The translations under genes were made by a program, and so were the position numbers. A DNA stretch of 63,999 bases, the filler included, from Stramenopiles sp. TOSAG23-6 (lineage: Eukaryota): NCBI GenBank assembly GCA_900128565.1. It is 11 parts of 11 records of this genome, joined end to end, with 100 filler letters (N's around TTAATTAATTAA, not from the genome) between each part and the next. Parts side by side here need not be neighbours in the genome. Positions count along the whole stretch, not along the records: positions 1 to 5,816 come from LT636826.1; positions 5,917 to 11,729 come from LT636827.1; positions 11,830 to 17,637 come from LT636828.1; positions 17,738 to 23,533 come from LT636829.1; positions 23,634 to 29,425 come from LT636830.1; positions 29,526 to 35,317 come from LT636831.1; positions 35,418 to 41,209 come from LT636832.1; positions 41,310 to 47,096 come from LT636833.1; 3 more parts are not named here. One strand, written 5' to 3'. Below are positions 1 through 63,999 of the stretch, one piece after another. Under the pieces are notes generated by a model, which saw only the letters and a list, made by a program, of their open reading frames with translations, did no database searches and had not been told where the DNA came from. Position 1 is the stretch's first letter. Each line of letters opens with the position of its first letter.

Positions 1-48
1 CTCAAAGCAAATATCGTTCAGAACAGGTCATGTGTCGTAATCACTCCC
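1..48 (-). ncRNA. 5' half of a second intronic box C/D snoRNA (SSU rRNA guide, snR56/U25-like), truncated by contig end
   Basis: In prohibitin intron 2 (GTAAGT donor at 97): C-like GTGATTA (44-38), CTGA (21-18) preceded by complement of SSU AACAGGUC-UGUG with one bulge. Confidence 0.6.
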
Positions 49-97
49 TATAGTTATCCTTATGAATACAATGTCTTGCTCAAATAATGTCACTTAC

Positions 98-709
98 CGT
101 GCGTCAAAGTCTGTACCAAGTGAATCCCAGATTGTAGGCAACATTTCCTTTCTAGGACGGCTAAGGACGCGAAGAGTAATATTAACATTCTGAAGATCTT
201 TAGTACCTGTAACAGTACTAATATTGTTTGGGCGGGTGCGCACATCAAACTCAACTACGTCCTGTTTTATTGAAAGTATGGATAGGTAAACGTCATAGTT
301 AGTTAAAAGTGTATAGTAAAAGAGAATACAATAGAAGTGCGGATCGGGAGACATTTGAGACGCATGGAACAATTCCTTTATTACCGTGTCAGGATTAGCA
401 TGAAAATTATCATCGTCAGATCTAGCGAAGCCCGCTAGTCCGCAAAACATATACATCATTCCCGGATAAAGAAAAATAGGACACATGACAGAAATATGTA
501 CTTTACGTAAGAAAACTTACCCATAAGAAAGGAACCTTAAAATGTGTACCTTCTCCGTATACCTTCTGTCGAATTCCACGGATTTTATCAAATATAACGA
601 CGCGTTTACCAGCATCAACATCAAATAAACATTGCTGTGAAAGCGCTATGCCACCGCCGATTCCGACAGCGGCCTTTGCAANATTTGTTAATTGTCTAGA
701 GAGGCTCAT
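98..709 (-). CDS. PHB1: Prohibitin (SPFH/band-7), 5' part; exons 709-521 and 261-98, continues past contig end
   Basis: LFDVDAGKRVVIFDK..GEGTHFKVPFLW|DVVEFDVRTRP..TGTKDLQNVNITLRVLSRP is typical prohibitin after removing GT-AG intron 262-520. Confidence 0.93.
262..520 (-). other. Canonical GT-AG intron (259 nt) of prohibitin, hosting a snoRNA
   Basis: GTAAGT donor, AACTAAC branch point, AAACAG acceptor; removal gives in-frame PFLW|DVVEFD. Confidence 0.9.
384..465 (-). ncRNA. Intronic box C/D snoRNA, predicted dual guide (U6 A53 and an LSU rRNA adenosine)
   Basis: C box ATGATGT (459-453), D' CTGA (419-416), C'-like ATGATAA, D CTGA (392-389), CCG/CGG terminal stem; D guide complementary to U6 GAUUAGCAUG, D' guide to LSU AUCUAGCGAA. 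Confidence 0.8.
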
Positions 710-959
710 TCTATAATATATTGGAGAACACTCTTAGTTTGTGTTGCGTTCTGAGAACACGAGGCGACACTTTCGTCGGACTTTGCCATTTTTTAGCNGG
801 NTTTNGCTCTCACTACACGAAATATCGTTTTTTTTCGCTTAGGGTTAGGGTTTTGTAACGGTATTTTTAAGACTTGCTTCAAAACCTTTTAAGCTTACTT
901 CATTCATCTAAACTATCTTAGTTTAATACAATAAAGCTTATATTGTAATTAGCAAAAAG

Positions 960-3641
960 ATGGCACGCACAGGTAAACCTGAAAGCAATGACGAAGATTT
1001 TGATGAATCAAGAGACGGTTCCTTCTCAGATGAGGAAACAGAGATGACTACACAAGAGGCTCAAAGAATACGGGAGATCGGTGCGCATCCCATGCTTCAA
1101 GGNGTTCAGGAGAAGTTATTAATTCAACTCAAAACAGAACAAGATCGTCTTGATGTTGAACTTCGTGACAAAATTGAAGGCCTCAAACGCATGAAGAAGG
1201 CCCGTGAGGATACCGGTGTCGCATTGTATTCAACTCAGCAGCAATTGGCAAAGTTACAGCTACAACTNGAGTCAACTATAAAGGAGCACGCAACTTTGGC
1301 TCAATTTCGCCTGGAAGCAGAAAAACAAACTCTTGTTGACCAAAANACTTTGAAAGGGCTTNAAANGGATACGGAAGTTGAAGATCGCAAACTACAAAAG
1401 CAACAAAAGGAGCTTGATAAACTTAATGTGACCATTCACCAGTGCGAGAAGTATAACGAAAGTATGAAAGGTGAAATTTCGGTCGTCAGGCGAGCAGCGT
1501 ANAAAACAGAAGAAAATGTTGGAATTGCTGAAAAGAAGAAACAAAGCCAAGATGTTTATATTGATGGACTTAATGAGAGAATCAAGACGACTCGTGAACA
1601 NTATGCNTTGTACAAAGCTCAGTTGGTTTCTCAGAAGCAGGAAACAACGGCTGCAACAAAAACTCTTCTCGAGGCTTTCAAGGAAATGGAAGCAATTGAA
1701 TTTGAGAAGAAACAATTGATGGCGCAATGGCGTTCGTCTCTTATTGGAGTCCAACGACGAGATGAAGCATTGTCTGCAACTCATGCTGCTGTTGGAAAGC
1801 AACTCGAACAAGCGAAATCAACGCATAGCGAAACGAAAGGAATCGCAGTCAACATTAANCAGGAGCAAACCAAGAATGAGAATCATACAGCTGCCCATGA
1901 TAAAATTATTAATGAAATTTCTTTCTTAAAGAAAGAAGTTGTTAAGCTTCGTGTTACACGTAAAAAACTTGAAGAACGCTATGGCATGTTAAAGAAATCG
2001 CTTGAGCAAACAGACAAAGAAGGTTCCAGAGTTGAATTGGAGAAGAAAAATCTTTTAGACCAAATAAANAACGTGACACAGAGCATCAAGCTTGTTAATG
2101 ATGAGCGACAAGAAATTGAGGATGGTATTGCACTAAACAGAAGTACACAGACAACAGTGTCAAAAGCAGCACAAAATCTTGCAAAAGATGAAGTGAAAAT
2201 TCGGCAGCTTGTCCACAAAAAAGAGAAGGAGATGACAAAAATGGAGAATGAGATGTCACGAGCAAAAGTTGACACATTAAACACCATAGCTCATAACAAA
2301 CAATTACGAAGTGACCTGGACAAGTTATCGAAGAACTTGAAGGAGAAAGATAAGTTGATTGAAAAGTATGATCTTGAGATTCGTCAGNGGAATGATCAGG
2401 TAGAGAAAAAAATGTATATNGTTGATCGATTAAACAGAAAACTTGAAACACTGGCAAAAGCAGGTGTTGTTGATGAATCAAGTGGACCTTTAGAAGCCAC
2501 AATTCTAAGCCTGGAAAAGGATATAAGCGCTAGCAGANTCGAACAAGGAAAGATTCAGCGAAGGTGGCTTNGGGATCAAACTGAACTTGTTAATGTGACT
2601 GCGAATGCTGAACAACTGAATACTGAAATCCATAGAAAAACGAGTGAGAAGATCATTGTTGAACAAAGAGAGCTCAGAGTTGATCGGGCGATTAAGCTTG
2701 CCAAGGATGAGGTGAATGCATTACGTAAAGAAATCAACAACATGCATGGTGGAATGACTCGCTTGAATACTTTAATAGCATCGAATACGGATTTGCAAGC
2801 TAAACTTGCGTCAACAACGTTTAGCATGGAAACATCTTTTGTTGCTGAACTGAGGGAATTGGAATCGGCCTCTGTTGCTCGTGATTCGAAGGTCAGAGAG
2901 TTGGTCAAGGCAAGGAAACAACTTTTGGAGGACGTGGCGGAAACCGAGAGACAATTACTTTTGTGGAAGAAACAGTACGCATTAGAAAAAGAGACACAAG
3001 ATGCTCTCGACCCTACAGTTGGTGTTGGCGAAGGAGCTAGTATGAGAAAAGAAATCCATCGAATGAAGTTGAGATATACAACTCTAAAACGTGAACANGA
3101 AAAAATGATTGAAGAAATGGAACTTGCGATTGAAAAGCGCGAATCTATTGCCACTCGAAATCGTGGTCGTCATCACACTGGTTACACTAAACAAACATTG
3201 ACAAGACGACTACATCAATTAGAAGCTATGTTACAAACGACTGCGAAGGACACAAAACGTTGTAAAAACATGCTCGTGGACAANGAGTCTGAGATAAGTA
3301 ATGTCTCATCAGAATTAGAAAAGGCTTGCAAAGAGCAAGATAATGCAGATGCTGCAGTATCAGAAGTNCAACAGCGCATTAACGACGTATTATACGAAAA
3401 ACAGAGAATTACTGATGGTATCACGATGTTGCAGCGAATGCATCGCCGTTATAAGAATCTAGCTGATGGAAATGAGCCAACGCCTAGAGAAAATGGAGAG
3501 CCAGATGGAGGTTTAATTGAAGCAGANGCTCAAAAAGCGGCAGTCCTTCGATGTGTTAAACAATTACAATTTGAATACCCTCAATTTTCAGAAGTGTTGT
3601 CTCGAGTAGGAGCACTGACTGATGTTAGTTTACCCGTTTAA
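960..3641 (+). CDS. CCDC40: Coiled-coil domain-containing protein 40 (axonemal 96-nm ruler, FAP172-like)
   Basis: 893 aa coiled coil with HPML..VQ..L, REDTGVALYSTQQQLAKLQ and MRKEIHRMKLRY motifs; intronless. Confidence 0.85.
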   Translation: MARTGKPESNDEDFDESRDGSFSDEETEMTTQEAQRIREIGAHPMLQXVQEKLLIQLKTEQDRLDVELRDKIEGLKRMKKAREDTGVALYSTQQQLAKLQLQXESTIKEHATLAQFRLEAEKQTLVDQXTLKGLXXDTEVEDRKLQKQQKELDKLNVTIHQCEKYNESMKGEISVVRRAAXKTEENVGIAEKKKQSQDVYIDGLNERIKTTREXYXLYKAQLVSQKQETTAATKTLLEAFKEMEAIEFEKKQLMAQWRSSLIGVQRRDEALSATHAAVGKQLEQAKSTHSETKGIAVNIXQEQTKNENHTAAHDKIINEISFLKKEVVKLRVTRKKLEERYGMLKKSLEQTDKEGSRVELEKKNLLDQIXNVTQSIKLVNDERQEIEDGIALNRSTQTTVSKAAQNLAKDEVKIRQLVHKKEKEMTKMENEMSRAKVDTLNTIAHNKQLRSDLDKLSKNLKEKDKLIEKYDLEIRQXNDQVEKKMYXVDRLNRKLETLAKAGVVDESSGPLEATILSLEKDISASRXEQGKIQRRWLXDQTELVNVTANAEQLNTEIHRKTSEKIIVEQRELRVDRAIKLAKDEVNALRKEINNMHGGMTRLNTLIASNTDLQAKLASTTFSMETSFVAELRELESASVARDSKVRELVKARKQLLEDVAETERQLLLWKKQYALEKETQDALDPTVGVGEGASMRKEIHRMKLRYTTLKREXEKMIEEMELAIEKRESIATRNRGRHHTGYTKQTLTRRLHQLEAMLQTTAKDTKRCKNMLVDXESEISNVSSELEKACKEQDNADAAVSEXQQRINDVLYEKQRITDGITMLQRMHRRYKNLADGNEPTPRENGEPDGGLIEAXAQKAAVLRCVKQLQFEYPQFSEVLSRVGALTDVSLPV

Positions 3642-3835
3642 AATGATGATGTTGTGTAAGTGTTTATTATTAAGNTTAGGGTTTTGTAATTGGTTATATA
3701 TCTTTCCCACTGTAGAAAACTTGNGGAAGTGCGTATGCCTATTGAANCTTTTGTAAAAAAATGAATATAATAGTATTATAATGTAAAAAAAAGAATAAAA
3801 TACGATGTAAAAATATTTTGTATATAATTTTATAT

Positions 3836-5452
3836 TTAACCTTTGACAACAGCTACTGGGCGCAATTTAACTACTTTTTTCGATAATCCTGAATCGTGNC
3901 AAGTATCTACAACCTGTGTCACATGTATTTTGGAAAAATATTTCAACAAAAAAANTGTTAGGTANAAAATTTTCNAANAAAANAANCCATTGGAATTTGA
4001 AAAAAAATAAAACATACATCTTTATAACTTTCTGGTGCTTCCTCCATAACTAACTTTGGTGATGCNACTCGAATTGAAATTCCTTTTTTTTCTAAATTTT
4101 CTAAAACATCCTCATAATTNATTATACGCCGACTTTTTGCTCTACTTAAAGCGCGCCCTGCGCCATGACNAGTACTNCCCCCATNTTTNTTTCNTNCNTT
4201 CAGCCGTACCTGTCAGCACATACGAACAAGTGCCCATCGTTCCTCCAATTAGCACAGGTTGTCCAGTAAATTGATAATCAACTGGAATGAGTGGATGATG
4301 AGGTGGAAAGGCGCGAGTTGAGCCTTTCCGATGTACAAGAAGCTGTTTTGGTTTTCCGTGTACCATATGTTGCTCTATCTTTGCGATATTGTGTGATACA
4401 TCATATATAAGGTGCATGTCTAGATCNTCGGCAGTAGAATCAAACATTTTAGAAAANGCTTGACGTGCAAGAAATGTCATTGATGATCTATTCACCCAGG
4501 CATAATTTGCAGCAGCAGCCATTGCCTTCAAATATCGTTGGCCTTCTTTGCTTTGTATTTTTGCACAAGCTAATTGTCTATCATTGGTTTCAATATTATC
4601 CCGGACCATGGCTCTTTCCATTTCAATCAGTGAATCCGTTGCGACTTGATGCCCAAGTCCTCGACTACCTGAATGGATCATGACACACACCTGGCCTTTA
4701 TTATATAAACCCATTTTATTTGCTGAAAAATCATCATATATTTCATCAACCACTTGAATTTCGCAATAATGATTTCCTGCACCAAGTGTTCCAAGTTGAG
4801 GTAGGCCACGTTTTTTTGCACGACTCGAAACACAATTTGGATCAGCATTTAGCATCCGGCCATTTTCTTCACAATGCTCCTTATCCTCGGCCCATGCATA
4901 TCCTTCCCGGAGACTCCAATCCATTCCTAATTCTAAAGCGTCATTTAGATCATTAGCATTTGTCGGTATGATACCTCTGCTTCCAACACCAACAGGAATA
5001 TGATCGAACAATGACTGAGTCAATTTGTCCTTCTTNTCACACAGGTCTTTTTCATGAAGATTTGTTCGTAAAAGCCGAACACCACAATTTATATCAAATC
5101 CAACTCCTCCAGGAGAAACAACAGCGTTAGGGTCATCCATATCAAATGCTGCTACATTTCCAATGGCGAAGCCATATCCTGAGTGTATATCTGGTAAACC
5201 AATTGAATGGCCGACGATGCCCGGAAGTGCGGCAACATTTGATAATTGTTTTACTGCCGGAAGGAAGCCCCCGAAGCCTTTTGCATCGCAATGAAATCGC
5301 AGTTCATCCATCATCAGAGGTTCTAGTACAGAATTCACATAATAAAGAGCAGGCACTACCATATTTGGAACAAAACCCTTCTCAATGCGATACATGTGGC
5401 CTCCTACATGACTTATAAAAGCTTTTTCTTGTTCAAACGTTCGCCTCGGCAT
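3836..5452 (-). CDS. RTCB: tRNA-splicing ligase RtcB; intron 3923-4017; apparent frameshift in N-rich 4166-4200
   Basis: [36 protein letters not shown] and C-terminal EEAPESYKD|VTQVVDTx[11 protein letters not shown]. Confidence 0.97.
3923..4017 (-). other. Non-AG family intron (95 nt, GTATGT...AAAATACAT), phase 0
   Basis: Removal gives YKD|VTQVV; TACCTAAC core; AT on both flanks. Confidence 0.88.
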
Positions 5453-5816
5453 TTGAGTTTGTTCTAATCGTTATTATTGCATTCAATTGTATCACAATAT
5501 AGAATGGAAAAGGCCAATATGCTTGTGGTTCCAGAAGTTGATGTTCCTTCAAAGATTTGAATTTAATGCAAATTGAATATTATTTGGATGACAAAGTGCG
5601 AGAACAAATCCGAAATTGACTCGAGAGAGAACGTTCGAATTTTTTTTTGACCCCGAAAAATTTAAATTATACTAGCGCTAGGGTTGGGGGATTTTTTTGG
5701 GAGAGCGGATGATATTCTAAATCATACTTATAATATTACAGTAGAAAGTAGATACAGCCAATTTTTCCAACATAAATATCACATTTTTATTTTTTTATGG
5801 AATAGTAGGATGAGTT

Positions 5817-5916
5817 NNNNNNNNNNNNNNNNNNNNNNNNNNNNNNNNNNNNNNNNNNNNTTAATTAATTAANNNNNNNNNNNNNNNNNNNNNNNNNNNN
5901 NNNNNNNNNNNNNNNN
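5817..5916. other. Artificial contig spacer; also at 11730, 17638, 23534, 29426, 35318, 41210, 47097, 52983, 58868
   Basis: Identical 100-nt N-padded TTAATTAATTAA linker with stops in six frames; flanking contigs unrelated. Confidence 0.98.
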
Positions 5917-5969
5917 TACGAAATTTTGTACCTAACGATTTTTTTTTCAAATATTTTTCCAAAATACAT
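5917..5969 (+). other. 3' part of a non-AG family intron at contig start
   Basis: TACGAAATTTTGTACCTAACGATTTT...AAATATTTTTCCAAAATACAT then in-frame exon IIDGAKK. Confidence 0.8.
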
Positions 5970-6755
5970 ATAATAGATGGAGCAAAGAAATTTGCAAAAA
6001 CTGGAATTGCAGAAAGTGCTGCAACTGGAGAGTCAGACCAATACAAATTCTTTACATCTATTCTTCGAAAACATGTACATTTTCATTCATATTATGAATG
6101 TGTATTAATTTCTTTTTTTGTAAAAACAAATCGTACCTAACGATTATTTTTTTTCGTAAAATTTCGTGTTTTTTTCACAATATATGGAGTCCAAATAGAA
6201 GAAGAGACCAATGCACCAGTAGAATTTACACCTGGAATCCCGGGACCAAGTGGACCAAAAATTATTCTCCAACCTGCTTGCGGTGTTACTATTGATGAAT
6301 TATGTTCTATTTTTCCTGATCCTAAATCTGTCAAAATCAGTGCTCAGTCTACTTTAATCATCGGTCGAAAAGCGTCTATTCGCAATTTTAGTCTTGATGG
6401 CCATTTTTGTGTTTTACCTACAAATCTTGAAGAAAATGGAACATCTCAATCAAGAGAAACGATTTTGGAAATTAATGATTTGACTGTAAAAAATAGAGGA
6501 TCAAAATTTGTTGCATTGACAAAAGTAGAAATGAACGATCCTTCCATTCCTGAAAATTTAAAAATTCGTGGGTATAAGCTTATTGTTGACGAATGTGAAG
6601 TGTTTTGCTTAGGAGAGAAGAAGACTAATGGTGACATTGTTAATCGTAAGCGAACTCTAGAACCTGTGATGGGAGAGAAGTCATTGAAACGTCAAAAAAG
6701 CGACGAGGGCATAGACACGAAAAATGCGGTAGTGAATGGTCAAAGTGTACAGTAA
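5970..6755 (+). CDS. USP: UDP-sugar pyrophosphorylase, C-terminal part; exons 5970-6074 and 6186-6755
   Basis: ESAATGESDQY..ILRKH|GVQIEE..ISAQSTLII..IRNFSLDG..DPSIPENLKIRGY resembles plant USP C-terminus. Confidence 0.8.
6075..6185 (+). other. Non-AG family intron (111 nt, GTACAT...CACAATATAT), phase 0
   Basis: Contains in-frame stop; CGTACCTAAC core; removal gives ILRKH|GVQIEE. Confidence 0.85.
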
Positions 6756-6947
6756 AGAAAGAAAAAGTAAAAAGATAAATTCAATAAATTGTTTTTGTTA
6801 TTTTCCATTTGTTTTTTTTTTTATTCAATAAATTGTTTATGCTGTGGAAGTTCTCCAGGATGATTTGGTTAATGACTTGGCACATATTGGTACAGGTACT
6901 TTCCTTAGATATTGAACTAATGAATGAAATAGAAATTGTTTGACATT

Positions 6948-7042
6948 AAAATCATACAACAATACTTCGAAATTAAAAAAAATCGTTAGGTACAAAATTT
7001 CGTACGAAAAAATATTCAAAAAAAAAATCATACAACAATACT
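6948..7042 (-). repeat. Atypical family copy downstream of the DUF676 gene, bracketed by a 19-bp direct repeat
   Basis: Core TTTCGTACGAAATTTTGTACCTAACGATTTT on minus; AAAATCATACAACAATACT at 6948-6966 and 7024-7042. Confidence 0.8.
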
Positions 7043-7146
7043 GTACAATAAAATAGATTTTTAACATCTTTTATTTAATTTTATGTGCAATTTTATGTGC
7101 AATGTATTTACAATAAATAAACCTTTTTGTGCAATAGAATCGAATC

Positions 7147-9720
7147 TTATGCTCCACTTTCAATTCCAGGTGTTGTCGGTATGGTAAATGCAGAGTTTAC
7201 TAATGCATGTAAAGGCATTTTTGTTGTGTTGCCCTTTTCAGACAATCGTGCAGGAACAATAGCCGTAGATGGATCTTCCTGAATATCTTTTTTTTGATCA
7301 ACAGGTTCAATTTGTTTCACGGTCTTCGGATAGGATGGATCTTCCTGAATATCTTTTTTCAATACAATTAGTAAACCCTCAGTATATTCGAGAAGTTGAA
7401 TAAAGTCGTGTCTGCTTTGCATCCACATCTTCACCATAAATTTGGCTTCGTCTTGCATTTGATTAATGAGTTTGTAGAAATTATACATCTCTGTGCTTAA
7501 ACGATATCCCTGGCGAAGCATAGGCATTCCATGCTCATACACAACACCAGCACTCGTCCTTACTGTTTTTACAGTATCTTTAAGCGCCGCTAATTTGGCA
7601 ACTAATGTATCCATATCCTGTACAAGTTGATATGTTTCATTCAAAACTTCTTTTGCAACATTCATTCGATCTACGAATGCCGCGGGTCCTTGATCTGCAA
7701 AATCAAGAGCTACCATACCAGCACTAAGAGGATTTGATAATGCAGTAACTGATTCGTACATACTCTTTGCTTTCATGTAGGCATTTTTTACTTTAGTGTA
7801 CTCTTTCTTTATGTCCAAGCAAGCATTTAGGACTGGTACAAAATGACTTTTAAGCTCTACAGTGTGTTTAGCAATTTTCTTTCCGGTTTCAACTGATTTC
7901 AATGTCATCTTATGCATTACTTTCACAGACTTCATCATTGTTTCAGTATCTTTTACAAGTTCATGCATTGAATTTGGAATTCCCACAACAGCTTGGCCAA
8001 ATGTCATACTTTCAGAGACATTAGTATCGAAATTATGTCCTGCAACGTATTCGCGCCAAACTTTCAACGTTAACGCAGCGTTGTTTAATGACTTGAGTCG
8101 TGCACGATACTTGGGTAATGTATCATCTTTGACACGATAAACAACTATTGCATTAGATTGATTTGTTTCTTGCTGAAGATTATAATTTATTGCTTGTTCA
8201 ATTGCAGCTTGTATAACATCAGCAGCTTTTCCATTCAATGGCGCAGTTACAGGTTTCGTCAAATGTTCAACGGCATGTTTTGGTACATCATTTAATAGAA
8301 GATCGGAATGTGCATTAGCAATCCAATTATTATAAACAGTATCAAATCTTATCCATTGAATGCTTTGAAGTTGTCGTAACATTCCTTTCATTACATGAAT
8401 CATTTCTTTAGATTCTGTACTGTACAAACTAGATATATCGGCGTCCTTCAAAACATCATTTGCTTTATTTAGGGAATACATTGTGATATGCGGATAATTC
8501 TTATCTGTTGCTGATGATGCTTCAAATTGACGACATCCAGGGAACCAGCCACGTGTCACTTGAGTATATGGATTAATTCCTCGAATAGATGCAGACTTAA
8601 GTGGAGCAGCATTATCATCCATCCTCACATTTGAATACAGCACGCGATTCTTAAATAATTTCAATGATTCGATATAATGATGGTTAGTCATTGTTGCCAA
8701 TATAGGTTCATCATTATCACCAGTATTATCATCTAAGTGAAGATCAATGGTAGTTTGCTGTCTCCATCGTTTTAGAGAAAAGAACTTAAAGAAGGTTCCA
8801 TTCCAATATTTGCCACGTAATCCCAAGTGAGGTGAAGCAAAAGTAACAAAGTTTACAGGAATAATGACATTGAATATATTCATTCTATTCAATTCGCCAA
8901 TAGCATATCGGATGTACAGTCCACCAATACCATGGCCGATGAATGATATATGAGTCAATAGTGGCATTTTATCCAAAACATGTAATATTTCACTTACAAG
9001 ACGATCACCTCCATTTTTGATCCCATCATCAGTAAGGCCTTGACTCATTTGAGCAATGTACACATAACTACCATCACCAGCCCCAGACGTAAGTTCTGTT
9101 TTTACTTGATCCCAATGATTTCTGGACGAGTCACGATCTGGCTGACATACAACGAGATGACTTGAGACAAGTCGAGTAGTCGATTCGGCAGCTGAAAAAG
9201 CGGCTTCACGTGCTTTATCATTTACTCTCATTATCTTTGCTTTCTCTGCCTGAATCCTTTGGTCCAAAACCCAACGTATGCGTTGTTTTTTAAAGAATGC
9301 ATAACCGTCATTAAGAATTTCTGCAGCTCTTGCATCGTCTGCCGCTTTCTTGGCTTGAGCTGCCGCTTTCTTGGCTTGAGCTGCAATACTTGTAGCTGTG
9401 TGAGCAGCCTTCGCCGAGGCCATTCCTGCATCTGTACCGATATATTTCTGCCATGTTGAATAAGCGTATCCTTTCACTGTCTTATTATTATAGTCTTCGC
9501 CATCTTGGACGATGTTTTCCCGCATTTTCTTCAACTCTTTCTCTTCCTTGATTAGCTGTTTATACCTTTTTTTCATTTCTCGTCTCTTACGATTAAAAGA
9601 AGCTCCTTCGTTACGAGATTCGTTACTGTTCACCCGGCTGTTAATCCCACCGGCATAACATCCTGTGTCAATGACACAGAAAAATGTCAAAAGCACGAAT
9701 ACAGAACGTAGTACTTTCAT
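7147..9720 (-). CDS. Signal-peptide DUF676-like alpha/beta-hydrolase with helical C-terminus; probably catalytically dead
   Basis: HISFIGHGIGGLYIRYAIG, NFVTFASPHLG, LKLFKNRVLYSNVRMD; hydrophobic N-terminus. Confidence 0.8.
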   Translation of the reverse strand: MKVLRSVFVLLTFFCVIDTGCYAGGINSRVNSNESRNEGASFNRKRREMKKRYKQLIKEEKELKKMRENIVQDGEDYNNKTVKGYAYSTWQKYIGTDAGMASAKAAHTATSIAAQAKKAAAQAKKAADDARAAEILNDGYAFFKKQRIRWVLDQRIQAEKAKIMRVNDKAREAAFSAAESTTRLVSSHLVVCQPDRDSSRNHWDQVKTELTSGAGDGSYVYIAQMSQGLTDDGIKNGGDRLVSEILHVLDKMPLLTHISFIGHGIGGLYIRYAIGELNRMNIFNVIIPVNFVTFASPHLGLRGKYWNGTFFKFFSLKRWRQQTTIDLHLDDNTGDNDEPILATMTNHHYIESLKLFKNRVLYSNVRMDDNAAPLKSASIRGINPYTQVTRGWFPGCRQFEASSATDKNYPHITMYSLNKANDVLKDADISSLYSTESKEMIHVMKGMLRQLQSIQWIRFDTVYNNWIANAHSDLLLNDVPKHAVEHLTKPVTAPLNGKAADVIQAAIEQAINYNLQQETNQSNAIVVYRVKDDTLPKYRARLKSLNNAALTLKVWREYVAGHNFDTNVSESMTFGQAVVGIPNSMHELVKDTETMMKSVKVMHKMTLKSVETGKKIAKHTVELKSHFVPVLNACLDIKKEYTKVKNAYMKAKSMYESVTALSNPLSAGMVALDFADQGPAAFVDRMNVAKEVLNETYQLVQDMDTLVAKLAALKDTVKTVRTSAGVVYEHGMPMLRQGYRLSTEMYNFYKLINQMQDEAKFMVKMWMQSRHDFIQLLEYTEGLLIVLKKDIQEDPSYPKTVKQIEPVDQKKDIQEDPSTAIVPARLSEKGNTTKMPLHALVNSAFTIPTTPGIESGA

Positions 9721-9968
9721 TATAAAGTTGTATTTCGATAAGTTTTGGTTTGCGCAAATTTATGTTATGCATGCGCGGCGAAGAAGAAGCTAGACTGAGT
9801 CACTGTGAGTTCCTCGCAAAAAAAAATTTTGGTAGCAAATTTTACATATTTCTTTCTTTTTCGTGTTATGCGAAAAATTTTGACTAAAAAAAATTTTTTT
9901 AGTCAAAAAAATCTTGACACAACGCCTTGTCAATTAATTCAAAGTACTTTCGCATTTCTTGAAGAAAA

Positions 9969-11133
9969 ATGAGAGGCACTGTCTGCAGAATGTCCAAATC
10001 AATGATGGAATGTCGTAGTGTTATAGTAAAAGAATTTGGTGATCCCTCGGTCATGCAATTGACCAAAAAAACTATTCCTCAACCTGCAAGTGGTCAGGTG
10101 CAAATTAGTGTTGAAGCTGCTGGTGTCAATCCATCTGACACATACCAACGATTAGGACCTAACGGACCTTGGGCAGCAACGCCACATTTATTACCGAAAT
10201 TACCGTATACGCCTGGTAAAGATGGATCAGGAGTGATCACTGCTGTAGGAGAAGGTGTTACTAATTTTGAGGTCGGAGATCGTGTTTATACTAATGGTTC
10301 TATCACTGGAATGTTTGCTGAGTTTGCAGTTTGTAATACAAACCAAGTGTTTCCTCTACCGGATAATATTTCCTTCTCTCAAGGTGCTGGAATTGGTGTT
10401 CCTGCAGCGACAGCTTATAAAGCACTTTTAATGCGTGCTGGTATTAAAAAGGGTGAATCTCTCTTAATTCACGGAGCTTCTGGAGCTGTTGGCTTAGCTG
10501 CCACTAACATAGCCGTTGCGTGTGGGTGCACCGTAGTGGGTACAGCGAGTTCACAGGCGGGTGAAGCTGCTGTTATTGCTGCGGGGGCAACTGCCGTCGT
10601 AAATCATAAAAAGCCGGGATATCTTGAGGAAGCAGTGAGTGCTATTGCTGATAAAAGTAATGGTTTTGATGTGCTACTCGAAAATGCTGCGGATATCAAC
10701 CTTGTGAGTGACACTTCTGTCATGGCAAAAAATGGTCGAATTTGCATTGTTGGTTCGAAAGCGAAACCAATTCCATTTAATCCACGACTTACTATGCCAA
10801 AAGAGTTGGATATTCGTGGTGTGTTTCTTAGTGCGAGTGATGTATGTTTTATTTTATTTTTTTAATTCGAATTTGTTTTCATACGAAATTTTGTACCTAA
10901 CGATTTTTTTTTACTAACCAAAAAACCAAAAAAAAAAAAAATATTTTTCCAAAATACATCCTTCTGAAATTTCAGATATCCATTCAGAACTATTTACAAT
11001 GTTACAGACTGGCAAATTAAGTCCAAAAGTTGGTTTAGAACTTTCACTGGAAGAAGCTTCGAAAGCACATATTGAAGTAATGTCACCATCGAGTGGAGGT
11101 GCATGTGGAAATATTGTTGTTTGCATGAAGTGA
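9969..11133 (+). CDS. CRYZ: NADPH:quinone oxidoreductase (zeta-crystallin-like MDR); exons 9969-10841 and 10960-11133
   Basis: AAGVNPSD, LPYTPG, HGASGAVG; second exon supplies GKLSPKVG..LEEASKAH..GACGNIVV*. Confidence 0.9.
10842..10959 (+). other. Non-AG family intron (118 nt, GTATGT...AAAATACAT), phase 0
   Basis: Removal gives GVFLSASD|PSEISDIHSELFTMLQTGKLSPKVG, gap-free against recalled CRYZ. Confidence 0.88.
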
Positions 11134-11241
11134 ACAAAAAATTACAAAAGAAAACTTAAAAAACTTAAAAAACATAAAATATATAATAAACAAAGATTTC
11201 AAAGTTAACCACGAAAGTCCGTAGGCAAATGTATCGTTATT

Positions 11242-11729
11242 TTAATTACGCTTCAAACCAAATTTTCCCAAATGTTTTACCAGTTCATCAACGGAAGGCA
11301 TACTTTTACTACTTAACTTTGAAAAAACTAATTGATCATTATAAGAGACTTCAAATGCTCCACTATGAAAATAGTTTTGAAAGAAATAATTTAGAGCGAA
11401 CAGCAAGTACTGTGAAAAAATATTTCATGAAAAAAAAATCGTTAGGTACGAAATTTCCTATGAAAAAATAAATAAATCTGAAATGAATGAGAAAACATAC
11501 ACACCAAATACTCTGAGACGATTTTCCTGACACCACAGAAGCGCAGCAGGTTCTGGCATATTTAACCATTTGAAACATTTCCCACCAAAAAACACAAATA
11601 TCATTCCAAAGGTTTGAAGCCAAGAAACAAACTTTGGTAAATGAGACATTGGAAATGTTCCAAGATGTACAGACCCCAAAACACCATCTTCTTCTAACTC
11701 CAAATAATTATCTTCTAAAAAGGTTTTCA
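11242..11729 (-). CDS. SELENOT: Selenoprotein T-like (Rdx family), C-terminal part, one intron
   Basis: WCQENR...HSGAFEVSYNDQLVFSKL..MPSVDELV resembles SelT C-terminus. Confidence 0.8.
11405..11500 (-). other. Family intron (GTATGT...CACAGTACTT); alternative in-frame GT-AG boundaries 11502-11410
   Basis: AAATTTCGTACCTAAC core, in-frame stop inside. Confidence 0.75.
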
Positions 11730-11829
11730 NNNNNNNNNNNNNNNNNNNNNNNNNNNNNNNNNNNNNNNNNNNNTTAATTAATTAANNNNNNNNNNNNNNN
11801 NNNNNNNNNNNNNNNNNNNNNNNNNNNNN

Positions 11830-11913
11830 TGGAAAAATATTTCAAAAAAAATTTGTTAGGTACAAAATTTCGTACGAAAAAAAATTTCGAATTTGAAAAA
11901 AAATAAAACGTAC
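11830..11913 (-). other. Family intron truncated at contig end (GTACGT donor), phase 1
   Basis: GTACGTTTTATTTT..TTTCGTACGAAATTTTGTACCTAAC..AAATATTTTTCCA. Confidence 0.8.
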
Positions 11914-12571
11914 ATGAATTCCCGTCCGCTGGATCAACTCGCGTCTTCACGCCGACCCAAATACCTTCTTCTGTTTCAACCAATTCCCGTGAAACGCATT
12001 TCTCAGTAGCAACGTTGGTGACAGGTTTTAGAGTAGAAGACACGGAAGAGTACATTGACTTGAAGTTCAAAGGTGATTTCGAATTACGTCTATTTTCATC
12101 CGAGTTACATTTATTTTCGTCCATTGAATCATACTTCTTTTGATTATCACAAGGATTCGCAAGATGTTTAGGAAAACGTGACTTCATATGTGACATAATT
12201 AGCTCTCTAGTCTGAGAACTTGGCAAACGAATACTCGTCATATGAACCAACTTACGTTCAAAGTAACCAATGTATTCAACGAAAACAGCTGACGCATCAA
12301 TACTAATAATGACTGCGGGGTACCACATTCCATCCTTTTCATACCATGCTTCGCACATTTCCCCATATTTCCAAACATGAGACATTGTAGGATTCGGAAG
12401 TGGTGGTAGTGGTGGTGGTGGAGGGCAATCAGTTGAGCCTGGTCTCCATGTGTATTGAGGTCGATAATTTGGTTGGTTGTTACTCACTATTTCTTCTGGT
12501 TCAAGTAGATTAGTAAATTGTGATGGAGGAAAAATCTGGAAACCTCCAGCAAATGCTCTAAATGTATCCAT
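11914..12571 (-). CDS. Tudor-domain protein, 5' exon (partial)
   Basis: WKYGEMCEAWYEKDGMWYPAVI..VEYIGYFERKLV is an SMN-type Tudor signature. Confidence 0.7.
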
Positions 12572-12857
12572 CTAATCCCTTGAATTTAATAAATGTTTGT
12601 AGTAGTATCAAGGTCGATCTCAAGACAAGAGTGGCCAAGCAAGCTGCAAGTCCCGACTCAAGGCAAGACTTGTCAGTCAAGTCGTAAAAGCGAAAGAAAG
12701 TGCCACGTGGCATGTCATCAAAGCAGCAGTTACATCGCGAACTCCTCTCCCCTTGCCTTGCAAGAGCAAGCAAGAAGACTAATACATATTATATATCAAC
12801 ATTGATAGAATAAGTAGTGAACAAAATGTCTTAGAAATACCTTGTTAGCAGTAAAAA

Positions 12858-15128
12858 ATGAGCACCAGAGATTTATCTGAATCGCTATCAAAAGTTGAAG
12901 AAGACACTGATGAAGAAATCAAGACTGGTGACAATACTGAAATATCAAATGAAGAAGAGAACGAAGCTGAAGCTGAGGACCTTGAGAACGAAGCTGAAGC
13001 TGAGGACTTTGAGAACGAAGCTGAAGCTGAGGACTTTGAGAACGAAGCTGAAGCTGAGGACCTTGAGAACGACGATCACGAAAGTATAGACTATAATAGT
13101 GGGGCCTACATAGCTCACAAGACAAAGGTTGTATTAGATGAAACAAAAATTCCTCCTTTGCAATTTCGAAGGTGTAGGTGGTCAAGTGATGTGCCACCAA
13201 AACTTTTCTTTCCATACCCACCTGTACTTGTTGAACTAGGCTGCGAAACAAGACCAGATAAAGCTCAACGATGTAGCGCCACCGGTGGTTCCTTGACATC
13301 GCCTGTTGGTGTCATTGCGCCAGTTCCACCAAAAAAAGATGACGGGGAAATACAAACTGAGCCTGATAGAAAACAAAAAGGAATAATGATGAAATATTGG
13401 TGTCACTGGGAACGAAATGCAGTAAAAAGGGCATTTTACTACGCTGGTTTAGTTCGAACGAAAGATAAGCGAAAAGCAAGTATTCTTTGGTGTAAACATA
13501 TGAAATCGGCAACATTTCGAAAACAAGTAAACAGACCATGGCAAAAAATCAATCATATTCCTGGCACCTGGCAAATGGGTCGTAAAGACTGTCTTGCTCG
13601 TTCTGTGATGAATTTTCGTCATAAATTTGGAAAAATCTTTAATATCCATCCTCAATCTTATGTGTACCCGAGAGATTCCAAAGAGTTCTGTCGTGCAGTG
13701 AAGGATTTCAAGGAATTCAAATATGTCATAAAGAAACCAGCAGCATCCTCTCGTGGTAGAGGAATAAAAGTGTTAACTGCCAAAACTGCGGTTAGTCTCG
13801 TCAAGAAAATGGATACTAAAAATAAGAAAACAAAACAATATATTTTTCAGGAATATATTGCACGTCCTTTTCTCATCAACAATCTAAAGTTCGACTTACG
13901 TGTCTATGTTCTTTGTACTTCTTTTGACCCACTCACCATTTATTTATTTGACGATGGTTTAGTCAGATTTTGTACGAAGCCATATAAATTATCTGGATCT
14001 AGTATAAAGCATAAATATGGACACCTTACTAACTATTCACTAAATAAAAAAAGCGAAGTATTTCAAGAAAATATTACAGGTAGTATTGATGAAATGCAAG
14101 GCCACAAGTGGGGTTTAAAAGGACTATGGAAATATTTCAAAGAAAATGATATTGACACAAATACAGTAAAACAAGATATTGAAGACGTTATTGTAAAGAC
14201 ATTCATTTGTATAGAAGATCACGTGAATTCTCAGATAGTTCGTATGATAAATAAGAAATGTGCTGCTTCGTGTTTTGAGCTCTTTGGATTTGATTTAATG
14301 TTAGATTCAGATCTAAAACCATGGTTAATTGAGGTGAATATCTCGCCGTCCCTCATGGGAAATTCGCCAATGGACGAACGAATTAAAGGAACTTTAATTT
14401 CTGATACACTTCATTTAATTGGTATAACAAAGCCCGAAAAATATGATAAAAAACAAAAAGAAAAATTATCTAAACAATCTACTATTGCAAGCAAAGCGAA
14501 TGCTGCATCAGCAACTCGGCGAGATTGGGTCCTTCGGAAAGCTCGGATTGGTGCTGTTCCAAAACTACCATCTGCAACAAGCCATGGGCGATCGAAAAAA
14601 ACATTTAATTCGTCAAGAGAAAGACCAAATAGAATATCTATAAAACAGCTTGAAGCAACACCTATGGAACATATCGCAAAAGGTGATATGAAGAAAATTT
14701 TAGAGATAGAGGATGAATTGTCGAGAAGAGGCCATTTCCATCGCATATATCCTACACATAGTCGATGTAAAACATTATCTAAATATTTCACTGCGCAACG
14801 GTATAATAATATTTTGATAGCAAAATGGCTCGAATACTGTGATGTACATAAACGTAATAGTGTCCAAAGAATGGCTCGTCAGATGTCTGCAAGACGGAAG
14901 AAAAAGGAAAAGCAAGAGAAGCAAAAAAAACAAAGAAAACAAATAAACAAAATCGTAAAGAATACAGAGGAATATATGCCTCTGTCTATCACTACAACAT
15001 GTAATAGCATGGCTACACATAAAACAAACAATGTCACGGAATCGTCGGATTTCATTGTTACTCAACCCTCTTTTAATAGTCAACATAGTCCTTATGGACT
15101 TGCAATTCGTTCTCTTGCGAGAATGTAG
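12858..15128 (+). CDS. Tubulin-tyrosine ligase-like polyglutamylase (TTLL4/5-like)
   Basis: QKINHIPG, GRKDCL, KPAASSRGRGI, KFDLRVYV, HLTNYSLNK, FELFGFDLMLD, WLIEVNISPS. Confidence 0.92.
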   Translation: MSTRDLSESLSKVEEDTDEEIKTGDNTEISNEEENEAEAEDLENEAEAEDFENEAEAEDFENEAEAEDLENDDHESIDYNSGAYIAHKTKVVLDETKIPPLQFRRCRWSSDVPPKLFFPYPPVLVELGCETRPDKAQRCSATGGSLTSPVGVIAPVPPKKDDGEIQTEPDRKQKGIMMKYWCHWERNAVKRAFYYAGLVRTKDKRKASILWCKHMKSATFRKQVNRPWQKINHIPGTWQMGRKDCLARSVMNFRHKFGKIFNIHPQSYVYPRDSKEFCRAVKDFKEFKYVIKKPAASSRGRGIKVLTAKTAVSLVKKMDTKNKKTKQYIFQEYIARPFLINNLKFDLRVYVLCTSFDPLTIYLFDDGLVRFCTKPYKLSGSSIKHKYGHLTNYSLNKKSEVFQENITGSIDEMQGHKWGLKGLWKYFKENDIDTNTVKQDIEDVIVKTFICIEDHVNSQIVRMINKKCAASCFELFGFDLMLDSDLKPWLIEVNISPSLMGNSPMDERIKGTLISDTLHLIGITKPEKYDKKQKEKLSKQSTIASKANAASATRRDWVLRKARIGAVPKLPSATSHGRSKKTFNSSRERPNRISIKQLEATPMEHIAKGDMKKILEIEDELSRRGHFHRIYPTHSRCKTLSKYFTAQRYNNILIAKWLEYCDVHKRNSVQRMARQMSARRKKKEKQEKQKKQRKQINKIVKNTEEYMPLSITTTCNSMATHKTNNVTESSDFIVTQPSFNSQHSPYGLAIRSLARM
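12957..13070 (+). repeat. Coding 27-nt tandem repeat x4 (ENEAEAEDL/F)
   Basis: GAGAACGAAGCTGAAGCTGAGGACYTT repeated. Confidence 0.95.
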
Positions 15129-15194
15129 CATATAATAATGTAAAATAAATGAATTTTGCTTTTGATTTTCAAGTTAAATTGTAAAATGAATGAA

Positions 15195-15255
15195 TTTTGT
15201 TTTCAATTTCAAATTTATTTTTTTTTATACGAAATTGTATACCTAACAAAAAGTA
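15195..15255 (+). repeat. Degenerate family copy between TTLL and SURF6 stops
   Basis: TTCAAATTTATTTTTTTTTATACGAAATTGTATACCTAACAAAA without recognisable termini. Confidence 0.6.
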
Positions 15256-15256
15256 T

Positions 15257-16552
15257 CTAGTCTGCGCCGCCTCTTCCTTTAAAATCCTCGTATCTCAAAC
15301 GACCTCCTTTGCCCTTGGCCCCTTTGACTTTACCATTATTTCCTTTCCCTCTCTTGTTCAAGAAACCATTCGCGTGTTTACCTTCAAAACCAGCCCCAAG
15401 GCGTCTCTTTTTAGTTTCAGCTTTTTTATTCTGAATTGCGTGCTTACCAAACTCTCCATTGGGACCACCTCTACGACCTTTTTTTCTTTCTCTACCATCA
15501 GTACCTTTACCTTCTGCAAGTAATAATTTAGTAGCTTTCGGATTCTTCCGCTCCAGAATGTTGGCTTGCTTTTTATCATAGGCTTCTTGTTTAGTCTGTT
15601 CTACCTTGGCATTTCGTTCTTCCCATGCTTTAGCGCTTTTTTTTTTGGCGTTTTCTTTCTTCTTCAATGCTTTTCGAAGAAGCTTTGCATCATTCTTTAC
15701 CTTTTCGCCCTTAGCTCGACTCATCATTGTTTCCCATACCTCAGCTTTCAAGAGTTCTTTTCCAGCACCAGATTGTTTAAGCTCTTCAACGCGGCGTTCT
15801 CGATCTTCCGCCTGTTTCAAAAGACTAGCTAAACTTTTGCCTTGTTTACTCTTACTAGATTTACCTGGGACACTACGAACCCCAGTTTTCTTATTTATAT
15901 CAAGTTCATTATCTACTTTACCAAATGTAACAGACTGGAATAATAGTGAAGAAGATGATTTCTCATCTGTAGTAGTAGCGACGTTCTGGGCATCGGTAAC
16001 AGGGCCAACAGAGACGTCATCTGCTTCATTTGAACTATTTTTACTTTCAGAGGTTCCATTCTTCAATGACTTCAATTTAGCATTTTTCAATTTTAATGCT
16101 TTCTTTGCAGCTTTGCGGGCAGATTTACTGGTTATTTTGGCATCTCTGCCACGTTTAACGACACCACCTCGTCCATTTTTTAAGTCCTGAATACGTTGTT
16201 TAAGACGTTCGCGAAGGGCGTCAATGGAACCCGCGGGCTCAGTTTGTACTTTATGACAACGCTGAGAACTGGCATGATTTAACTCTGCACTACCAGAAGA
16301 TTTTGTTTCGGATAACTGCTTCTTCTGAATTTCTGATACACTCTCAGTATTATCACCGTTAAACTTGGCTCGTTTGGCTTTCTTCGACGCCAATTTAAGC
16401 GCAAGCTGAGGGGCCGCCTGTTTTTTATTTTTTATAAATTTGCTTTTCCACTGCTCAGTATTCGTTTCTTGTGCTATATAATACCTAGCAGGGATCAGCT
16501 CTAACATCTGGTCGAAATAATCGCAAGTGGCCTCGATTTGAACGCCCTCCAT
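15257..16552 (-). CDS. SURF6: Surfeit locus protein 6 / Rrp14 nucleolar protein
   Basis: FDQMLELIPARYY, LRERLKQRI, RAKGEKVKNDAKLLRKALKKKE..KKKSAKAWEER, GFEG. Confidence 0.9.
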   Translation of the reverse strand: MEGVQIEATCDYFDQMLELIPARYYIAQETNTEQWKSKFIKNKKQAAPQLALKLASKKAKRAKFNGDNTESVSEIQKKQLSETKSSGSAELNHASSQRCHKVQTEPAGSIDALRERLKQRIQDLKNGRGGVVKRGRDAKITSKSARKAAKKALKLKNAKLKSLKNGTSESKNSSNEADDVSVGPVTDAQNVATTTDEKSSSSLLFQSVTFGKVDNELDINKKTGVRSVPGKSSKSKQGKSLASLLKQAEDRERRVEELKQSGAGKELLKAEVWETMMSRAKGEKVKNDAKLLRKALKKKENAKKKSAKAWEERNAKVEQTKQEAYDKKQANILERKNPKATKLLLAEGKGTDGRERKKGRRGGPNGEFGKHAIQNKKAETKKRRLGAGFEGKHANGFLNKRGKGNNGKVKGAKGKGGRLRYEDFKGRGGAD

Positions 16553-16901
16553 CGTGTGGAACTATTTGAGCGTGAACTCCAAATATTATGAGAGACAACA
16601 AGGATTCAGCACTTGGAGATCACAAAGGTAGTTTGATTGAAACTGCTAAGAAATTGTACCGACTCTTTTTGAATTCGGATTTTTCTTCCGGATTTCGTGT
16701 CATGTCAATTTTTGAATGACACACAGAATTTTCTGAGGGGGGTGGCACTCTAAAAAAAAATGGTTCGATGATCATCGTTAGGGTTAGGGATAATCAGCAT
16801 CGATTATGACACGTGTTGAAATGTAATATGATAATACGCTAAGAAATATTAAACAAAAAACTTTAATAAATATATAATTTACAATATTGAGAAACTTATA
16901 A

Positions 16902-17260
16902 CTTCAGATACATCTTCTAGATGACATTCCAATGGACCCTATGAATCAGATTTTTCATTTTCGATCTAGTTCCTTCGTTACGTCACCGAATATACAAAGA
17001 CCAGAATCTTTCTTTTGGACATCCGCATTGACAATTCAGAATACAAAATGTATCTTCTCCCACAGTTTTCGTTCAAACATCTCCAAAATTCAGATACATA
17101 TTCTATGTGATATTCCAATGGACGCTATGGAGCGGATTTTTCATTTTCGATCTAGTTCCTTTGTTAGGGGTCTCCACATATGGATACAAAACTCAAAAAA
17201 AAATCTTNGGACAGCAGAAATGAGAACGTAGAATACAAAATGTATCTCCTCCCACAGTTT
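16902..17260. repeat. Diverged tandem duplication of a ~190-bp non-coding unit
   Basis: GATTTTTCATTTTCGATCTAGTTCCTT and GAATACAAAATGTATCT..CCCACAGTTT each occur twice ~190 nt apart. Confidence 0.8.
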
Positions 17261-17291
17261 TGTTTTATAATTATAATTGTACAAATATATT

Positions 17292-17538
17292 TCAAATGTT
17301 TTCTTTTGTAGTTAAAATACCTATTAAAGGATTGCAACTTTCTCCTGGATTAAGAAATTCGACCTCTTCACTTTCATTACTTTCAATGCCAATTTTCTGA
17401 CGCTGAAATTTGCATCTAAATTCTGAAACAATATTACTTACCTTGAGATGTTCATATAAACGTTTAGCAACTTCTTCAATAGACCATCTGGGACTAAATG
17501 GATATCTATAATCAAAATCATCAGCGCTAGTTGAAAGC
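17292..17538 (-). CDS. Terminal exon of an unidentified protein
   Basis: Open frame DFDYRYPFSPRWSIEEVAKRL directly after a family-type 3' end CACAATACAT. Confidence 0.5.
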
Positions 17539-17637
17539 ATGTATTGTGAAAAAATATGAAATCACAAAAAAAATCTACGATTTTTTGTATTTTTTGTATT
17601 TTTTGTATTTTTTGTATTTTTTGTATTTTTTGTATTT
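17539..17637 (-). other. 3' part of a probable family intron containing a 9-mer AAAAAATAC array, at contig end
   Basis: ATATTTTTTCACAATACAT terminus as in other members; core not visible. Confidence 0.6.
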
Positions 17638-17834
17638 NNNNNNNNNNNNNNNNNNNNNNNNNNNNNNNNNNNNNNNNNNNNTTAATTAATTAANNNNNNN
17701 NNNNNNNNNNNNNNNNNNNNNNNNNNNNNNNNNNNNNCTCAAAGCAAATATCGTTCAGAACAGGTCATGTGTCGTAATCACTCCCTATAGTTATCCTTAT
17801 GAATACAATGTCTTGCTCAAATAATGTCACTTAC

Positions 17835-18446
17835 CGTGCGTCAAAGTCTGTACCAAGTGAATCCCAGATTGTAGGCAACATTTCCTTTCTAGGACGGCTA
17901 AGGACGCGAAGAGTAATATTAACATTCTGAAGATCTTTAGTACCTGTAACAGTACTAATATTGTTTGGGCGGGTGCGCACATCAAACTCAACTACGTCCT
18001 GTTTTATTGAAAGTATGGATAGGTAAACGTCATAGTTAGTTAAAAGTGTATAGTAAAAGAGAATACAATAGAAGTGCGGATCGGGAGACATTTGAGACGC
18101 ATGGAACAATTCCTTTATTACCGTGTCAGGATTAGCATGAAAATTATCATCGTCAGATCTAGCGAAGCCCGCTAGTCCGCAAAACATATACATCATTCCC
18201 GGATAAAGAAAAATAGGACACATGACAGAAATATGTACTTTACGTAAGAAAACTTACCCATAAGAAAGGAACCTTAAAATGTGTACCTTCTCCGTATACC
18301 TTCTGTCGAATTCCACGGATTTTATCAAATATAACGACGCGTTTACCAGCATCAACATCAAATAAACATTGCTGTGAAAGCGCTATGCCACCGCCGATTC
18401 CGACAGCGGCCTTTGCAANATTTGTTAATTGTCTAGAGAGGCTCAT
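17835..18446 (-). CDS. PHB1: Prohibitin 5' part (duplicate contig)
   Basis: Same as 98-709. Confidence 0.9.
18121..18202 (-). ncRNA. Box C/D snoRNA (duplicate contig)
   Basis: Same as 384-465. Confidence 0.78.
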
Positions 18447-18696
18447 TCTATAATATATTGGAGAACACTCTTAGTTTGTGTTGCGTTCTGAGAACACGAG
18501 GCGACACTTTCGTCGGACTTTGNCANTTTTTAGCNGGNTTTNGCTCTCACTACACGAAATATCGNTTTTTTTCGNTTAGGGTTAGGGTTTTGTAACGGTA
18601 TTTTTAAGACTTGCTTCAAAACCTTTTAAGCTTACTTCATTCATCTAAACTATCTTAGTTTAATACAATAAAGCTTATATTGTAATTAGCAAAAAG

Positions 18697-21378
18697 ATGG
18701 CACGCACAGGTAAACCTGAAAGCAATGACGAAGATTTTGATGAATCAAGAGACGGTTCCTTCTCAGATGAGGAAACAGAGATGACTACACAAGAGGCTCA
18801 AAGAATACGGGAGATCGGTGCGCATCCCATGCTTCAAGGNGTTCAGGAGAAGTTATTAATTCAACTCAAAACAGAACAAGATCGTCTTGATGTTGAACTT
18901 CGTGACAAAATTGAAGGCCTCAAACGCATGAAGAAGGCCCGTGAGGATACCGGTGTCGCATTGTATTCAACTCAGCAGCAATTGGCAAAGTTACAGCTAC
19001 AACTNGAGTCAACTATAAAGGAGCACGCAACTTTGGCTCAATTTCGCCTGGAAGCAGAAAAACAAACTCTTGTTGACCAAAANACTTTGAAAGGGCTTNA
19101 AANGGATACGGAAGTTGAAGATCGCAAACTACAAAAGCAACAAAAGGAGCTTGATAAACTTAATGTGACCATTCACCAGTGCGAGAAGTATAACGAAAGT
19201 ATGAAAGGTGAAATTTCGGTCGTCAGGCGAGCAGCGTANAAAACAGAAGAAAATGTTGGAATTGCTGAAAAGAAGAAACAAAGCCAAGATGTTTATATTG
19301 ATGGACTTAATGAGAGAATCAAGACGACTCGTGAACANTATGCNTTGTACAAAGCTCAGTTGGTTTCTCAGAAGCAGGAAACAACGGCTGCAACAAAAAC
19401 TCTTCTCGAGGCTTTCAAGGAAATGGAAGCAATTGAATTTGAGAAGAAACAATTGATGGCGCAATGGCGTTCGTCTCTTATTGGAGTCCAACGACGAGAT
19501 GAAGCATTGTCTGCAACTCATGCTGCTGTTGGAAAGCAACTCGAACAAGCGAAATCAACGCATAGCGAAACGAAAGGAATCGCAGTCAACATTAANCAGG
19601 AGCAAACCAAGAATGAGAATCATACAGCTGCCCATGATAAAATTATTAATGAAATTTCTTTCTTAAAGAAAGAAGTTGTTAAGCTTCGTGTTACACGTAA
19701 AAAACTTGAAGAACGCTATGGCATGTTAAAGAAATCGCTTGAGCAAACAGACAAAGAAGGTTCCAGAGTTGAATTGGAGAAGAAAAATCTTTTAGACCAA
19801 ATAAANAACGTGACACAGAGCATCAAGCTTGTTAATGATGAGCGACAAGAAATTGAGGATGGTATTGCACTAAACAGAAGTACACAGACAACAGTGTCAA
19901 AAGCAGCACAAAATCTTGCAAAAGATGAAGTGAAAATTCGGCAGCTTGTCCACAAAAAAGAGAAGGAGATGACAAAAATGGAGAATGAGATGTCACGAGC
20001 AAAAGTTGACACATTAAACACCATAGCTCATAACAAACAATTACGAAGTGACCTGGACAAGTTATCGAAGAACTTGAAGGAGAAAGATAAGTTGATTGAA
20101 AAGTATGATCTTGAGATTCGTCAGNGGAATGATCAGGTAGAGAAAAAAATGTATATNGTTGATCGATTAAACAGAAAACTTGAAACACTGGCAAAAGCAG
20201 GTGTTGTTGATGAATCAAGTGGACCTTTAGAAGCCACAATTCTAAGCCTGGAAAAGGATATAAGCGCTAGCAGANTCGAACAAGGAAAGATTCAGCGAAG
20301 GTGGCTTNGGGATCAAACTGAACTTGTTAATGTGACTGCGAATGCTGAACAACTGAATACTGAAATCCATAGAAAAACGAGTGAGAAGATCATTGTTGAA
20401 CAAAGAGAGCTCAGAGTTGATCGGGCGATTAAGCTTGCCAAGGATGAGGTGAATGCATTACGTAAAGAAATCAACAACATGCATGGTGGAATGACTCGCT
20501 TGAATACTTTAATAGCATCGAATACGGATTTGCAAGCTAAACTTGCGTCAACAACGTTTAGCATGGAAACATCTTTTGTTGCTGAACTGAGGGAATTGGA
20601 ATCGGCCTCTGTTGCTCGTGATTCGAAGGTCAGAGAGTTGGTCAAGGCAAGGAAACAACTTTTGGAGGACGTGGCGGAAACCGAGAGACAATTACTTTTG
20701 TGGAAGAAACAGTACGCATTAGAAAAAGAGACACAAGATGCTCTCGACCCTACAGTTGGTGTTGGCGAAGGAGCTAGTATGAGAAAAGAAATCCATCGAA
20801 TGAAGTTGAGATATACAACTCTAAAACGTGAACANGAAAAAATGATTGAAGAAATGGAACTTGCGATTGAAAAGCGCGAATCTATTGCCACTCGAAATCG
20901 TGGTCGTCATCACACTGGTTACACTAAACAAACATTGACAAGACGACTACATCAATTAGAAGCTATGTTACAAACGACTGCGAAGGACACAAAACGTTGT
21001 AAAAACATGCTCGTGGACAANGAGTCTGAGATAAGTAATGTCTCATCAGAATTAGAAAAGGCTTGCAAAGAGCAAGATAATGCAGATGCTGCAGTATCAG
21101 AAGTNCAACAGCGCATTAACGACGTATTATACGAAAAACAGAGAATTACTGATGGTATCACGATGTTGCAGCGAATGCATCGCCGTTATAAGAATCTAGC
21201 TGATGGAAATGAGCCAACGCCTAGAGAAAATGGAGAGCCAGATGGAGGTTTAATTGAAGCAGANGCTCAAAAAGCGGCAGTCCTTCGATGTGTTAAACAA
21301 TTACAATTTGAATACCCTCAATTTTCAGAAGTGTTGTCTCGAGTAGGAGCACTGACTGATGTTAGTTTACCCGTTTAA
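18697..21378 (+). CDS. CCDC40: CCDC40 (duplicate contig)
   Basis: Same as 960-3641. Confidence 0.85.
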   Translation: MARTGKPESNDEDFDESRDGSFSDEETEMTTQEAQRIREIGAHPMLQXVQEKLLIQLKTEQDRLDVELRDKIEGLKRMKKAREDTGVALYSTQQQLAKLQLQXESTIKEHATLAQFRLEAEKQTLVDQXTLKGLXXDTEVEDRKLQKQQKELDKLNVTIHQCEKYNESMKGEISVVRRAAXKTEENVGIAEKKKQSQDVYIDGLNERIKTTREXYXLYKAQLVSQKQETTAATKTLLEAFKEMEAIEFEKKQLMAQWRSSLIGVQRRDEALSATHAAVGKQLEQAKSTHSETKGIAVNIXQEQTKNENHTAAHDKIINEISFLKKEVVKLRVTRKKLEERYGMLKKSLEQTDKEGSRVELEKKNLLDQIXNVTQSIKLVNDERQEIEDGIALNRSTQTTVSKAAQNLAKDEVKIRQLVHKKEKEMTKMENEMSRAKVDTLNTIAHNKQLRSDLDKLSKNLKEKDKLIEKYDLEIRQXNDQVEKKMYXVDRLNRKLETLAKAGVVDESSGPLEATILSLEKDISASRXEQGKIQRRWLXDQTELVNVTANAEQLNTEIHRKTSEKIIVEQRELRVDRAIKLAKDEVNALRKEINNMHGGMTRLNTLIASNTDLQAKLASTTFSMETSFVAELRELESASVARDSKVRELVKARKQLLEDVAETERQLLLWKKQYALEKETQDALDPTVGVGEGASMRKEIHRMKLRYTTLKREXEKMIEEMELAIEKRESIATRNRGRHHTGYTKQTLTRRLHQLEAMLQTTAKDTKRCKNMLVDXESEISNVSSELEKACKEQDNADAAVSEXQQRINDVLYEKQRITDGITMLQRMHRRYKNLADGNEPTPRENGEPDGGLIEAXAQKAAVLRCVKQLQFEYPQFSEVLSRVGALTDVSLPV

Positions 21379-21572
21379 AATGATGATGTTGTGTAAGTGT
21401 TTATTATTAAGNTTAGGGTTTTGTAATTGGTTATATATCTTTCCCACTGTAGAAAACTTGNGGAAGTGCGTATGCCTATTGAANCTTTTGTAAAAAAATG
21501 AATATAATAGTATTATAATGTAAAAAAAAGAATAAAATACGATGTAAAAATATTTTGTATATAATTTTATAT

Positions 21573-23189
21573 TTAACCTTTGACAACAGCTACTGGGCGC
21601 AATTTAACTACTTTTTTCGATAATCCTGAATCGTGNCAAGTATCTACAACCTGTGTCACATGTATTTTGGAAAAATATTTCAACAAAAAAANTGTTAGGT
21701 ANAAAATTTTCNAANAAAANAANCCATTGGAATTTGAAAAAAAATAAAACATACATCTTTATAACTTTCTGGTGCTTCCTCCATAACTAACTTTGGTGAT
21801 GCNACTCGAATTGAAATTCCTTTTTTTTCTAAATTTTCTAAAACATCCTCATAATTNATTATACGCCGACTTTTTGCTCTACTTAAAGCGCGCCCTGCGC
21901 CATGACNAGTACTNCCCCCATNTTTNTTTCNTNCNTTCAGCCGTACCTGTCAGCACATACGAACAAGTGCCCATCGTTCCTCCAATTAGCACAGGTTGTC
22001 CAGTAAATTGATAATCAACTGGAATGAGTGGATGATGAGGTGGAAAGGCGCGAGTTGAGCCTTTCCGATGTACAAGAAGCTGTTTTGGTTTTCCGTGTAC
22101 CATATGTTGCTCTATCTTTGCGATATTGTGTGATACATCATATATAAGGTGCATGTCTAGATCNTCGGCAGTAGAATCAAACATTTTAGAAAANGCTTGA
22201 CGTGCAAGAAATGTCATTGATGATCTATTCACCCAGGCATAATTTGCAGCAGCAGCCATTGCCTTCAAATATCGTTGGCCTTCTTTGCTTTGTATTTTTG
22301 CACAAGCTAATTGTCTATCATTGGTTTCAATATTATCCCGGACCATGGCTCTTTCCATTTCAATCAGTGAATCCGTTGCGACTTGATGCCCAAGTCCTCG
22401 ACTACCTGAATGGATCATGACACACACCTGGCCTTTATTATATAAACCCATTTTATTTGCTGAAAAATCATCATATATTTCATCAACCACTTGAATTTCG
22501 CAATAATGATTTCCTGCACCAAGTGTTCCAAGTTGAGGTAGGCCACGTTTTTTTGCACGACTCGAAACACAATTTGGATCAGCATTTAGCATCCGGCCAT
22601 TTTCTTCACAATGCTCCTTATCCTCGGCCCATGCATATCCTTCCCGGAGACTCCAATCCATTCCTAATTCTAAAGCGTCATTTAGATCATTAGCATTTGT
22701 CGGTATGATACCTCTGCTTCCAACACCAACAGGAATATGATCGAACAATGACTGAGTCAATTTGTCCTTCTTNTCACACAGGTCTTTTTCATGAAGATTT
22801 GTTCGTAAAAGCCGAACACCACAATTTATATCAAATCCAACTCCTCCAGGAGAAACAACAGCGTTAGGGTCATCCATATCAAATGCTGCTACATTTCCAA
22901 TGGCGAAGCCATATCCTGAGTGTATATCTGGTAAACCAATTGAATGGCCGACGATGCCCGGAAGTGCGGCAACATTTGATAATTGTTTTACTGCCGGAAG
23001 GAAGCCCCCGAAGCCTTTTGCATCGCAATGAAATCGCAGTTCATCCATCATCAGAGGTTCTAGTACAGAATTCACATAATAAAGAGCAGGCACTACCATA
23101 TTTGGAACAAAACCCTTCTCAATGCGATACATGTGGCCTCCTACATGACTTATAAAAGCTTTTTCTTGTTCAAACGTTCGCCTCGGCAT
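21573..23189 (-). CDS. RTCB: RtcB (duplicate contig); family intron 21660-21754
   Basis: Same as 3836-5452. Confidence 0.95.
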
Positions 23190-23633
23190 TTGAGTTTGTT
23201 CTAATCGTTATTATTGCATTCAATTGTATCACAATATAGAATGGAAAAGGCCAATATGCTTGTGGTTCCAGAAGTTGATGTTCCTTCAAAGATTTGAATT
23301 TAATGCAAATTGAATATTATTTGGATGACACAAAGTGCGAGAACAAATCCGAAATTGACTCGTTCGAATTTTTTTTTGACCCCGAAAAATTTTTAAATTA
23401 GGGTTGGGGGATTTTTTTGGGCGGATGATATTATCTAAATCATACTTAATATTACAGTAGAAAGTAGATACAGCCAATTTTTTCCAACATAAATATCACA
23501 TTTTTATTTTTTTATGGAATAGTAGGATGAGTTNNNNNNNNNNNNNNNNNNNNNNNNNNNNNNNNNNNNNNNNNNNNTTAATTAATTAANNNNNNNNNNN
23601 NNNNNNNNNNNNNNNNNNNNNNNNNNNNNNNNN

Positions 23634-23760
23634 AAAAAAAAATATAAAAAAAATTTTTTGGGAAAAAAATTTTTTTCCAAAAAAAAAAAAAAATTGTTAG
23701 GTACAAAATTTCGTACGAAAAAAAAAAAATTCAAATGTAAAAAAAATAAATAAAACATAC
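23634..23760 (-). other. Family intron truncated at contig end (copies 29526-29652, 35418-35544)
   Basis: AAT|GTATGTTTTATTT..TTTCGTACGAAATTTTGTACCTAAC. Confidence 0.8.
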
Positions 23761-24648
23761 ATTGACTTTCATTGGAAATAATTGAGCAAATGAAGGAAAT
23801 GTTGTTAATTCTTCAGTTTTGTTTTTATCTCTCCAACATTGAATCTTTTGTATAATATTTTCATCTTTTGTTTCATTTTTGATTTCATCATCTGAAATAC
23901 TATTAAATAATATAAGTAATTGTGGAACAATCTCATTAGGGTTAGGGTTATGACTGGTGGTAGATGATAACAAATCAAATCCTTGACAACGAAATTGAAT
24001 TTGTCTATTTGCGAAAGGCCAAGGCAACCAAATAGAACCGTTTATAAACACTTCAATATCTTTCTTTTGAAATAAAATAGTTGGATCTAAGACATACGTA
24101 TTCCAATCACCTAATATATCCCATTCTCGAGCTAAAGCTAACAATTCGTGGGGTAAAGCATCATATGTAGCCTCCCATCGCAAATGGTGAATATTTTCTT
24201 CTCTTTTGTATTTTGTTACAAGTGTTGTGTTTGTATTTTTTGGCTTATTTTCAGATGTAGTAGTTGGTGTAGTTGCAAGCCATTCTCCAGCTTTACCCAA
24301 GTCTTTGACCTTTTGAAGCGTTGTTTCAATTCGCTGTACTGTAGGTGTAATTAATGTCAAGAGTTCATTTACTTGCTCTGTAGTTACAAGCGTTTTTGAT
24401 ACTGTAGGAGGTACTGGTGGAGTAATTGACGACGATGGAGCTGCTGATACTATTTGAGGCGACTTTATTGGGTGTGCAGTATCTGAAATTTCATTTGAAA
24501 CACTCTTTGTTTCAGCAAGCTCAGTAGTAGACCATGTTCGATTTTGTAATGACGCTAAAAGAACATCACGTGCTTCTAAAATACGACCCACACTGATTAG
24601 TTCTTTTGCATTTTCAAGAGCCAAGGTAAGATTAATAGTTGAAGTCAT
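23761..24648 (-). CDS. START/SRPBCC-like domain protein, 5' exon
   Basis: LLALAREWDILGDWN..WLPWPFANRQ..GFDLL resembles START-like fold. Confidence 0.55.
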
Positions 24649-24843
24649 TAATTTAATTGCTTAGTTATAGATTTGTATGATAATTCCAAGAAAATATTGA
24701 ATAGGTTGTGAGTCCTTGTGAGTTTGTGTACCAAACAAAATTACTTTTTTATTATTCCAATATTGAATATTCAGTCAGTCAAAATCTCTGACCAATTATT
24801 TCCGTGGCTCTCTCTCGAAATTGCCAAATTGGTGAAGAGATTT

Positions 24844-24874
24844 TGACCAATTTCCGTGGCTCGGAAATTGGTCA
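24844..24874. promoter_or_regulatory. 13-bp inverted repeat in a divergent intergenic region
   Basis: TGACCAATTTCCG-TGGCT-CGGAAATTGGTCA; related copy near 24789. Confidence 0.5.
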
Positions 24875-25049
24875 TTTCATTTCAGCAACACTTTTTCATT
24901 TTTCATTTTTTGCTAAATAGGACTACGACAAAACAAATATTTTTTACAAACAAACTTTGCTGCTTCATTGCTGATGCGTACAATACTATAGATTTCGCAA
25001 TTAGCACAACACACAATATTCTTTGATCAATATCTTATTTATATATAGT

Positions 25050-26356
25050 ATGAGTGATCCAAAAAGTGAAGTGAAACCTCACCTACGTTCCTTAATCCGT
25101 GGCAAAGGAAAAGTCATTGTTACAGACACTTTTTCCGCAGCTCAACCAGGTCAATGTAGAAAAAAGGCTGCAGCGTCTGCATTAGTCTTCGCCAAGTCAA
25201 ACGTGTCTTTGTCAACCATTACACCCGATAGTATTAGTGTACATGGTGGGGATCATGTAGTAGGTACAGTAGATGATAACACTTCTAAAATAACAAAAGG
25301 ACCTCCAAAAAAAAACAACTGGATCGACGACGCATTAGACCAACTATCTGATGCCAGAGGTGTTCAGTGGCAAAAAAAAGTTGCTGCCCAACGAGAAATA
25401 TCAGCAAGAACTACTGAACTAAACAGACGTAATCGAGGCGCATATGAATTGAAACATCATAAGGAGGCTATTCGACAAAACGTATGTTTTAACCATAACA
25501 ATATTTTTTTTTAATTCATTATTTTTTTCATGACTTTTTCAAAAAAAATTTCAATTTTTTTTTTATATTATTTTTGTACCTAACAAACACAAATCAGTTT
25601 TTCACAAATATATTCTTACCATACATGATGTACGAGCTACTGATAGAGAATTAGTAATGGATTTATTCGGTACAGATTTTGCAATTCCACCGCCAGAACC
25701 AAAAAAGAAAAACCAAAGTCAAAAAAGTAAAAAAAGTAAAAAAATCAAAAAAAGTAAAAAAAATATATATTGTAACCCTAACCCTACTGTGGATAAAAAT
25801 ATTGCAAAAGCGTGTCAAAATGCATCATTTATTGCTCATTCAGCAAGCAATTGTATCACTAGTTTTTTATCTACTTTTGATAGACAAATGGAGTTTCTAT
25901 TTGAAGAATTTAATAANAAAAAANGTAGTGAANAAAAAAAANGTANTTNCTGANTTNACAAAAAATCTACAAAAAATAAAAAATAGTGATAAATTAGCAA
26001 ATCGAGATGAAATTAATGATGAAGTAGAAGCATTATTTGGCATATTTGATGAAGAATGTCGTAGTGCGCCGATAGAATGTAAAATCAAAATAGCCGAAAA
26101 TAATAATTTGAATATTGATGATTTAATTCATTGTGTACAATTCCAACTAGGGTTAGGGTTAGGGTTCATTACAATTGGTTTTCATGATCATTATCCATCC
26201 CATTCTCCACCTATATTATATATAGATGAGATAAAGAATGATAAAAAGAAAATAGAAAAATTGAGACATTTGTTACATTATATGCATGCTGATGGAAATG
26301 GTGAAATTTGTGTTTGGCAATGGATTGAAATGTTGAAATCTACATTCAATAAATAA
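25050..26356 (+). CDS. RWD-domain protein; intron 25482-25626; apparent frameshift in N-rich 25915-25960
   Basis: EINDEVEALFGIF..YPSHSPP..GEICVWQWIEML RWD signature. Confidence 0.7.
25482..25626 (+). other. Non-AG family intron (145 nt, GTATGT...ACCATACAT), phase 0 (copies 31374-31518, 37266-37410)
   Basis: Joins IRQN|DVRATD in frame; internal CAG at 25597 is out of frame. Confidence 0.75.
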
Positions 26357-26471
26357 ATGAATTTGTTACATTATCACTTGTGTTTTTATGATGTCATGTT
26401 ACTTCTTCTCCATGACACGTCGTCCAATAGTATCAAAAAATGGTCAATAGTATATATGTATACGCGTTCAG

Positions 26472-26480
26472 TACCGGGTA
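26472..26480. promoter_or_regulatory. Candidate promoter motif TACCCGGTA/TACCGGGTA (also 27591, 47557, 55436; variant 50177)
   Basis: GC-rich motif recurring 130-245 nt upstream of start codons. Confidence 0.55.
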
Positions 26481-26677
26481 GCTTTTCATGGAGTCAGTAC
26501 ACGAATTCTCAAAATGATGGGAAATATTCTATATTTTTATTTAGGTACAGTTTTTTGTACCAATTTTCAAGAAATTACCCGACAAATCCAAAGAGGAACT
26601 TTACTTGCGTGTTTTTTGGTGTTTCTCCCCTCCCTATTACATATTTTAGAAAGCGAGATAGCTTTCAAAGTAAGAAG

Positions 26678-27376
26678 ATGTCTGCGACTGACCTTGAAAA
26701 TGCAAATGAACAGAATGGTGATGTAACAGCGAAGAAAGATGTTAAGGTTTCAGAGGCTACATCATCAACGGACGCGACTGAAGCACCAAAGAGTGCAACA
26801 TTGGAAAATGGAACTTCTGTAACTGATGAAACACGGGAGCGCACTTCAAGTGAAGTTTCTATTAGTGGTACTGATTACGATAAAGAATTAGATGACATGA
26901 AGAAAAAGATTGCTGATATGGAACGTGAATCTCAAAAGCTTAATGAACTTCAATCTCAAGTATCAGAGGAATTAAGTGCTGTCGCTCAGGCTGCAGATCA
27001 AAAAGACGAATGTTCCATTTACGTTGGTAATGTGGACTATCACACTACCCCTGGGGAGTTACAAAACCATTTTAAAAGTTGTGGAACTGTCGAACGTGTA
27101 ACTATTCAATGTGACAAATGGACTGGGCGCTCTAAAGGTTTTGCGTATATTAAATTTGTCGAACCCGAAGCCGCACAAACTGCGTTAGTTCTTGATAAAT
27201 CTGAATTCCGTGGTAGAGAACTGTCAGTTGTTATAAAGAGAGTAAATGTTCGAGGTTTCAATAGTGGACGTGGTAGAGGTCGTGGTCGTGGCAGAGGCCG
27301 TGGAAGAGGTCGTGGCCGTGGTAGAGGACGTGGTAGAGGTCGTGGACGGGGTCGTAATCGGTATAGACCTTATTAG
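26678..27376 (+). CDS. PABPN1: Nuclear poly(A)-binding protein (coiled coil, RRM, RG tail)
   Basis: SIYVGNVDY..HFKSCGTVERVTIQCDKWTG..KGFAYIKF, RG repeats, YRPY end. Confidence 0.92.
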   Translation: MSATDLENANEQNGDVTAKKDVKVSEATSSTDATEAPKSATLENGTSVTDETRERTSSEVSISGTDYDKELDDMKKKIADMERESQKLNELQSQVSEELSAVAQAADQKDECSIYVGNVDYHTTPGELQNHFKSCGTVERVTIQCDKWTGRSKGFAYIKFVEPEAAQTALVLDKSEFRGRELSVVIKRVNVRGFNSGRGRGRGRGRGRGRGRGRGRGRGRGRGRGRNRYRPY

Positions 27377-27821
27377 GGTTAGGGTTGAAGATTTTTTGTC
27401 CTTACAATTTTGTTTGTTACGTAATAAATGTATATAATACCAATCAGTTTTTATTTTTTATTGAACATTCTCAAGGCAAATAGAATAATGTGAGAAAAGA
27501 ATGACTTATCGTACATGGCGTCGTCTGAGGGAAAGATAGTGAGGAGAGAGAATTCATAGAAATAAAATGAATCGCTTTGAAAAATGGTGTTACCCGGTAA
27601 TATTAAAAATGCAAAAAACACGAAAAACACGAAAAACAAGAAAAAATGAACAAAATGCATCACAAAGAACAAAATGCTACCAAAACCTATGTCCTCACAG
27701 CTGACATCAAGTAGCTTCTAAGAGTTTTCTATTCGCTTTTACTTCAAACTACATCATACCTAATGATTCATAATTGTTTCCTACAATTTCAACAAATTCT
27801 AAAGTAATATACTATTTAACA

Positions 27822-28910
27822 ATGAAAACAACGTGTATATTCTTCCTTTTGGTAATACTTTCTACTACAAGATTTGTAAATGCGGCTATGGAAAGCAAAC
27901 GTAGTACAGACGACTCAAGTGACATGAAACAGCCATCATCACAACAACAACAAGTAACAAGAAGGCTCCGAGGTGCACAAAATCCACTAATGAAGTTTCT
28001 TACAAATCGTACAAGCATCGATTTGTATAAGTCAGGATATTTAGACCTTGATAGTATTCGAAGTTTTTATGTTGCATCATTCCCACTATTATGCAAAACA
28101 TTCCCACGATTAAGCACTAAAGGTCATTTTCAGGGAACAACTCAATTTGTTCAAAGAGAATCAATAAGAGAGGTGTACGAACCAATAATGAAAATAATAC
28201 GTATGCTTCAAATGGGCAAAGTAGTAAGTGAAGATAAAACTATCAAGATGCGCCTGTGTGATGAGACAATAAATGAAGCACTAACACGTATTAAAAGAGA
28301 AGCGGCAGAAATACTCGATTTCAAAGAATTCGACTTTAGAGTTAGGGGTAAGTATGATCCGCTTGTGATTCATGCACCAAATGGAGATATGTTATGCGCT
28401 CATTCGGCATTTTCCCGACCGCAGAGTTGGTTGGAAACTCCTGTACATTTTGTAGCTTTATTAAATGGTACTGTGTACACATGGGGAGAGGGAGACCAAG
28501 GTCGACTTGGTCATGGTGATGAAAAAAATCAACGCATACCTAAAATTGTTGAAGCATTCAAAAATGAACCTATAAAGAAGATATCAGTTGGTAAAGATCA
28601 CACTGTTGCATTATCAACTGATGGTGATGTATACACATGGGGATTTGCAGGATACGGTCAACTTGGTCTTTGGAATGACAGCGACGATTCCGATGATTCC
28701 GACGATTCTGATCGTGGTGATCAAAACACACCTAAACTTGTTGTATTATTATGTGATTCAGAAGTGAAGGACATATTGGCTGGAGATGACTACACTCGTA
28801 TAGAACTAGCAAATGGTGAATGGCGTGACACTCGAAAAGTGGAACTTATTTCTGGTGATCTCCTTTGGCCAATGGATTCAGATCAAGAGAAGGATTCAGA
28901 TTCGGATTAA
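27822..28910 (+). CDS. Signal-peptide protein with about two RCC1 repeats
   Basis: MKTTCIFFLLVILS; VYTWGEGDQGRLGHGD, ISVGKDHTVAL..VYTWGFAGYGQLG. Confidence 0.8.
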   Translation: MKTTCIFFLLVILSTTRFVNAAMESKRSTDDSSDMKQPSSQQQQVTRRLRGAQNPLMKFLTNRTSIDLYKSGYLDLDSIRSFYVASFPLLCKTFPRLSTKGHFQGTTQFVQRESIREVYEPIMKIIRMLQMGKVVSEDKTIKMRLCDETINEALTRIKREAAEILDFKEFDFRVRGKYDPLVIHAPNGDMLCAHSAFSRPQSWLETPVHFVALLNGTVYTWGEGDQGRLGHGDEKNQRIPKIVEAFKNEPIKKISVGKDHTVALSTDGDVYTWGFAGYGQLGLWNDSDDSDDSDDSDRGDQNTPKLVVLLCDSEVKDILAGDDYTRIELANGEWRDTRKVELISGDLLWPMDSDQEKDSDSD

Positions 28911-29126
28911 CCATCATAAGTTATAATGAATAATTATCGTGGGTTCCTTTTTTTAACTAACTTTTTTGTAACACACATCTGTACATAAGAAAAAAAATCA
29001 TTATATATATATATATATATATTTAAACAAAATGCACAAAATAAAATAAAATAAAATATAAACAATGAAAAAAAATTTTTTTTTTTTTTTACTCTCGTTT
29101 ATAATTTTTTTTTTTCAATATATTTT

Positions 29127-29425
29127 TCAAATGGCAGGTAGAGTATATTCATCATACTGTGAAATATGTTTATTTTTTTTTCGTCCACTTCTCCTAGGGT
29201 TAGGGTTTTCATGTTGTAATGAGTTTTTTCGTCTACTTCTCCTAGGGTTAGGGTTTTCATGTTGTAGTGAGAGTTTATGAAATGATTGACTAAGTGATGA
29301 AGAATCTCTACTTTTCATATAATATTCTTGTTTTTCTTCATCATCCAAATTTTTATTACGACGTTTTGGCTTAGGGTTAGGGTTATATTGTCTATCATGA
29401 CTGTTTTGCCTATCTGAAATATAAT
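29127..29425 (-). CDS. Possible low-complexity 3' end of an unknown gene with a 48-nt duplication
   Basis: Open frame with LQHENPNPRRS twice. Confidence 0.35.
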
Positions 29426-29652
29426 NNNNNNNNNNNNNNNNNNNNNNNNNNNNNNNNNNNNNNNNNNNNTTAATTAATTAANNNNNNNNNNNNNNNNNNN
29501 NNNNNNNNNNNNNNNNNNNNNNNNNAAAAAAAAATATAAAAAAAATTTTTTGGGAAAAAAATTTTTTTCCAAAAAAAAAAAAAAATTGTTAGGTACAAAA
29601 TTTCGTACGAAAAAAAAAAAATTCAAATGTAAAAAAAATAAATAAAACATAC

Positions 29653-30540
29653 ATTGACTTTCATTGGAAATAATTGAGCAAATGAAGGAAATGTTGTTAA
29701 TTCTTCAGTTTTGTTTTTATCTCTCCAACATTGAATCTTTTGTATAATATTTTCATCTTTTGTTTCATTTTTGATTTCATCATCTGAAATACTATTAAAT
29801 AATATAAGTAATTGTGGAACAATCTCATTAGGGTTAGGGTTATGACTGGTGGTAGATGATAACAAATCAAATCCTTGACAACGAAATTGAATTTGTCTAT
29901 TTGCGAAAGGCCAAGGCAACCAAATAGAACCGTTTATAAACACTTCAATATCTTTCTTTTGAAATAAAATAGTTGGATCTAAGACATACGTATTCCAATC
30001 ACCTAATATATCCCATTCTCGAGCTAAAGCTAACAATTCGTGGGGTAAAGCATCATATGTAGCCTCCCATCGCAAATGGTGAATATTTTCTTCTCTTTTG
30101 TATTTTGTTACAAGTGTTGTGTTTGTATTTTTTGGCTTATTTTCAGATGTAGTAGTTGGTGTAGTTGCAAGCCATTCTCCAGCTTTACCCAAGTCTTTGA
30201 CCTTTTGAAGCGTTGTTTCAATTCGCTGTACTGTAGGTGTAATTAATGTCAAGAGTTCATTTACTTGCTCTGTAGTTACAAGCGTTTTTGATACTGTAGG
30301 AGGTACTGGTGGAGTAATTGACGACGATGGAGCTGCTGATACTATTTGAGGCGACTTTATTGGGTGTGCAGTATCTGAAATTTCATTTGAAACACTCTTT
30401 GTTTCAGCAAGCTCAGTAGTAGACCATGTTCGATTTTGTAATGACGCTAAAAGAACATCACGTGCTTCTAAAATACGACCCACACTGATTAGTTCTTTTG
30501 CATTTTCAAGAGCCAAGGTAAGATTAATAGTTGAAGTCAT
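29653..30540 (-). CDS. START-like protein (copy 2)
   Basis: Same as 23761-24648. Confidence 0.55.
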
Positions 30541-30941
30541 TAATTTAATTGCTTAGTTATAGATTTGTATGATAATTCCAAGAAAATATTGAATAGGTTG
30601 TGAGTCCTTGTGAGTTTGTGTACCAAACAAAATTACTTTTTTATTATTCCAATATTGAATATTCAGTCAGTCAAAATCTCTGACCAATTATTTCCGTGGC
30701 TCTCTCTCGAAATTGCCAAATTGGTGAAGAGATTTTGACCAATTTCCGTGGCTCGGAAATTGGTCATTTCATTTCAGCAACACTTTTTCATTTTTCATTT
30801 TTTGCTAAATAGGACTACGACAAAACAAATATTTTTTACAAACAAACTTTGCTGCTTCATTGCTGATGCGTACAATACTATAGATTTCGCAATTAGCACA
30901 ACACACAATATTCTTTGATCAATATCTTATTTATATATAGT

Positions 30942-32248
30942 ATGAGTGATCCAAAAAGTGAAGTGAAACCTCACCTACGTTCCTTAATCCGTGGCAAAGG
31001 AAAAGTCATTGTTACAGACACTTTTTCCGCAGCTCAACCAGGTCAATGTAGAAAAAAGGCTGCAGCGTCTGCATTAGTCTTCGCCAAGTCAAACGTGTCT
31101 TTGTCAACCATTACACCCGATAGTATTAGTGTACATGGTGGGGATCATGTAGTAGGTACAGTAGATGATAACACTTCTAAAATAACAAAAGGACCTCCAA
31201 AAAAAAACAACTGGATCGACGACGCATTAGACCAACTATCTGATGCCAGAGGTGTTCAGTGGCAAAAAAAAGTTGCTGCCCAACGAGAAATATCAGCAAG
31301 AACTACTGAACTAAACAGACGTAATCGAGGCGCATATGAATTGAAACATCATAAGGAGGCTATTCGACAAAACGTATGTTTTAACCATAACAATATTTTT
31401 TTTTAATTCATTATTTTTTTCATGACTTTTTCAAAAAAAATTTCAATTTTTTTTTTATATTATTTTTGTACCTAACAAACACAAATCAGTTTTTCACAAA
31501 TATATTCTTACCATACATGATGTACGAGCTACTGATAGAGAATTAGTAATGGATTTATTCGGTACAGATTTTGCAATTCCACCGCCAGAACCAAAAAAGA
31601 AAAACCAAAGTCAAAAAAGTAAAAAAAGTAAAAAAATCAAAAAAAGTAAAAAAAATATATATTGTAACCCTAACCCTACTGTGGATAAAAATATTGCAAA
31701 AGCGTGTCAAAATGCATCATTTATTGCTCATTCAGCAAGCAATTGTATCACTAGTTTTTTATCTACTTTTGATAGACAAATGGAGTTTCTATTTGAAGAA
31801 TTTAATAANAAAAAANGTAGTGAANAAAAAAAANGTANTTNCTGANTTNACAAAAAATCTACAAAAAATAAAAAATAGTGATAAATTAGCAAATCGAGAT
31901 GAAATTAATGATGAAGTAGAAGCATTATTTGGCATATTTGATGAAGAATGTCGTAGTGCGCCGATAGAATGTAAAATCAAAATAGCCGAAAATAATAATT
32001 TGAATATTGATGATTTAATTCATTGTGTACAATTCCAACTAGGGTTAGGGTTAGGGTTCATTACAATTGGTTTTCATGATCATTATCCATCCCATTCTCC
32101 ACCTATATTATATATAGATGAGATAAAGAATGATAAAAAGAAAATAGAAAAATTGAGACATTTGTTACATTATATGCATGCTGATGGAAATGGTGAAATT
32201 TGTGTTTGGCAATGGATTGAAATGTTGAAATCTACATTCAATAAATAA
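30942..32248 (+). CDS. RWD-domain protein (copy 2)
   Basis: Same as 25050-26356. Confidence 0.7.
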
Positions 32249-32569
32249 ATGAATTTGTTACATTATCACTTGTGTTTTTATGATGTCATGTTACTTCTTC
32301 TCCATGACACGTCGTCCAATAGTATCAAAAAATGGTCAATAGTATATATGTATACGCGTTCAGTACCGGGTAGCTTTTCATGGAGTCAGTACACGAATTC
32401 TCAAAATGATGGGAAATATTCTATATTTTTATTTAGGTACAGTTTTTTGTACCAATTTTCAAGAAATTACCCGACAAATCCAAAGAGGAACTTTACTTGC
32501 GTGTTTTTTGGTGTTTCTCCCCTCCCTATTACATATTTTAGAAAGCGAGATAGCTTTCAAAGTAAGAAG

Positions 32570-33268
32570 ATGTCTGCGACTGACCTTGAAAATGCAAATG
32601 AACAGAATGGTGATGTAACAGCGAAGAAAGATGTTAAGGTTTCAGAGGCTACATCATCAACGGACGCGACTGAAGCACCAAAGAGTGCAACATTGGAAAA
32701 TGGAACTTCTGTAACTGATGAAACACGGGAGCGCACTTCAAGTGAAGTTTCTATTAGTGGTACTGATTACGATAAAGAATTAGATGACATGAAGAAAAAG
32801 ATTGCTGATATGGAACGTGAATCTCAAAAGCTTAATGAACTTCAATCTCAAGTATCAGAGGAATTAAGTGCTGTCGCTCAGGCTGCAGATCAAAAAGACG
32901 AATGTTCCATTTACGTTGGTAATGTGGACTATCACACTACCCCTGGGGAGTTACAAAACCATTTTAAAAGTTGTGGAACTGTCGAACGTGTAACTATTCA
33001 ATGTGACAAATGGACTGGGCGCTCTAAAGGTTTTGCGTATATTAAATTTGTCGAACCCGAAGCCGCACAAACTGCGTTAGTTCTTGATAAATCTGAATTC
33101 CGTGGTAGAGAACTGTCAGTTGTTATAAAGAGAGTAAATGTTCGAGGTTTCAATAGTGGACGTGGTAGAGGTCGTGGTCGTGGCAGAGGCCGTGGAAGAG
33201 GTCGTGGCCGTGGTAGAGGACGTGGTAGAGGTCGTGGACGGGGTCGTAATCGGTATAGACCTTATTAG
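32570..33268 (+). CDS. PABPN1: PABPN1 (copy 2)
   Basis: Same as 26678-27376. Confidence 0.9.
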   Translation: MSATDLENANEQNGDVTAKKDVKVSEATSSTDATEAPKSATLENGTSVTDETRERTSSEVSISGTDYDKELDDMKKKIADMERESQKLNELQSQVSEELSAVAQAADQKDECSIYVGNVDYHTTPGELQNHFKSCGTVERVTIQCDKWTGRSKGFAYIKFVEPEAAQTALVLDKSEFRGRELSVVIKRVNVRGFNSGRGRGRGRGRGRGRGRGRGRGRGRGRGRGRNRYRPY

Positions 33269-33713
33269 GGTTAGGGTTGAAGATTTTTTGTCCTTACAAT
33301 TTTGTTTGTTACGTAATAAATGTATATAATACCAATCAGTTTTTATTTTTTATTGAACATTCTCAAGGCAAATAGAATAATGTGAGAAAAGAATGACTTA
33401 TCGTACATGGCGTCGTCTGAGGGAAAGATAGTGAGGAGAGAGAATTCATAGAAATAAAATGAATCGCTTTGAAAAATGGTGTTACCCGGTAATATTAAAA
33501 ATGCAAAAAACACGAAAAACACGAAAAACAAGAAAAAATGAACAAAATGCATCACAAAGAACAAAATGCTACCAAAACCTATGTCCTCACAGCTGACATC
33601 AAGTAGCTTCTAAGAGTTTTCTATTCGCTTTTACTTCAAACTACATCATACCTAATGATTCATAATTGTTTCCTACAATTTCAACAAATTCTAAAGTAAT
33701 ATACTATTTAACA

Positions 33714-34802
33714 ATGAAAACAACGTGTATATTCTTCCTTTTGGTAATACTTTCTACTACAAGATTTGTAAATGCGGCTATGGAAAGCAAACGTAGTACA
33801 GACGACTCAAGTGACATGAAACAGCCATCATCACAACAACAACAAGTAACAAGAAGGCTCCGAGGTGCACAAAATCCACTAATGAAGTTTCTTACAAATC
33901 GTACAAGCATCGATTTGTATAAGTCAGGATATTTAGACCTTGATAGTATTCGAAGTTTTTATGTTGCATCATTCCCACTATTATGCAAAACATTCCCACG
34001 ATTAAGCACTAAAGGTCATTTTCAGGGAACAACTCAATTTGTTCAAAGAGAATCAATAAGAGAGGTGTACGAACCAATAATGAAAATAATACGTATGCTT
34101 CAAATGGGCAAAGTAGTAAGTGAAGATAAAACTATCAAGATGCGCCTGTGTGATGAGACAATAAATGAAGCACTAACACGTATTAAAAGAGAAGCGGCAG
34201 AAATACTCGATTTCAAAGAATTCGACTTTAGAGTTAGGGGTAAGTATGATCCGCTTGTGATTCATGCACCAAATGGAGATATGTTATGCGCTCATTCGGC
34301 ATTTTCCCGACCGCAGAGTTGGTTGGAAACTCCTGTACATTTTGTAGCTTTATTAAATGGTACTGTGTACACATGGGGAGAGGGAGACCAAGGTCGACTT
34401 GGTCATGGTGATGAAAAAAATCAACGCATACCTAAAATTGTTGAAGCATTCAAAAATGAACCTATAAAGAAGATATCAGTTGGTAAAGATCACACTGTTG
34501 CATTATCAACTGATGGTGATGTATACACATGGGGATTTGCAGGATACGGTCAACTTGGTCTTTGGAATGACAGCGACGATTCCGATGATTCCGACGATTC
34601 TGATCGTGGTGATCAAAACACACCTAAACTTGTTGTATTATTATGTGATTCAGAAGTGAAGGACATATTGGCTGGAGATGACTACACTCGTATAGAACTA
34701 GCAAATGGTGAATGGCGTGACACTCGAAAAGTGGAACTTATTTCTGGTGATCTCCTTTGGCCAATGGATTCAGATCAAGAGAAGGATTCAGATTCGGATT
34801 AA
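33714..34802 (+). CDS. RCC1-repeat protein (copy 2)
   Basis: Same as 27822-28910. Confidence 0.8.
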   Translation: MKTTCIFFLLVILSTTRFVNAAMESKRSTDDSSDMKQPSSQQQQVTRRLRGAQNPLMKFLTNRTSIDLYKSGYLDLDSIRSFYVASFPLLCKTFPRLSTKGHFQGTTQFVQRESIREVYEPIMKIIRMLQMGKVVSEDKTIKMRLCDETINEALTRIKREAAEILDFKEFDFRVRGKYDPLVIHAPNGDMLCAHSAFSRPQSWLETPVHFVALLNGTVYTWGEGDQGRLGHGDEKNQRIPKIVEAFKNEPIKKISVGKDHTVALSTDGDVYTWGFAGYGQLGLWNDSDDSDDSDDSDRGDQNTPKLVVLLCDSEVKDILAGDDYTRIELANGEWRDTRKVELISGDLLWPMDSDQEKDSDSD

Positions 34803-35544
34803 CCATCATAAGTTATAATGAATAATTATCGTGGGTTCCTTTTTTTAACTAACTTTTTTGTAACACACATCTGTACATAAGAAAAAAAATCATTATATAT
34901 ATATATATATATATTTAAACAAAATGCACAAAATAAAATAAAATAAAATATAAACAATGAAAAAAAATTTTTTTTTTTTTTTACTCTCGTTTATAATTTT
35001 TTTTTTTCAATATATTTTTCAAATGGCAGGTAGAGTATATTCATCATACTGTGAAATATGTTTATTTTTTTTTCGTCCACTTCTCCTAGGGTTAGGGTTT
35101 TCATGTTGTAATGAGTTTTTTCGTCTACTTCTCCTAGGGTTAGGGTTTTCATGTTGTAGTGAGAGTTTATGAAATGATTGACTAAGTGATGAAGAATCTC
35201 TACTTTTCATATAATATTCTTGTTTTTCTTCATCATCCAAATTTTTATTACGACGTTTTGGCTTAGGGTTAGGGTTATATTGTCTATCATGACTGTTTTG
35301 CCTATCTGAAATATAATNNNNNNNNNNNNNNNNNNNNNNNNNNNNNNNNNNNNNNNNNNNNTTAATTAATTAANNNNNNNNNNNNNNNNNNNNNNNNNNN
35401 NNNNNNNNNNNNNNNNNAAAAAAAAATATAAAAAAAATTTTTTGGGAAAAAAATTTTTTTCCAAAAAAAAAAAAAAATTGTTAGGTACAAAATTTCGTAC
35501 GAAAAAAAAAAAATTCAAATGTAAAAAAAATAAATAAAACATAC

Positions 35545-36432
35545 ATTGACTTTCATTGGAAATAATTGAGCAAATGAAGGAAATGTTGTTAATTCTTCAG
35601 TTTTGTTTTTATCTCTCCAACATTGAATCTTTTGTATAATATTTTCATCTTTTGTTTCATTTTTGATTTCATCATCTGAAATACTATTAAATAATATAAG
35701 TAATTGTGGAACAATCTCATTAGGGTTAGGGTTATGACTGGTGGTAGATGATAACAAATCAAATCCTTGACAACGAAATTGAATTTGTCTATTTGCGAAA
35801 GGCCAAGGCAACCAAATAGAACCGTTTATAAACACTTCAATATCTTTCTTTTGAAATAAAATAGTTGGATCTAAGACATACGTATTCCAATCACCTAATA
35901 TATCCCATTCTCGAGCTAAAGCTAACAATTCGTGGGGTAAAGCATCATATGTAGCCTCCCATCGCAAATGGTGAATATTTTCTTCTCTTTTGTATTTTGT
36001 TACAAGTGTTGTGTTTGTATTTTTTGGCTTATTTTCAGATGTAGTAGTTGGTGTAGTTGCAAGCCATTCTCCAGCTTTACCCAAGTCTTTGACCTTTTGA
36101 AGCGTTGTTTCAATTCGCTGTACTGTAGGTGTAATTAATGTCAAGAGTTCATTTACTTGCTCTGTAGTTACAAGCGTTTTTGATACTGTAGGAGGTACTG
36201 GTGGAGTAATTGACGACGATGGAGCTGCTGATACTATTTGAGGCGACTTTATTGGGTGTGCAGTATCTGAAATTTCATTTGAAACACTCTTTGTTTCAGC
36301 AAGCTCAGTAGTAGACCATGTTCGATTTTGTAATGACGCTAAAAGAACATCACGTGCTTCTAAAATACGACCCACACTGATTAGTTCTTTTGCATTTTCA
36401 AGAGCCAAGGTAAGATTAATAGTTGAAGTCAT
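35545..36432 (-). CDS. START-like protein (copy 3)
   Basis: Same as 23761-24648. Confidence 0.55.
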
Positions 36433-36833
36433 TAATTTAATTGCTTAGTTATAGATTTGTATGATAATTCCAAGAAAATATTGAATAGGTTGTGAGTCCT
36501 TGTGAGTTTGTGTACCAAACAAAATTACTTTTTTATTATTCCAATATTGAATATTCAGTCAGTCAAAATCTCTGACCAATTATTTCCGTGGCTCTCTCTC
36601 GAAATTGCCAAATTGGTGAAGAGATTTTGACCAATTTCCGTGGCTCGGAAATTGGTCATTTCATTTCAGCAACACTTTTTCATTTTTCATTTTTTGCTAA
36701 ATAGGACTACGACAAAACAAATATTTTTTACAAACAAACTTTGCTGCTTCATTGCTGATGCGTACAATACTATAGATTTCGCAATTAGCACAACACACAA
36801 TATTCTTTGATCAATATCTTATTTATATATAGT

Positions 36834-38140
36834 ATGAGTGATCCAAAAAGTGAAGTGAAACCTCACCTACGTTCCTTAATCCGTGGCAAAGGAAAAGTCA
36901 TTGTTACAGACACTTTTTCCGCAGCTCAACCAGGTCAATGTAGAAAAAAGGCTGCAGCGTCTGCATTAGTCTTCGCCAAGTCAAACGTGTCTTTGTCAAC
37001 CATTACACCCGATAGTATTAGTGTACATGGTGGGGATCATGTAGTAGGTACAGTAGATGATAACACTTCTAAAATAACAAAAGGACCTCCAAAAAAAAAC
37101 AACTGGATCGACGACGCATTAGACCAACTATCTGATGCCAGAGGTGTTCAGTGGCAAAAAAAAGTTGCTGCCCAACGAGAAATATCAGCAAGAACTACTG
37201 AACTAAACAGACGTAATCGAGGCGCATATGAATTGAAACATCATAAGGAGGCTATTCGACAAAACGTATGTTTTAACCATAACAATATTTTTTTTTAATT
37301 CATTATTTTTTTCATGACTTTTTCAAAAAAAATTTCAATTTTTTTTTTATATTATTTTTGTACCTAACAAACACAAATCAGTTTTTCACAAATATATTCT
37401 TACCATACATGATGTACGAGCTACTGATAGAGAATTAGTAATGGATTTATTCGGTACAGATTTTGCAATTCCACCGCCAGAACCAAAAAAGAAAAACCAA
37501 AGTCAAAAAAGTAAAAAAAGTAAAAAAATCAAAAAAAGTAAAAAAAATATATATTGTAACCCTAACCCTACTGTGGATAAAAATATTGCAAAAGCGTGTC
37601 AAAATGCATCATTTATTGCTCATTCAGCAAGCAATTGTATCACTAGTTTTTTATCTACTTTTGATAGACAAATGGAGTTTCTATTTGAAGAATTTAATAA
37701 NAAAAAANGTAGTGAANAAAAAAAANGTANTTNCTGANTTNACAAAAAATCTACAAAAAATAAAAAATAGTGATAAATTAGCAAATCGAGATGAAATTAA
37801 TGATGAAGTAGAAGCATTATTTGGCATATTTGATGAAGAATGTCGTAGTGCGCCGATAGAATGTAAAATCAAAATAGCCGAAAATAATAATTTGAATATT
37901 GATGATTTAATTCATTGTGTACAATTCCAACTAGGGTTAGGGTTAGGGTTCATTACAATTGGTTTTCATGATCATTATCCATCCCATTCTCCACCTATAT
38001 TATATATAGATGAGATAAAGAATGATAAAAAGAAAATAGAAAAATTGAGACATTTGTTACATTATATGCATGCTGATGGAAATGGTGAAATTTGTGTTTG
38101 GCAATGGATTGAAATGTTGAAATCTACATTCAATAAATAA
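36834..38140 (+). CDS. RWD-domain protein (copy 3)
   Basis: Same as 25050-26356. Confidence 0.7.
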
Positions 38141-38461
38141 ATGAATTTGTTACATTATCACTTGTGTTTTTATGATGTCATGTTACTTCTTCTCCATGAC
38201 ACGTCGTCCAATAGTATCAAAAAATGGTCAATAGTATATATGTATACGCGTTCAGTACCGGGTAGCTTTTCATGGAGTCAGTACACGAATTCTCAAAATG
38301 ATGGGAAATATTCTATATTTTTATTTAGGTACAGTTTTTTGTACCAATTTTCAAGAAATTACCCGACAAATCCAAAGAGGAACTTTACTTGCGTGTTTTT
38401 TGGTGTTTCTCCCCTCCCTATTACATATTTTAGAAAGCGAGATAGCTTTCAAAGTAAGAAG

Positions 38462-39160
38462 ATGTCTGCGACTGACCTTGAAAATGCAAATGAACAGAAT
38501 GGTGATGTAACAGCGAAGAAAGATGTTAAGGTTTCAGAGGCTACATCATCAACGGACGCGACTGAAGCACCAAAGAGTGCAACATTGGAAAATGGAACTT
38601 CTGTAACTGATGAAACACGGGAGCGCACTTCAAGTGAAGTTTCTATTAGTGGTACTGATTACGATAAAGAATTAGATGACATGAAGAAAAAGATTGCTGA
38701 TATGGAACGTGAATCTCAAAAGCTTAATGAACTTCAATCTCAAGTATCAGAGGAATTAAGTGCTGTCGCTCAGGCTGCAGATCAAAAAGACGAATGTTCC
38801 ATTTACGTTGGTAATGTGGACTATCACACTACCCCTGGGGAGTTACAAAACCATTTTAAAAGTTGTGGAACTGTCGAACGTGTAACTATTCAATGTGACA
38901 AATGGACTGGGCGCTCTAAAGGTTTTGCGTATATTAAATTTGTCGAACCCGAAGCCGCACAAACTGCGTTAGTTCTTGATAAATCTGAATTCCGTGGTAG
39001 AGAACTGTCAGTTGTTATAAAGAGAGTAAATGTTCGAGGTTTCAATAGTGGACGTGGTAGAGGTCGTGGTCGTGGCAGAGGCCGTGGAAGAGGTCGTGGC
39101 CGTGGTAGAGGACGTGGTAGAGGTCGTGGACGGGGTCGTAATCGGTATAGACCTTATTAG
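38462..39160 (+). CDS. PABPN1: PABPN1 (copy 3)
   Basis: Same as 26678-27376. Confidence 0.9.
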   Translation: MSATDLENANEQNGDVTAKKDVKVSEATSSTDATEAPKSATLENGTSVTDETRERTSSEVSISGTDYDKELDDMKKKIADMERESQKLNELQSQVSEELSAVAQAADQKDECSIYVGNVDYHTTPGELQNHFKSCGTVERVTIQCDKWTGRSKGFAYIKFVEPEAAQTALVLDKSEFRGRELSVVIKRVNVRGFNSGRGRGRGRGRGRGRGRGRGRGRGRGRGRGRNRYRPY

Positions 39161-39605
39161 GGTTAGGGTTGAAGATTTTTTGTCCTTACAATTTTGTTTG
39201 TTACGTAATAAATGTATATAATACCAATCAGTTTTTATTTTTTATTGAACATTCTCAAGGCAAATAGAATAATGTGAGAAAAGAATGACTTATCGTACAT
39301 GGCGTCGTCTGAGGGAAAGATAGTGAGGAGAGAGAATTCATAGAAATAAAATGAATCGCTTTGAAAAATGGTGTTACCCGGTAATATTAAAAATGCAAAA
39401 AACACGAAAAACACGAAAAACAAGAAAAAATGAACAAAATGCATCACAAAGAACAAAATGCTACCAAAACCTATGTCCTCACAGCTGACATCAAGTAGCT
39501 TCTAAGAGTTTTCTATTCGCTTTTACTTCAAACTACATCATACCTAATGATTCATAATTGTTTCCTACAATTTCAACAAATTCTAAAGTAATATACTATT
39601 TAACA

Positions 39606-40694
39606 ATGAAAACAACGTGTATATTCTTCCTTTTGGTAATACTTTCTACTACAAGATTTGTAAATGCGGCTATGGAAAGCAAACGTAGTACAGACGACTC
39701 AAGTGACATGAAACAGCCATCATCACAACAACAACAAGTAACAAGAAGGCTCCGAGGTGCACAAAATCCACTAATGAAGTTTCTTACAAATCGTACAAGC
39801 ATCGATTTGTATAAGTCAGGATATTTAGACCTTGATAGTATTCGAAGTTTTTATGTTGCATCATTCCCACTATTATGCAAAACATTCCCACGATTAAGCA
39901 CTAAAGGTCATTTTCAGGGAACAACTCAATTTGTTCAAAGAGAATCAATAAGAGAGGTGTACGAACCAATAATGAAAATAATACGTATGCTTCAAATGGG
40001 CAAAGTAGTAAGTGAAGATAAAACTATCAAGATGCGCCTGTGTGATGAGACAATAAATGAAGCACTAACACGTATTAAAAGAGAAGCGGCAGAAATACTC
40101 GATTTCAAAGAATTCGACTTTAGAGTTAGGGGTAAGTATGATCCGCTTGTGATTCATGCACCAAATGGAGATATGTTATGCGCTCATTCGGCATTTTCCC
40201 GACCGCAGAGTTGGTTGGAAACTCCTGTACATTTTGTAGCTTTATTAAATGGTACTGTGTACACATGGGGAGAGGGAGACCAAGGTCGACTTGGTCATGG
40301 TGATGAAAAAAATCAACGCATACCTAAAATTGTTGAAGCATTCAAAAATGAACCTATAAAGAAGATATCAGTTGGTAAAGATCACACTGTTGCATTATCA
40401 ACTGATGGTGATGTATACACATGGGGATTTGCAGGATACGGTCAACTTGGTCTTTGGAATGACAGCGACGATTCCGATGATTCCGACGATTCTGATCGTG
40501 GTGATCAAAACACACCTAAACTTGTTGTATTATTATGTGATTCAGAAGTGAAGGACATATTGGCTGGAGATGACTACACTCGTATAGAACTAGCAAATGG
40601 TGAATGGCGTGACACTCGAAAAGTGGAACTTATTTCTGGTGATCTCCTTTGGCCAATGGATTCAGATCAAGAGAAGGATTCAGATTCGGATTAA
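39606..40694 (+). CDS. RCC1-repeat protein (copy 3)
   Basis: Same as 27822-28910. Confidence 0.8.
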   Translation: MKTTCIFFLLVILSTTRFVNAAMESKRSTDDSSDMKQPSSQQQQVTRRLRGAQNPLMKFLTNRTSIDLYKSGYLDLDSIRSFYVASFPLLCKTFPRLSTKGHFQGTTQFVQRESIREVYEPIMKIIRMLQMGKVVSEDKTIKMRLCDETINEALTRIKREAAEILDFKEFDFRVRGKYDPLVIHAPNGDMLCAHSAFSRPQSWLETPVHFVALLNGTVYTWGEGDQGRLGHGDEKNQRIPKIVEAFKNEPIKKISVGKDHTVALSTDGDVYTWGFAGYGQLGLWNDSDDSDDSDDSDRGDQNTPKLVVLLCDSEVKDILAGDDYTRIELANGEWRDTRKVELISGDLLWPMDSDQEKDSDSD

Positions 40695-41309
40695 CCATCA
40701 TAAGTTATAATGAATAATTATCGTGGGTTCCTTTTTTTAACTAACTTTTTTGTAACACACATCTGTACATAAGAAAAAAAATCATTATATATATATATAT
40801 ATATATTTAAACAAAATGCACAAAATAAAATAAAATAAAATATAAACAATGAAAAAAAATTTTTTTTTTTTTTTACTCTCGTTTATAATTTTTTTTTTTC
40901 AATATATTTTTCAAATGGCAGGTAGAGTATATTCATCATACTGTGAAATATGTTTATTTTTTTTTCGTCCACTTCTCCTAGGGTTAGGGTTTTCATGTTG
41001 TAATGAGTTTTTTCGTCTACTTCTCCTAGGGTTAGGGTTTTCATGTTGTAGTGAGAGTTTATGAAATGATTGACTAAGTGATGAAGAATCTCTACTTTTC
41101 ATATAATATTCTTGTTTTTCTTCATCATCCAAATTTTTATTACGACGTTTTGGCTTAGGGTTAGGGTTATATTGTCTATCATGACTGTTTTGCCTATCTG
41201 AAATATAATNNNNNNNNNNNNNNNNNNNNNNNNNNNNNNNNNNNNNNNNNNNNTTAATTAATTAANNNNNNNNNNNNNNNNNNNNNNNNNNNNNNNNNNN
41301 NNNNNNNNN

Positions 41310-42548
41310 GCAATGTGTAAAGATAAATTGTTTCTTCAAGACACAGTTGAAAGTGCCTCAGCAAAGGTCGGCGGTTTATCATCAGAGTTACGTGTAGAGG
41401 CTCTTGCCTTAGCTCGTAAATTGAATCCCGGCTTAAAAATGTGGACAAAGACCGATTGGGATCACCGTCGAAAGGTAAAGGAAGCAATGGAGAAACATGG
41501 TAATGAGATCAACTCACCTTGGATTGAAGTTTATGATCCCGGAGAAAAAAGTTTTTATTATTGGCATCAAGAAACACACGAGACAACATGGGAGCAACCA
41601 AAGGGATACAAAATGTCATGTGATGACTCAATTATGAGTTCTGCAATACGAATTCAAAACTTTTGGAGAATAGTTTTAGCTCGAATTCGTACCAAAATAA
41701 GAAAGACAGTATTTGATATGAATGTGACTAAGACCGCATTGATTGAACAGATTTCGGCGAGTAGAACAAGACAACACAAAAATGAAGAGATTATTTGTGA
41801 TTGGGTAGAATCATTTGACTCTGAAAATGATGCATATTATTACTACAATTATGCTACAGGAATGACAGTTTGGGACAAGCCCTCTGATTATGTGATGGCA
41901 GCAGATGACTTACTGTTTAAATCTGTCATAAAATTACAATGTGCATATCGTTCTCGATGTGCTTATCGCAAGTTATACGGTAAGAAGCAGCAAATTGAAA
42001 TAGAAAAGAAAGAAAAGAGTAAGAGACAATTTGTGTATGATTCGATTTTTCAGGATGATATCGAGCCACATAAAGATTATGGAATTCACATTGTTTCTGC
42101 TAGAGGTCTTGCAAACAAGGATATTTTGGGTAAGTCTGATCCTTATGTAGTTGTTTTACTTCACCAATGGATTGAAAATGATAATTCATTTGCAGAAAAA
42201 TGGGAGTCTGAAAATGCAAAAAATAAGAAGGATCATTGGGCAAGATCAAAAACTCATCAAAATTCATTAGCCCCAACATTTAACGAGACATTATGGCTAG
42301 CATCTGGGATAGATCCTCAAGCAAAATCCCAAAAACGATTTGGAATTCATTTAATTATTCTAGATAGTGATGTTGTTCATTCTGGTATAATCAGTGGAGA
42401 ATACCTCGGAGAGATGGCCATGGAGCTTGGTGGAGGGTTTGGCGTAGAAAATGATAATTATAAGGAAGAAAAAGAATATGCATTGGTTGATAAAGATGGG
42501 AAACCAAATGGTGCGCACATTACTTTTTCTTGGATGCGGAGAATATGA
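41310..42548 (+). CDS. WW-IQ-WW-IQ-C2 domain protein, 5'-truncated
   Basis: WIEVYD..YYWHQETHETTWEQP, AIRIQNFWR, YYYNYATGMTVWDKP, KLQCAYR, IVSARGLANKDILGKSDPYV. Confidence 0.85.
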   Translation, partial: AMCKDKLFLQDTVESASAKVGGLSSELRVEALALARKLNPGLKMWTKTDWDHRRKVKEAMEKHGNEINSPWIEVYDPGEKSFYYWHQETHETTWEQPKGYKMSCDDSIMSSAIRIQNFWRIVLARIRTKIRKTVFDMNVTKTALIEQISASRTRQHKNEEIICDWVESFDSENDAYYYYNYATGMTVWDKPSDYVMAADDLLFKSVIKLQCAYRSRCAYRKLYGKKQQIEIEKKEKSKRQFVYDSIFQDDIEPHKDYGIHIVSARGLANKDILGKSDPYVVVLLHQWIENDNSFAEKWESENAKNKKDHWARSKTHQNSLAPTFNETLWLASGIDPQAKSQKRFGIHLIILDSDVVHSGIISGEYLGEMAMELGGGFGVENDNYKEEKEYALVDKDGKPNGAHITFSWMRRI

Positions 42549-42742
42549 AGCTTAGCTTAGCTTACGTCTTTTTTTATTATTTATAAAAATATAATTTTAA
42601 AACTTTTTTCTAGAAATTTGTATAGCGTTTAAATTTTTAAAATTTTACAAAATTTGCGCGCAGTCAGTCGCGGTCAAAATATTTCGTTTTCTCTCTTTAT
42701 TTATTCAGGAGTATTTTTTTTCAATAACTATATTTGTCCAGT

Positions 42743-45334
42743 ATGAAAAGAATGCATTTGCTCTGTAAAAAAATGATTTCATTAATACTGTGTAGTATGC
42801 TTGCAAGTACGGTTGAAGCTACTAACTGCGTTTCTATAGTTTGGCCACGACCATTTTCTGTTATATCAAATACTTCTATCGTCATTGTGAAAGTTTCTTC
42901 ATCTTTCTCGAAAAGTAGTATGAAAGGTGTCTTACACGACGACAGAGATAATCTCATAAATTCAAGCAAAATTACGCTTCCTTGTCCTCCAATAGAACGT
43001 GTATGTATATATTTAGATCATTGGTTGACAGAATTTTGCTTACCTGTGAAAGAAAACTACAGAGATGCCAAGGAGTTTGATTTGCATTTTGATCTCAGAG
43101 AGATCGGAGGAGTCACTCTTGGAATACACGTAATTTCCATACAGGAATTTACGCAAGGTATCTCATCATATGCACGAACAACTCGTTTTTGCGATAATTG
43201 CACTATTATAGTACAAATAGTTTCACCACCACTAATAGAACTAGAAGGAGATGAATTAAGTGCTGCACGCAATATTACCAATCATTTTGTACTTCCAATA
43301 TTGGATCAAAAAATGTTCACTTCTTCGATATCAAGTTCATGTATAGATAGTAATATGACAATGTCTTGTGCATTTAAGAGAATAGCAATATTAAATGGTG
43401 AATTTATTCTATTTGATAAGTTTAGTGCTGACTCAAAAAACACTACACTAGGTACCCAGTTACCTATTATTAGCCCAACAAAAAATACAAAAAATACAAA
43501 AAATTCTTTAGGTACAAAATATTCTGAAAAAAATAAAGATGCTGTGAGATTTTCAGGCAATTTTATTCAACCTTCATTCAGGCACCGTGTTGCCATGGAA
43601 AATGTTCCTCCTATTCATGTGCGTTTTCAAAATTGAATTTTAATTTCAAATGTTTTTTTGTACGAAATTTCATACCTAACAAAATTTAAAAAAAAAATGA
43701 AATATTTAAATGCCAGACATCTTAAAGTAGTAGACATGCATTGGCAGATTGCTAAACAAAATTGTCATTTTTATAGTAAAATTCCTACTTTTTTTGTATC
43801 ATTGTTTCAATTTCCCCAGCACTGGCATACATTTCACATAAGTTTTCATTATAAATTTCGAATTTTTATTTTTTCGTACAAAATTCCCTACCTAACAAAA
43901 AAATCGAATTTGACATATTTTCCCAAAATTTATGATTCTTTTATGGCATTGTGGATCACCATAATGAAGAATGCATCTTCATCATTACTTCGTGATGATA
44001 GAAACATCCAAATTGTTTTCATGTAAGTTTTTATTATTTATTGAACAAATGTTGTTAAAATGTATTTTTTTCTATTTCGAATAATTTTTTTTCATAGAAA
44101 ATTTTGTACCTAATAAAAAAAATCAAATTTTTAAAAAATATTTTCTTAAAATTCATGAATCCAGACTTCCCTCCAAGTGATAAATTAGAAATTCATCTTG
44201 GTAAATATTTGTTCTTATTTCGTATGTTGAGTCGGCATCAATTCCTCTCTTGGGCAGACTTGAAAAATTTTGAATCAACTAAAAAAAATGAAAAAAATGA
44301 AATAATTTGGAATTTTTGTTTTGATCACGTCATCACAGGATTTCGTGATGAATTAAATATGTATGACCACGATGTTACTAATGAACGTGATACATATAAT
44401 AATAGTAATAATAATAATAACAATAATCATTATATCAATAATAAGAAGAAGAAAAATGATACTCAATGTAACCCTAACACTACTCAACATTTAAATTGCA
44501 AATACAAAAAATTTAGTCAACAATTTTGGATAGATAAATTTCTTGAATTTTTTTATATCAACTTAGGTTTAATCAAAATTGAGATGACTACATATATGGA
44601 ATATCTTACCGATAGGTATTACTGTAATTCTGAATTTTTGGATAAATATTGGATTGATAGAAAAAACAAAACACAAAAAAAACACGAAAAACCAATAGTT
44701 TCAATAATTGAAAGAGAAAATCGTAAAATTCTGAATTGGAATGAAATTGAAAATATATTTCTAAAAAAAGGTTGTATGTTGTCTACTTTAAAATTTCAAA
44801 TGTATTGTTCAATTTTTGTTTGTTTTTGTACCATAATTTGTACCTAACAAAAAAATCAAATTTTTGAAATATTTTTTTCACAATACATATTCAGTTCAGA
44901 GGCTTCGAATGGAAAAAATGACAATGAGAGAACAAGTCATTGCTATGCATGAAACAACTATTTTGATTGGCTTGCAAGGAAGTGGATTAGGTAATAGCTT
45001 ATTCTTACCTCCAAACACGAAATATCAACAAATTCATGTGATACATTTATTTCCATATGGCATTTATCCATGGTTAGGAAATAATTTTTCACGAATCGCA
45101 TCATTGAATCAAAGAAAGTATACCAAATGGGTGAATAAAGACATTTCATTATCTAGATTTAAAAAACCATTTACTATTGGAAAACACGAAATATTGCCAA
45201 ATTCGAAAGAATATATTTTATTTTTAGAAGAGAATTTAAATAGAGTGTGGGATTCTCTATGGTTTACTGCGTTTCAAATTGTCACTAATCAAGACACATT
45301 TGTTGATATTCATTGGCTTGATGAAATTATATAG
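42743..45334 (+). CDS. Glycosyltransferase family 61-like protein with four family introns
   Basis: HWHTFH|DSFMALW, SIIERENRKILN, MTMREQVIAM..ILIGLQGSGLGNSLFLPP, LFPYG. Confidence 0.78.
43619..43720 (+). other. Non-AG family intron (102 nt, GTGCGT...GCCAGACAT), phase 0
   Basis: Joins PPIH|LKVV; in-frame stop inside; CAG at 43716 out of frame. Confidence 0.75.
43838..43933 (+). other. Family intron with AT donor (96 nt, ATAAGT...CAAAATTTAT), stop-free and in frame
   Basis: Interrupts HTFH|D motif; CCCTACCTAAC core. Confidence 0.7.
44023..44156 (+). other. Non-AG family intron (134 nt, GTAAGT...AAAATTCAT), phase 2
   Basis: Joins IVFM|NPD in frame; TTTTGTACCTAAT core. Confidence 0.78.
44774..44888 (+). 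other. Family intron (115 nt, GTATGT...CACAATACAT), phase 1
   Basis: Joins KKG-Y-SVQRL; an in-frame AG 6 nt downstream cannot be excluded. Confidence 0.75.
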
Positions 45335-45632
45335 TTAGACACATTTGTTGATATTCATTGGCTTGATAAAATTTTAAACATTAATGGTTTTTTGGAGATA
45401 GTTCGATCCTGAAATTTTAGGAAAAATCCATTTTTGGATTTTTTTCTAAAAATCAATCTGAAAAAATCATCAAATTCATAACGGAAAAAAGAAAATCACC
45501 GACGTAACTGTAACGACAAAATCATTGAGAATAGTGAACTGTCTTTGTTGTTGTCTGTGTATCCCGCTATATACCTGTTCTCGCTTCCTGTTCTATTATT
45601 CATTGGCACAAGTTGCACAACAGAACTATCTA

Positions 45633-46223
45633 ATGTCGTGGGGAAAAGGAGGACCTAAATTTTACAAGGGTAGTAGTAAAACCACTGCATGGAATAGGGA
45701 TTTACTTTGGAAATTATATGTAGAGAAAAACGAAGCGCGTCTAAATAACGAGACATTAGATAAACGTGTATTACTACCTGGAAATTTATCCAATAGAAAC
45801 TATGACGTCATTGACTCATCACGAACTTTGGACACGGCAAGAATGGTTAATGCTCCTAATAATTCGGAACGTGTAAATTCTCTTGAAAAGCAAATAGCAA
45901 GGGAGGTTGAAGCTCGTCAAAAAATTCAACGTTTAATAGCGAATATTTTAAGAGAGAAAACAACGAGAGAATGTATCTCAGAAGAGGCAAGACTGAAATC
46001 AACATTAATCAAACTTCGACGATTGCGTCTGACGACTGAAAATAAAAATAGCAAAATTGGAGACAAGGATGACAAAATAACATCAAGAAAATTCATAAAA
46101 ACGTCAACTTTTGTAGATAATTGTCGTAGTAGTAATAGTACTAGTAACAGAAATTTTCAGTTTACCATTGGGAATGAAAGTGACTGTTTAGCTAGACCAA
46201 CTGAGAATAAAAAGTATACATGA
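45633..46223 (+). CDS. Hypothetical protein with short coiled coil
   Basis: 196-codon open frame from ATG; no recognised domain. Confidence 0.55.
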   Translation: MSWGKGGPKFYKGSSKTTAWNRDLLWKLYVEKNEARLNNETLDKRVLLPGNLSNRNYDVIDSSRTLDTARMVNAPNNSERVNSLEKQIAREVEARQKIQRLIANILREKTTRECISEEARLKSTLIKLRRLRLTTENKNSKIGDKDDKITSRKFIKTSTFVDNCRSSNSTSNRNFQFTIGNESDCLARPTENKKYT

Positions 46224-46409
46224 AAATCAGAAATCTTAATGAGGACGCGGTAAACTATAGTCTATACCTAGCTACTATAAGTATAACTGTAGTAATATAT
46301 ATATGATATATATATAAACGGAAAATTTTCAATAGTTTATATAATATTTTGTATATTTTTATACACTAAAAATTTGTTTTTCCTATCAAACTCATTACGA
46401 AACAAAGAT

Positions 46410-47042
46410 TTATAAAACTTTTGAGTGATTATATCTCTTTAATGTATTGTTTGAATGACAAACACAACAATTTCGTTTCCATCCAAAATAATGAGCTAAT
46501 TTAAAAACTAATCTCGGGGCTCCTTCACGTAAAAATTCCCATGGGGTTGAGATAAAATAATTAAGTGAAACACTGGCTTCACTTATTGGTTTGGTAGTTG
46601 ATATATATGAAATTGAATTTTTAGGATTTTTAGGATTTTTAGAATTTTTAGCAAATTTCGTACCTACTAAATTTCGAATTTGTTCTTTATTTTGTTGACT
46701 GTTTCTATTCATTTTAGATGTCTCAATGCTTGTTTTTATACTTTGAACATTATTATTATTTACTTCATTAGTTATTGGTCTTACTTGGTGGAACCAATAT
46801 CTGGGTATCAAAAGAATATCTCCAGTGTTTAAATCTATTGTATATATTGATGCTTTCCTTATGAGTGGTCTTTGTCTTATTTCCTGTTTCACTGCCTCAA
46901 CACCAAGCACTCCACTGGCTGATTCAGCATTTGCATCACACGTTGTTGTGCCGTCATCATATTTATTATTAATATAACAAAATTTTGCGTGCCAAGGAGG
47001 AACGAGAGAAACACGTTTTCTACCATATGTCTGAATTATTAT
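46410..47042 (-). CDS. JmjC/cupin-8 domain protein, 3' exon
   Basis: IIIQTYGRKRVSLVPP, LNTGDILLIPRYWFHQV, SVSLNYF. Confidence 0.8.
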   Translation of the reverse strand: MIIQTYGRKRVSLVPPWHAKFCYINNKYDDGTTTCDANAESASGVLGVEAVKQEIRQRPLIRKASIYTIDLNTGDILLIPRYWFHQVRPITNEVNNNNVQSIKTSIETSKMNRNSQQNKEQIRNLVGTKFAKNSKNPKNPKNSISYISTTKPISEASVSLNYFISTPWEFLREGAPRLVFKLAHYFGWKRNCCVCHSNNTLKRYNHSKVL

Positions 47043-47096
47043 ATGTATTTTGGAAAAATATTTCAAAAAAAAATTGTTAGGTACAAAATTTCGTAC
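47043..47096 (-). other. 3' part of a family intron at contig end
   Basis: GTACGAAATTTTGTACCTAAC..AAATATTTTTCCAAAATACAT then ATA ATA ATT CAG. Confidence 0.8.
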
Positions 47097-47740
47097 NNNN
47101 NNNNNNNNNNNNNNNNNNNNNNNNNNNNNNNNNNNNNNNNTTAATTAATTAANNNNNNNNNNNNNNNNNNNNNNNNNNNNNNNNNNNNNNNNNNNNCGAG
47201 ACACAAGGTTAGACTGAAGTCTAGCTTGCTGTTGTGCAGTCTCAGCTTTAACTTGTTTAACTTTATCACGTACATCATCATGATGACGGGAGAGTGTTTC
47301 TACTTTTTCTGATATTATTTGTTCTCGGCGCTTCTCGGCATTTCGAAGCCGTTCTACAGCAGAAGGCGATGTTTGCAGTTGTTGTTTTGGTGGAGAACCT
47401 AAACGGTGGTCGAGAGCACGTCGGCTTTATAATGGTTCTTTTTGAGATTTCGTTTTTAACGGCGAAGAAGTGTGCCAATCTTTTGTGACATGATTACAAA
47501 AGATTGGAAAGATCTTTCTTTAGTTCCTGAGCTGACGATCAAGTTTCAATAATACGTACCCGGTACTGGCTGACCCGATTGGTTTTTTTGGTTTTTTTTT
47601 CAAGATATTCCATATCTGCTCACCATGATAAGATCATCATCAGATCTATTTCGAATATTTTTCGATTTAAACAAACATGTTTTCATAATATTATTTACTA
47701 GATTTCCCGAGTATCGGCGTTATATCAACCCATTGGTTTA

Positions 47741-48793
47741 ATGGAGCTTACACGTCGAAAACAGGAAAAAAGTGATTCTTTGCGAAAGAAAGATTTATCG
47801 GAAGAGCCATACAAGACAATTGTTTTTATTCGCCATGGTGAATCAACGTTCAATAAATGGCGGAAAAACAGTTTTAAGCGTTGCAGTTGTTTCTGCAATC
47901 AACTGAAGTATTTCAGAGAAGACTTGCGTGATGCGCCGCTGTCGGATAAAGGTGTCAAGCAGGTAAGAAATCTTGCGAAGCGTATCAAAGAACTTGGAAT
48001 AAAAGAAAAGGCTCAACTCATTGTTGTCTCTCCATTTGCTCGTGCTCTCCAGACGGCTCTTGGAGGTTTTGGTCTCAGCGAAAACTGGGAAACTAACAAA
48101 CTTCAGAATATTAGTGCCTGCTCAGCGAACTCAGTACGTCCACAGTCAACTGAAGTTTTGAATTCCAGTGTTGAGGGAAGTCGTACTGTTGAAAACGAAA
48201 AGTTTCGACCTCTTGTGTTGGGTGTCTTGCGAGAAAAAATTGGTAGCAGCTGTGACATTGGCACACCAAAAGGTAAGTTAGAAAAAGAATTTGGCGATGC
48301 TGTAGACTTTATGCCAGATATGCCTGAATCTTGGTGGTATCCCAGTTACAGCGATAAGGCGATTAATAACCCGAAAGATGGAATAGTTATCATGGAAAGC
48401 GATAAATATTTTAAAAGGAGAGTTTCTATATTTAGGGAGTGGTTATTGCGACGACCCGAAGTATATATTGTAGTTGTAGGACATAGTAATTTTTTTCGAA
48501 CTCTTTTTGGTTCTTCGTTGAAAATGTCGAATTGTGGTATAAAAAAACAGAAAATTATTAATGACGTCAACTTGGCGTTGAATTACAAAACAGTTTGGTG
48601 TGAAAAAGTTCACCCAGTTGCATTAACGGATAGTACTTTCGATCCAGTGCATTGTCTTGATGCATCAAACTGGAATCAAGAAGATGTGGAAAAGGTTAGT
48701 GGGACCTACGGAGAAAATGGACCGGCGCCAGAACGATGTATTCGAATAGCGAATCATAGATTTTCTTCCATGTCTTCCATGTCTTCAAAGTAA
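47741..48793 (+). CDS. Histidine phosphatase / phosphoglycerate mutase-like protein
   Basis: FIRHGESTFN, DAPLSDKG, VSPFARALQTA, VVGHSNF. Confidence 0.88.
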   Translation: MELTRRKQEKSDSLRKKDLSEEPYKTIVFIRHGESTFNKWRKNSFKRCSCFCNQLKYFREDLRDAPLSDKGVKQVRNLAKRIKELGIKEKAQLIVVSPFARALQTALGGFGLSENWETNKLQNISACSANSVRPQSTEVLNSSVEGSRTVENEKFRPLVLGVLREKIGSSCDIGTPKGKLEKEFGDAVDFMPDMPESWWYPSYSDKAINNPKDGIVIMESDKYFKRRVSIFREWLLRRPEVYIVVVGHSNFFRTLFGSSLKMSNCGIKKQKIINDVNLALNYKTVWCEKVHPVALTDSTFDPVHCLDASNWNQEDVEKVSGTYGENGPAPERCIRIANHRFSSMSSMSSK

Positions 48794-48843
48794 AAAAAAT
48801 ATATTTGGTATTAGCTTATTTAGGTTATATTTGAATAAATGTC

Positions 48844-49935
48844 TTAACTCATTTCTTTTGCTTCAAACGCTTTCCAACTTTGATTTAGCGCTTGAAATAT
48901 CTGTTCCGCAATCACCTTTGTTTTCATATCTGCATCTTGTTTGAGCTTATCGGGATGACAAATTCTCATGGCCTTGAAATAAGCAATTTTAACTTTTCTT
49001 GGTTGGATGAGATCAGTCATACCAACTTCCTTCCATTTAGTACCCTTCCACAAAACTGTATGTAATGTACCCAATAATGTTCTAATTTGCTTGAATTCAC
49101 TACCATCTTTAGCCCAGTTTTTCATAGGAACAAGAATGTCTTGTTCAATACGCTGTTTTTCTTCGATTTCGTTATTTTTGAGAATATCCTCATTCCGGAT
49201 TTCTTTCAAACGACTAGCAATTTTATCTTCAACATTTCCAATTCCGATATCAGCCATTTGCTGTTCGAAGGTCTTAGGTTTATTCTCGGCAGAATTATCC
49301 CAAGAATAATTGGAAGACGAAGCTCTAGGACTAAACTGCATCATATCGTCAGCGCCTTCCTCTACAGAATGAACGTCAATAGATTTTGGTCTAGAGTGAC
49401 TCTTTCGAGATTTCTTTTTTTTCTTTTTATTCTTCCGATGTTTAATTTCTTCAGCATCATCAGAGACGGATGCGAATGAATCGAGCGAACTTCGATGATT
49501 GCTATTCTTCTCTTCTTCTCTCCACATTTCTTCCTCGTCCGACGAAGCCGAGAGATCACCAGACAAATTATCCATGACAGCATATCTATCATAATTTAAG
49601 TATTCATTCGGAATTTCTAGGTCAAAATAGATATTATCTAAGCGAAGTACCTTGAGGAAAATGACACCATTATAGATTGGCGCTTCCTTTGAACCATCAC
49701 CAACGACGTCCTCATATACATAAGACTTTGGACCAGAAGGACATCGAAACCGGAAAAGATATTGACCAATCCCTGTCTGAAGCAAAGGGAATGAATCAAT
49801 TACATCCTTCTGGCGAAGATTTCTTCTACTTTTAGATATGGTGAATGCATTTGGATGACGCTGGTCCTCTCCCAGTTCACCTTGTATGGTGTAGAATACC
49901 ATGACACTGTTGCTATTATGACTATTAACTGGCAT
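48844..49935 (-). CDS. Auxilin-like J-domain protein with N-terminal DIX-like domain
   Basis: IRTLLGTLHTVLW..VKIAYFKAMRICHPDK..AEQIFQALNQSW. Confidence 0.85.
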   Translation of the reverse strand: MPVNSHNSNSVMVFYTIQGELGEDQRHPNAFTISKSRRNLRQKDVIDSFPLLQTGIGQYLFRFRCPSGPKSYVYEDVVGDGSKEAPIYNGVIFLKVLRLDNIYFDLEIPNEYLNYDRYAVMDNLSGDLSASSDEEEMWREEEKNSNHRSSLDSFASVSDDAEEIKHRKNKKKKKKSRKSHSRPKSIDVHSVEEGADDMMQFSPRASSSNYSWDNSAENKPKTFEQQMADIGIGNVEDKIASRLKEIRNEDILKNNEIEEKQRIEQDILVPMKNWAKDGSEFKQIRTLLGTLHTVLWKGTKWKEVGMTDLIQPRKVKIAYFKAMRICHPDKLKQDADMKTKVIAEQIFQALNQSWKAFEAKEMS

Positions 49936-50321
49936 TTCTCTTTTGAAAGATTAAGCTGAAGGGACTAACTTGCACACTACTATGATGAAGAATACTATAT
50001 CGTAATTTGTAACAAGGCTGTGACCCTGATATCAAACTTTTGCAGTCCGTGATACTACTGATTTTGATTAGATTGAGAATTTTATAATATGACAATGTTC
50101 CGATGATTAAGGTCAATAATTTGGGATTCGATGTCGAAAGCGAAAGTTCGAACATCCGACACGAGCGAATTCTCGATACCCGGTTCACTGTTTCAGTGCA
50201 GTCAAAAAAATTTTAGACAGGTAAACTTCAAGATTAACCTTGCCTATAAGTTACCTTCAGACAGTGAAAATATCAAAGTTACAAATACTGTGTACAGCTA
50301 CTTGAATACCCTGGATACAAA

Positions 50322-51692
50322 ATGTCCTCTATAATATCTACAAGCAATGCTGATGCAGGCATATCAGAGGTAGCAAAAGTAAAGACTGATTTGAAACCTC
50401 ATCGACGTCGTTTTGTTGGTCGAAAAACTGGGCCATCCACTTGTGAAACTCGCCAGACAACCTCTCGTAGTGGTGCAGCAGCGCGTCGTAGGCGTATTCA
50501 GCGTAGTGGGATGAATAGGCGTTTATTAAATCAAGTTCCTGATGACATTCTTCAATGCGAAGCTCTCAATAAAGCCATTGCTCAACTTCCTTCAAACTAT
50601 AACTTTGAAATACATAAATCTGTGTGGAAAGTGATGCAGGCAAGTGCACAGAAAGTCGCACTTCAGTTACCAGAAGGGTTGCTGATGTATGCGTGTGTTA
50701 TTAGTGATATATTAGAACATTTTACGGGTGTCGAAACATTGATAATGGGTGATGTTACGTATGGTGCTTGTTGTGTCGATGATTTATCTGCAAAAGCACT
50801 TGGCTGTGATTTTTTGATTCATTATGGTCACTCTTGTTTGGTACCTATAGACATCACTGACAATTCCATAAAAGTCTTATATGTATTTGTTGATATCAGC
50901 ATTGATGTAAAACATCTGATTGCGTCTGTCAAACAAAATTTTCCAGCGCACAAGAACATAGCAATATTGGGTACAATTCAATTCAGTAGTGCTTTGCATA
51001 TTGCTGCAAAGCAACTTCTGCCTCACTTCAAGTCTTCTGGGGGATCCTGTTATATTCCACAATGTAGGCCATTATCTGGAGGCGAGGTTCTTGGCTGCAC
51101 TTCCCCTGTTTTAAATCAAAATTGTGATTTATTTGTATTTGTCGCAGATGGGCGGTTTCATCTAGAGAGTGCAATGATTAGAAATCCAACACTAGCTGCC
51201 TTCCTGTATAATCCATACTCCAAAACTCTTGAAAAACACAGTTACGATACTGAAAAGATGAAGAGAATTCGCGGTGAAGCCGTGCAAATGGCTCGTGGTG
51301 CACAACGTTGGGGGGTTATTCTTGGTACTCTAGGTCGTCAGGGTAGCCCTGCAATTCTTCGACGTGTGGAAAAACTGTTGAACGCGTCAAATCGTGAATA
51401 TTTTGTATTGCTCCTTTCCGAAGTTTTCCCTGCGAAACTTGCTTCTTTTATAAACGTTGATGCGTGGGTACAGATTGCATGTCCTAGACTTTCTATTGAT
51501 TGGGGGCATCATTTTGAAAAACCATTACTATCATCATATGAGCTAGAGACATGTTTGTCCCATGTGAGTGGTGCGAAGTGGTGTCCAGGTGGAACTTATC
51601 CCATGGACTTTTATTCACGCAGTGGCGGCAAGTGGAGTAATTATGCTGCAAAACTAGATAATGGAAAAGTTGACCGAGGAATGCGAAGTTGA
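50322..51692 (+). CDS. DPH1: Diphthamide biosynthesis protein 1
   Basis: LPSNYNFEIHK, ALQLPEGLL, GDVTYGACCVDD, HYGHSCL, GEVLGCTSP, QIACPRLSIDWG. Confidence 0.96.
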   Translation: MSSIISTSNADAGISEVAKVKTDLKPHRRRFVGRKTGPSTCETRQTTSRSGAAARRRRIQRSGMNRRLLNQVPDDILQCEALNKAIAQLPSNYNFEIHKSVWKVMQASAQKVALQLPEGLLMYACVISDILEHFTGVETLIMGDVTYGACCVDDLSAKALGCDFLIHYGHSCLVPIDITDNSIKVLYVFVDISIDVKHLIASVKQNFPAHKNIAILGTIQFSSALHIAAKQLLPHFKSSGGSCYIPQCRPLSGGEVLGCTSPVLNQNCDLFVFVADGRFHLESAMIRNPTLAAFLYNPYSKTLEKHSYDTEKMKRIRGEAVQMARGAQRWGVILGTLGRQGSPAILRRVEKLLNASNREYFVLLLSEVFPAKLASFINVDAWVQIACPRLSIDWGHHFEKPLLSSYELETCLSHVSGAKWCPGGTYPMDFYSRSGGKWSNYAAKLDNGKVDRGMRS

Positions 51693-51763
51693 TGTCAACT
51701 ACAGTATTAAAAACAATAAATATGGTGCATTTTTGAATTTAGATAACAATTTCATTTTTATTG

Positions 51764-52982
51764 TTAAATGTTTATTGGTCTGTTTAAACCAATTCCAACT
51801 TGATTCGGCTTTATCGCCGATTCTTGAACTATTCCAACTTCATTCAATGTTTGATGGGGCATTAAACTGATTTTCCCCACACCTGCTTGAAATCTCTCAG
51901 TATATAATACGTATACAATTAAAAGAGCAAGCCCAGTTCCTAGTATTACAGGTACCACCAGAGATTTTTTGCTCTTATCACAACACTCGCCAGTCCAACC
52001 TTCATCACACTCACATTTATCACTAGATGTGGGACATTTTCCGTTCTTACAACACACTGTGCATTTTCCTTTTTGAAGCTTTGATACCTCGGGTACCTCG
52101 GGGGGAAAATTTGGTTTCGAGCAGTTAGGGCCACTGAAATTAGGTTTACACTCACATTTATCATTTACACAGACACCATGTTCAGGATTACATCCGTGTT
52201 CAATGCATCCTTTTCTGTCGCAGTTATCGCCAGTAAAGCCAGCTTGACATTGACATTTTCCAGTTTTATCACACTCGCCATACGCACATGTTTTCCTACA
52301 GGATAGGTCTTCACATGTACTCCCCTCGAAGTTGTTGAAACATTTGCATTTGCCGTTTTCACATATTCCATTGATACATGGGGTTTTACCGTCACAAGAC
52401 TTGTCACTGCAAGTTTTCCCAACATAATTAGTAAAACATGAACACTCGCTGTGAACACATGTACCATGTACACAGTGAACACCACCACATAATTTTTCAC
52501 TGCAGAAATCGCCACTGTAACCCTTCGAACAATGACATTTGCCATTTACACATTTGCCATTTATACATGATTTACCATTGCAATCTTCACATGTATCACC
52601 AGTATAGCCATTGAAACAGTTACATTTGCCATCTTTACATTCGCCATTGATACACAAAAGTTTACCCCCACACAAAGATTTCTCGCAGGTGTCACCACCG
52701 TAACCTTCATGACAGATACATTGCCCAAGATCACATTTTCCATTGACACAATTAACCTCACCGCATTTTTCGCAAAGTTGACCAGTGAAACCACCGTGAC
52801 ATTTACATTTGTCACTGTTTTCTACACACGACCCATGAATACATTTGCATGAATCTCCGGGCGCAATACTACATGTAGAACCCATGTAACATTCTCTACA
52901 TGCACATCTTGGTGGTGACAGCGTTTGTACCAAATATGTCGAATCTAGGAGTTCTAAAAATCTTGATTTTTCTCCGTTTCCT
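51764..52982 (-). CDS. Tenascin-like EGF-repeat membrane protein, 5'-truncated
   Basis: Tandem C..GxC..CxCxxGxxGxxC repeats then TM helix LVVPVILGTGLALLIVYVLY. Confidence 0.85.
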
Positions 52983-53082
52983 NNNNNNNNNNNNNNNNNN
53001 NNNNNNNNNNNNNNNNNNNNNNNNNNTTAATTAATTAANNNNNNNNNNNNNNNNNNNNNNNNNNNNNNNNNNNNNNNNNNNN

Positions 53083-53148
53083 GTTAGGTACAAAATTTCG
53101 TACGAAAAAAAAATTTAGACAAAAAATTGAAAAAAAATTAAAACATAC
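53083..53148 (-). other. Family intron truncated at contig start
   Basis: TAT|GTATGTTTT..TTTCGTACGAAATTTTGTACCTAAC. Confidence 0.8.
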
Positions 53149-55303
53149 ATATATTTCAAGATATATTTGTAAAGCAATTGCCGCTTTCTTTGACAACTTT
53201 ACATTACTATTTTTTGTATTTTTTGTATTTTTTGTATTTTTTGTATTTTTTGTATTTAAATTGATCCACCACTGTTTCGTACCAATAACATTTCTAAGAG
53301 CATTTAAAACAGGTTTGACACAAAGTTGATGTTTGGCCAATCTTGCTATAGCAACAAATCTTTTATACACTATATCACTTGTGTACCACAATTCTATAGG
53401 ATCATCTTGTATATGATCATTAGGGTTAGGGTTAGGGTTAGGGTTAGGGTTTATATTATCTTTTTTATTTGAAACAATTTCATTACCTAAAGATTTTTTA
53501 TGTAAAGAATTTGGTACAGAAATGAGTAAATGCAAAATAACAGGTAAAAGCGAGATTCCTTGGATAGGAAAATTTTGAACGACTCTGATGGCTGCATCCA
53601 AGGCGTTATTCCTTATCTTCTCATATATTGTAAAGAAAATTAACTTTTTTTTGTTAGGTACAAAATTTACTACGAAAAAAAAAATTTAAATTTTAAATTT
53701 TAAATTTTTTAAAATTAGAGTTAGGGTTGAAAAATTACATTACGATGCCATAAAATCGTTGATAGAATAAAAACAATTATGTCAATGCTGTATCTATCTG
53801 ATATTGTATTCAGGTTAGGGTTAGGATCAATTTCGAATGCTCCAGATGTATATATACCGGTACCAGGTACCTTTTTTTCTGTGAATAATTTGTTTAGCCA
53901 TGTCAAAGTTAAATCATGTATTTTAGAAAAATATTTCAAAAAAAAATCTAAAAAAAATTGTTAGGTACAAAATTTCGTATGAAAAAAAAATTATTTACTA
54001 AAAAAAAAAAATAAAACATACATTGAAAGCGGTATTATTATTCTTCATTTCTACTTTTCCTACAGATTCTGAACTACCTATACTTTTATTATTATAACTG
54101 TGTTGAAAGACAGAAATGATACTTTGTTCAAGTAAATTAAAAACATGCTGACGTAGAAAAGATATATGGATTATGAAAAAATATTTCAAAAAAAAAATCG
54201 TTAGGTACAAATTTCGTACGAAAAACAAATTTAGACAAAAAATTGAAATGAAAACGTACATCTTCCTCTGTGAGGCTTGGATCTCTACCAATAGTTTTTT
54301 TGTTAGACCTCTGAAATGTTGAATGTAAAACAAATAAAATATCACTTACAGAATGATTAAATTTATGTATACCATTTGAAGATTTTGAATGTCTTATTAG
54401 AAAATCAAAAACTTTTTCTTGAACGTCTCTCTTCGCTCTTGTCCAAAGTCGAAGATCGTATAAAAGAGTCAGTATAAATGTACACATTCTTGCGCTTTTC
54501 TGTTCACACAATGTTTTTGCAAGCGTCTTTACTGCATTGAATAAATCTAGTGTTATATATGATGGTGTTGTTTCAAGAAGAAGATTAGTAAGACACCGAA
54601 GCCCTGTTAGTTGTTGTTCTCCTTCACCTCTGCGTCGTTCAACGCCACCAGTAGGCGAAGGGACAATGGTGACAGAAATCAACTGATATAAAGCGTAAAC
54701 ATTTCTCCTCACAATGGCAGCGATGAGCCAAACAGCTTGGGAATAACACTTTGGATTCAAATTTTTAGAGAGTTGCATTCTAGTTTTTCCTATATACTTA
54801 CCACGAACATTTACTTGATTACTTTCGTCAAAATCAAATATTTCTTTTGTTGAAATACACTGTAATAGAGGAAGTAATGATATTACCCCACCCAAACAAC
54901 GTAAAGAAGCAATAATTGACACATTATCATCATCCAAATGTTGATCTTCGGAGATAGACACTCGGGCGAAAACTCGTTTTAAAAGTCGTAAAAGTATAAA
55001 TAAGAGAGTATCATCGGTTTTGACTTTACTGTCAATACGGAAGTGTCCAAATATTTCCCGAAGAAAAGGCACAGGACAGCTAAACAGTAAAAATATTTCT
55101 AGAATTCGAGCAATCCGTTTTTCAATCCTTGATGGTGTAGTTTGATTTGTACTCTCAGCATGGACTTCAAAAAGCCAACGGGATAAAGAAATACCTGAGG
55201 CATGGTAACGTGCACAGAAAGAAGCATCTGACTGTAAATTATGCTCGAATTTATCAAAATCAGCAGAATTAAAAGATTGCACAGCATTCTTTAGGTCATT
55301 CAT
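53149..55303 (-). CDS. Neurobeachin/BEACH-family-like ARM region, 3'-truncated, with four family introns
   Basis: SLRCLGGVISLLPLL and LLYDLRLWTRAKRDVQ resemble the neurobeachin DUF4704 region; exons join in frame. Confidence 0.6.
53420..53449 (+). repeat. Interstitial (TTAGGG)5 inside a coding exon (NPNPNP on minus)
   Basis: Five perfect units. Confidence 0.9.
53623..53738 (-). other. Non-AG family intron (116 nt, GTAATT...TACAATATAT), phase 0
   Basis: Joins WHRN|EKIRN in frame. Confidence 0.75.
53916..54021 (-). other. Non-AG family intron (106 nt, GTATGT...AAAATACAT), phase 0
   Basis: Joins TAFN|DLTL in frame. Confidence 0.82.
54166..54259 (-). other. Non-AG family intron (94 nt, GTACGT...CATAATCCAT), phase 0
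   Basis: Joins TEED|ISFLRQH in frame. Confidence 0.8.
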
Positions 55304-55567
55304 CTATTTTTAATTGTCGTAAATATCGCATCAATTCATTGCCGGGGATGCAAGAGCATTCCTTGACATGAATGAAATTTTTAGAAAGATCTAAAATTGT
55401 CCTTGCGTTCCGGGGATCGACCCGGAAGCACTTCGTACCCGGTAAATTGATCATTCAAATTTCGAAGATCGAGCAGATCGCCGTCCATCCAAGAAGCAAA
55501 TTGCTAATTGTGATCTAAATAAAACAATCTCAAATCTGAATCTCGATTATTGAAAGAAGGCATACAG

Positions 55568-56167
55568 ATGGCTAGTGCTGGTACTCAATTTCGCGCTGCC
55601 AATGCAGTGTCTGATATTTATGGTCGTGCTCGAGCAATGATTCCAGGGCAAGAAGAGAGAGATCGTAAGGCAGCTGAAGCAAAAGCACGTGAAGAAGGTT
55701 TACCCGAATGCTGTGGCACTCTAACTTATCGGCAGAGGCTTTATGGGTGGGTATTTTGTTGTATTTTGGGAATGACATTTTCTGTCATATGTGTCTTCAT
55801 GGTTAGGCATATATTTTCAAATCCTAGCAAGTTTGCTGTGCCATATACGCTCGGAAATGTGTCTACAATTTGTGGGACATTCTTTTTAGCGGGTCCAAAA
55901 AAACAGTTCAAGAGAGTGATGAAAGCAAATCGACGTGTTTGCGTTGCCTGTTACTTTTTATCAATGTTCCTTGTTTTAGTTTTAGCATTTACATGGAAAG
56001 GCAATGTCCATTTGAAAGGTATCGTCTTACTTGTTTTGATCATATGCCAAGCTTTTTGTGCGGTTTGGTATGTTTTCACATATATTCCTGGAGGTCAACG
56101 CATGCTGAAGGAATGTTGTAAATGTTGTGGTAAGTCTGCAGCGAGATCAGCTGGTCTTCCTACATAA
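55568..56167 (+). CDS. SFT2: SFT2/Got1-family vesicle transport protein
   Basis: LTYRQRLYGW, KFAVPYTLGN..FFLAGPKKQFK, WYVFTYIPGG. Confidence 0.9.
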   Translation: MASAGTQFRAANAVSDIYGRARAMIPGQEERDRKAAEAKAREEGLPECCGTLTYRQRLYGWVFCCILGMTFSVICVFMVRHIFSNPSKFAVPYTLGNVSTICGTFFLAGPKKQFKRVMKANRRVCVACYFLSMFLVLVLAFTWKGNVHLKGIVLLVLIICQAFCAVWYVFTYIPGGQRMLKECCKCCGKSAARSAGLPT

Positions 56168-56302
56168 TTCCTCTACAGATATAATATAAATAAATTGAAG
56201 TAGAGATGTACATTAATGTTTTATTAATTTTTTTCATTACAACTTCTTACACTGTAGATACAACAACTCTTCTATGACCGAGATGGTGCTGCTGCAAAAA
56301 GG

Positions 56303-58867
56303 CTACTTAAAGAAACTTTGGATGGACTTAAGTGGTTTCTTTGATGAAGTTTGACTCCTTTTCCCCTTCCCTTTCCCTTTACTCTTATTTTCTCTTTTCT
56401 TGCTCTTTGTTGACTTCTGTTTATAGCCATATGGTAAACCTAGTTCCGTAGCTCTATCCTTTTCAGCTCGCATTTTTTTTAACCGTGCATTCATATCCTT
56501 TTTCGATATTTTCTTTGAAAAAGTTGATGCAGTCACTTGATCATTGGAAGCCGCTAATGCTTGAGTTGACTGAGATAATCCACGTTTATTATACTCACGT
56601 GTAAATGCAGATTGTGTCTTTGACTCAATAGAATTGTATATAGCTGCAGAGGAGGAAACACCAGACCCGGGAGTTCCAAGATGAATTTCTTTCATAGTCT
56701 CAAAAAGATCATCACGACTAAGACCATATTCTGCCATTCGATCAAGAGTTTCTCCAATACCGGCTATTTTTTTATTATATAATGGTCCAAGTAATGAAAT
56801 TCGCATCATTTCCATATAATCCATTCTGATACGTCGAGAGCTGCATGATGTGACAGTATTCACGTGTAAAGCCATTTCAGCGATCCATCGTTTATGTTTG
56901 GTTCTCTTCGAATTCTTACCAAACCATTCTGGAAATTGTGACCGAAAACCTCCGCCACCACCAGAATATCCCGAGTTGTTTGTAGGAGGACCTGCAGCAT
57001 AAAATCCAGCTTGGACGTTGAGCATACCAACAGTAGGGAGTAGAACATAATCTTGTTTTTTATTGAGTGTCTGTGAAACGACATCTGCATCACAGATTGC
57101 ATCAGCAGCAAGAGCCATTCTTTTCAATTGATCCAATTGCTTTCCACCAGATGATTTCACTGTATCAACATAACTTTGTTGAACTAACAGAGGGACCATA
57201 CTAAAATCAATAAAAAACCCATCAAGACGATCACCAATAGATTTCCTACCTTTACCTCCACCACCAAGAATAACTTTCGAACCATCCATTGGAGTCAGAC
57301 GAATAATTGAATCCTTTTTGATCAGTTTTATCTTATCCTTGATTTCCTGTGAAGATAATTGTTTACTACTACGTGCATACATCTGTAATGCAGTAATGAC
57401 TTGACGAATATCGTTACCTGTAGAATCCACAAGTTCCATCATAGCATCCATTTCAACTGCAAGTCCTTCTCGTTTAGCGATAATCATCATACGTCGTGCT
57501 ACTTGCTGAGTATGAGGACGTCTAAATGGCAAGTCTAAACATACACTCTTGAGCGAACTTATTTTTTTACTCTGTACATCATTACATATACAAATAACAG
57601 GTGATTTACATGATCTAATTAGATCTGCAAGGGCTGCACAACCTCCGCGGTCTCCACCACCCATTCCATCAACTTCATCCATGATCAAAACTCTTTTCTT
57701 TGAGGCTCCAAAAGATTTAGCTCTTGAAAACGATGATGCAATAGATGAACTATTCGTAGCTTCACAAAGTTCTTTTATTGCACTCTTACTTCTTTTATCC
57801 GATGCATTAAATTCAAGGGGTTCAAAACCGGCAGCTCTCGCAACTAACATCGCAGCAGAAGTTTTACCGATACCAGGTGGTCCTGAAAGAAGGCAAGCCT
57901 TACCTTTTAATGCATTTTTACCCTTTTTAACTGTAGTACCAGAAAACTTAGATGACCAAGAATTGAGCCAATTTGTCATTCTTTTAATTGTATCAGTATT
58001 GCCTACTAGATCCCTAGGTTCCCTAGGGCGATGCTTTACTGACCATAATTGATTATCCGCTGCTGATAAAGCAACATTTGAATGACTAGAATCATTAGTT
58101 TTGGAGCTACTAGAACCACTGGAACTACTCGAACTCTTTGCTTCCACATTTTCACTCTTTTCGTCTTTTATTGCATTTGGATCTGGTGGAACATAGTCGT
58201 CTTCCACTGCGCCTTCAGGATCATATTTGGGATCAATTAATTTGAACAATTCAGTTTCTGAAATGATCTTACACGTTTTAGCAAACTTACCACTCGCCTT
58301 TCTATACTTTGAGCTTTCACATGTTTGTCGACCATCTTCAAGTACCACCCCTGCCAAGAGATAATCCGTAACTCCACTTACACCTGACTTGACTAATCCA
58401 CCACATGCTTTGATTAAAGCCTCTACAGCTCCACGTTCTAACGATTCTTGGACACCTGTTATAACAAATGACATTCCCTTTCCATTTTCTTTGACAAAAC
58501 AACCATCTCTAGGTTTCGGTTTCGGCTTTTGGCCGGCCATTGGAGGTGGAGCAGAGCCACCAGACCTTTTGTAAAATGCATATCCAGACTTTTTTTTCGA
58601 AGGAGCTGGAGCAGACGCGAAGTCGGGTAATTCCATTGTTTGACTTGAACTAATAGATTTTGTTGTTTTTGTAGATTTTGAACTTTTTTTAGATTTCTTC
58701 TTTGGCTGAGCACATGATGAAGACGTAGAAGTCTTTGTCTTTTTTGACTTTTTCGAGGATTTCTTTTTCGTGGGGGAGGAGGACTCATCAACGGGAGCAT
58801 ATGCTTCATCATCACTACTGATACTAACCACTTGCTTTTTAGCCTTTCGTTTCTTCGGAGCCTTCTT
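56303..58867 (-). CDS. RFC1: Replication factor C subunit 1, 5'-truncated
   Basis: BRCT FVITG, SGPPGIGKT, EFNASDKRS, IMDEVDGMGGGDRGG, FPEWFGKNS, AFTREYNK. Confidence 0.96.
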   Translation of the reverse strand, partial: KKAPKKRKAKKQVVSISSDDEAYAPVDESSSPTKKKSSKKSKKTKTSTSSSCAQPKKKSKKSSKSTKTTKSISSSQTMELPDFASAPAPSKKKSGYAFYKRSGGSAPPPMAGQKPKPKPRDGCFVKENGKGMSFVITGVQESLERGAVEALIKACGGLVKSGVSGVTDYLLAGVVLEDGRQTCESSKYRKASGKFAKTCKIISETELFKLIDPKYDPEGAVEDDYVPPDPNAIKDEKSENVEAKSSSSSSGSSSSKTNDSSHSNVALSAADNQLWSVKHRPREPRDLVGNTDTIKRMTNWLNSWSSKFSGTTVKKGKNALKGKACLLSGPPGIGKTSAAMLVARAAGFEPLEFNASDKRSKSAIKELCEATNSSSIASSFSRAKSFGASKKRVLIMDEVDGMGGGDRGGCAALADLIRSCKSPVICICNDVQSKKISSLKSVCLDLPFRRPHTQQVARRMMIIAKREGLAVEMDAMMELVDSTGNDIRQVITALQMYARSSKQLSSQEIKDKIKLIKKDSIIRLTPMDGSKVILGGGGKGRKSIGDRLDGFFIDFSMVPLLVQQSYVDTVKSSGGKQLDQLKRMALAADAICDADVVSQTLNKKQDYVLLPTVGMLNVQAGFYAAGPPTNNSGYSGGGGGFRSQFPEWFGKNSKRTKHKRWIAEMALHVNTVTSCSSRRIRMDYMEMMRISLLGPLYNKKIAGIGETLDRMAEYGLSRDDLFETMKEIHLGTPGSGVSSSAAIYNSIESKTQSAFTREYNKRGLSQSTQALAASNDQVTASTFSKKISKKDMNARLKKMRAEKDRATELGLPYGYKQKSTKSKKRENKSKGKGKGKRSQTSSKKPLKSIQSFFK

Positions 58868-58967
58868 NNNNNNNNNNNNNNNNNNNNNNNNNNNNNNNNN
58901 NNNNNNNNNNNTTAATTAATTAANNNNNNNNNNNNNNNNNNNNNNNNNNNNNNNNNNNNNNNNNNNN

Positions 58968-59875
58968 GCATCGAAAAAAAGTGAAGGAACTCGATAAACA
59001 AATTCCTCCGAAAGCGACATCTAACATATTTCTTATCAACTGCAGTGAATTACGAGAGCAACTGATCGAAAAACACAAGCACTTGTCTGTATTACTTCTT
59101 GATCTATTGGCTGTAAAGAATATTGATGCAACAAAACAGCTTCTTGGTGAGTTTCAAAGTATGTCAAAAAACCTACAATTGGAGGTTGATGATATTGAAG
59201 CGGCAGATCTAGAGCTTTATTTTAGTGTTGAAACTTCTTTTCTTGGCAAAATGACAGAGATTGAGTTGAAACCTGGGGGCAAGAAAATTCCAGTAACAAA
59301 TGATAATGTTAGAGAGTATATAACTCTTGTCAGTGAATATCGACAAACGAAGTCTATCGAAAAACAAATTGCATGGTTTAAAAAAGGTTTTTATGAAGTG
59401 TGCGACAAATCTTTGATATCTATTTTTTCAGAACAGGAATTAGAACTTTTAATTAGTGGCTTACCTAATATTGACGTTGATGATCTCAGGGCAAATACAG
59501 TATATCATGGATACTCTGCATCATCTTCAACAATTAGACACTTTTGGTCTGCAGTGAAAGAATTTTCACAAGAAGAAAAAGCTGCATTTTTACAATTTGT
59601 AACAGGAACTTCAAAAGTCCCCTTAGGAGGATTTAAGAAGTTGCAAGGAATGCGTGGTTTAACTCCATTATNNNNNNNNNNNNNNNNNNNNNNNNNNNNN
59701 NNNNNNNNNNNNNNNNNNNNNTAATATACACAGAGTAAGTGGAATTTCGAGGCTTCCAACGAGTCATACTTGTTTTAATACTTTAGATTTACCTGAGTAT
59801 ACATCAAAAGAAATGGTGCTTGAAAAACTTCGGTTAAGTCTTTTAGAGTGTTCAGAAGGTTTTGGGTTTGCATAA
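58968..59875 (+). CDS. HECT E3 ligase C-terminus (HUWE1/UPL-like) behind an unrelated 5' segment; internal N gap
   Basis: [58 protein letters not shown]. Confidence 0.88.
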
Positions 59876-60278
59876 TCAAATAATAATGCTAATGTACACT
59901 GTAATCTCATATTTTTATGTGAATCCTATTCATTATTATGTATGACTCGTATTGTGTAGTATTTTTGTGTTTATTATACACAATAGTAAATATAAATTTG
60001 AAATTCATAATACCATGATTTTATTTTTTAGTCATCTGAATAATAATATTCATCATTAGAATATTGAATATTCTGATTTCAAAAAAGTCAATTCGTCATC
60101 ACGATTTTCTGACCTTTTCACTCAAGTTTTTACTTCACTTTCTTTTTGCGATTGCTTTAATTAATTGTTAAGTCCATTTTAACCCCTCCCAGTGATCTAA
60201 GATAAATAACGTGCCCCCCCACTCCGGTTACGTCTTATATAGCGTGTGATAGTGATAATTTATTCATCTCCGAAAACT

Positions 60279-61360
60279 ATGGCAATATGGAATTCAATTG
60301 GTGTATCAATCACAGAATCCTTTAATATCATCCGTAGAGACTACAAAGTAACATTATTTCTTGTCCCTGTTGTCACTTTCGTCGCTCGAAAGATTTACAT
60401 CAAGTATACTGATATATATGTTCGTCCAAGTCAGTTGAAAAATTTTTATAGTGGTAGAATAGTCTGGATAACTGGAGCATCTTCTGGCATTGGAGAGGAA
60501 ATTGCAGTTGCATTATCAAAATATGGAGCAAAAATAGTTCTAAGTGGAAGGAATGAAAATCGACTTTCACTTGTCAGCCAAAAGTGCCAGAAAGTTTCTT
60601 CAATTAAAGTTGGTGCAAAAGTTGTACCTTTCGATTTATCGGCACCACAAGTAGCGCTTCAAAAGGCAGCACAAGCAGCTGCTGAAGCGTGGAATGTACC
60701 GGTTGATATTGTTGTTATGTGTGGAGGAATTTCCTCCAGATCTGCAGTAGAAAATACAGAATATGTAGTCGATGAAAAACTATTTAAAGTGAATTTTCTT
60801 TCAAATGTGAGTATTGTTAAGTCTGTTTTACCAGGAATGTTACAACGAAAAAGGGGACATTTTATAGTGATATCGAGTATGCAAGGATTAGTTTCAATAC
60901 CATTTCGTTCAAATTATGCAGCTTCAAAGCATGTACGTTTTATTTTTTCGAATTTATTTTTTTCGTACTAAATTTTGTACCTAACGTTTTTTTTTGTATT
61001 TTTTTTTTTTTCACAATACTTGCCTTGCATGGTTACTTTGGATCGCTACGTTCTGAGGTTAGCGACCGCAATGTCGGAGTTACTATTGTATGTCCTAGTT
61101 ATGTAAAAACAAAGTTATCATTAAATGCACTTCGAGGTACAGGGGAGACTCATGGGATTATGGATGAAACAACTCAATTGGGAATGGAAGCTAGCTATGT
61201 TGCAAAAAGAACTATTCTTGCAGCAATGTCTAAAAAATCTGAGATTTGGATTTGTAGTTGGAAAGAACTTTTTGGAACTTTATTAAGTCGTGCTTCACCA
61301 GAATTATTTTCTTACATTATGTTACAACGGGCAAGGAAAGGTTGGTCTGTGAGAAAGTAA
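60279..61360 (+). CDS. Short-chain dehydrogenase/reductase (DHRS7-like); exons 60279-60932 and 61022-61360
   Basis: WITGASSGIG, YAASKH|ALHGYFGSLRSEV. Confidence 0.9.
60933..61021 (+). other. Non-AG family intron (89 nt, GTACGT...CACAATACTT), phase 0
   Basis: Restores YAASKH|ALHG; first downstream AG is 36 nt into the exon. Confidence 0.88.
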
Positions 61361-61482
61361 GTAAACCCTAACCCTAACCCTAGGTTACTGCTACAAGTTG
61401 AAACTGTCATTTTTGACCCGTAGTTACGTACTAGAACTTTACTAAAAAGATAGATACATTCTAGTAAAACGTTTTAGAGAGA

Positions 61483-62535
61483 ATGAATTCGGAGTTTGAT
61501 TCAACAAACCGAAGAGGACAGAAAAAAAATAAGCATAGTAAAATGAAACATTTTGGAGTCCGCATGCACGGAACTCGAAAACTATGGGTTGAAAAGCACC
61601 ACGAAATGCACAATAATCTCATTGCCACGGCTGAGTCACATGTACGAAAGAACATTGAGAAACATGACCAACGTGTTNNNNNNNNNNNNNNNNNNNNNNN
61701 NNNNNNNNNNNNNNNNNNNNNNNNNNNNNNNNNNNNNNNNNNNNNNNNNNNNNNNNNNNNNNNNNNNNNNNNNNNNNNNNNNNNNNNNNNNNNNNNNNNN
61801 NNNNNNNNNNNNNNNNNNNNNNNNNNNNNNNNNNNNNNNNNNNNNNTTTTTCAAATTCGATTTTTTTTTTATAAAAATTTTGTACCTAACGAATATTTTT
61901 TCAAATATTTTTCCAAAATACATGATCGACCTGATGACCCTTGGCATAAAATGTGCAACACTTATAAAACGCATCGAGGAAAAGCTGTGAAAATAGGCAA
62001 AGAACACCACCAAAAAACAATAGCACGGCACAATAAAGCATTTATGGAGACATTACTCAAGACTACACCAAAGTTATCGAAAAAAGACTGGGATAGGCAT
62101 TGGAAACGTCATCTACATAAAAGAGAGGTCATGGGGAAAGTCGATAAACCAGTTACATCTTATCCTGCAACACACACATCAAAGTTTGATGCTCGCTCAC
62201 CCAAAAGTGAGTTTGTGGGAATTCCTGAATATGATGCTCATTTAGATAAAAGTGCTCAAAATTGGACGAAAAGTCGGGCCTGTCGTGTGGCTACAAAAAA
62301 TTATGAGGCTGCCTTGAAGAAAGAGTATAATGAACGTATTGCAGCTCGAAGGAAAAGAAGCCCACAAGCTGCGAAGAGTAAACTAGTGAAATTAAGGAAA
62401 GCTTCACCAACGAGTGACTTAAAAGCAAATTCCGCTACGATTTGCATCCCAAAAAATACGTCAACAGCAAATAGGAAGAAAAAGTTCAATATATGCAGTT
62501 CAAGTGAAAGTGAAAGTGATAATGATTTGTATTAA
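61483..62535 (+). CDS. CFAP97/Hemingway-like protein; gap and family intron 3' end at 61847-61923
   Basis: IARHNKAFMETLLKTTPKLSKKDWDRHW resembles CFAP97 domain; CCAAAATACAT then GAT CGA. Confidence 0.5.
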   Translation: MNSEFDSTNRRGQKKNKHSKMKHFGVRMHGTRKLWVEKHHEMHNNLIATAESHVRKNIEKHDQRVXXXXXXXXXXXXXXXXXXXXXXXXXXXXXXXXXXXXXXXXXXXXXXXXXXXXXXXXXFQIRFFFYKNFVPNEYFFKYFSKIHDRPDDPWHKMCNTYKTHRGKAVKIGKEHHQKTIARHNKAFMETLLKTTPKLSKKDWDRHWKRHLHKREVMGKVDKPVTSYPATHTSKFDARSPKSEFVGIPEYDAHLDKSAQNWTKSRACRVATKNYEAALKKEYNERIAARRKRSPQAAKSKLVKLRKASPTSDLKANSATICIPKNTSTANRKKKFNICSSSESESDNDLY

Positions 62536-62583
62536 ATTTTTTATTCTTTAAAATATTTGAAATGATTTTTTATCATTAGTAGA

Positions 62584-63999
62584 CTATATTGGCGACTTCA
62601 TCTGTCGTTGCGTCTGTTCTTTCCATGTTACTGCATCTGCATATTTTGGACGCAAAGAAAGACAATGATCAAAACATTCTAAAGACTTCGTATACTTTTT
62701 CAAATAATAAAGACAAATACCTTGATTATACCAATTAACATAATGTTGACCGAAATCTTTGAGACTTGATTGAAATAATTCAATTGCCCGATGATACTTT
62801 TTGATACCCATGAAGAATCTACCTGCTTCAAAAGCTGTATCTTTTTTCTTATCAACTGGAAATATTTGAGTGCATACTTTTTCGACATCATACTCAGCAT
62901 CACTTTGAATTTTTTGAGAGGCTTTCGGTGTCTTTTCAATAATAACTAACTTAAATTTGTGAAAGACTTCTATGTCGTGATTAGAAAGTCGCAATATAGC
63001 TAAAGCTGCTTTTAAATTCATTGCTTTTGACTCTTTCTTAATACGCCGTTGGAGCGCAACAAAGTCATCTGGGCCAAACTCTACTAAGCTTTGTTTCCAT
63101 TGTAAACGAAANNNNNNNNNNNNNNNNNNNNNNNNNNNNNNNNNNNNNNNNNNNNNCCAAATATAAAAGCGCAGCATTTGAAGCCGTCCATGTGAGGTGT
63201 TATTAGTGTAGTGCCTCCGCTCAGTTCTGTGAATCTAGCCATTGCATGGAAATTAACCATAAATGAAAATGAACCATGAATTGCTATATGAGGATTGGAG
63301 TGAGTCGCCATGTCATTTTTATCAGCAAAAGCTTTATCTCCACAAATTATGATGAGTCCTCTTTTTTTCCCTACCCAAGCCTCTAATTTTTTAAGCATAC
63401 AGAGACCTCCCCAGGGAATCACAACATTTAAATCTTTCTTTGGATTCTTTGTACTCTTTGAATAATACTTTTTGTTTTGTATTTCATTTATTATTTTATT
63501 GGAATTGATTTGTTTTTTTTTAATTTCTTGAGTGAATGTTTCATAATATTCTTGAAGTATTGAATTCATTCGTTCATCACATGTATTGTGAAAAAAAAAA
63601 TGTACAAAAAAACTCGTTAGGTACGAAATTTCGTATGAAAAAAAATTGAATTGGAAATTCATATAAAACGTACTATAGTAATCTATACGTTTAGTTGTTT
63701 TAAAGTCTAGTTGTGGAGTAGGTCTGAAGTCCCATGTACATCGCACCCGTCTAATAATATCAGAGTTGTATGGATATTCTTCTTTATTATCAGAAACTAA
63801 AGTACAGAGCCCTTCATACAAGTTATATTGTGTTTTACCTATTTGTTTTGTAACGGTTGTGTCACCTTCATTTAGTTTCACTTTAAAAAAATCCTGTTTC
63901 ATTGAATTTAAAGTATAATTACATATGACTACAACTGGCGGACTTTCAATAGCAATATTTTGATCTACTAGAGCTTCTTTTTTAGCCTGTGCAACTGCA
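62584..63999 (-). CDS. Putative SAM-methyltransferase-like protein with C-terminal TPRs, 5'-truncated
   Basis: GDKAF..PHIAIHGSFSFMVNFHAM; TPR WYNQGICLYYLKKYTKSLECFDHCL. Confidence 0.6.
63581..63673 (-). other. Family intron (93 nt, GTACGT...CACAATACAT), phase 1, stop-free in frame
   Basis: TTTCATACGAAATTTCGTACCTAAC core and full termini. Confidence 0.78.

Follow-up and report, generated by a model that had tools for sequence, protein, structure and literature searches.

A putative introner-like family of U2-type introns with an AT 3' end in nuclear genes of a marine protist

Here we analyzed a window of 63,999 nt, the whole stretch of DNA under study, in which genes for RtcB, an NADPH:quinone reductase, a short-chain dehydrogenase (SDR), and SMN-Tudor, JmjC/cupin, BEACH-like, and TPR proteins carry copies of one repeated element (Table 1). 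The window comprises 11 joined contigs, sorted by length from 5816 to 5032 nt, with N/TTAATTAATTAA linkers between them. Contig 4 is a repeat of contig 1, and a single sequence accounts for contigs 5, 6, and 7; with these duplicates collapsed, approximately 45.6 kb of unique sequence is left. The first-pass annotation overlooked both the artificial join and the contig duplication. Five contig ends interrupt copies of the element, the behavior expected of a high-copy repeat in assembly. Judged by its sequence, the host is a protist and a tunicate is excluded; its RtcB falls outside Metazoa in a FastTree tree read without support values, and a near-identical database protein bears a MAST3-type label.

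Table 1 Copies of the element in the window, with inferred boundaries.
Feature	Position	Strand	Description
Intron A, RtcB gene	3923..4017	-	GTATGT...ATACAT, 95 nt, phase 0, no AG; identical duplicate 21660-21754
Partial copy, 3' half	5917..5969	+	cut by contig start; end ...CCAAAATACAT; nhmmer E 2.6e-9
Intron B	6075..6185	+	GTACAT...ATATAT, 111 nt, phase 0, no AG; joined frame open >100 codons
Degenerate intergenic copy, core only	6973..7017	-	19-nt direct repeat on both flanks
Intron C, NADPH:quinone reductase gene	10842..10959	+	GTATGT...ATACAT, 118 nt, phase 0, no AG
Intron D	11405..11500	-	GTATGT...GTACTT, 96 nt, phase 2; AG 5 nt before end skipped
Partial copy E, 5' part, SMN-Tudor gene	11830..11913	-	cut by contig start
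Degenerate intergenic copy, TTL/SURF6 interval	15200..15254	+	nhmmer E 2e-5
Partial copy, 3' part	17537/17539..17587	-	end CACAATACAT; (AAAAATAC)n run before it, to contig end; E 0.018
Partial copy F, 5' part	23634..23760	-	donor GTATGT, phase 0; duplicates 29526-29652, 35418-35544
Intron G	25482..25626	+	GTATGT...ATACAT, 145 nt, phase 0; duplicates 31374-31518, 37266-37410
Intron H	43619..43720	+	GTGCGT...AGACAT, 102 nt, phase 0; AG 4 nt before end skipped
Copy H2, without GT (cat/AAGTTTT)	43838..43933	+	nhmmer E 1.2e-6
Intron I	44023..44156	+	GTAAGT...ATTCAT, 134 nt, phase 2
Intron J	44774..44888	+	GTATGT...ATACAT, 115 nt, phase 1, no AG
Partial copy, 3' half, JmjC/cupin gene	47043..47096	-	at contig end
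Partial copy K, 5' part, BEACH-like gene	53083..53148	-	at contig start; phase 0
Intron L	53623..53738	-	GTAATT...ATATAT, 116 nt, phase 0; exon 4 open 158 codons
Intron M	53916..54021	-	GTATGT...ATACAT, 106 nt, phase 0
Intron N	54166..54259	-	GTACGT...ATCCAT, 94 nt, phase 0, no AG
Intron O, short-chain dehydrogenase gene	60933..61021	+	GTACGT...ATACTT, 89 nt, phase 0, no AG
Partial copy, 3' part	61847..61923	+	after N gap; end CCAAAATACAT
Intron P, TPR gene	63581..63673	-	GTACGT...ATACAT, 93 nt, phase 1; stop-free read-through

The element runs from GTAYGTTTT through a T-rich stretch, TTTCGTACGAAATTTTGTACCTAAC, and a T run to YAMAATACAT. At up to two mismatches, TTTGTACCTAAC matches the window 37 times against 6.6 expected, the maximum of 100 shuffles being 13. 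Using an nhmmer profile of 13 complete copies, and counting duplicated contigs once, we recovered 21 distinct loci in the window at E <= 3e-6, weaker matches at 15200-15254 and 17537-17587, and a doubtful antisense match within an ORF at 43496-43535 (E 0.0012). These are the same numbers, 21 genic loci and two degenerate intergenic copies (6973-7017 and 15200-15254), as in the first-pass annotation, whose range of 89-145 nt for complete copies also held (n=14). Mean pairwise identity among copies is only 67%, with a 25-nt core that is identical or near-identical in many. Similar copies occupy unrelated gene positions, with about 45.6 kb of unique sequence holding 21 genic loci, and an outside contig, L001, has a complete sense copy at another locus. 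The genic copies had been described as uniformly sense, and all 21 are; of 27 exon flanks, 26 score better in the sense direction by codon usage, and one, at 5970-6074, is a tie (15.9 vs 15.3). Phase 0 had been assigned to 15 of the 21; we find it in 11 of the 16 GT-bearing copies with a donor present (9 of 13 complete GT copies), the 3'-only partial copies allowing no phase check.

At the 5' end, 13 of the 14 complete copies begin with GT, the exception being H2 (43838/43840-43933), and the donor hexamers are GTATGT, GTACGT, GTAAGT, GTGCGT, GTACAT, and GTAATT, with the U2-type GTRNGT pattern placed at intron base 1. All 13 copies scored have a CTAAY branch motif 31-45 nt short of the 3' end, and with the accompanying pyrimidine tract it follows the U2-type arrangement; T makes up 49% of intron bases. 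The inserts act as the sense intervening sequences with GTAYGT donors and CTAAC branch motifs that had been proposed. The 3' terminus departs from the U2 type: in place of AG, 12 of 14 complete copies end in AT and two (D and O) in TT, and AT also ends all four 3'-only partial copies and L001. Within introns AG is depleted (12 observed vs 32.6 expected) and is wholly absent from six (A, B, C, J, N, and O). In D and H an AG does occur, 5 nt and 4 nt ahead of the inferred end, respectively, and must be skipped, because cutting there gives a stop; for D, the codon-usage score is +24.4 in phase 2 and -6.0 in phase 0. No GT-AG introns were found in the window, all 21 detectable introns belonging to the GT...AT/TT family, and the ORF gaps inspected there look intergenic. 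U12-type introns have donors of the form [AG]TATCCTT (ATATCC/GTATCC), their branch site, TCCTTAAC, is set 10-26 nt upstream of the 3' end, and some have non-AG 3' ends. A U12-type assignment was rejected here, the donor being GTAYGTTTT and the branch motif ACCTAAC lying 31-45 nt from the end.

Left in place, the element brings a stop within 1-40 codons of read-through in 12 of 13 copies, with P stop-free; the first-pass annotation had stated that most copies break the reading frame. Its further claim that a GT..[AT]T cut rebuilds the proteins also held, in that the frame stays open for 28 to >100 codons downstream in all 13 GT-bearing copies (the donor of intron L was set at 53738 for this test). 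The frame of L001 is likewise open after removal, as read by hand from its sequence and ORF list. Frame evidence alone cannot set the boundary, because an equal shift of both ends preserves the frame. Conservation pins three junctions, in RtcB, the quinone reductase, and the SDR, where the joined products line up exactly with homologues or Pfam profiles. For RtcB (intron A), the profile runs from positions 345-398 to 400-426, and YKD/VTQVV (slashes mark junctions) matches Vitrella P0013. In the quinone reductase (intron C), SASD/PSEISDIH aligns gap-free with SASSPDEIGAIH of the relative P0122, and in the SDR (intron O), YAASKH/ALHGYFGSLRSE joins adh_short profile positions 2-154 and 155-187. 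The nearest in-frame downstream AGs would remove 3, 16, and 12 conserved residues, a cost that had been anticipated, and no usable AG exists; a shift of -1 (TG..CA / TG..CT) is still compatible at all three junctions.

None of the database proteins was a spliced near-identical counterpart of the RtcB, quinone reductase, or BEACH-like gene product. P0121 (99% identical, Logan; 2 residue differences from the window) reads into and through intron C, so that the insert is kept by an independent DNA contig. In P0122 (74% identical) the ORF is unbroken at the intron C site, and its contig may be DNA or cDNA.

In its AT/AT flanks, which resemble a target duplication, and its short terminal inverted repeat, the family has the look of an introner or MITE. 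Direct repeats at the boundaries average 2.6 nt, compared with 0.75 nt in 20,000 random pairs, and of the 16 GT-bearing window copies with a donor present, 12 follow an exon that ends in AT. The terminal inverted repeat is only 5-6 nt (ATGTAT/ATACAT in consensus-like copies). Hairpin-type non-conventional introns, as in euglenids and Amoebophrya, have a stable stem joining their two ends; here, folds of seven copies were not clearly more stable than shuffles (z +0.11 to -2.09), and the termini pair in 3/7 minimum-energy folds. The flanking AT is invariant, with no position both variable between loci and matched within a locus, so a target preference, or an AT belonging to the element itself, would look just like a target duplication here.

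If the boundaries were 2 nt off, these would be AT...AC introns of the AT-AC class, cut by the major or minor spliceosome. Most copies would then end in TAC, and the -2 shift would yield an identical mRNA in the 7 of 13 complete copies whose upstream exon ends in AT. However, the shift alters the product in D, G, J, L, O, and P, changes the SDR motif SKH/A to SKL/A, and trades a uniform GT for 5' ends of AT, GT, AC, TT, or TA. The donor also differs from ATATCC, and the branch motif sits 31-45 nt from the end rather than at the U12-type 10-26 nt, making this reading unlikely. Ordinary GT-AG introns, with the AT end arising from mis-set boundaries or sequence error, appear highly improbable. 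The AG found 4-5 nt before the inferred end in D and H, and the similarity of the consensus TTTTTCACAA to TTTTTCACAG, would suit such introns, but six copies contain no AG at all, the AGs of D and H give a stop in the supported frame, downstream AGs remove conserved residues, and these ends recur in 19 independent copies, L001 included.

The inserts are also short and AT-rich, with short terminal direct repeats, and interrupt coding sequence, as would be expected if they were excised from DNA by programmed elimination, like ciliate IESs, and the assembly represented the unprocessed genome. An excisase, however, needs no strict sense orientation (21/21), U1/U6-type donor, or CTAAC branch motif, and the insert is found in two more sequence sources, P0121 and L001. 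We know of no hint of nuclear dualism in this lineage, and there is very little chance that DNA excision is the explanation. Alternatively, the inserts could stay, leaving the genes broken or the ribosome to hop over them (translational bypass). Retention agrees with the P0121 read-through of intron C and with the open read-through frames of P and H2, but stops within 1-40 codons would then cut short at least 12 genes, among them the conserved housekeeping genes for RtcB, the SDR, and the quinone reductase. To our knowledge there is no case of translational bypass of 89-145 nt in nuclear mRNA, and we regard retention as very unlikely.

The sequence instead points to a young, recently multiplied, transposon-like family of U2-type introns, or introner, in nuclear genes of a marine protist and with a YAT 3' site, which is probably the correct reading. 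Every copy brings along a U2-type 5' splice site, with GTAYGT at base 1, a CTAAC branch site, and a T-rich tract. The excised unit would end 31-45 nt past the branch site at YAT (rarely CTT), directly after an AT that resembles the repeated half of a 2-nt target duplication (AT/GTAT...ATAC-AT/), and removal of the element plus one AT brings the original reading frame exactly back. The major spliceosome likely removes the element at the RNA level, with T as the final intron base in place of the usual G and the A at -2 mostly retained, and the family may have spread via DNA transposition. However, P and H2 could remain in the mRNA with the frame intact. H2 is without a GT, and its frame is kept whether it is cut as a 96-nt AT..AT unit or retained, its read-through being open.

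Henriet et al. (2019) reportedly described non-canonical introns in the larvacean tunicates Fritillaria borealis and F. pellucida. According to passages of Soo et al. (2026, PMC13326754), AT ends 44% of the introns in F. pellucida and 34% in F. borealis, and a U2-type spliceosome processes these 3'-AT introns. No other 3' end is as frequent as AT there; AG/AC and AG/AT termini dominate, and termini are very diverse. The same passages describe a terminal YAY triplet, often found also ahead of the 5' site, a retained U-rich tract, a proposed introner-transposon origin, and no involvement of the minor spliceosome. As in those accounts, our family lacks a 3' AG and most often ends in AT; here CAT or TAT ends 12/14 copies and NAT precedes 12/16 donors. 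Unlike Fritillaria, with its non-canonical 5' end and larvacean host, the window has textbook GTAYGT donors, a single homogeneous family, and a protist host. Since the Fritillaria literature already includes both 3'-AT introns and introners, the phenomenon has precedent, to which the window family adds a variant in a new lineage. The first-pass interpretation stands in part, as to sense inserts, U2-type signals, and a non-AG end at three homology-fixed junctions; AG-independent splicing of most introns of the lineage and an altered 3' splice-site machinery, also proposed there, are hypotheses. It overlooked this precedent and the likeness to introners and MITEs.

Introners are transposon-derived intron families of Micromonas, Aureococcus, Chrysochromulina, dinoflagellates, and others, as passages of Gozashti et al. 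(2022, PMC9860276) describe. There, copies are AT-rich relative to exons, insertion and splicing leave mRNA length unaltered, and in Chrysochromulina the element brings the 5' splice site while the 3' site comes from the duplicated target. The window family resembles these in its similar short copies, unrelated gene positions, own 5' splice site, AT-richness, and aquatic protist host, but it ends in AT or TT, whereas those passages give GY 5' sites and a GY/AG core. For Amoebophrya introner elements, passages of Farhat et al. (2021, PMC7789003) report boundary direct repeats, hairpin-forming terminal inverted repeats of 8-20 nt, and non-GT-AG termini with no consistent terminal dinucleotide and no minor spliceosome. 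Relative to what is described there, the window family shares repeated introns, direct repeats across boundaries, inverted-repeat ends, and non-GT-AG termini, and it differs in its 5-6 nt inverted repeat, non-significant fold, and uniform termini.

Few signals in eukaryotic gene expression are as constant as the 3' AG, whose recognition during the second catalytic step relies on non-Watson-Crick contacts to intron base 1 and to the branch adenosine. If RNA data agree, the window family would be a natural case of AG-independent splicing. It is possible, though rather less likely than not, that the major spliceosome of this lineage switched its 3' rule from YAG to YAT genome-wide, bypassing AGs a few bases upstream, with nearly all introns derived from one introner burst with canonical 5' and branch signals and an AT end. 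Were the YAT rule true, AG-independent selection of the 3' splice site would have its cleanest natural system here. Fritillaria indicates that a U2-type spliceosome can forgo AG, yet both intron ends are scrambled there; a lineage whose donor and branch signals follow the textbook, and in which the last base alone is changed (G to T), would isolate the 3'-end question and point to U2AF1/2, Prp8, Slu7, Prp18, and Prp22. Gene finders that assume GT-AG will mis-annotate genomes of this kind, and introner surveys built on annotated GY-AG introns would overlook the window family entirely.

As a separate observation on annotation, the database protein P0241 is the same as the RFC1 ORF of the window apart from five in-frame gaps. 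All five gaps are GT..AG-bounded in the DNA, conservation in a relative extends to the first two, and they look like invented micro-introns.

Here we characterized a family of predicted introns in the window that carry a GTAYGTTTT donor, a T-rich stretch and a CTAAC branch motif, and whose final ten bases fit YAMAATACAT. A branch-like 12-mer, TTTGTACCTAAC, occurs 37 times in the window at up to two mismatches, against 6.6 expected. Searching with a profile of 13 complete copies recovered 21 distinct loci at E <= 3e-6, with duplicates collapsed, plus three weaker matches. By context, the genic loci number 21 and two copies are intergenic and degenerate, the same totals given by the first-pass annotation, and a doubtful antisense profile match lies within an ORF. 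The 14 complete copies span 89-145 nt, which matches the length range claimed earlier, and mean pairwise identity between copies is 67%. Five contig ends fall inside copies, as expected of a high-copy repeat in an assembly.

Of the 14 complete copies, 13 start with GT; 12 finish in AT and two in TT (D and O, the latter in a short-chain dehydrogenase, SDR). All four copies represented only by their 3' part also terminate in AT. T accounts for 49% of intron bases, and CTAAY lies 31-45 nt upstream of the 3' end in 13/13 copies, counting the second site for C, the copy in the quinone reductase gene. The element core contains a perfect 12-nt palindrome, TTTCGTACGAAA. RNA folds of seven copies showed no clear gain in stability over shuffles (z +0.11 to -2.09) and gave no significant structure; the intron ends pair in three of the seven minimum-energy folds. 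The one complete copy lacking a donor GT, H2, begins cat/AAGTTTT (the slash marks the boundary) and has an open read-through frame. Possible readings of H2 are a copy that is exonised or dying, a variant of AT..AT type, or a sequencing error of 2 nt. One intergenic partial copy is situated between 19-nt direct repeats (AGTATTGTTGTATGATTTT), and (AAAAATAC)n microsatellites are found within one intron copy and within a coding exon, the latter translated as KNTKNTKNT.

Coordinates of the features discussed (window positions, except for the last row)
Feature	Position	Strand
Contigs 1 and 4 (duplicates)	1-5816 = 17738-23533	
Contigs 5, 6 and 7 (duplicates)	23634-29425 = 29526-35317 = 35418-41209	
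Frameshift-like break in RtcB	near 4142-4212	
Intergenic partial copy with direct repeats	6900-7100	-
Degenerate intergenic copies	6973-7017; 15200-15254	
Copy D	11405-11500	-
Microsatellite in intron copy	17540-17637	-
Doubtful antisense match	43496-43535	
Copy H	43619-43720	+
Copy H2	43838-43933	+
Microsatellite in coding exon	53149-53250	-
Copies L, M, N (BEACH-like gene)	53623-53738; 53916-54021; 54166-54259	-
RFC1 ORF	56303-58867	-
TTAGGG-type runs, window	839; 16778; 23936; 25776; 26147-26164; 27373; 29194-29382; 53420-53449; 61366-61383	
TTAGGG-type run, metagenome contig L001	about 2290-2340	

When each complete copy that has a GT (13 in all) is cut out from that GT through its final AT or TT, the downstream frame stays open in every case, for between 28 codons (the natural RtcB stop) and >100 codons; for intron L the frame is open with the donor GTAATT placed at 53738. 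In 12 of these 13, reading through the insert instead runs into a stop after 1-40 codons. Frame alone cannot set the boundary, because an equal shift of both ends preserves length. Conservation sets three junctions, in RtcB (copy A), the quinone reductase and the SDR (slashes mark the junctions). The RtcB junction YKD/VTQVVDT matches YKDVTQVVQT of Vitrella, and the exons cover positions 345-398 and then 400-426 of the RtcB profile. The reductase junction SASD/PSEISDIH aligns without gaps to SASSPDEIGAIH of P0122, a 74% identical relative, and the SDR junction YAASKH/ALHGYFGSLRSE joins adh_short profile positions 2-154 to 155-187. The same mRNA would result from boundary shifts of -2 to +2 in A, -2 to 0 in C and -1 to +1 in O. 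Only shifts of 0 (GT..AT or GT..TT) and -1 (TG..CA or TG..CT) are consistent with all three, and 0, with its GT start, is the natural reading. The earlier claims that most inserts break the frame unless removed, and that a GT to AT or TT cut rebuilds the proteins, held: a stop on read-through in 12/13, and 13/13 frames open with three junctions colinear. The three small exons of the BEACH-like gene had no Pfam match, which leaves the reading frame as the support for junctions L, M and N.

A 3' end other than AG is well supported for these predicted introns by protein colinearity and reading frame. AG is entirely missing from six of them (A, B, C, J, N and O), and across the introns it is depleted, with 12 seen against 32.6 expected. 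Use of the nearest in-frame downstream AG would cost three conserved residues in RtcB, 16 in the reductase and 12 in the SDR. Both points bear out the first-pass annotation, which had described AT or TT ends and a nearest AG that is usually out of frame or deletes conserved residues. In H, an AG 4 nt ahead of the end would yield ACA TCT TAA. In D, an AG 5 nt ahead of the end is workable only with the upstream exon in phase 0; codon usage favours phase 2 (+24.4 vs -6.0 for phase 0), so this AG would be skipped too. No GT-AG intron was found in the window, where the ORF gaps inspected look intergenic and not every base is annotated.

All 21 genic copies are sense to their host gene, as had been stated before; of 27 flanks scored for coding, 26 favour the sense strand and one is tied. 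This orientation points to a strand-specific process at the RNA level; excision of the inserts from DNA, a rival explanation, does not account for it. Sequence from outside the window also carries the element. P0121, a database protein of Logan source, differs from the window reductase by two residues (99% identical) and ends ...SASDVCFILFF, continuing into intron C. A second, non-identical DNA contig (or unspliced RNA) therefore retains this insert. A 25-nt core scan of JGI metagenome contigs found one locus, on L001 (3221 nt, 35% G+C), with a complete sense copy, acat/GTATGT...CACAATACAT/gg, at a locus absent from the window. Its removal joins two ORFs in frame, a result worked out manually from the contig sequence and its list of ORFs. 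Core-motif scans of viral contigs and of genome contigs each gave 0 matches. No spliced product of this organism turned up in homologue searches with RtcB (best match 77%, no near-identical protein), the quinone reductase (one 99% match, P0121) or a BEACH-like exon (proteins of 191-609 aa, none at E <= 1e-10). RNA sequencing runs contain 6-22% of sampled words of one contig, from which nothing is drawn.

The boundaries also carry signs of a mobile origin. AT closes the upstream exon in 12 of 16 window copies with the donor GT present, and the intron itself ends in AT. Direct repeats across the boundaries have a mean length of 2.6 nt, compared with 0.75 nt in random pairs, and 0 of 20,000 resamples were as high. 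With flank included, the termini read ATGTAT...ATACAT, an inverted repeat of 5-6 nt. In the simplest picture, insertion would give the layout AT[GTAT...ATAC]AT, with the element supplying the donor and branch site and the 3' site falling after the second AT. Splicing would then take out the element plus one AT, leaving the mRNA unaltered. Since the AT never varies, a 2-nt AT target duplication is only putative.

The best description of the family is an introner whose 3' site is YAT; the kind is known, the lineage new. The interpretation given in the first-pass annotation is supported in part, for the end that is not AG; that this lineage splices most of its introns in this way, and that its 3' splice-site machinery is altered, would be conjectures. 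In Fritillaria borealis and F. pellucida, according to passages of two papers, most introns are removed without GT/AG by a U2-type spliceosome, and introner transposons are the proposed source (PMC13326754, PMC11282704). Passages of the former give AT as the commonest 3' end (34% in F. borealis, 44% in F. pellucida), and a YAY triplet that closes the intron and often also precedes it (PMC13326754). Amoebophrya is described, in part of another paper, as having hairpin introners whose termini are not fixed (PMC7789003). Introners in the relevant sections of PMC9860276 begin at GY, with GY/AG as the core splice-site nucleotides, and some carry their own 5' site and rely on the target duplication for the 3' one. 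The window element is similar in that its 5' site is its own and its 3' site lies in the putative duplicated AT, but unlike those GY/AG introners it ends in AT or TT. Literature searches found nothing joining "GT-AT" with "introner", and "introner" did not co-occur with Picozoa or MAST terms among the matches listed. The main-text portions retrieved of four MAST and Picozoa genome papers held nothing on intron ends (PMC5778133, PMC8163842, PMC12614181, PMC8599508), and their supplements may hold splice-site tables.

The genes belong to a marine protist rather than to a larvacean. A tunicate host was considered and dropped because a FastTree tree of RtcB (support values not printed) places the window sequence among protists, outside a monophyletic Metazoa, and because the closest named proteins to the quinone reductase come from picozoan single cells (COSAG05, 72%; SAG31, 58%). 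These relatives led to a picozoan host being considered. The source label of P0241, a near-identical match to the RFC1 ORF, begins GSMAST32 and would point instead to a MAST-3-type marine stramenopile; of the two conflicting hints, this one weighs more. The RtcB gene also contains a frameshift-like break.

The window consists of 11 length-sorted contigs (5816 down to 5032 nt) joined by ten 100-nt linkers (N44-TTAATTAATTAA-N44). Collapsing duplicate contigs leaves ~45.6 kb of unique DNA behind the element counts. Many single Ns are present in contig 1 and its duplicate. G+C is 30-39%, and an Rfam scan of the whole window gave 0 matches. The majority of genes are one long ORF each and encode ordinary eukaryotic proteins: BRE1, RtcB, DUF676 esterase, tubulin-tyrosine ligase, SURF6, DPH2, RFC1, a BEACH-like protein, SFT2, HECT ligase, SDR, NADPH:quinone reductase, and EGF-repeat, RCC1, RRM and TPR proteins. 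The database protein P0241 equals the RFC1 ORF save five in-frame gaps of 7-20 aa. At the DNA level every gap runs between GT and AG, and the relative P0242 conserves the first two. These gaps look like spurious micro-introns of a public gene model made under the GT-AG rule.

Telomere-type TTAGGG dimers and longer runs are hugely enriched, with 39 matches against 0.09 expected at up to one mismatch. Some runs lie directly at stop codons or gene ends, and others are in frame within coding exons and translated as (NP)n. In the BEACH-like gene, (CCCTAA)5 encodes NPNPNPNPNPN.

Follow-up and report, generated by a model that had tools for sequence, protein, structure and literature searches.

The introners of Micromonas pusilla and Aureococcus are described as short, non-autonomous DNA transposons that create introns (PMC11282704, in the passages devoted to them). 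The intron family reported here, from assembled DNA of Stramenopiles sp. TOSAG23-6, resembles them in that many similar short introns lie in unrelated genes of a marine picoeukaryote, and in that each copy brings its own 5' site, the element and one copy of a flanking repeat apparently being removed to restore the frame. It departs from them in its borders: in the same passages (PMC11282704), introners are GT/GC-AG introns whose AG is supplied by a 3-nt duplication, and they carry clear inverted repeats, whereas here the introns end in AT or TT, the inverted repeats are imperfect and 6-10 bases long, and the flanking repeat is a fixed AT. In Fritillaria borealis, according to the parts of two accounts that treat its splicing (PMC11282704, PMC13326754), an adapted form of the major spliceosome removes the introns, about 95% of which escape GT/AG. 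Our family shares with the MITE-derived introns of this animal the transposon-like character, the non-AG 3' ends (there AC or AT) and the position of the 3' end beside a repeated exonic motif. However, Fritillaria introns start with AG and are highly diverse, whereas ours have a textbook 5' site and branch box and coexist with GT-AG splicing.

Two further systems bear comparison. The introners of the parasitic dinoflagellate Amoebophrya, another marine protist, likewise occur in many copies, are non-canonical, carry direct as well as inverted repeats at their borders and have no clear transposase. Their borders are variable (AG-A(N), with 3-5 nt repeats), they form hairpins, and U1 snRNA was not found there, as far as the relevant passages of PMC7789003 go; unlike them, the introns described here all belong to a single uniform family, whose 5' site is strong and of U1 type and which shows no structural signal. 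The nonconventional introns of euglenids and marine diplonemids, in the portions of PMC6221363 and PMC12621601 that describe them, have non-GT-AG borders, junction repeats that blur the cut and a suspected MITE origin, all of which are found or suspected in our family too; they depend on stable end pairing and have a 5' end without complementarity to U1, whereas the 5' site here is strong and the end pairing shows no covariation. Judged by its predicted borders, the family is introner-like but fails the canonical GT/GC-AG feature. Neither GT-AT introns nor this family were found described in the main texts of the literature searched. The main-text passages on single-cell genomes of uncultured stramenopiles (PMC5778133, PMC5269757) do not mention unusual splice sites, on which their supplements might bear.

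The stretch of DNA that was analysed, hereafter the window (63,999 nucleotides, filler included), is not one chromosome segment but a chain of small contigs, each of about 5.8 kb and ordered from longer to shorter, which are linked by 44 N, TTAATTAATTAA and a further 44 N. Its sequence also occurs in a small data set of 2015 and in seawater metagenomes and metatranscriptomes, and we take the source to be an uncultured, heterotrophic, stramenopile-like protist of the sea. Some contigs are duplicates, 1-5816 corresponding to 17738-23533 and 23634-29425 being present three times, and the unique sequence amounts to about 45.4 kb. Pfam and structure matches identified eukaryotic genes for RtcB, prohibitin, a tubulin-tyrosine-ligase-like protein, SURF6 and an RRM protein, as well as for proteins with RCC1 repeats, teneurin-type EGF repeats and a DUF676 esterase; other frames we take to be putative DPH2, RFC1 and HECT-domain genes. 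Six short exons gave nothing with Pfam, Rfam at the gathering threshold gave no match in the window, and a tRNA scan none either.

One copy of the family, of 118 nt (i5, GT...AT; 10842..10959, + strand), interrupts a gene for a zeta-crystallin-like NADPH:quinone oxidoreductase, between exon 1 (9969..10841, +) and exon 2 (10960..11133, +, stop codon included). The sequence at 10840-10959 reads ...GTGAT|GTATGTTTT...CCAAAATACAT|CCT, where the exonic AT (10840-10841), the last two bases of exon 1, completes an Asp codon and the insert itself closes with a second AT (10958-10959). Three blocks stand out within the intron, all on the + strand: the 5' splice-site block GTATGTTTT (10842..10850; family consensus GTAYGTTTT, alignment A1), a branch-site-like box TACCTAAC recognised in the family alignment (10894..10901), and the 3' block TTTTTCCAAAATACAT (10944..10959; consensus a T-run, YCAMAATAC, then AT or TT). 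Two end motifs exceed expectation, GTATGTTT with 14 occurrences versus 3.43 expected and AAAATACAT with 8 versus 2.48, and in neither case did any of 100 shuffles reach the observed number.

The upstream reading frame of the oxidoreductase (9963-10865) and the downstream one (10918-11133) are offset by +1, and they are joined by removal of 10842-10959, or of the same 118 nt slid by 1-2 bases over the AT repeat. The junction then falls between residue 281 (end of exon 1) and residue 282 (start of exon 2) of the homologue P0002 (74% identity), itself a single unbroken frame on a 2,136-nt contig, which may be DNA or RNA. The first AG downstream of the cut (10974-10975) is out of frame. Between the cut and this AG, the gene encodes PSEISD, which aligns with PDEIGA of P0002, and a segment of equal length is present in all four full-length homologues inspected. 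A search with exon 1 yielded no spliced oxidoreductase protein of the same organism, but returned P0001, a genomic frame left unspliced, and P0391, a model in which GT-AG borders are forced. In three RNA runs over 5917-11729, depth was zero across 10185-11154, a region in which 10842-10955 was masked as repeat.

This insert is one of many. The unique sequence, about 45 kb, holds 14 complete and 9 partial copies of a repeat of 89-145 nt, and BLAST, together with nhmmer on the family profile, gave 28 matches in the window, about 23 of them unique. The complete copies are i1, i3, i5, i6, i10, i11, i11b, i12, i13, i16, i17, i18, i19 and i21. For two of them besides i5, a homologue fixes the junction: removal of i1 from the RtcB gene (3923..4017, -; duplicate-contig copy at 21660-21754) makes the exons colinear with P0133 at residues 478|479, and removal of i19, a GT...TT copy in a short-chain dehydrogenase gene (60933..61021, +), makes residues 200|201 of P0246 contiguous. 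Open frames are joined by removal of i3 (6075..6185, +), i6 (GT...TT; 11405..11500, -), i10 (25482..25626, +, with identical copies on duplicate contigs at 31374-31518 and 37266-37410), i11 (GTGCGT...ACAT; 43619..43720, +), i13 in a glycosyltransferase-61-like gene (44774..44888, +), i17 (53916..54021, -), i18 in a neurobeachin-like (DUF4704) gene (54166..54259, -) and i21 (63581..63673, -), the last being 93 nt long, with exon flank TA, and free of stops in frame. The codons round i11b (ATAAGT...TTTAT; 43838..43933, +), whose boundary is less certain, and round i12 (GTAAGT...TTCAT; 44023..44156, +) were found in frame by reading of the sequence, and i16 (GTAATT...ATATAT; 53623..53738, -) is in frame and has the TACCTAA box.

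Seven partial copies are cut by a contig end or a gap. Three keep the 5' part, all at contig ends: one in an SMN-Tudor-domain gene (11830..11913, -), one at 23634..23760 (-), seen also at 29652 and 35544 on the duplicate contigs, and one at 53083..53148 (-). Four keep the 3' part, at 5917..5969 (+, truncated by the contig end), at 17539..17637 (-, at a contig end and with a short tandem expansion), in a JmjC/cupin gene at 47043..47096 (-, at a contig end) and at 61847..61923 (+), directly after an assembly gap. The other two are fragments between convergent genes: an internal one at 6961..7016 (-), lying in no reading frame and within a 19-bp direct repeat, and one at 15195..15259 (+).

The removals are described by a single rule: the excised stretch starts with the G of GTAYGT and its last base is the T that lies two bases beyond ...AC. 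All 14 complete copies lie on the sense strand of reading frames, and the rule keeps the frame in 14 of 14 (in some by reading of codons), where chance would do so in one third of cases for each. The excised sequences are GT...AT in 12 of the 14 and GT...TT in 2.

An AG is no substitute for this end. Among 13 introns checked, 8 lack any AG from the branch box onwards to the cut; five internal AGs found in these 13 would leave 29, 32, 32, 5 and 4 extra bases, all of them frame-breaking, and the first AG downstream of the cut is in frame in only 6 of 13. In the RtcB gene, for which a search gave no protein of the same organism (best match 76% identical), use of the first downstream AG would remove a conserved V-T. 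Two public gene models for sequence identical to ours assume canonical GT-AG splicing from shifted nearby sites. Both give indels at the intron relative to homologues, whereas the family rule is gap-free: the oxidoreductase model P0391 reads ...SASD-VY-IHSELF and is 4 residues shorter than the homologues, and the dehydrogenase model P0241 reads ...ASKH-VRFIFSNLFFS-DRNVG, losing a conserved 14-residue stretch and gaining intron-encoded residues. Under shifted GT-AG splicing, moreover, the agreement of frame in 14 of 14 copies would be a coincidence of about (1/3)^14, and we consider this explanation very unlikely.

In copies with AT on either side, one and the same message results from the registers GT...AT, TG...CA and AT...AC, and there AT-AC introns, removed by a minor-type (U12-like) spliceosome tolerating non-AG ends, would be indistinguishable from GT...AT introns. 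In favour of this, the 5' block is conserved to +9, minor introns accept varied 3' ends, and the branch box is similar to the consensus of U2-type as well as of U12-type introns. However, copies with unequal flanks discriminate. At the dehydrogenase junction, AT|GTACG...ATACTT|GCC, the GT register retains the His of a K-H-A motif found in 7 of 7 homologues fetched, whereas the AT-AC register would give K-L-A, and at i21 the latter would create an in-frame TAA, as read from the sequence. The U12 5' site has the consensus RTATCCTT, and the branch box of such introns lies about 10-26 nt from the 3' end; here the 5' site is unlike RTATCCTT and like GTAAGTTTT of an ordinary intron of this genome (see below), and the branch box is 35-59 nt from the cut, beyond the U12-type range. 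We give the AT-AC alternative very little credence. Since K-H-A is kept, the TAA of i21 is avoided and the 5' block equals GTAAGTTTT, we read the family as GT...AT/TT, and its 3' cut seems to fall at AT or TT, not at AG. On the motifs it carries, the family fits neither U12-type nor euglenozoan nonconventional introns. As i21 is in frame and stop-free, its retention instead of removal is possible.

Transcript data touch the family at one more point: a poly(A) RNA contig of run X8 ends its match at 11500, the donor of i6, with 47 more letters beyond that point, and DNA contigs continue there, which is a weak hint only. A protein search with exon 1 of the i6 gene gave no match.

An ordinary kind of intron is also present in the same genome. 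The prohibitin gene contains a unique, non-family GT-AG intron of 259 nt (262..520, -), reading GTAAGTTTTC...ACTAAC...ACAG|G and placed by exon colinearity: on human prohibitin 1 (PDB 8rrh_A) the flanking exons abut at residues 62|63, and on the Pfam profile at positions 33|34. The family-profile nhmmer search found no family block in it, and the family 5' block matches its GTAAGTTTT. A second prohibitin intron, beginning GTAAGT, is truncated by the end of the contig. Three other candidates were dropped, a possible 39-nt GT-AG intron at 17441, which is a multiple of three and stop-free and is thus not required, and the GTAAGT at 56130 and at 61357, which lie in coding or stop-codon context.

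In the 13-copy alignment, TACCTAA is invariant (the box is also found in i16), GTAYGTTTT is nearly so, and the 3' block (T-run, YCAMAATAC, AT or TT) is conserved, while the spacers are T-rich and variable. Could these be ordinary, non-mobile introns of this lineage, alike by virtue of long, strict splice signals in an AT-rich background, with AT as an exon-side consensus? The conserved blocks do sit where splice signals lie, the spacers have diverged (pairwise identity of copies has a median of 69% and a maximum of 88%), and the flanking repeat is not copy-specific. However, conservation exceeds the known signals, extending over about 22 nt round the branch box and over a GAAATA and a TTCGAA block, and the 88% identity is reached between i1 and i5, in the unrelated RtcB and oxidoreductase genes. 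Family fragments also exist outside reading frames, between convergent genes. Contig or gap edges fall inside seven copies, as expected from the behaviour of a high-copy repeat in short-read assembly, and in a seawater DNA run mapped over 5917-11729, summed depth reached 4,000-36,000 on family parts versus about 5 on unique sequence, a figure which is not a copy number. Finally, the prohibitin intron has a 5' site and a branch site without family blocks and ends in AG, so that the shared blocks are not simply the splice consensus of this genome, a contrast with non-family introns that rests on one complete intron. Taken together, this makes ordinary introns an unlikely explanation, though the least unlikely of the alternatives. 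At a median identity of 69%, the copies are fairly diverged and give no sign of recent activity.

Searches outside the window gave no further copies. The 20-mer core of the family had no match in metagenome contigs. Matches of 16-mers, at 28 viral and at least 120 prokaryote loci, were put down to chance, the family-profile nhmmer finding no copy in 148 loci.

The borders were examined for traces of insertion. A reading made from the sequence alone (the sequence-only reading) had noted AT on both sides of most copies, and this holds: the dinucleotide on the exon side is AT in 12 of 17 readable copies, against a background of 0.095 (binomial p = 2.1e-9), and the introns close with AT in 16 of 18 cases and with TT in the other 2. 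Exon 2 opens with G in 12 of 18. Among the five exon-side exceptions, three would be synonymous changes from AT, as had been pointed out (aac| at 25481, cac| at 43837 and ggt-t| at 44773, all present); the gt exception would be a Met to Val change, and the ta exception is more than one change away from AT. Two of the exceptions come in addition to those three, tgt| at the intron 11500-11405 and ata| at the intron 63673-63581. We also observed that two 3' ends are TT and that the entire intron is repeated, not its ends alone.

A copy-specific target duplication would make the two flanks of a copy resemble each other more than flanks drawn from different copies. The mean length of the flanking repeat was 1.64 bases within copies versus 1.59 across copies, and repeats of at least 2 bases were found in 57% of copies versus 56% of cross-paired flanks. 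No copy has a matching pair of flanks other than AT. Being equal within and between copies, the apparent duplication needs nothing beyond two fixed preferences to account for it in full. As AT reads the same in reverse complement, it may equally represent the outermost bases of an inverted repeat, or a fixed preference for a certain target or splice context. Two readings are compatible with these counts and possible: a 2-bp target duplication of constant sequence, or a preference of the latter kind, in which case the second AT would belong to the element. Mariner-type elements have such a fixed duplication, of TA.

The ends of the introns are nearly reverse complementary, as the sequence-only reading had it: ATGTAT and ATACAT are exact reverse complements, and the match extends to about 10 bases with one bulged G, imperfectly and overlapping the splice motifs. 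It had further proposed that RNA pairing of the two ends replaces recognition of AG. A related possibility is a structure-guided, non-spliceosomal excision, as proposed for euglenid and diplonemid introns, in which AUGUAU would pair with AUACAU and the two cuts would be staggered by 2 bp. In its favour are the complementarity of the consensus ends over 6 bases, or 10 with a bulge, the minimum-energy fold of i5, which pairs its ends, and i11b, in which +1 and -3 change together, from G-C to A-U. However, covariation is absent overall. Over the ten proposed pairs (exon -2...+9 versus the last ten intron bases), 67.7% of cells were paired versus 67.8% after shuffling; a single double change was seen in 130 cells, and 353 of 500 shuffles did as well. 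Copies with C at +4 retain A at -6. Folding energies were ordinary, with z-scores of -2.04 to +0.22 for six folded copies, and the dot-bracket structures show clearly paired ends in i5 only. Furthermore, the introns keep a strong GTAYGT and a branch box, both of which nonconventional introns are without in the portions of PMC6221363 that describe them. End complementarity is a property of the consensus and is not maintained by compensation. The idea that end pairing replaces AG recognition finds no support in these tests, and structure-guided excision is distinctly improbable, somewhat more so than ordinary introns.

The sequence-only reading had also suggested an introner- or MITE-like origin. 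What stands of this is a dispersed, high-copy, non-coding repeat on the sense strand, its precise removal and the preference for AT; the 2-bp duplication is a possibility. Neither a long element with the same termini nor a transposase, which it had proposed to look for, occurs in the window, Pfam finding no transposase domain in 20 of its reading frames and exon stretches. All copies, both non-coding fragments included, face the sense direction of the neighbouring gene. Sense-only copies are a poor fit to a simple DNA transposon landing either way; selection explains this for the coding copies, and the two non-coding fragments are too few to choose between DNA transposition and reverse splicing.

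On balance, we think that i5 is probably a member of a short, AT-rich, high-copy, introner-like family of mobile introns with a non-AG 3' splice site. Each copy has its own set of signals, namely the 5' site GTAYGTTTT, a branch-like box TACCTAA(C), a T-rich tract and the 3' block YCAMAATAC with AT or TT. In unrelated protein genes, most copies directly follow an exonic ...AT and precede a G. The family would have spread by insertion, and the exon-side AT would be a footprint of the insertion site, either a 2-bp duplication or a target preference. Removal by the above rule would take away the element plus one AT, presumably from the RNA and through the major spliceosome. With about as much doubt as confidence, we suggest more specifically that in this free-living, marine, stramenopile-like protist the major spliceosome cuts a mobile family at AU or UU set by YCAMAAUAC, while other introns keep AG.

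If the GT...AT junctions are true, introner surveys that depend on annotated GT-AG or AC introns (criteria in PMC12130899) would miss such families, and gene models of these uncultured ocean grazers would be systematically wrong at family sites; both of the two models checked have indels there. The family would then be a natural, transposon-like intron family spliced without AG in a genome that uses AG, one intron class having its 3' splice site chosen independently of AG. It would offer a direct test of how the site of the second step is chosen, whether by distance from the branch, by a motif of the element or by a factor (U2AF, Prp8). It would also represent an adaptation neutralising a transposon, like that of Fritillaria but limited to the 3' end, and in a protist.

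The window is a string of contigs of about 5.8 kb, whose lengths decrease along the string, joined by linkers of 44 N, TTAATTAATTAA and a further 44 N (at 5817-5916, 11730-11829, 17638-17737, and so on). Some of these contigs are duplicates. Positions 17738-23533 repeat the contig at 1-5816, with single-N positions identical in both, and the contig at 23634-29425 has three identical occurrences in the window.

In the RtcB gene, host of one family intron, the reading frame shifts inside 4142-4212 (minus strand; 21879-21949 in the duplicate contig), a stretch dotted with single Ns. An error in the assembly or consensus probably accounts for this shift, rather than an intron.

Family introns can be dense within one gene. 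A single neurobeachin-like (DUF4704) gene (53083-54259, minus strand) contains at least four of them in 1.2 kb, namely the complete copies i18 (54166-54259), i17 (53916-54021) and i16 (53623-53738), and a copy cut at 53148, all on the minus strand. A family intron also sits in a gene (11914-12571, minus strand) whose product carries an SMN-type Tudor domain, which occurs in a spliceosome-assembly factor. As for non-family introns, none was found in the window beyond two in prohibitin, both on the minus strand: a unique GT-AG intron at 262-520, and an intron with the donor GTAAGT, extending from 97 to the window start and running past the contig edge.

A family fragment devoid of the 3' block (YCAMAATAC, then AT or TT) lies at 6961-7044 (minus strand), 3' of the stop codon of a DUF676 gene, with one copy of a 19-bp direct repeat on either side; it could have originated as a tandem copy or by repair capture. 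Another family copy, at a contig end, contains an expanded short tandem array at 17577-17637 (minus strand), with a unit of about 9 bases.

In the alignment of 13 family copies, the 5' site alternates between GTACG and GTATG (position +4), and the internal box upstream of the branch site between CGTAC and CATAC. Among copies with C at +4, the box has G in four and A in one; among those with T, it has A in three and G in three. This pattern suggests that CG dinucleotides decayed independently at the two sites, and not that one change compensated for the other.
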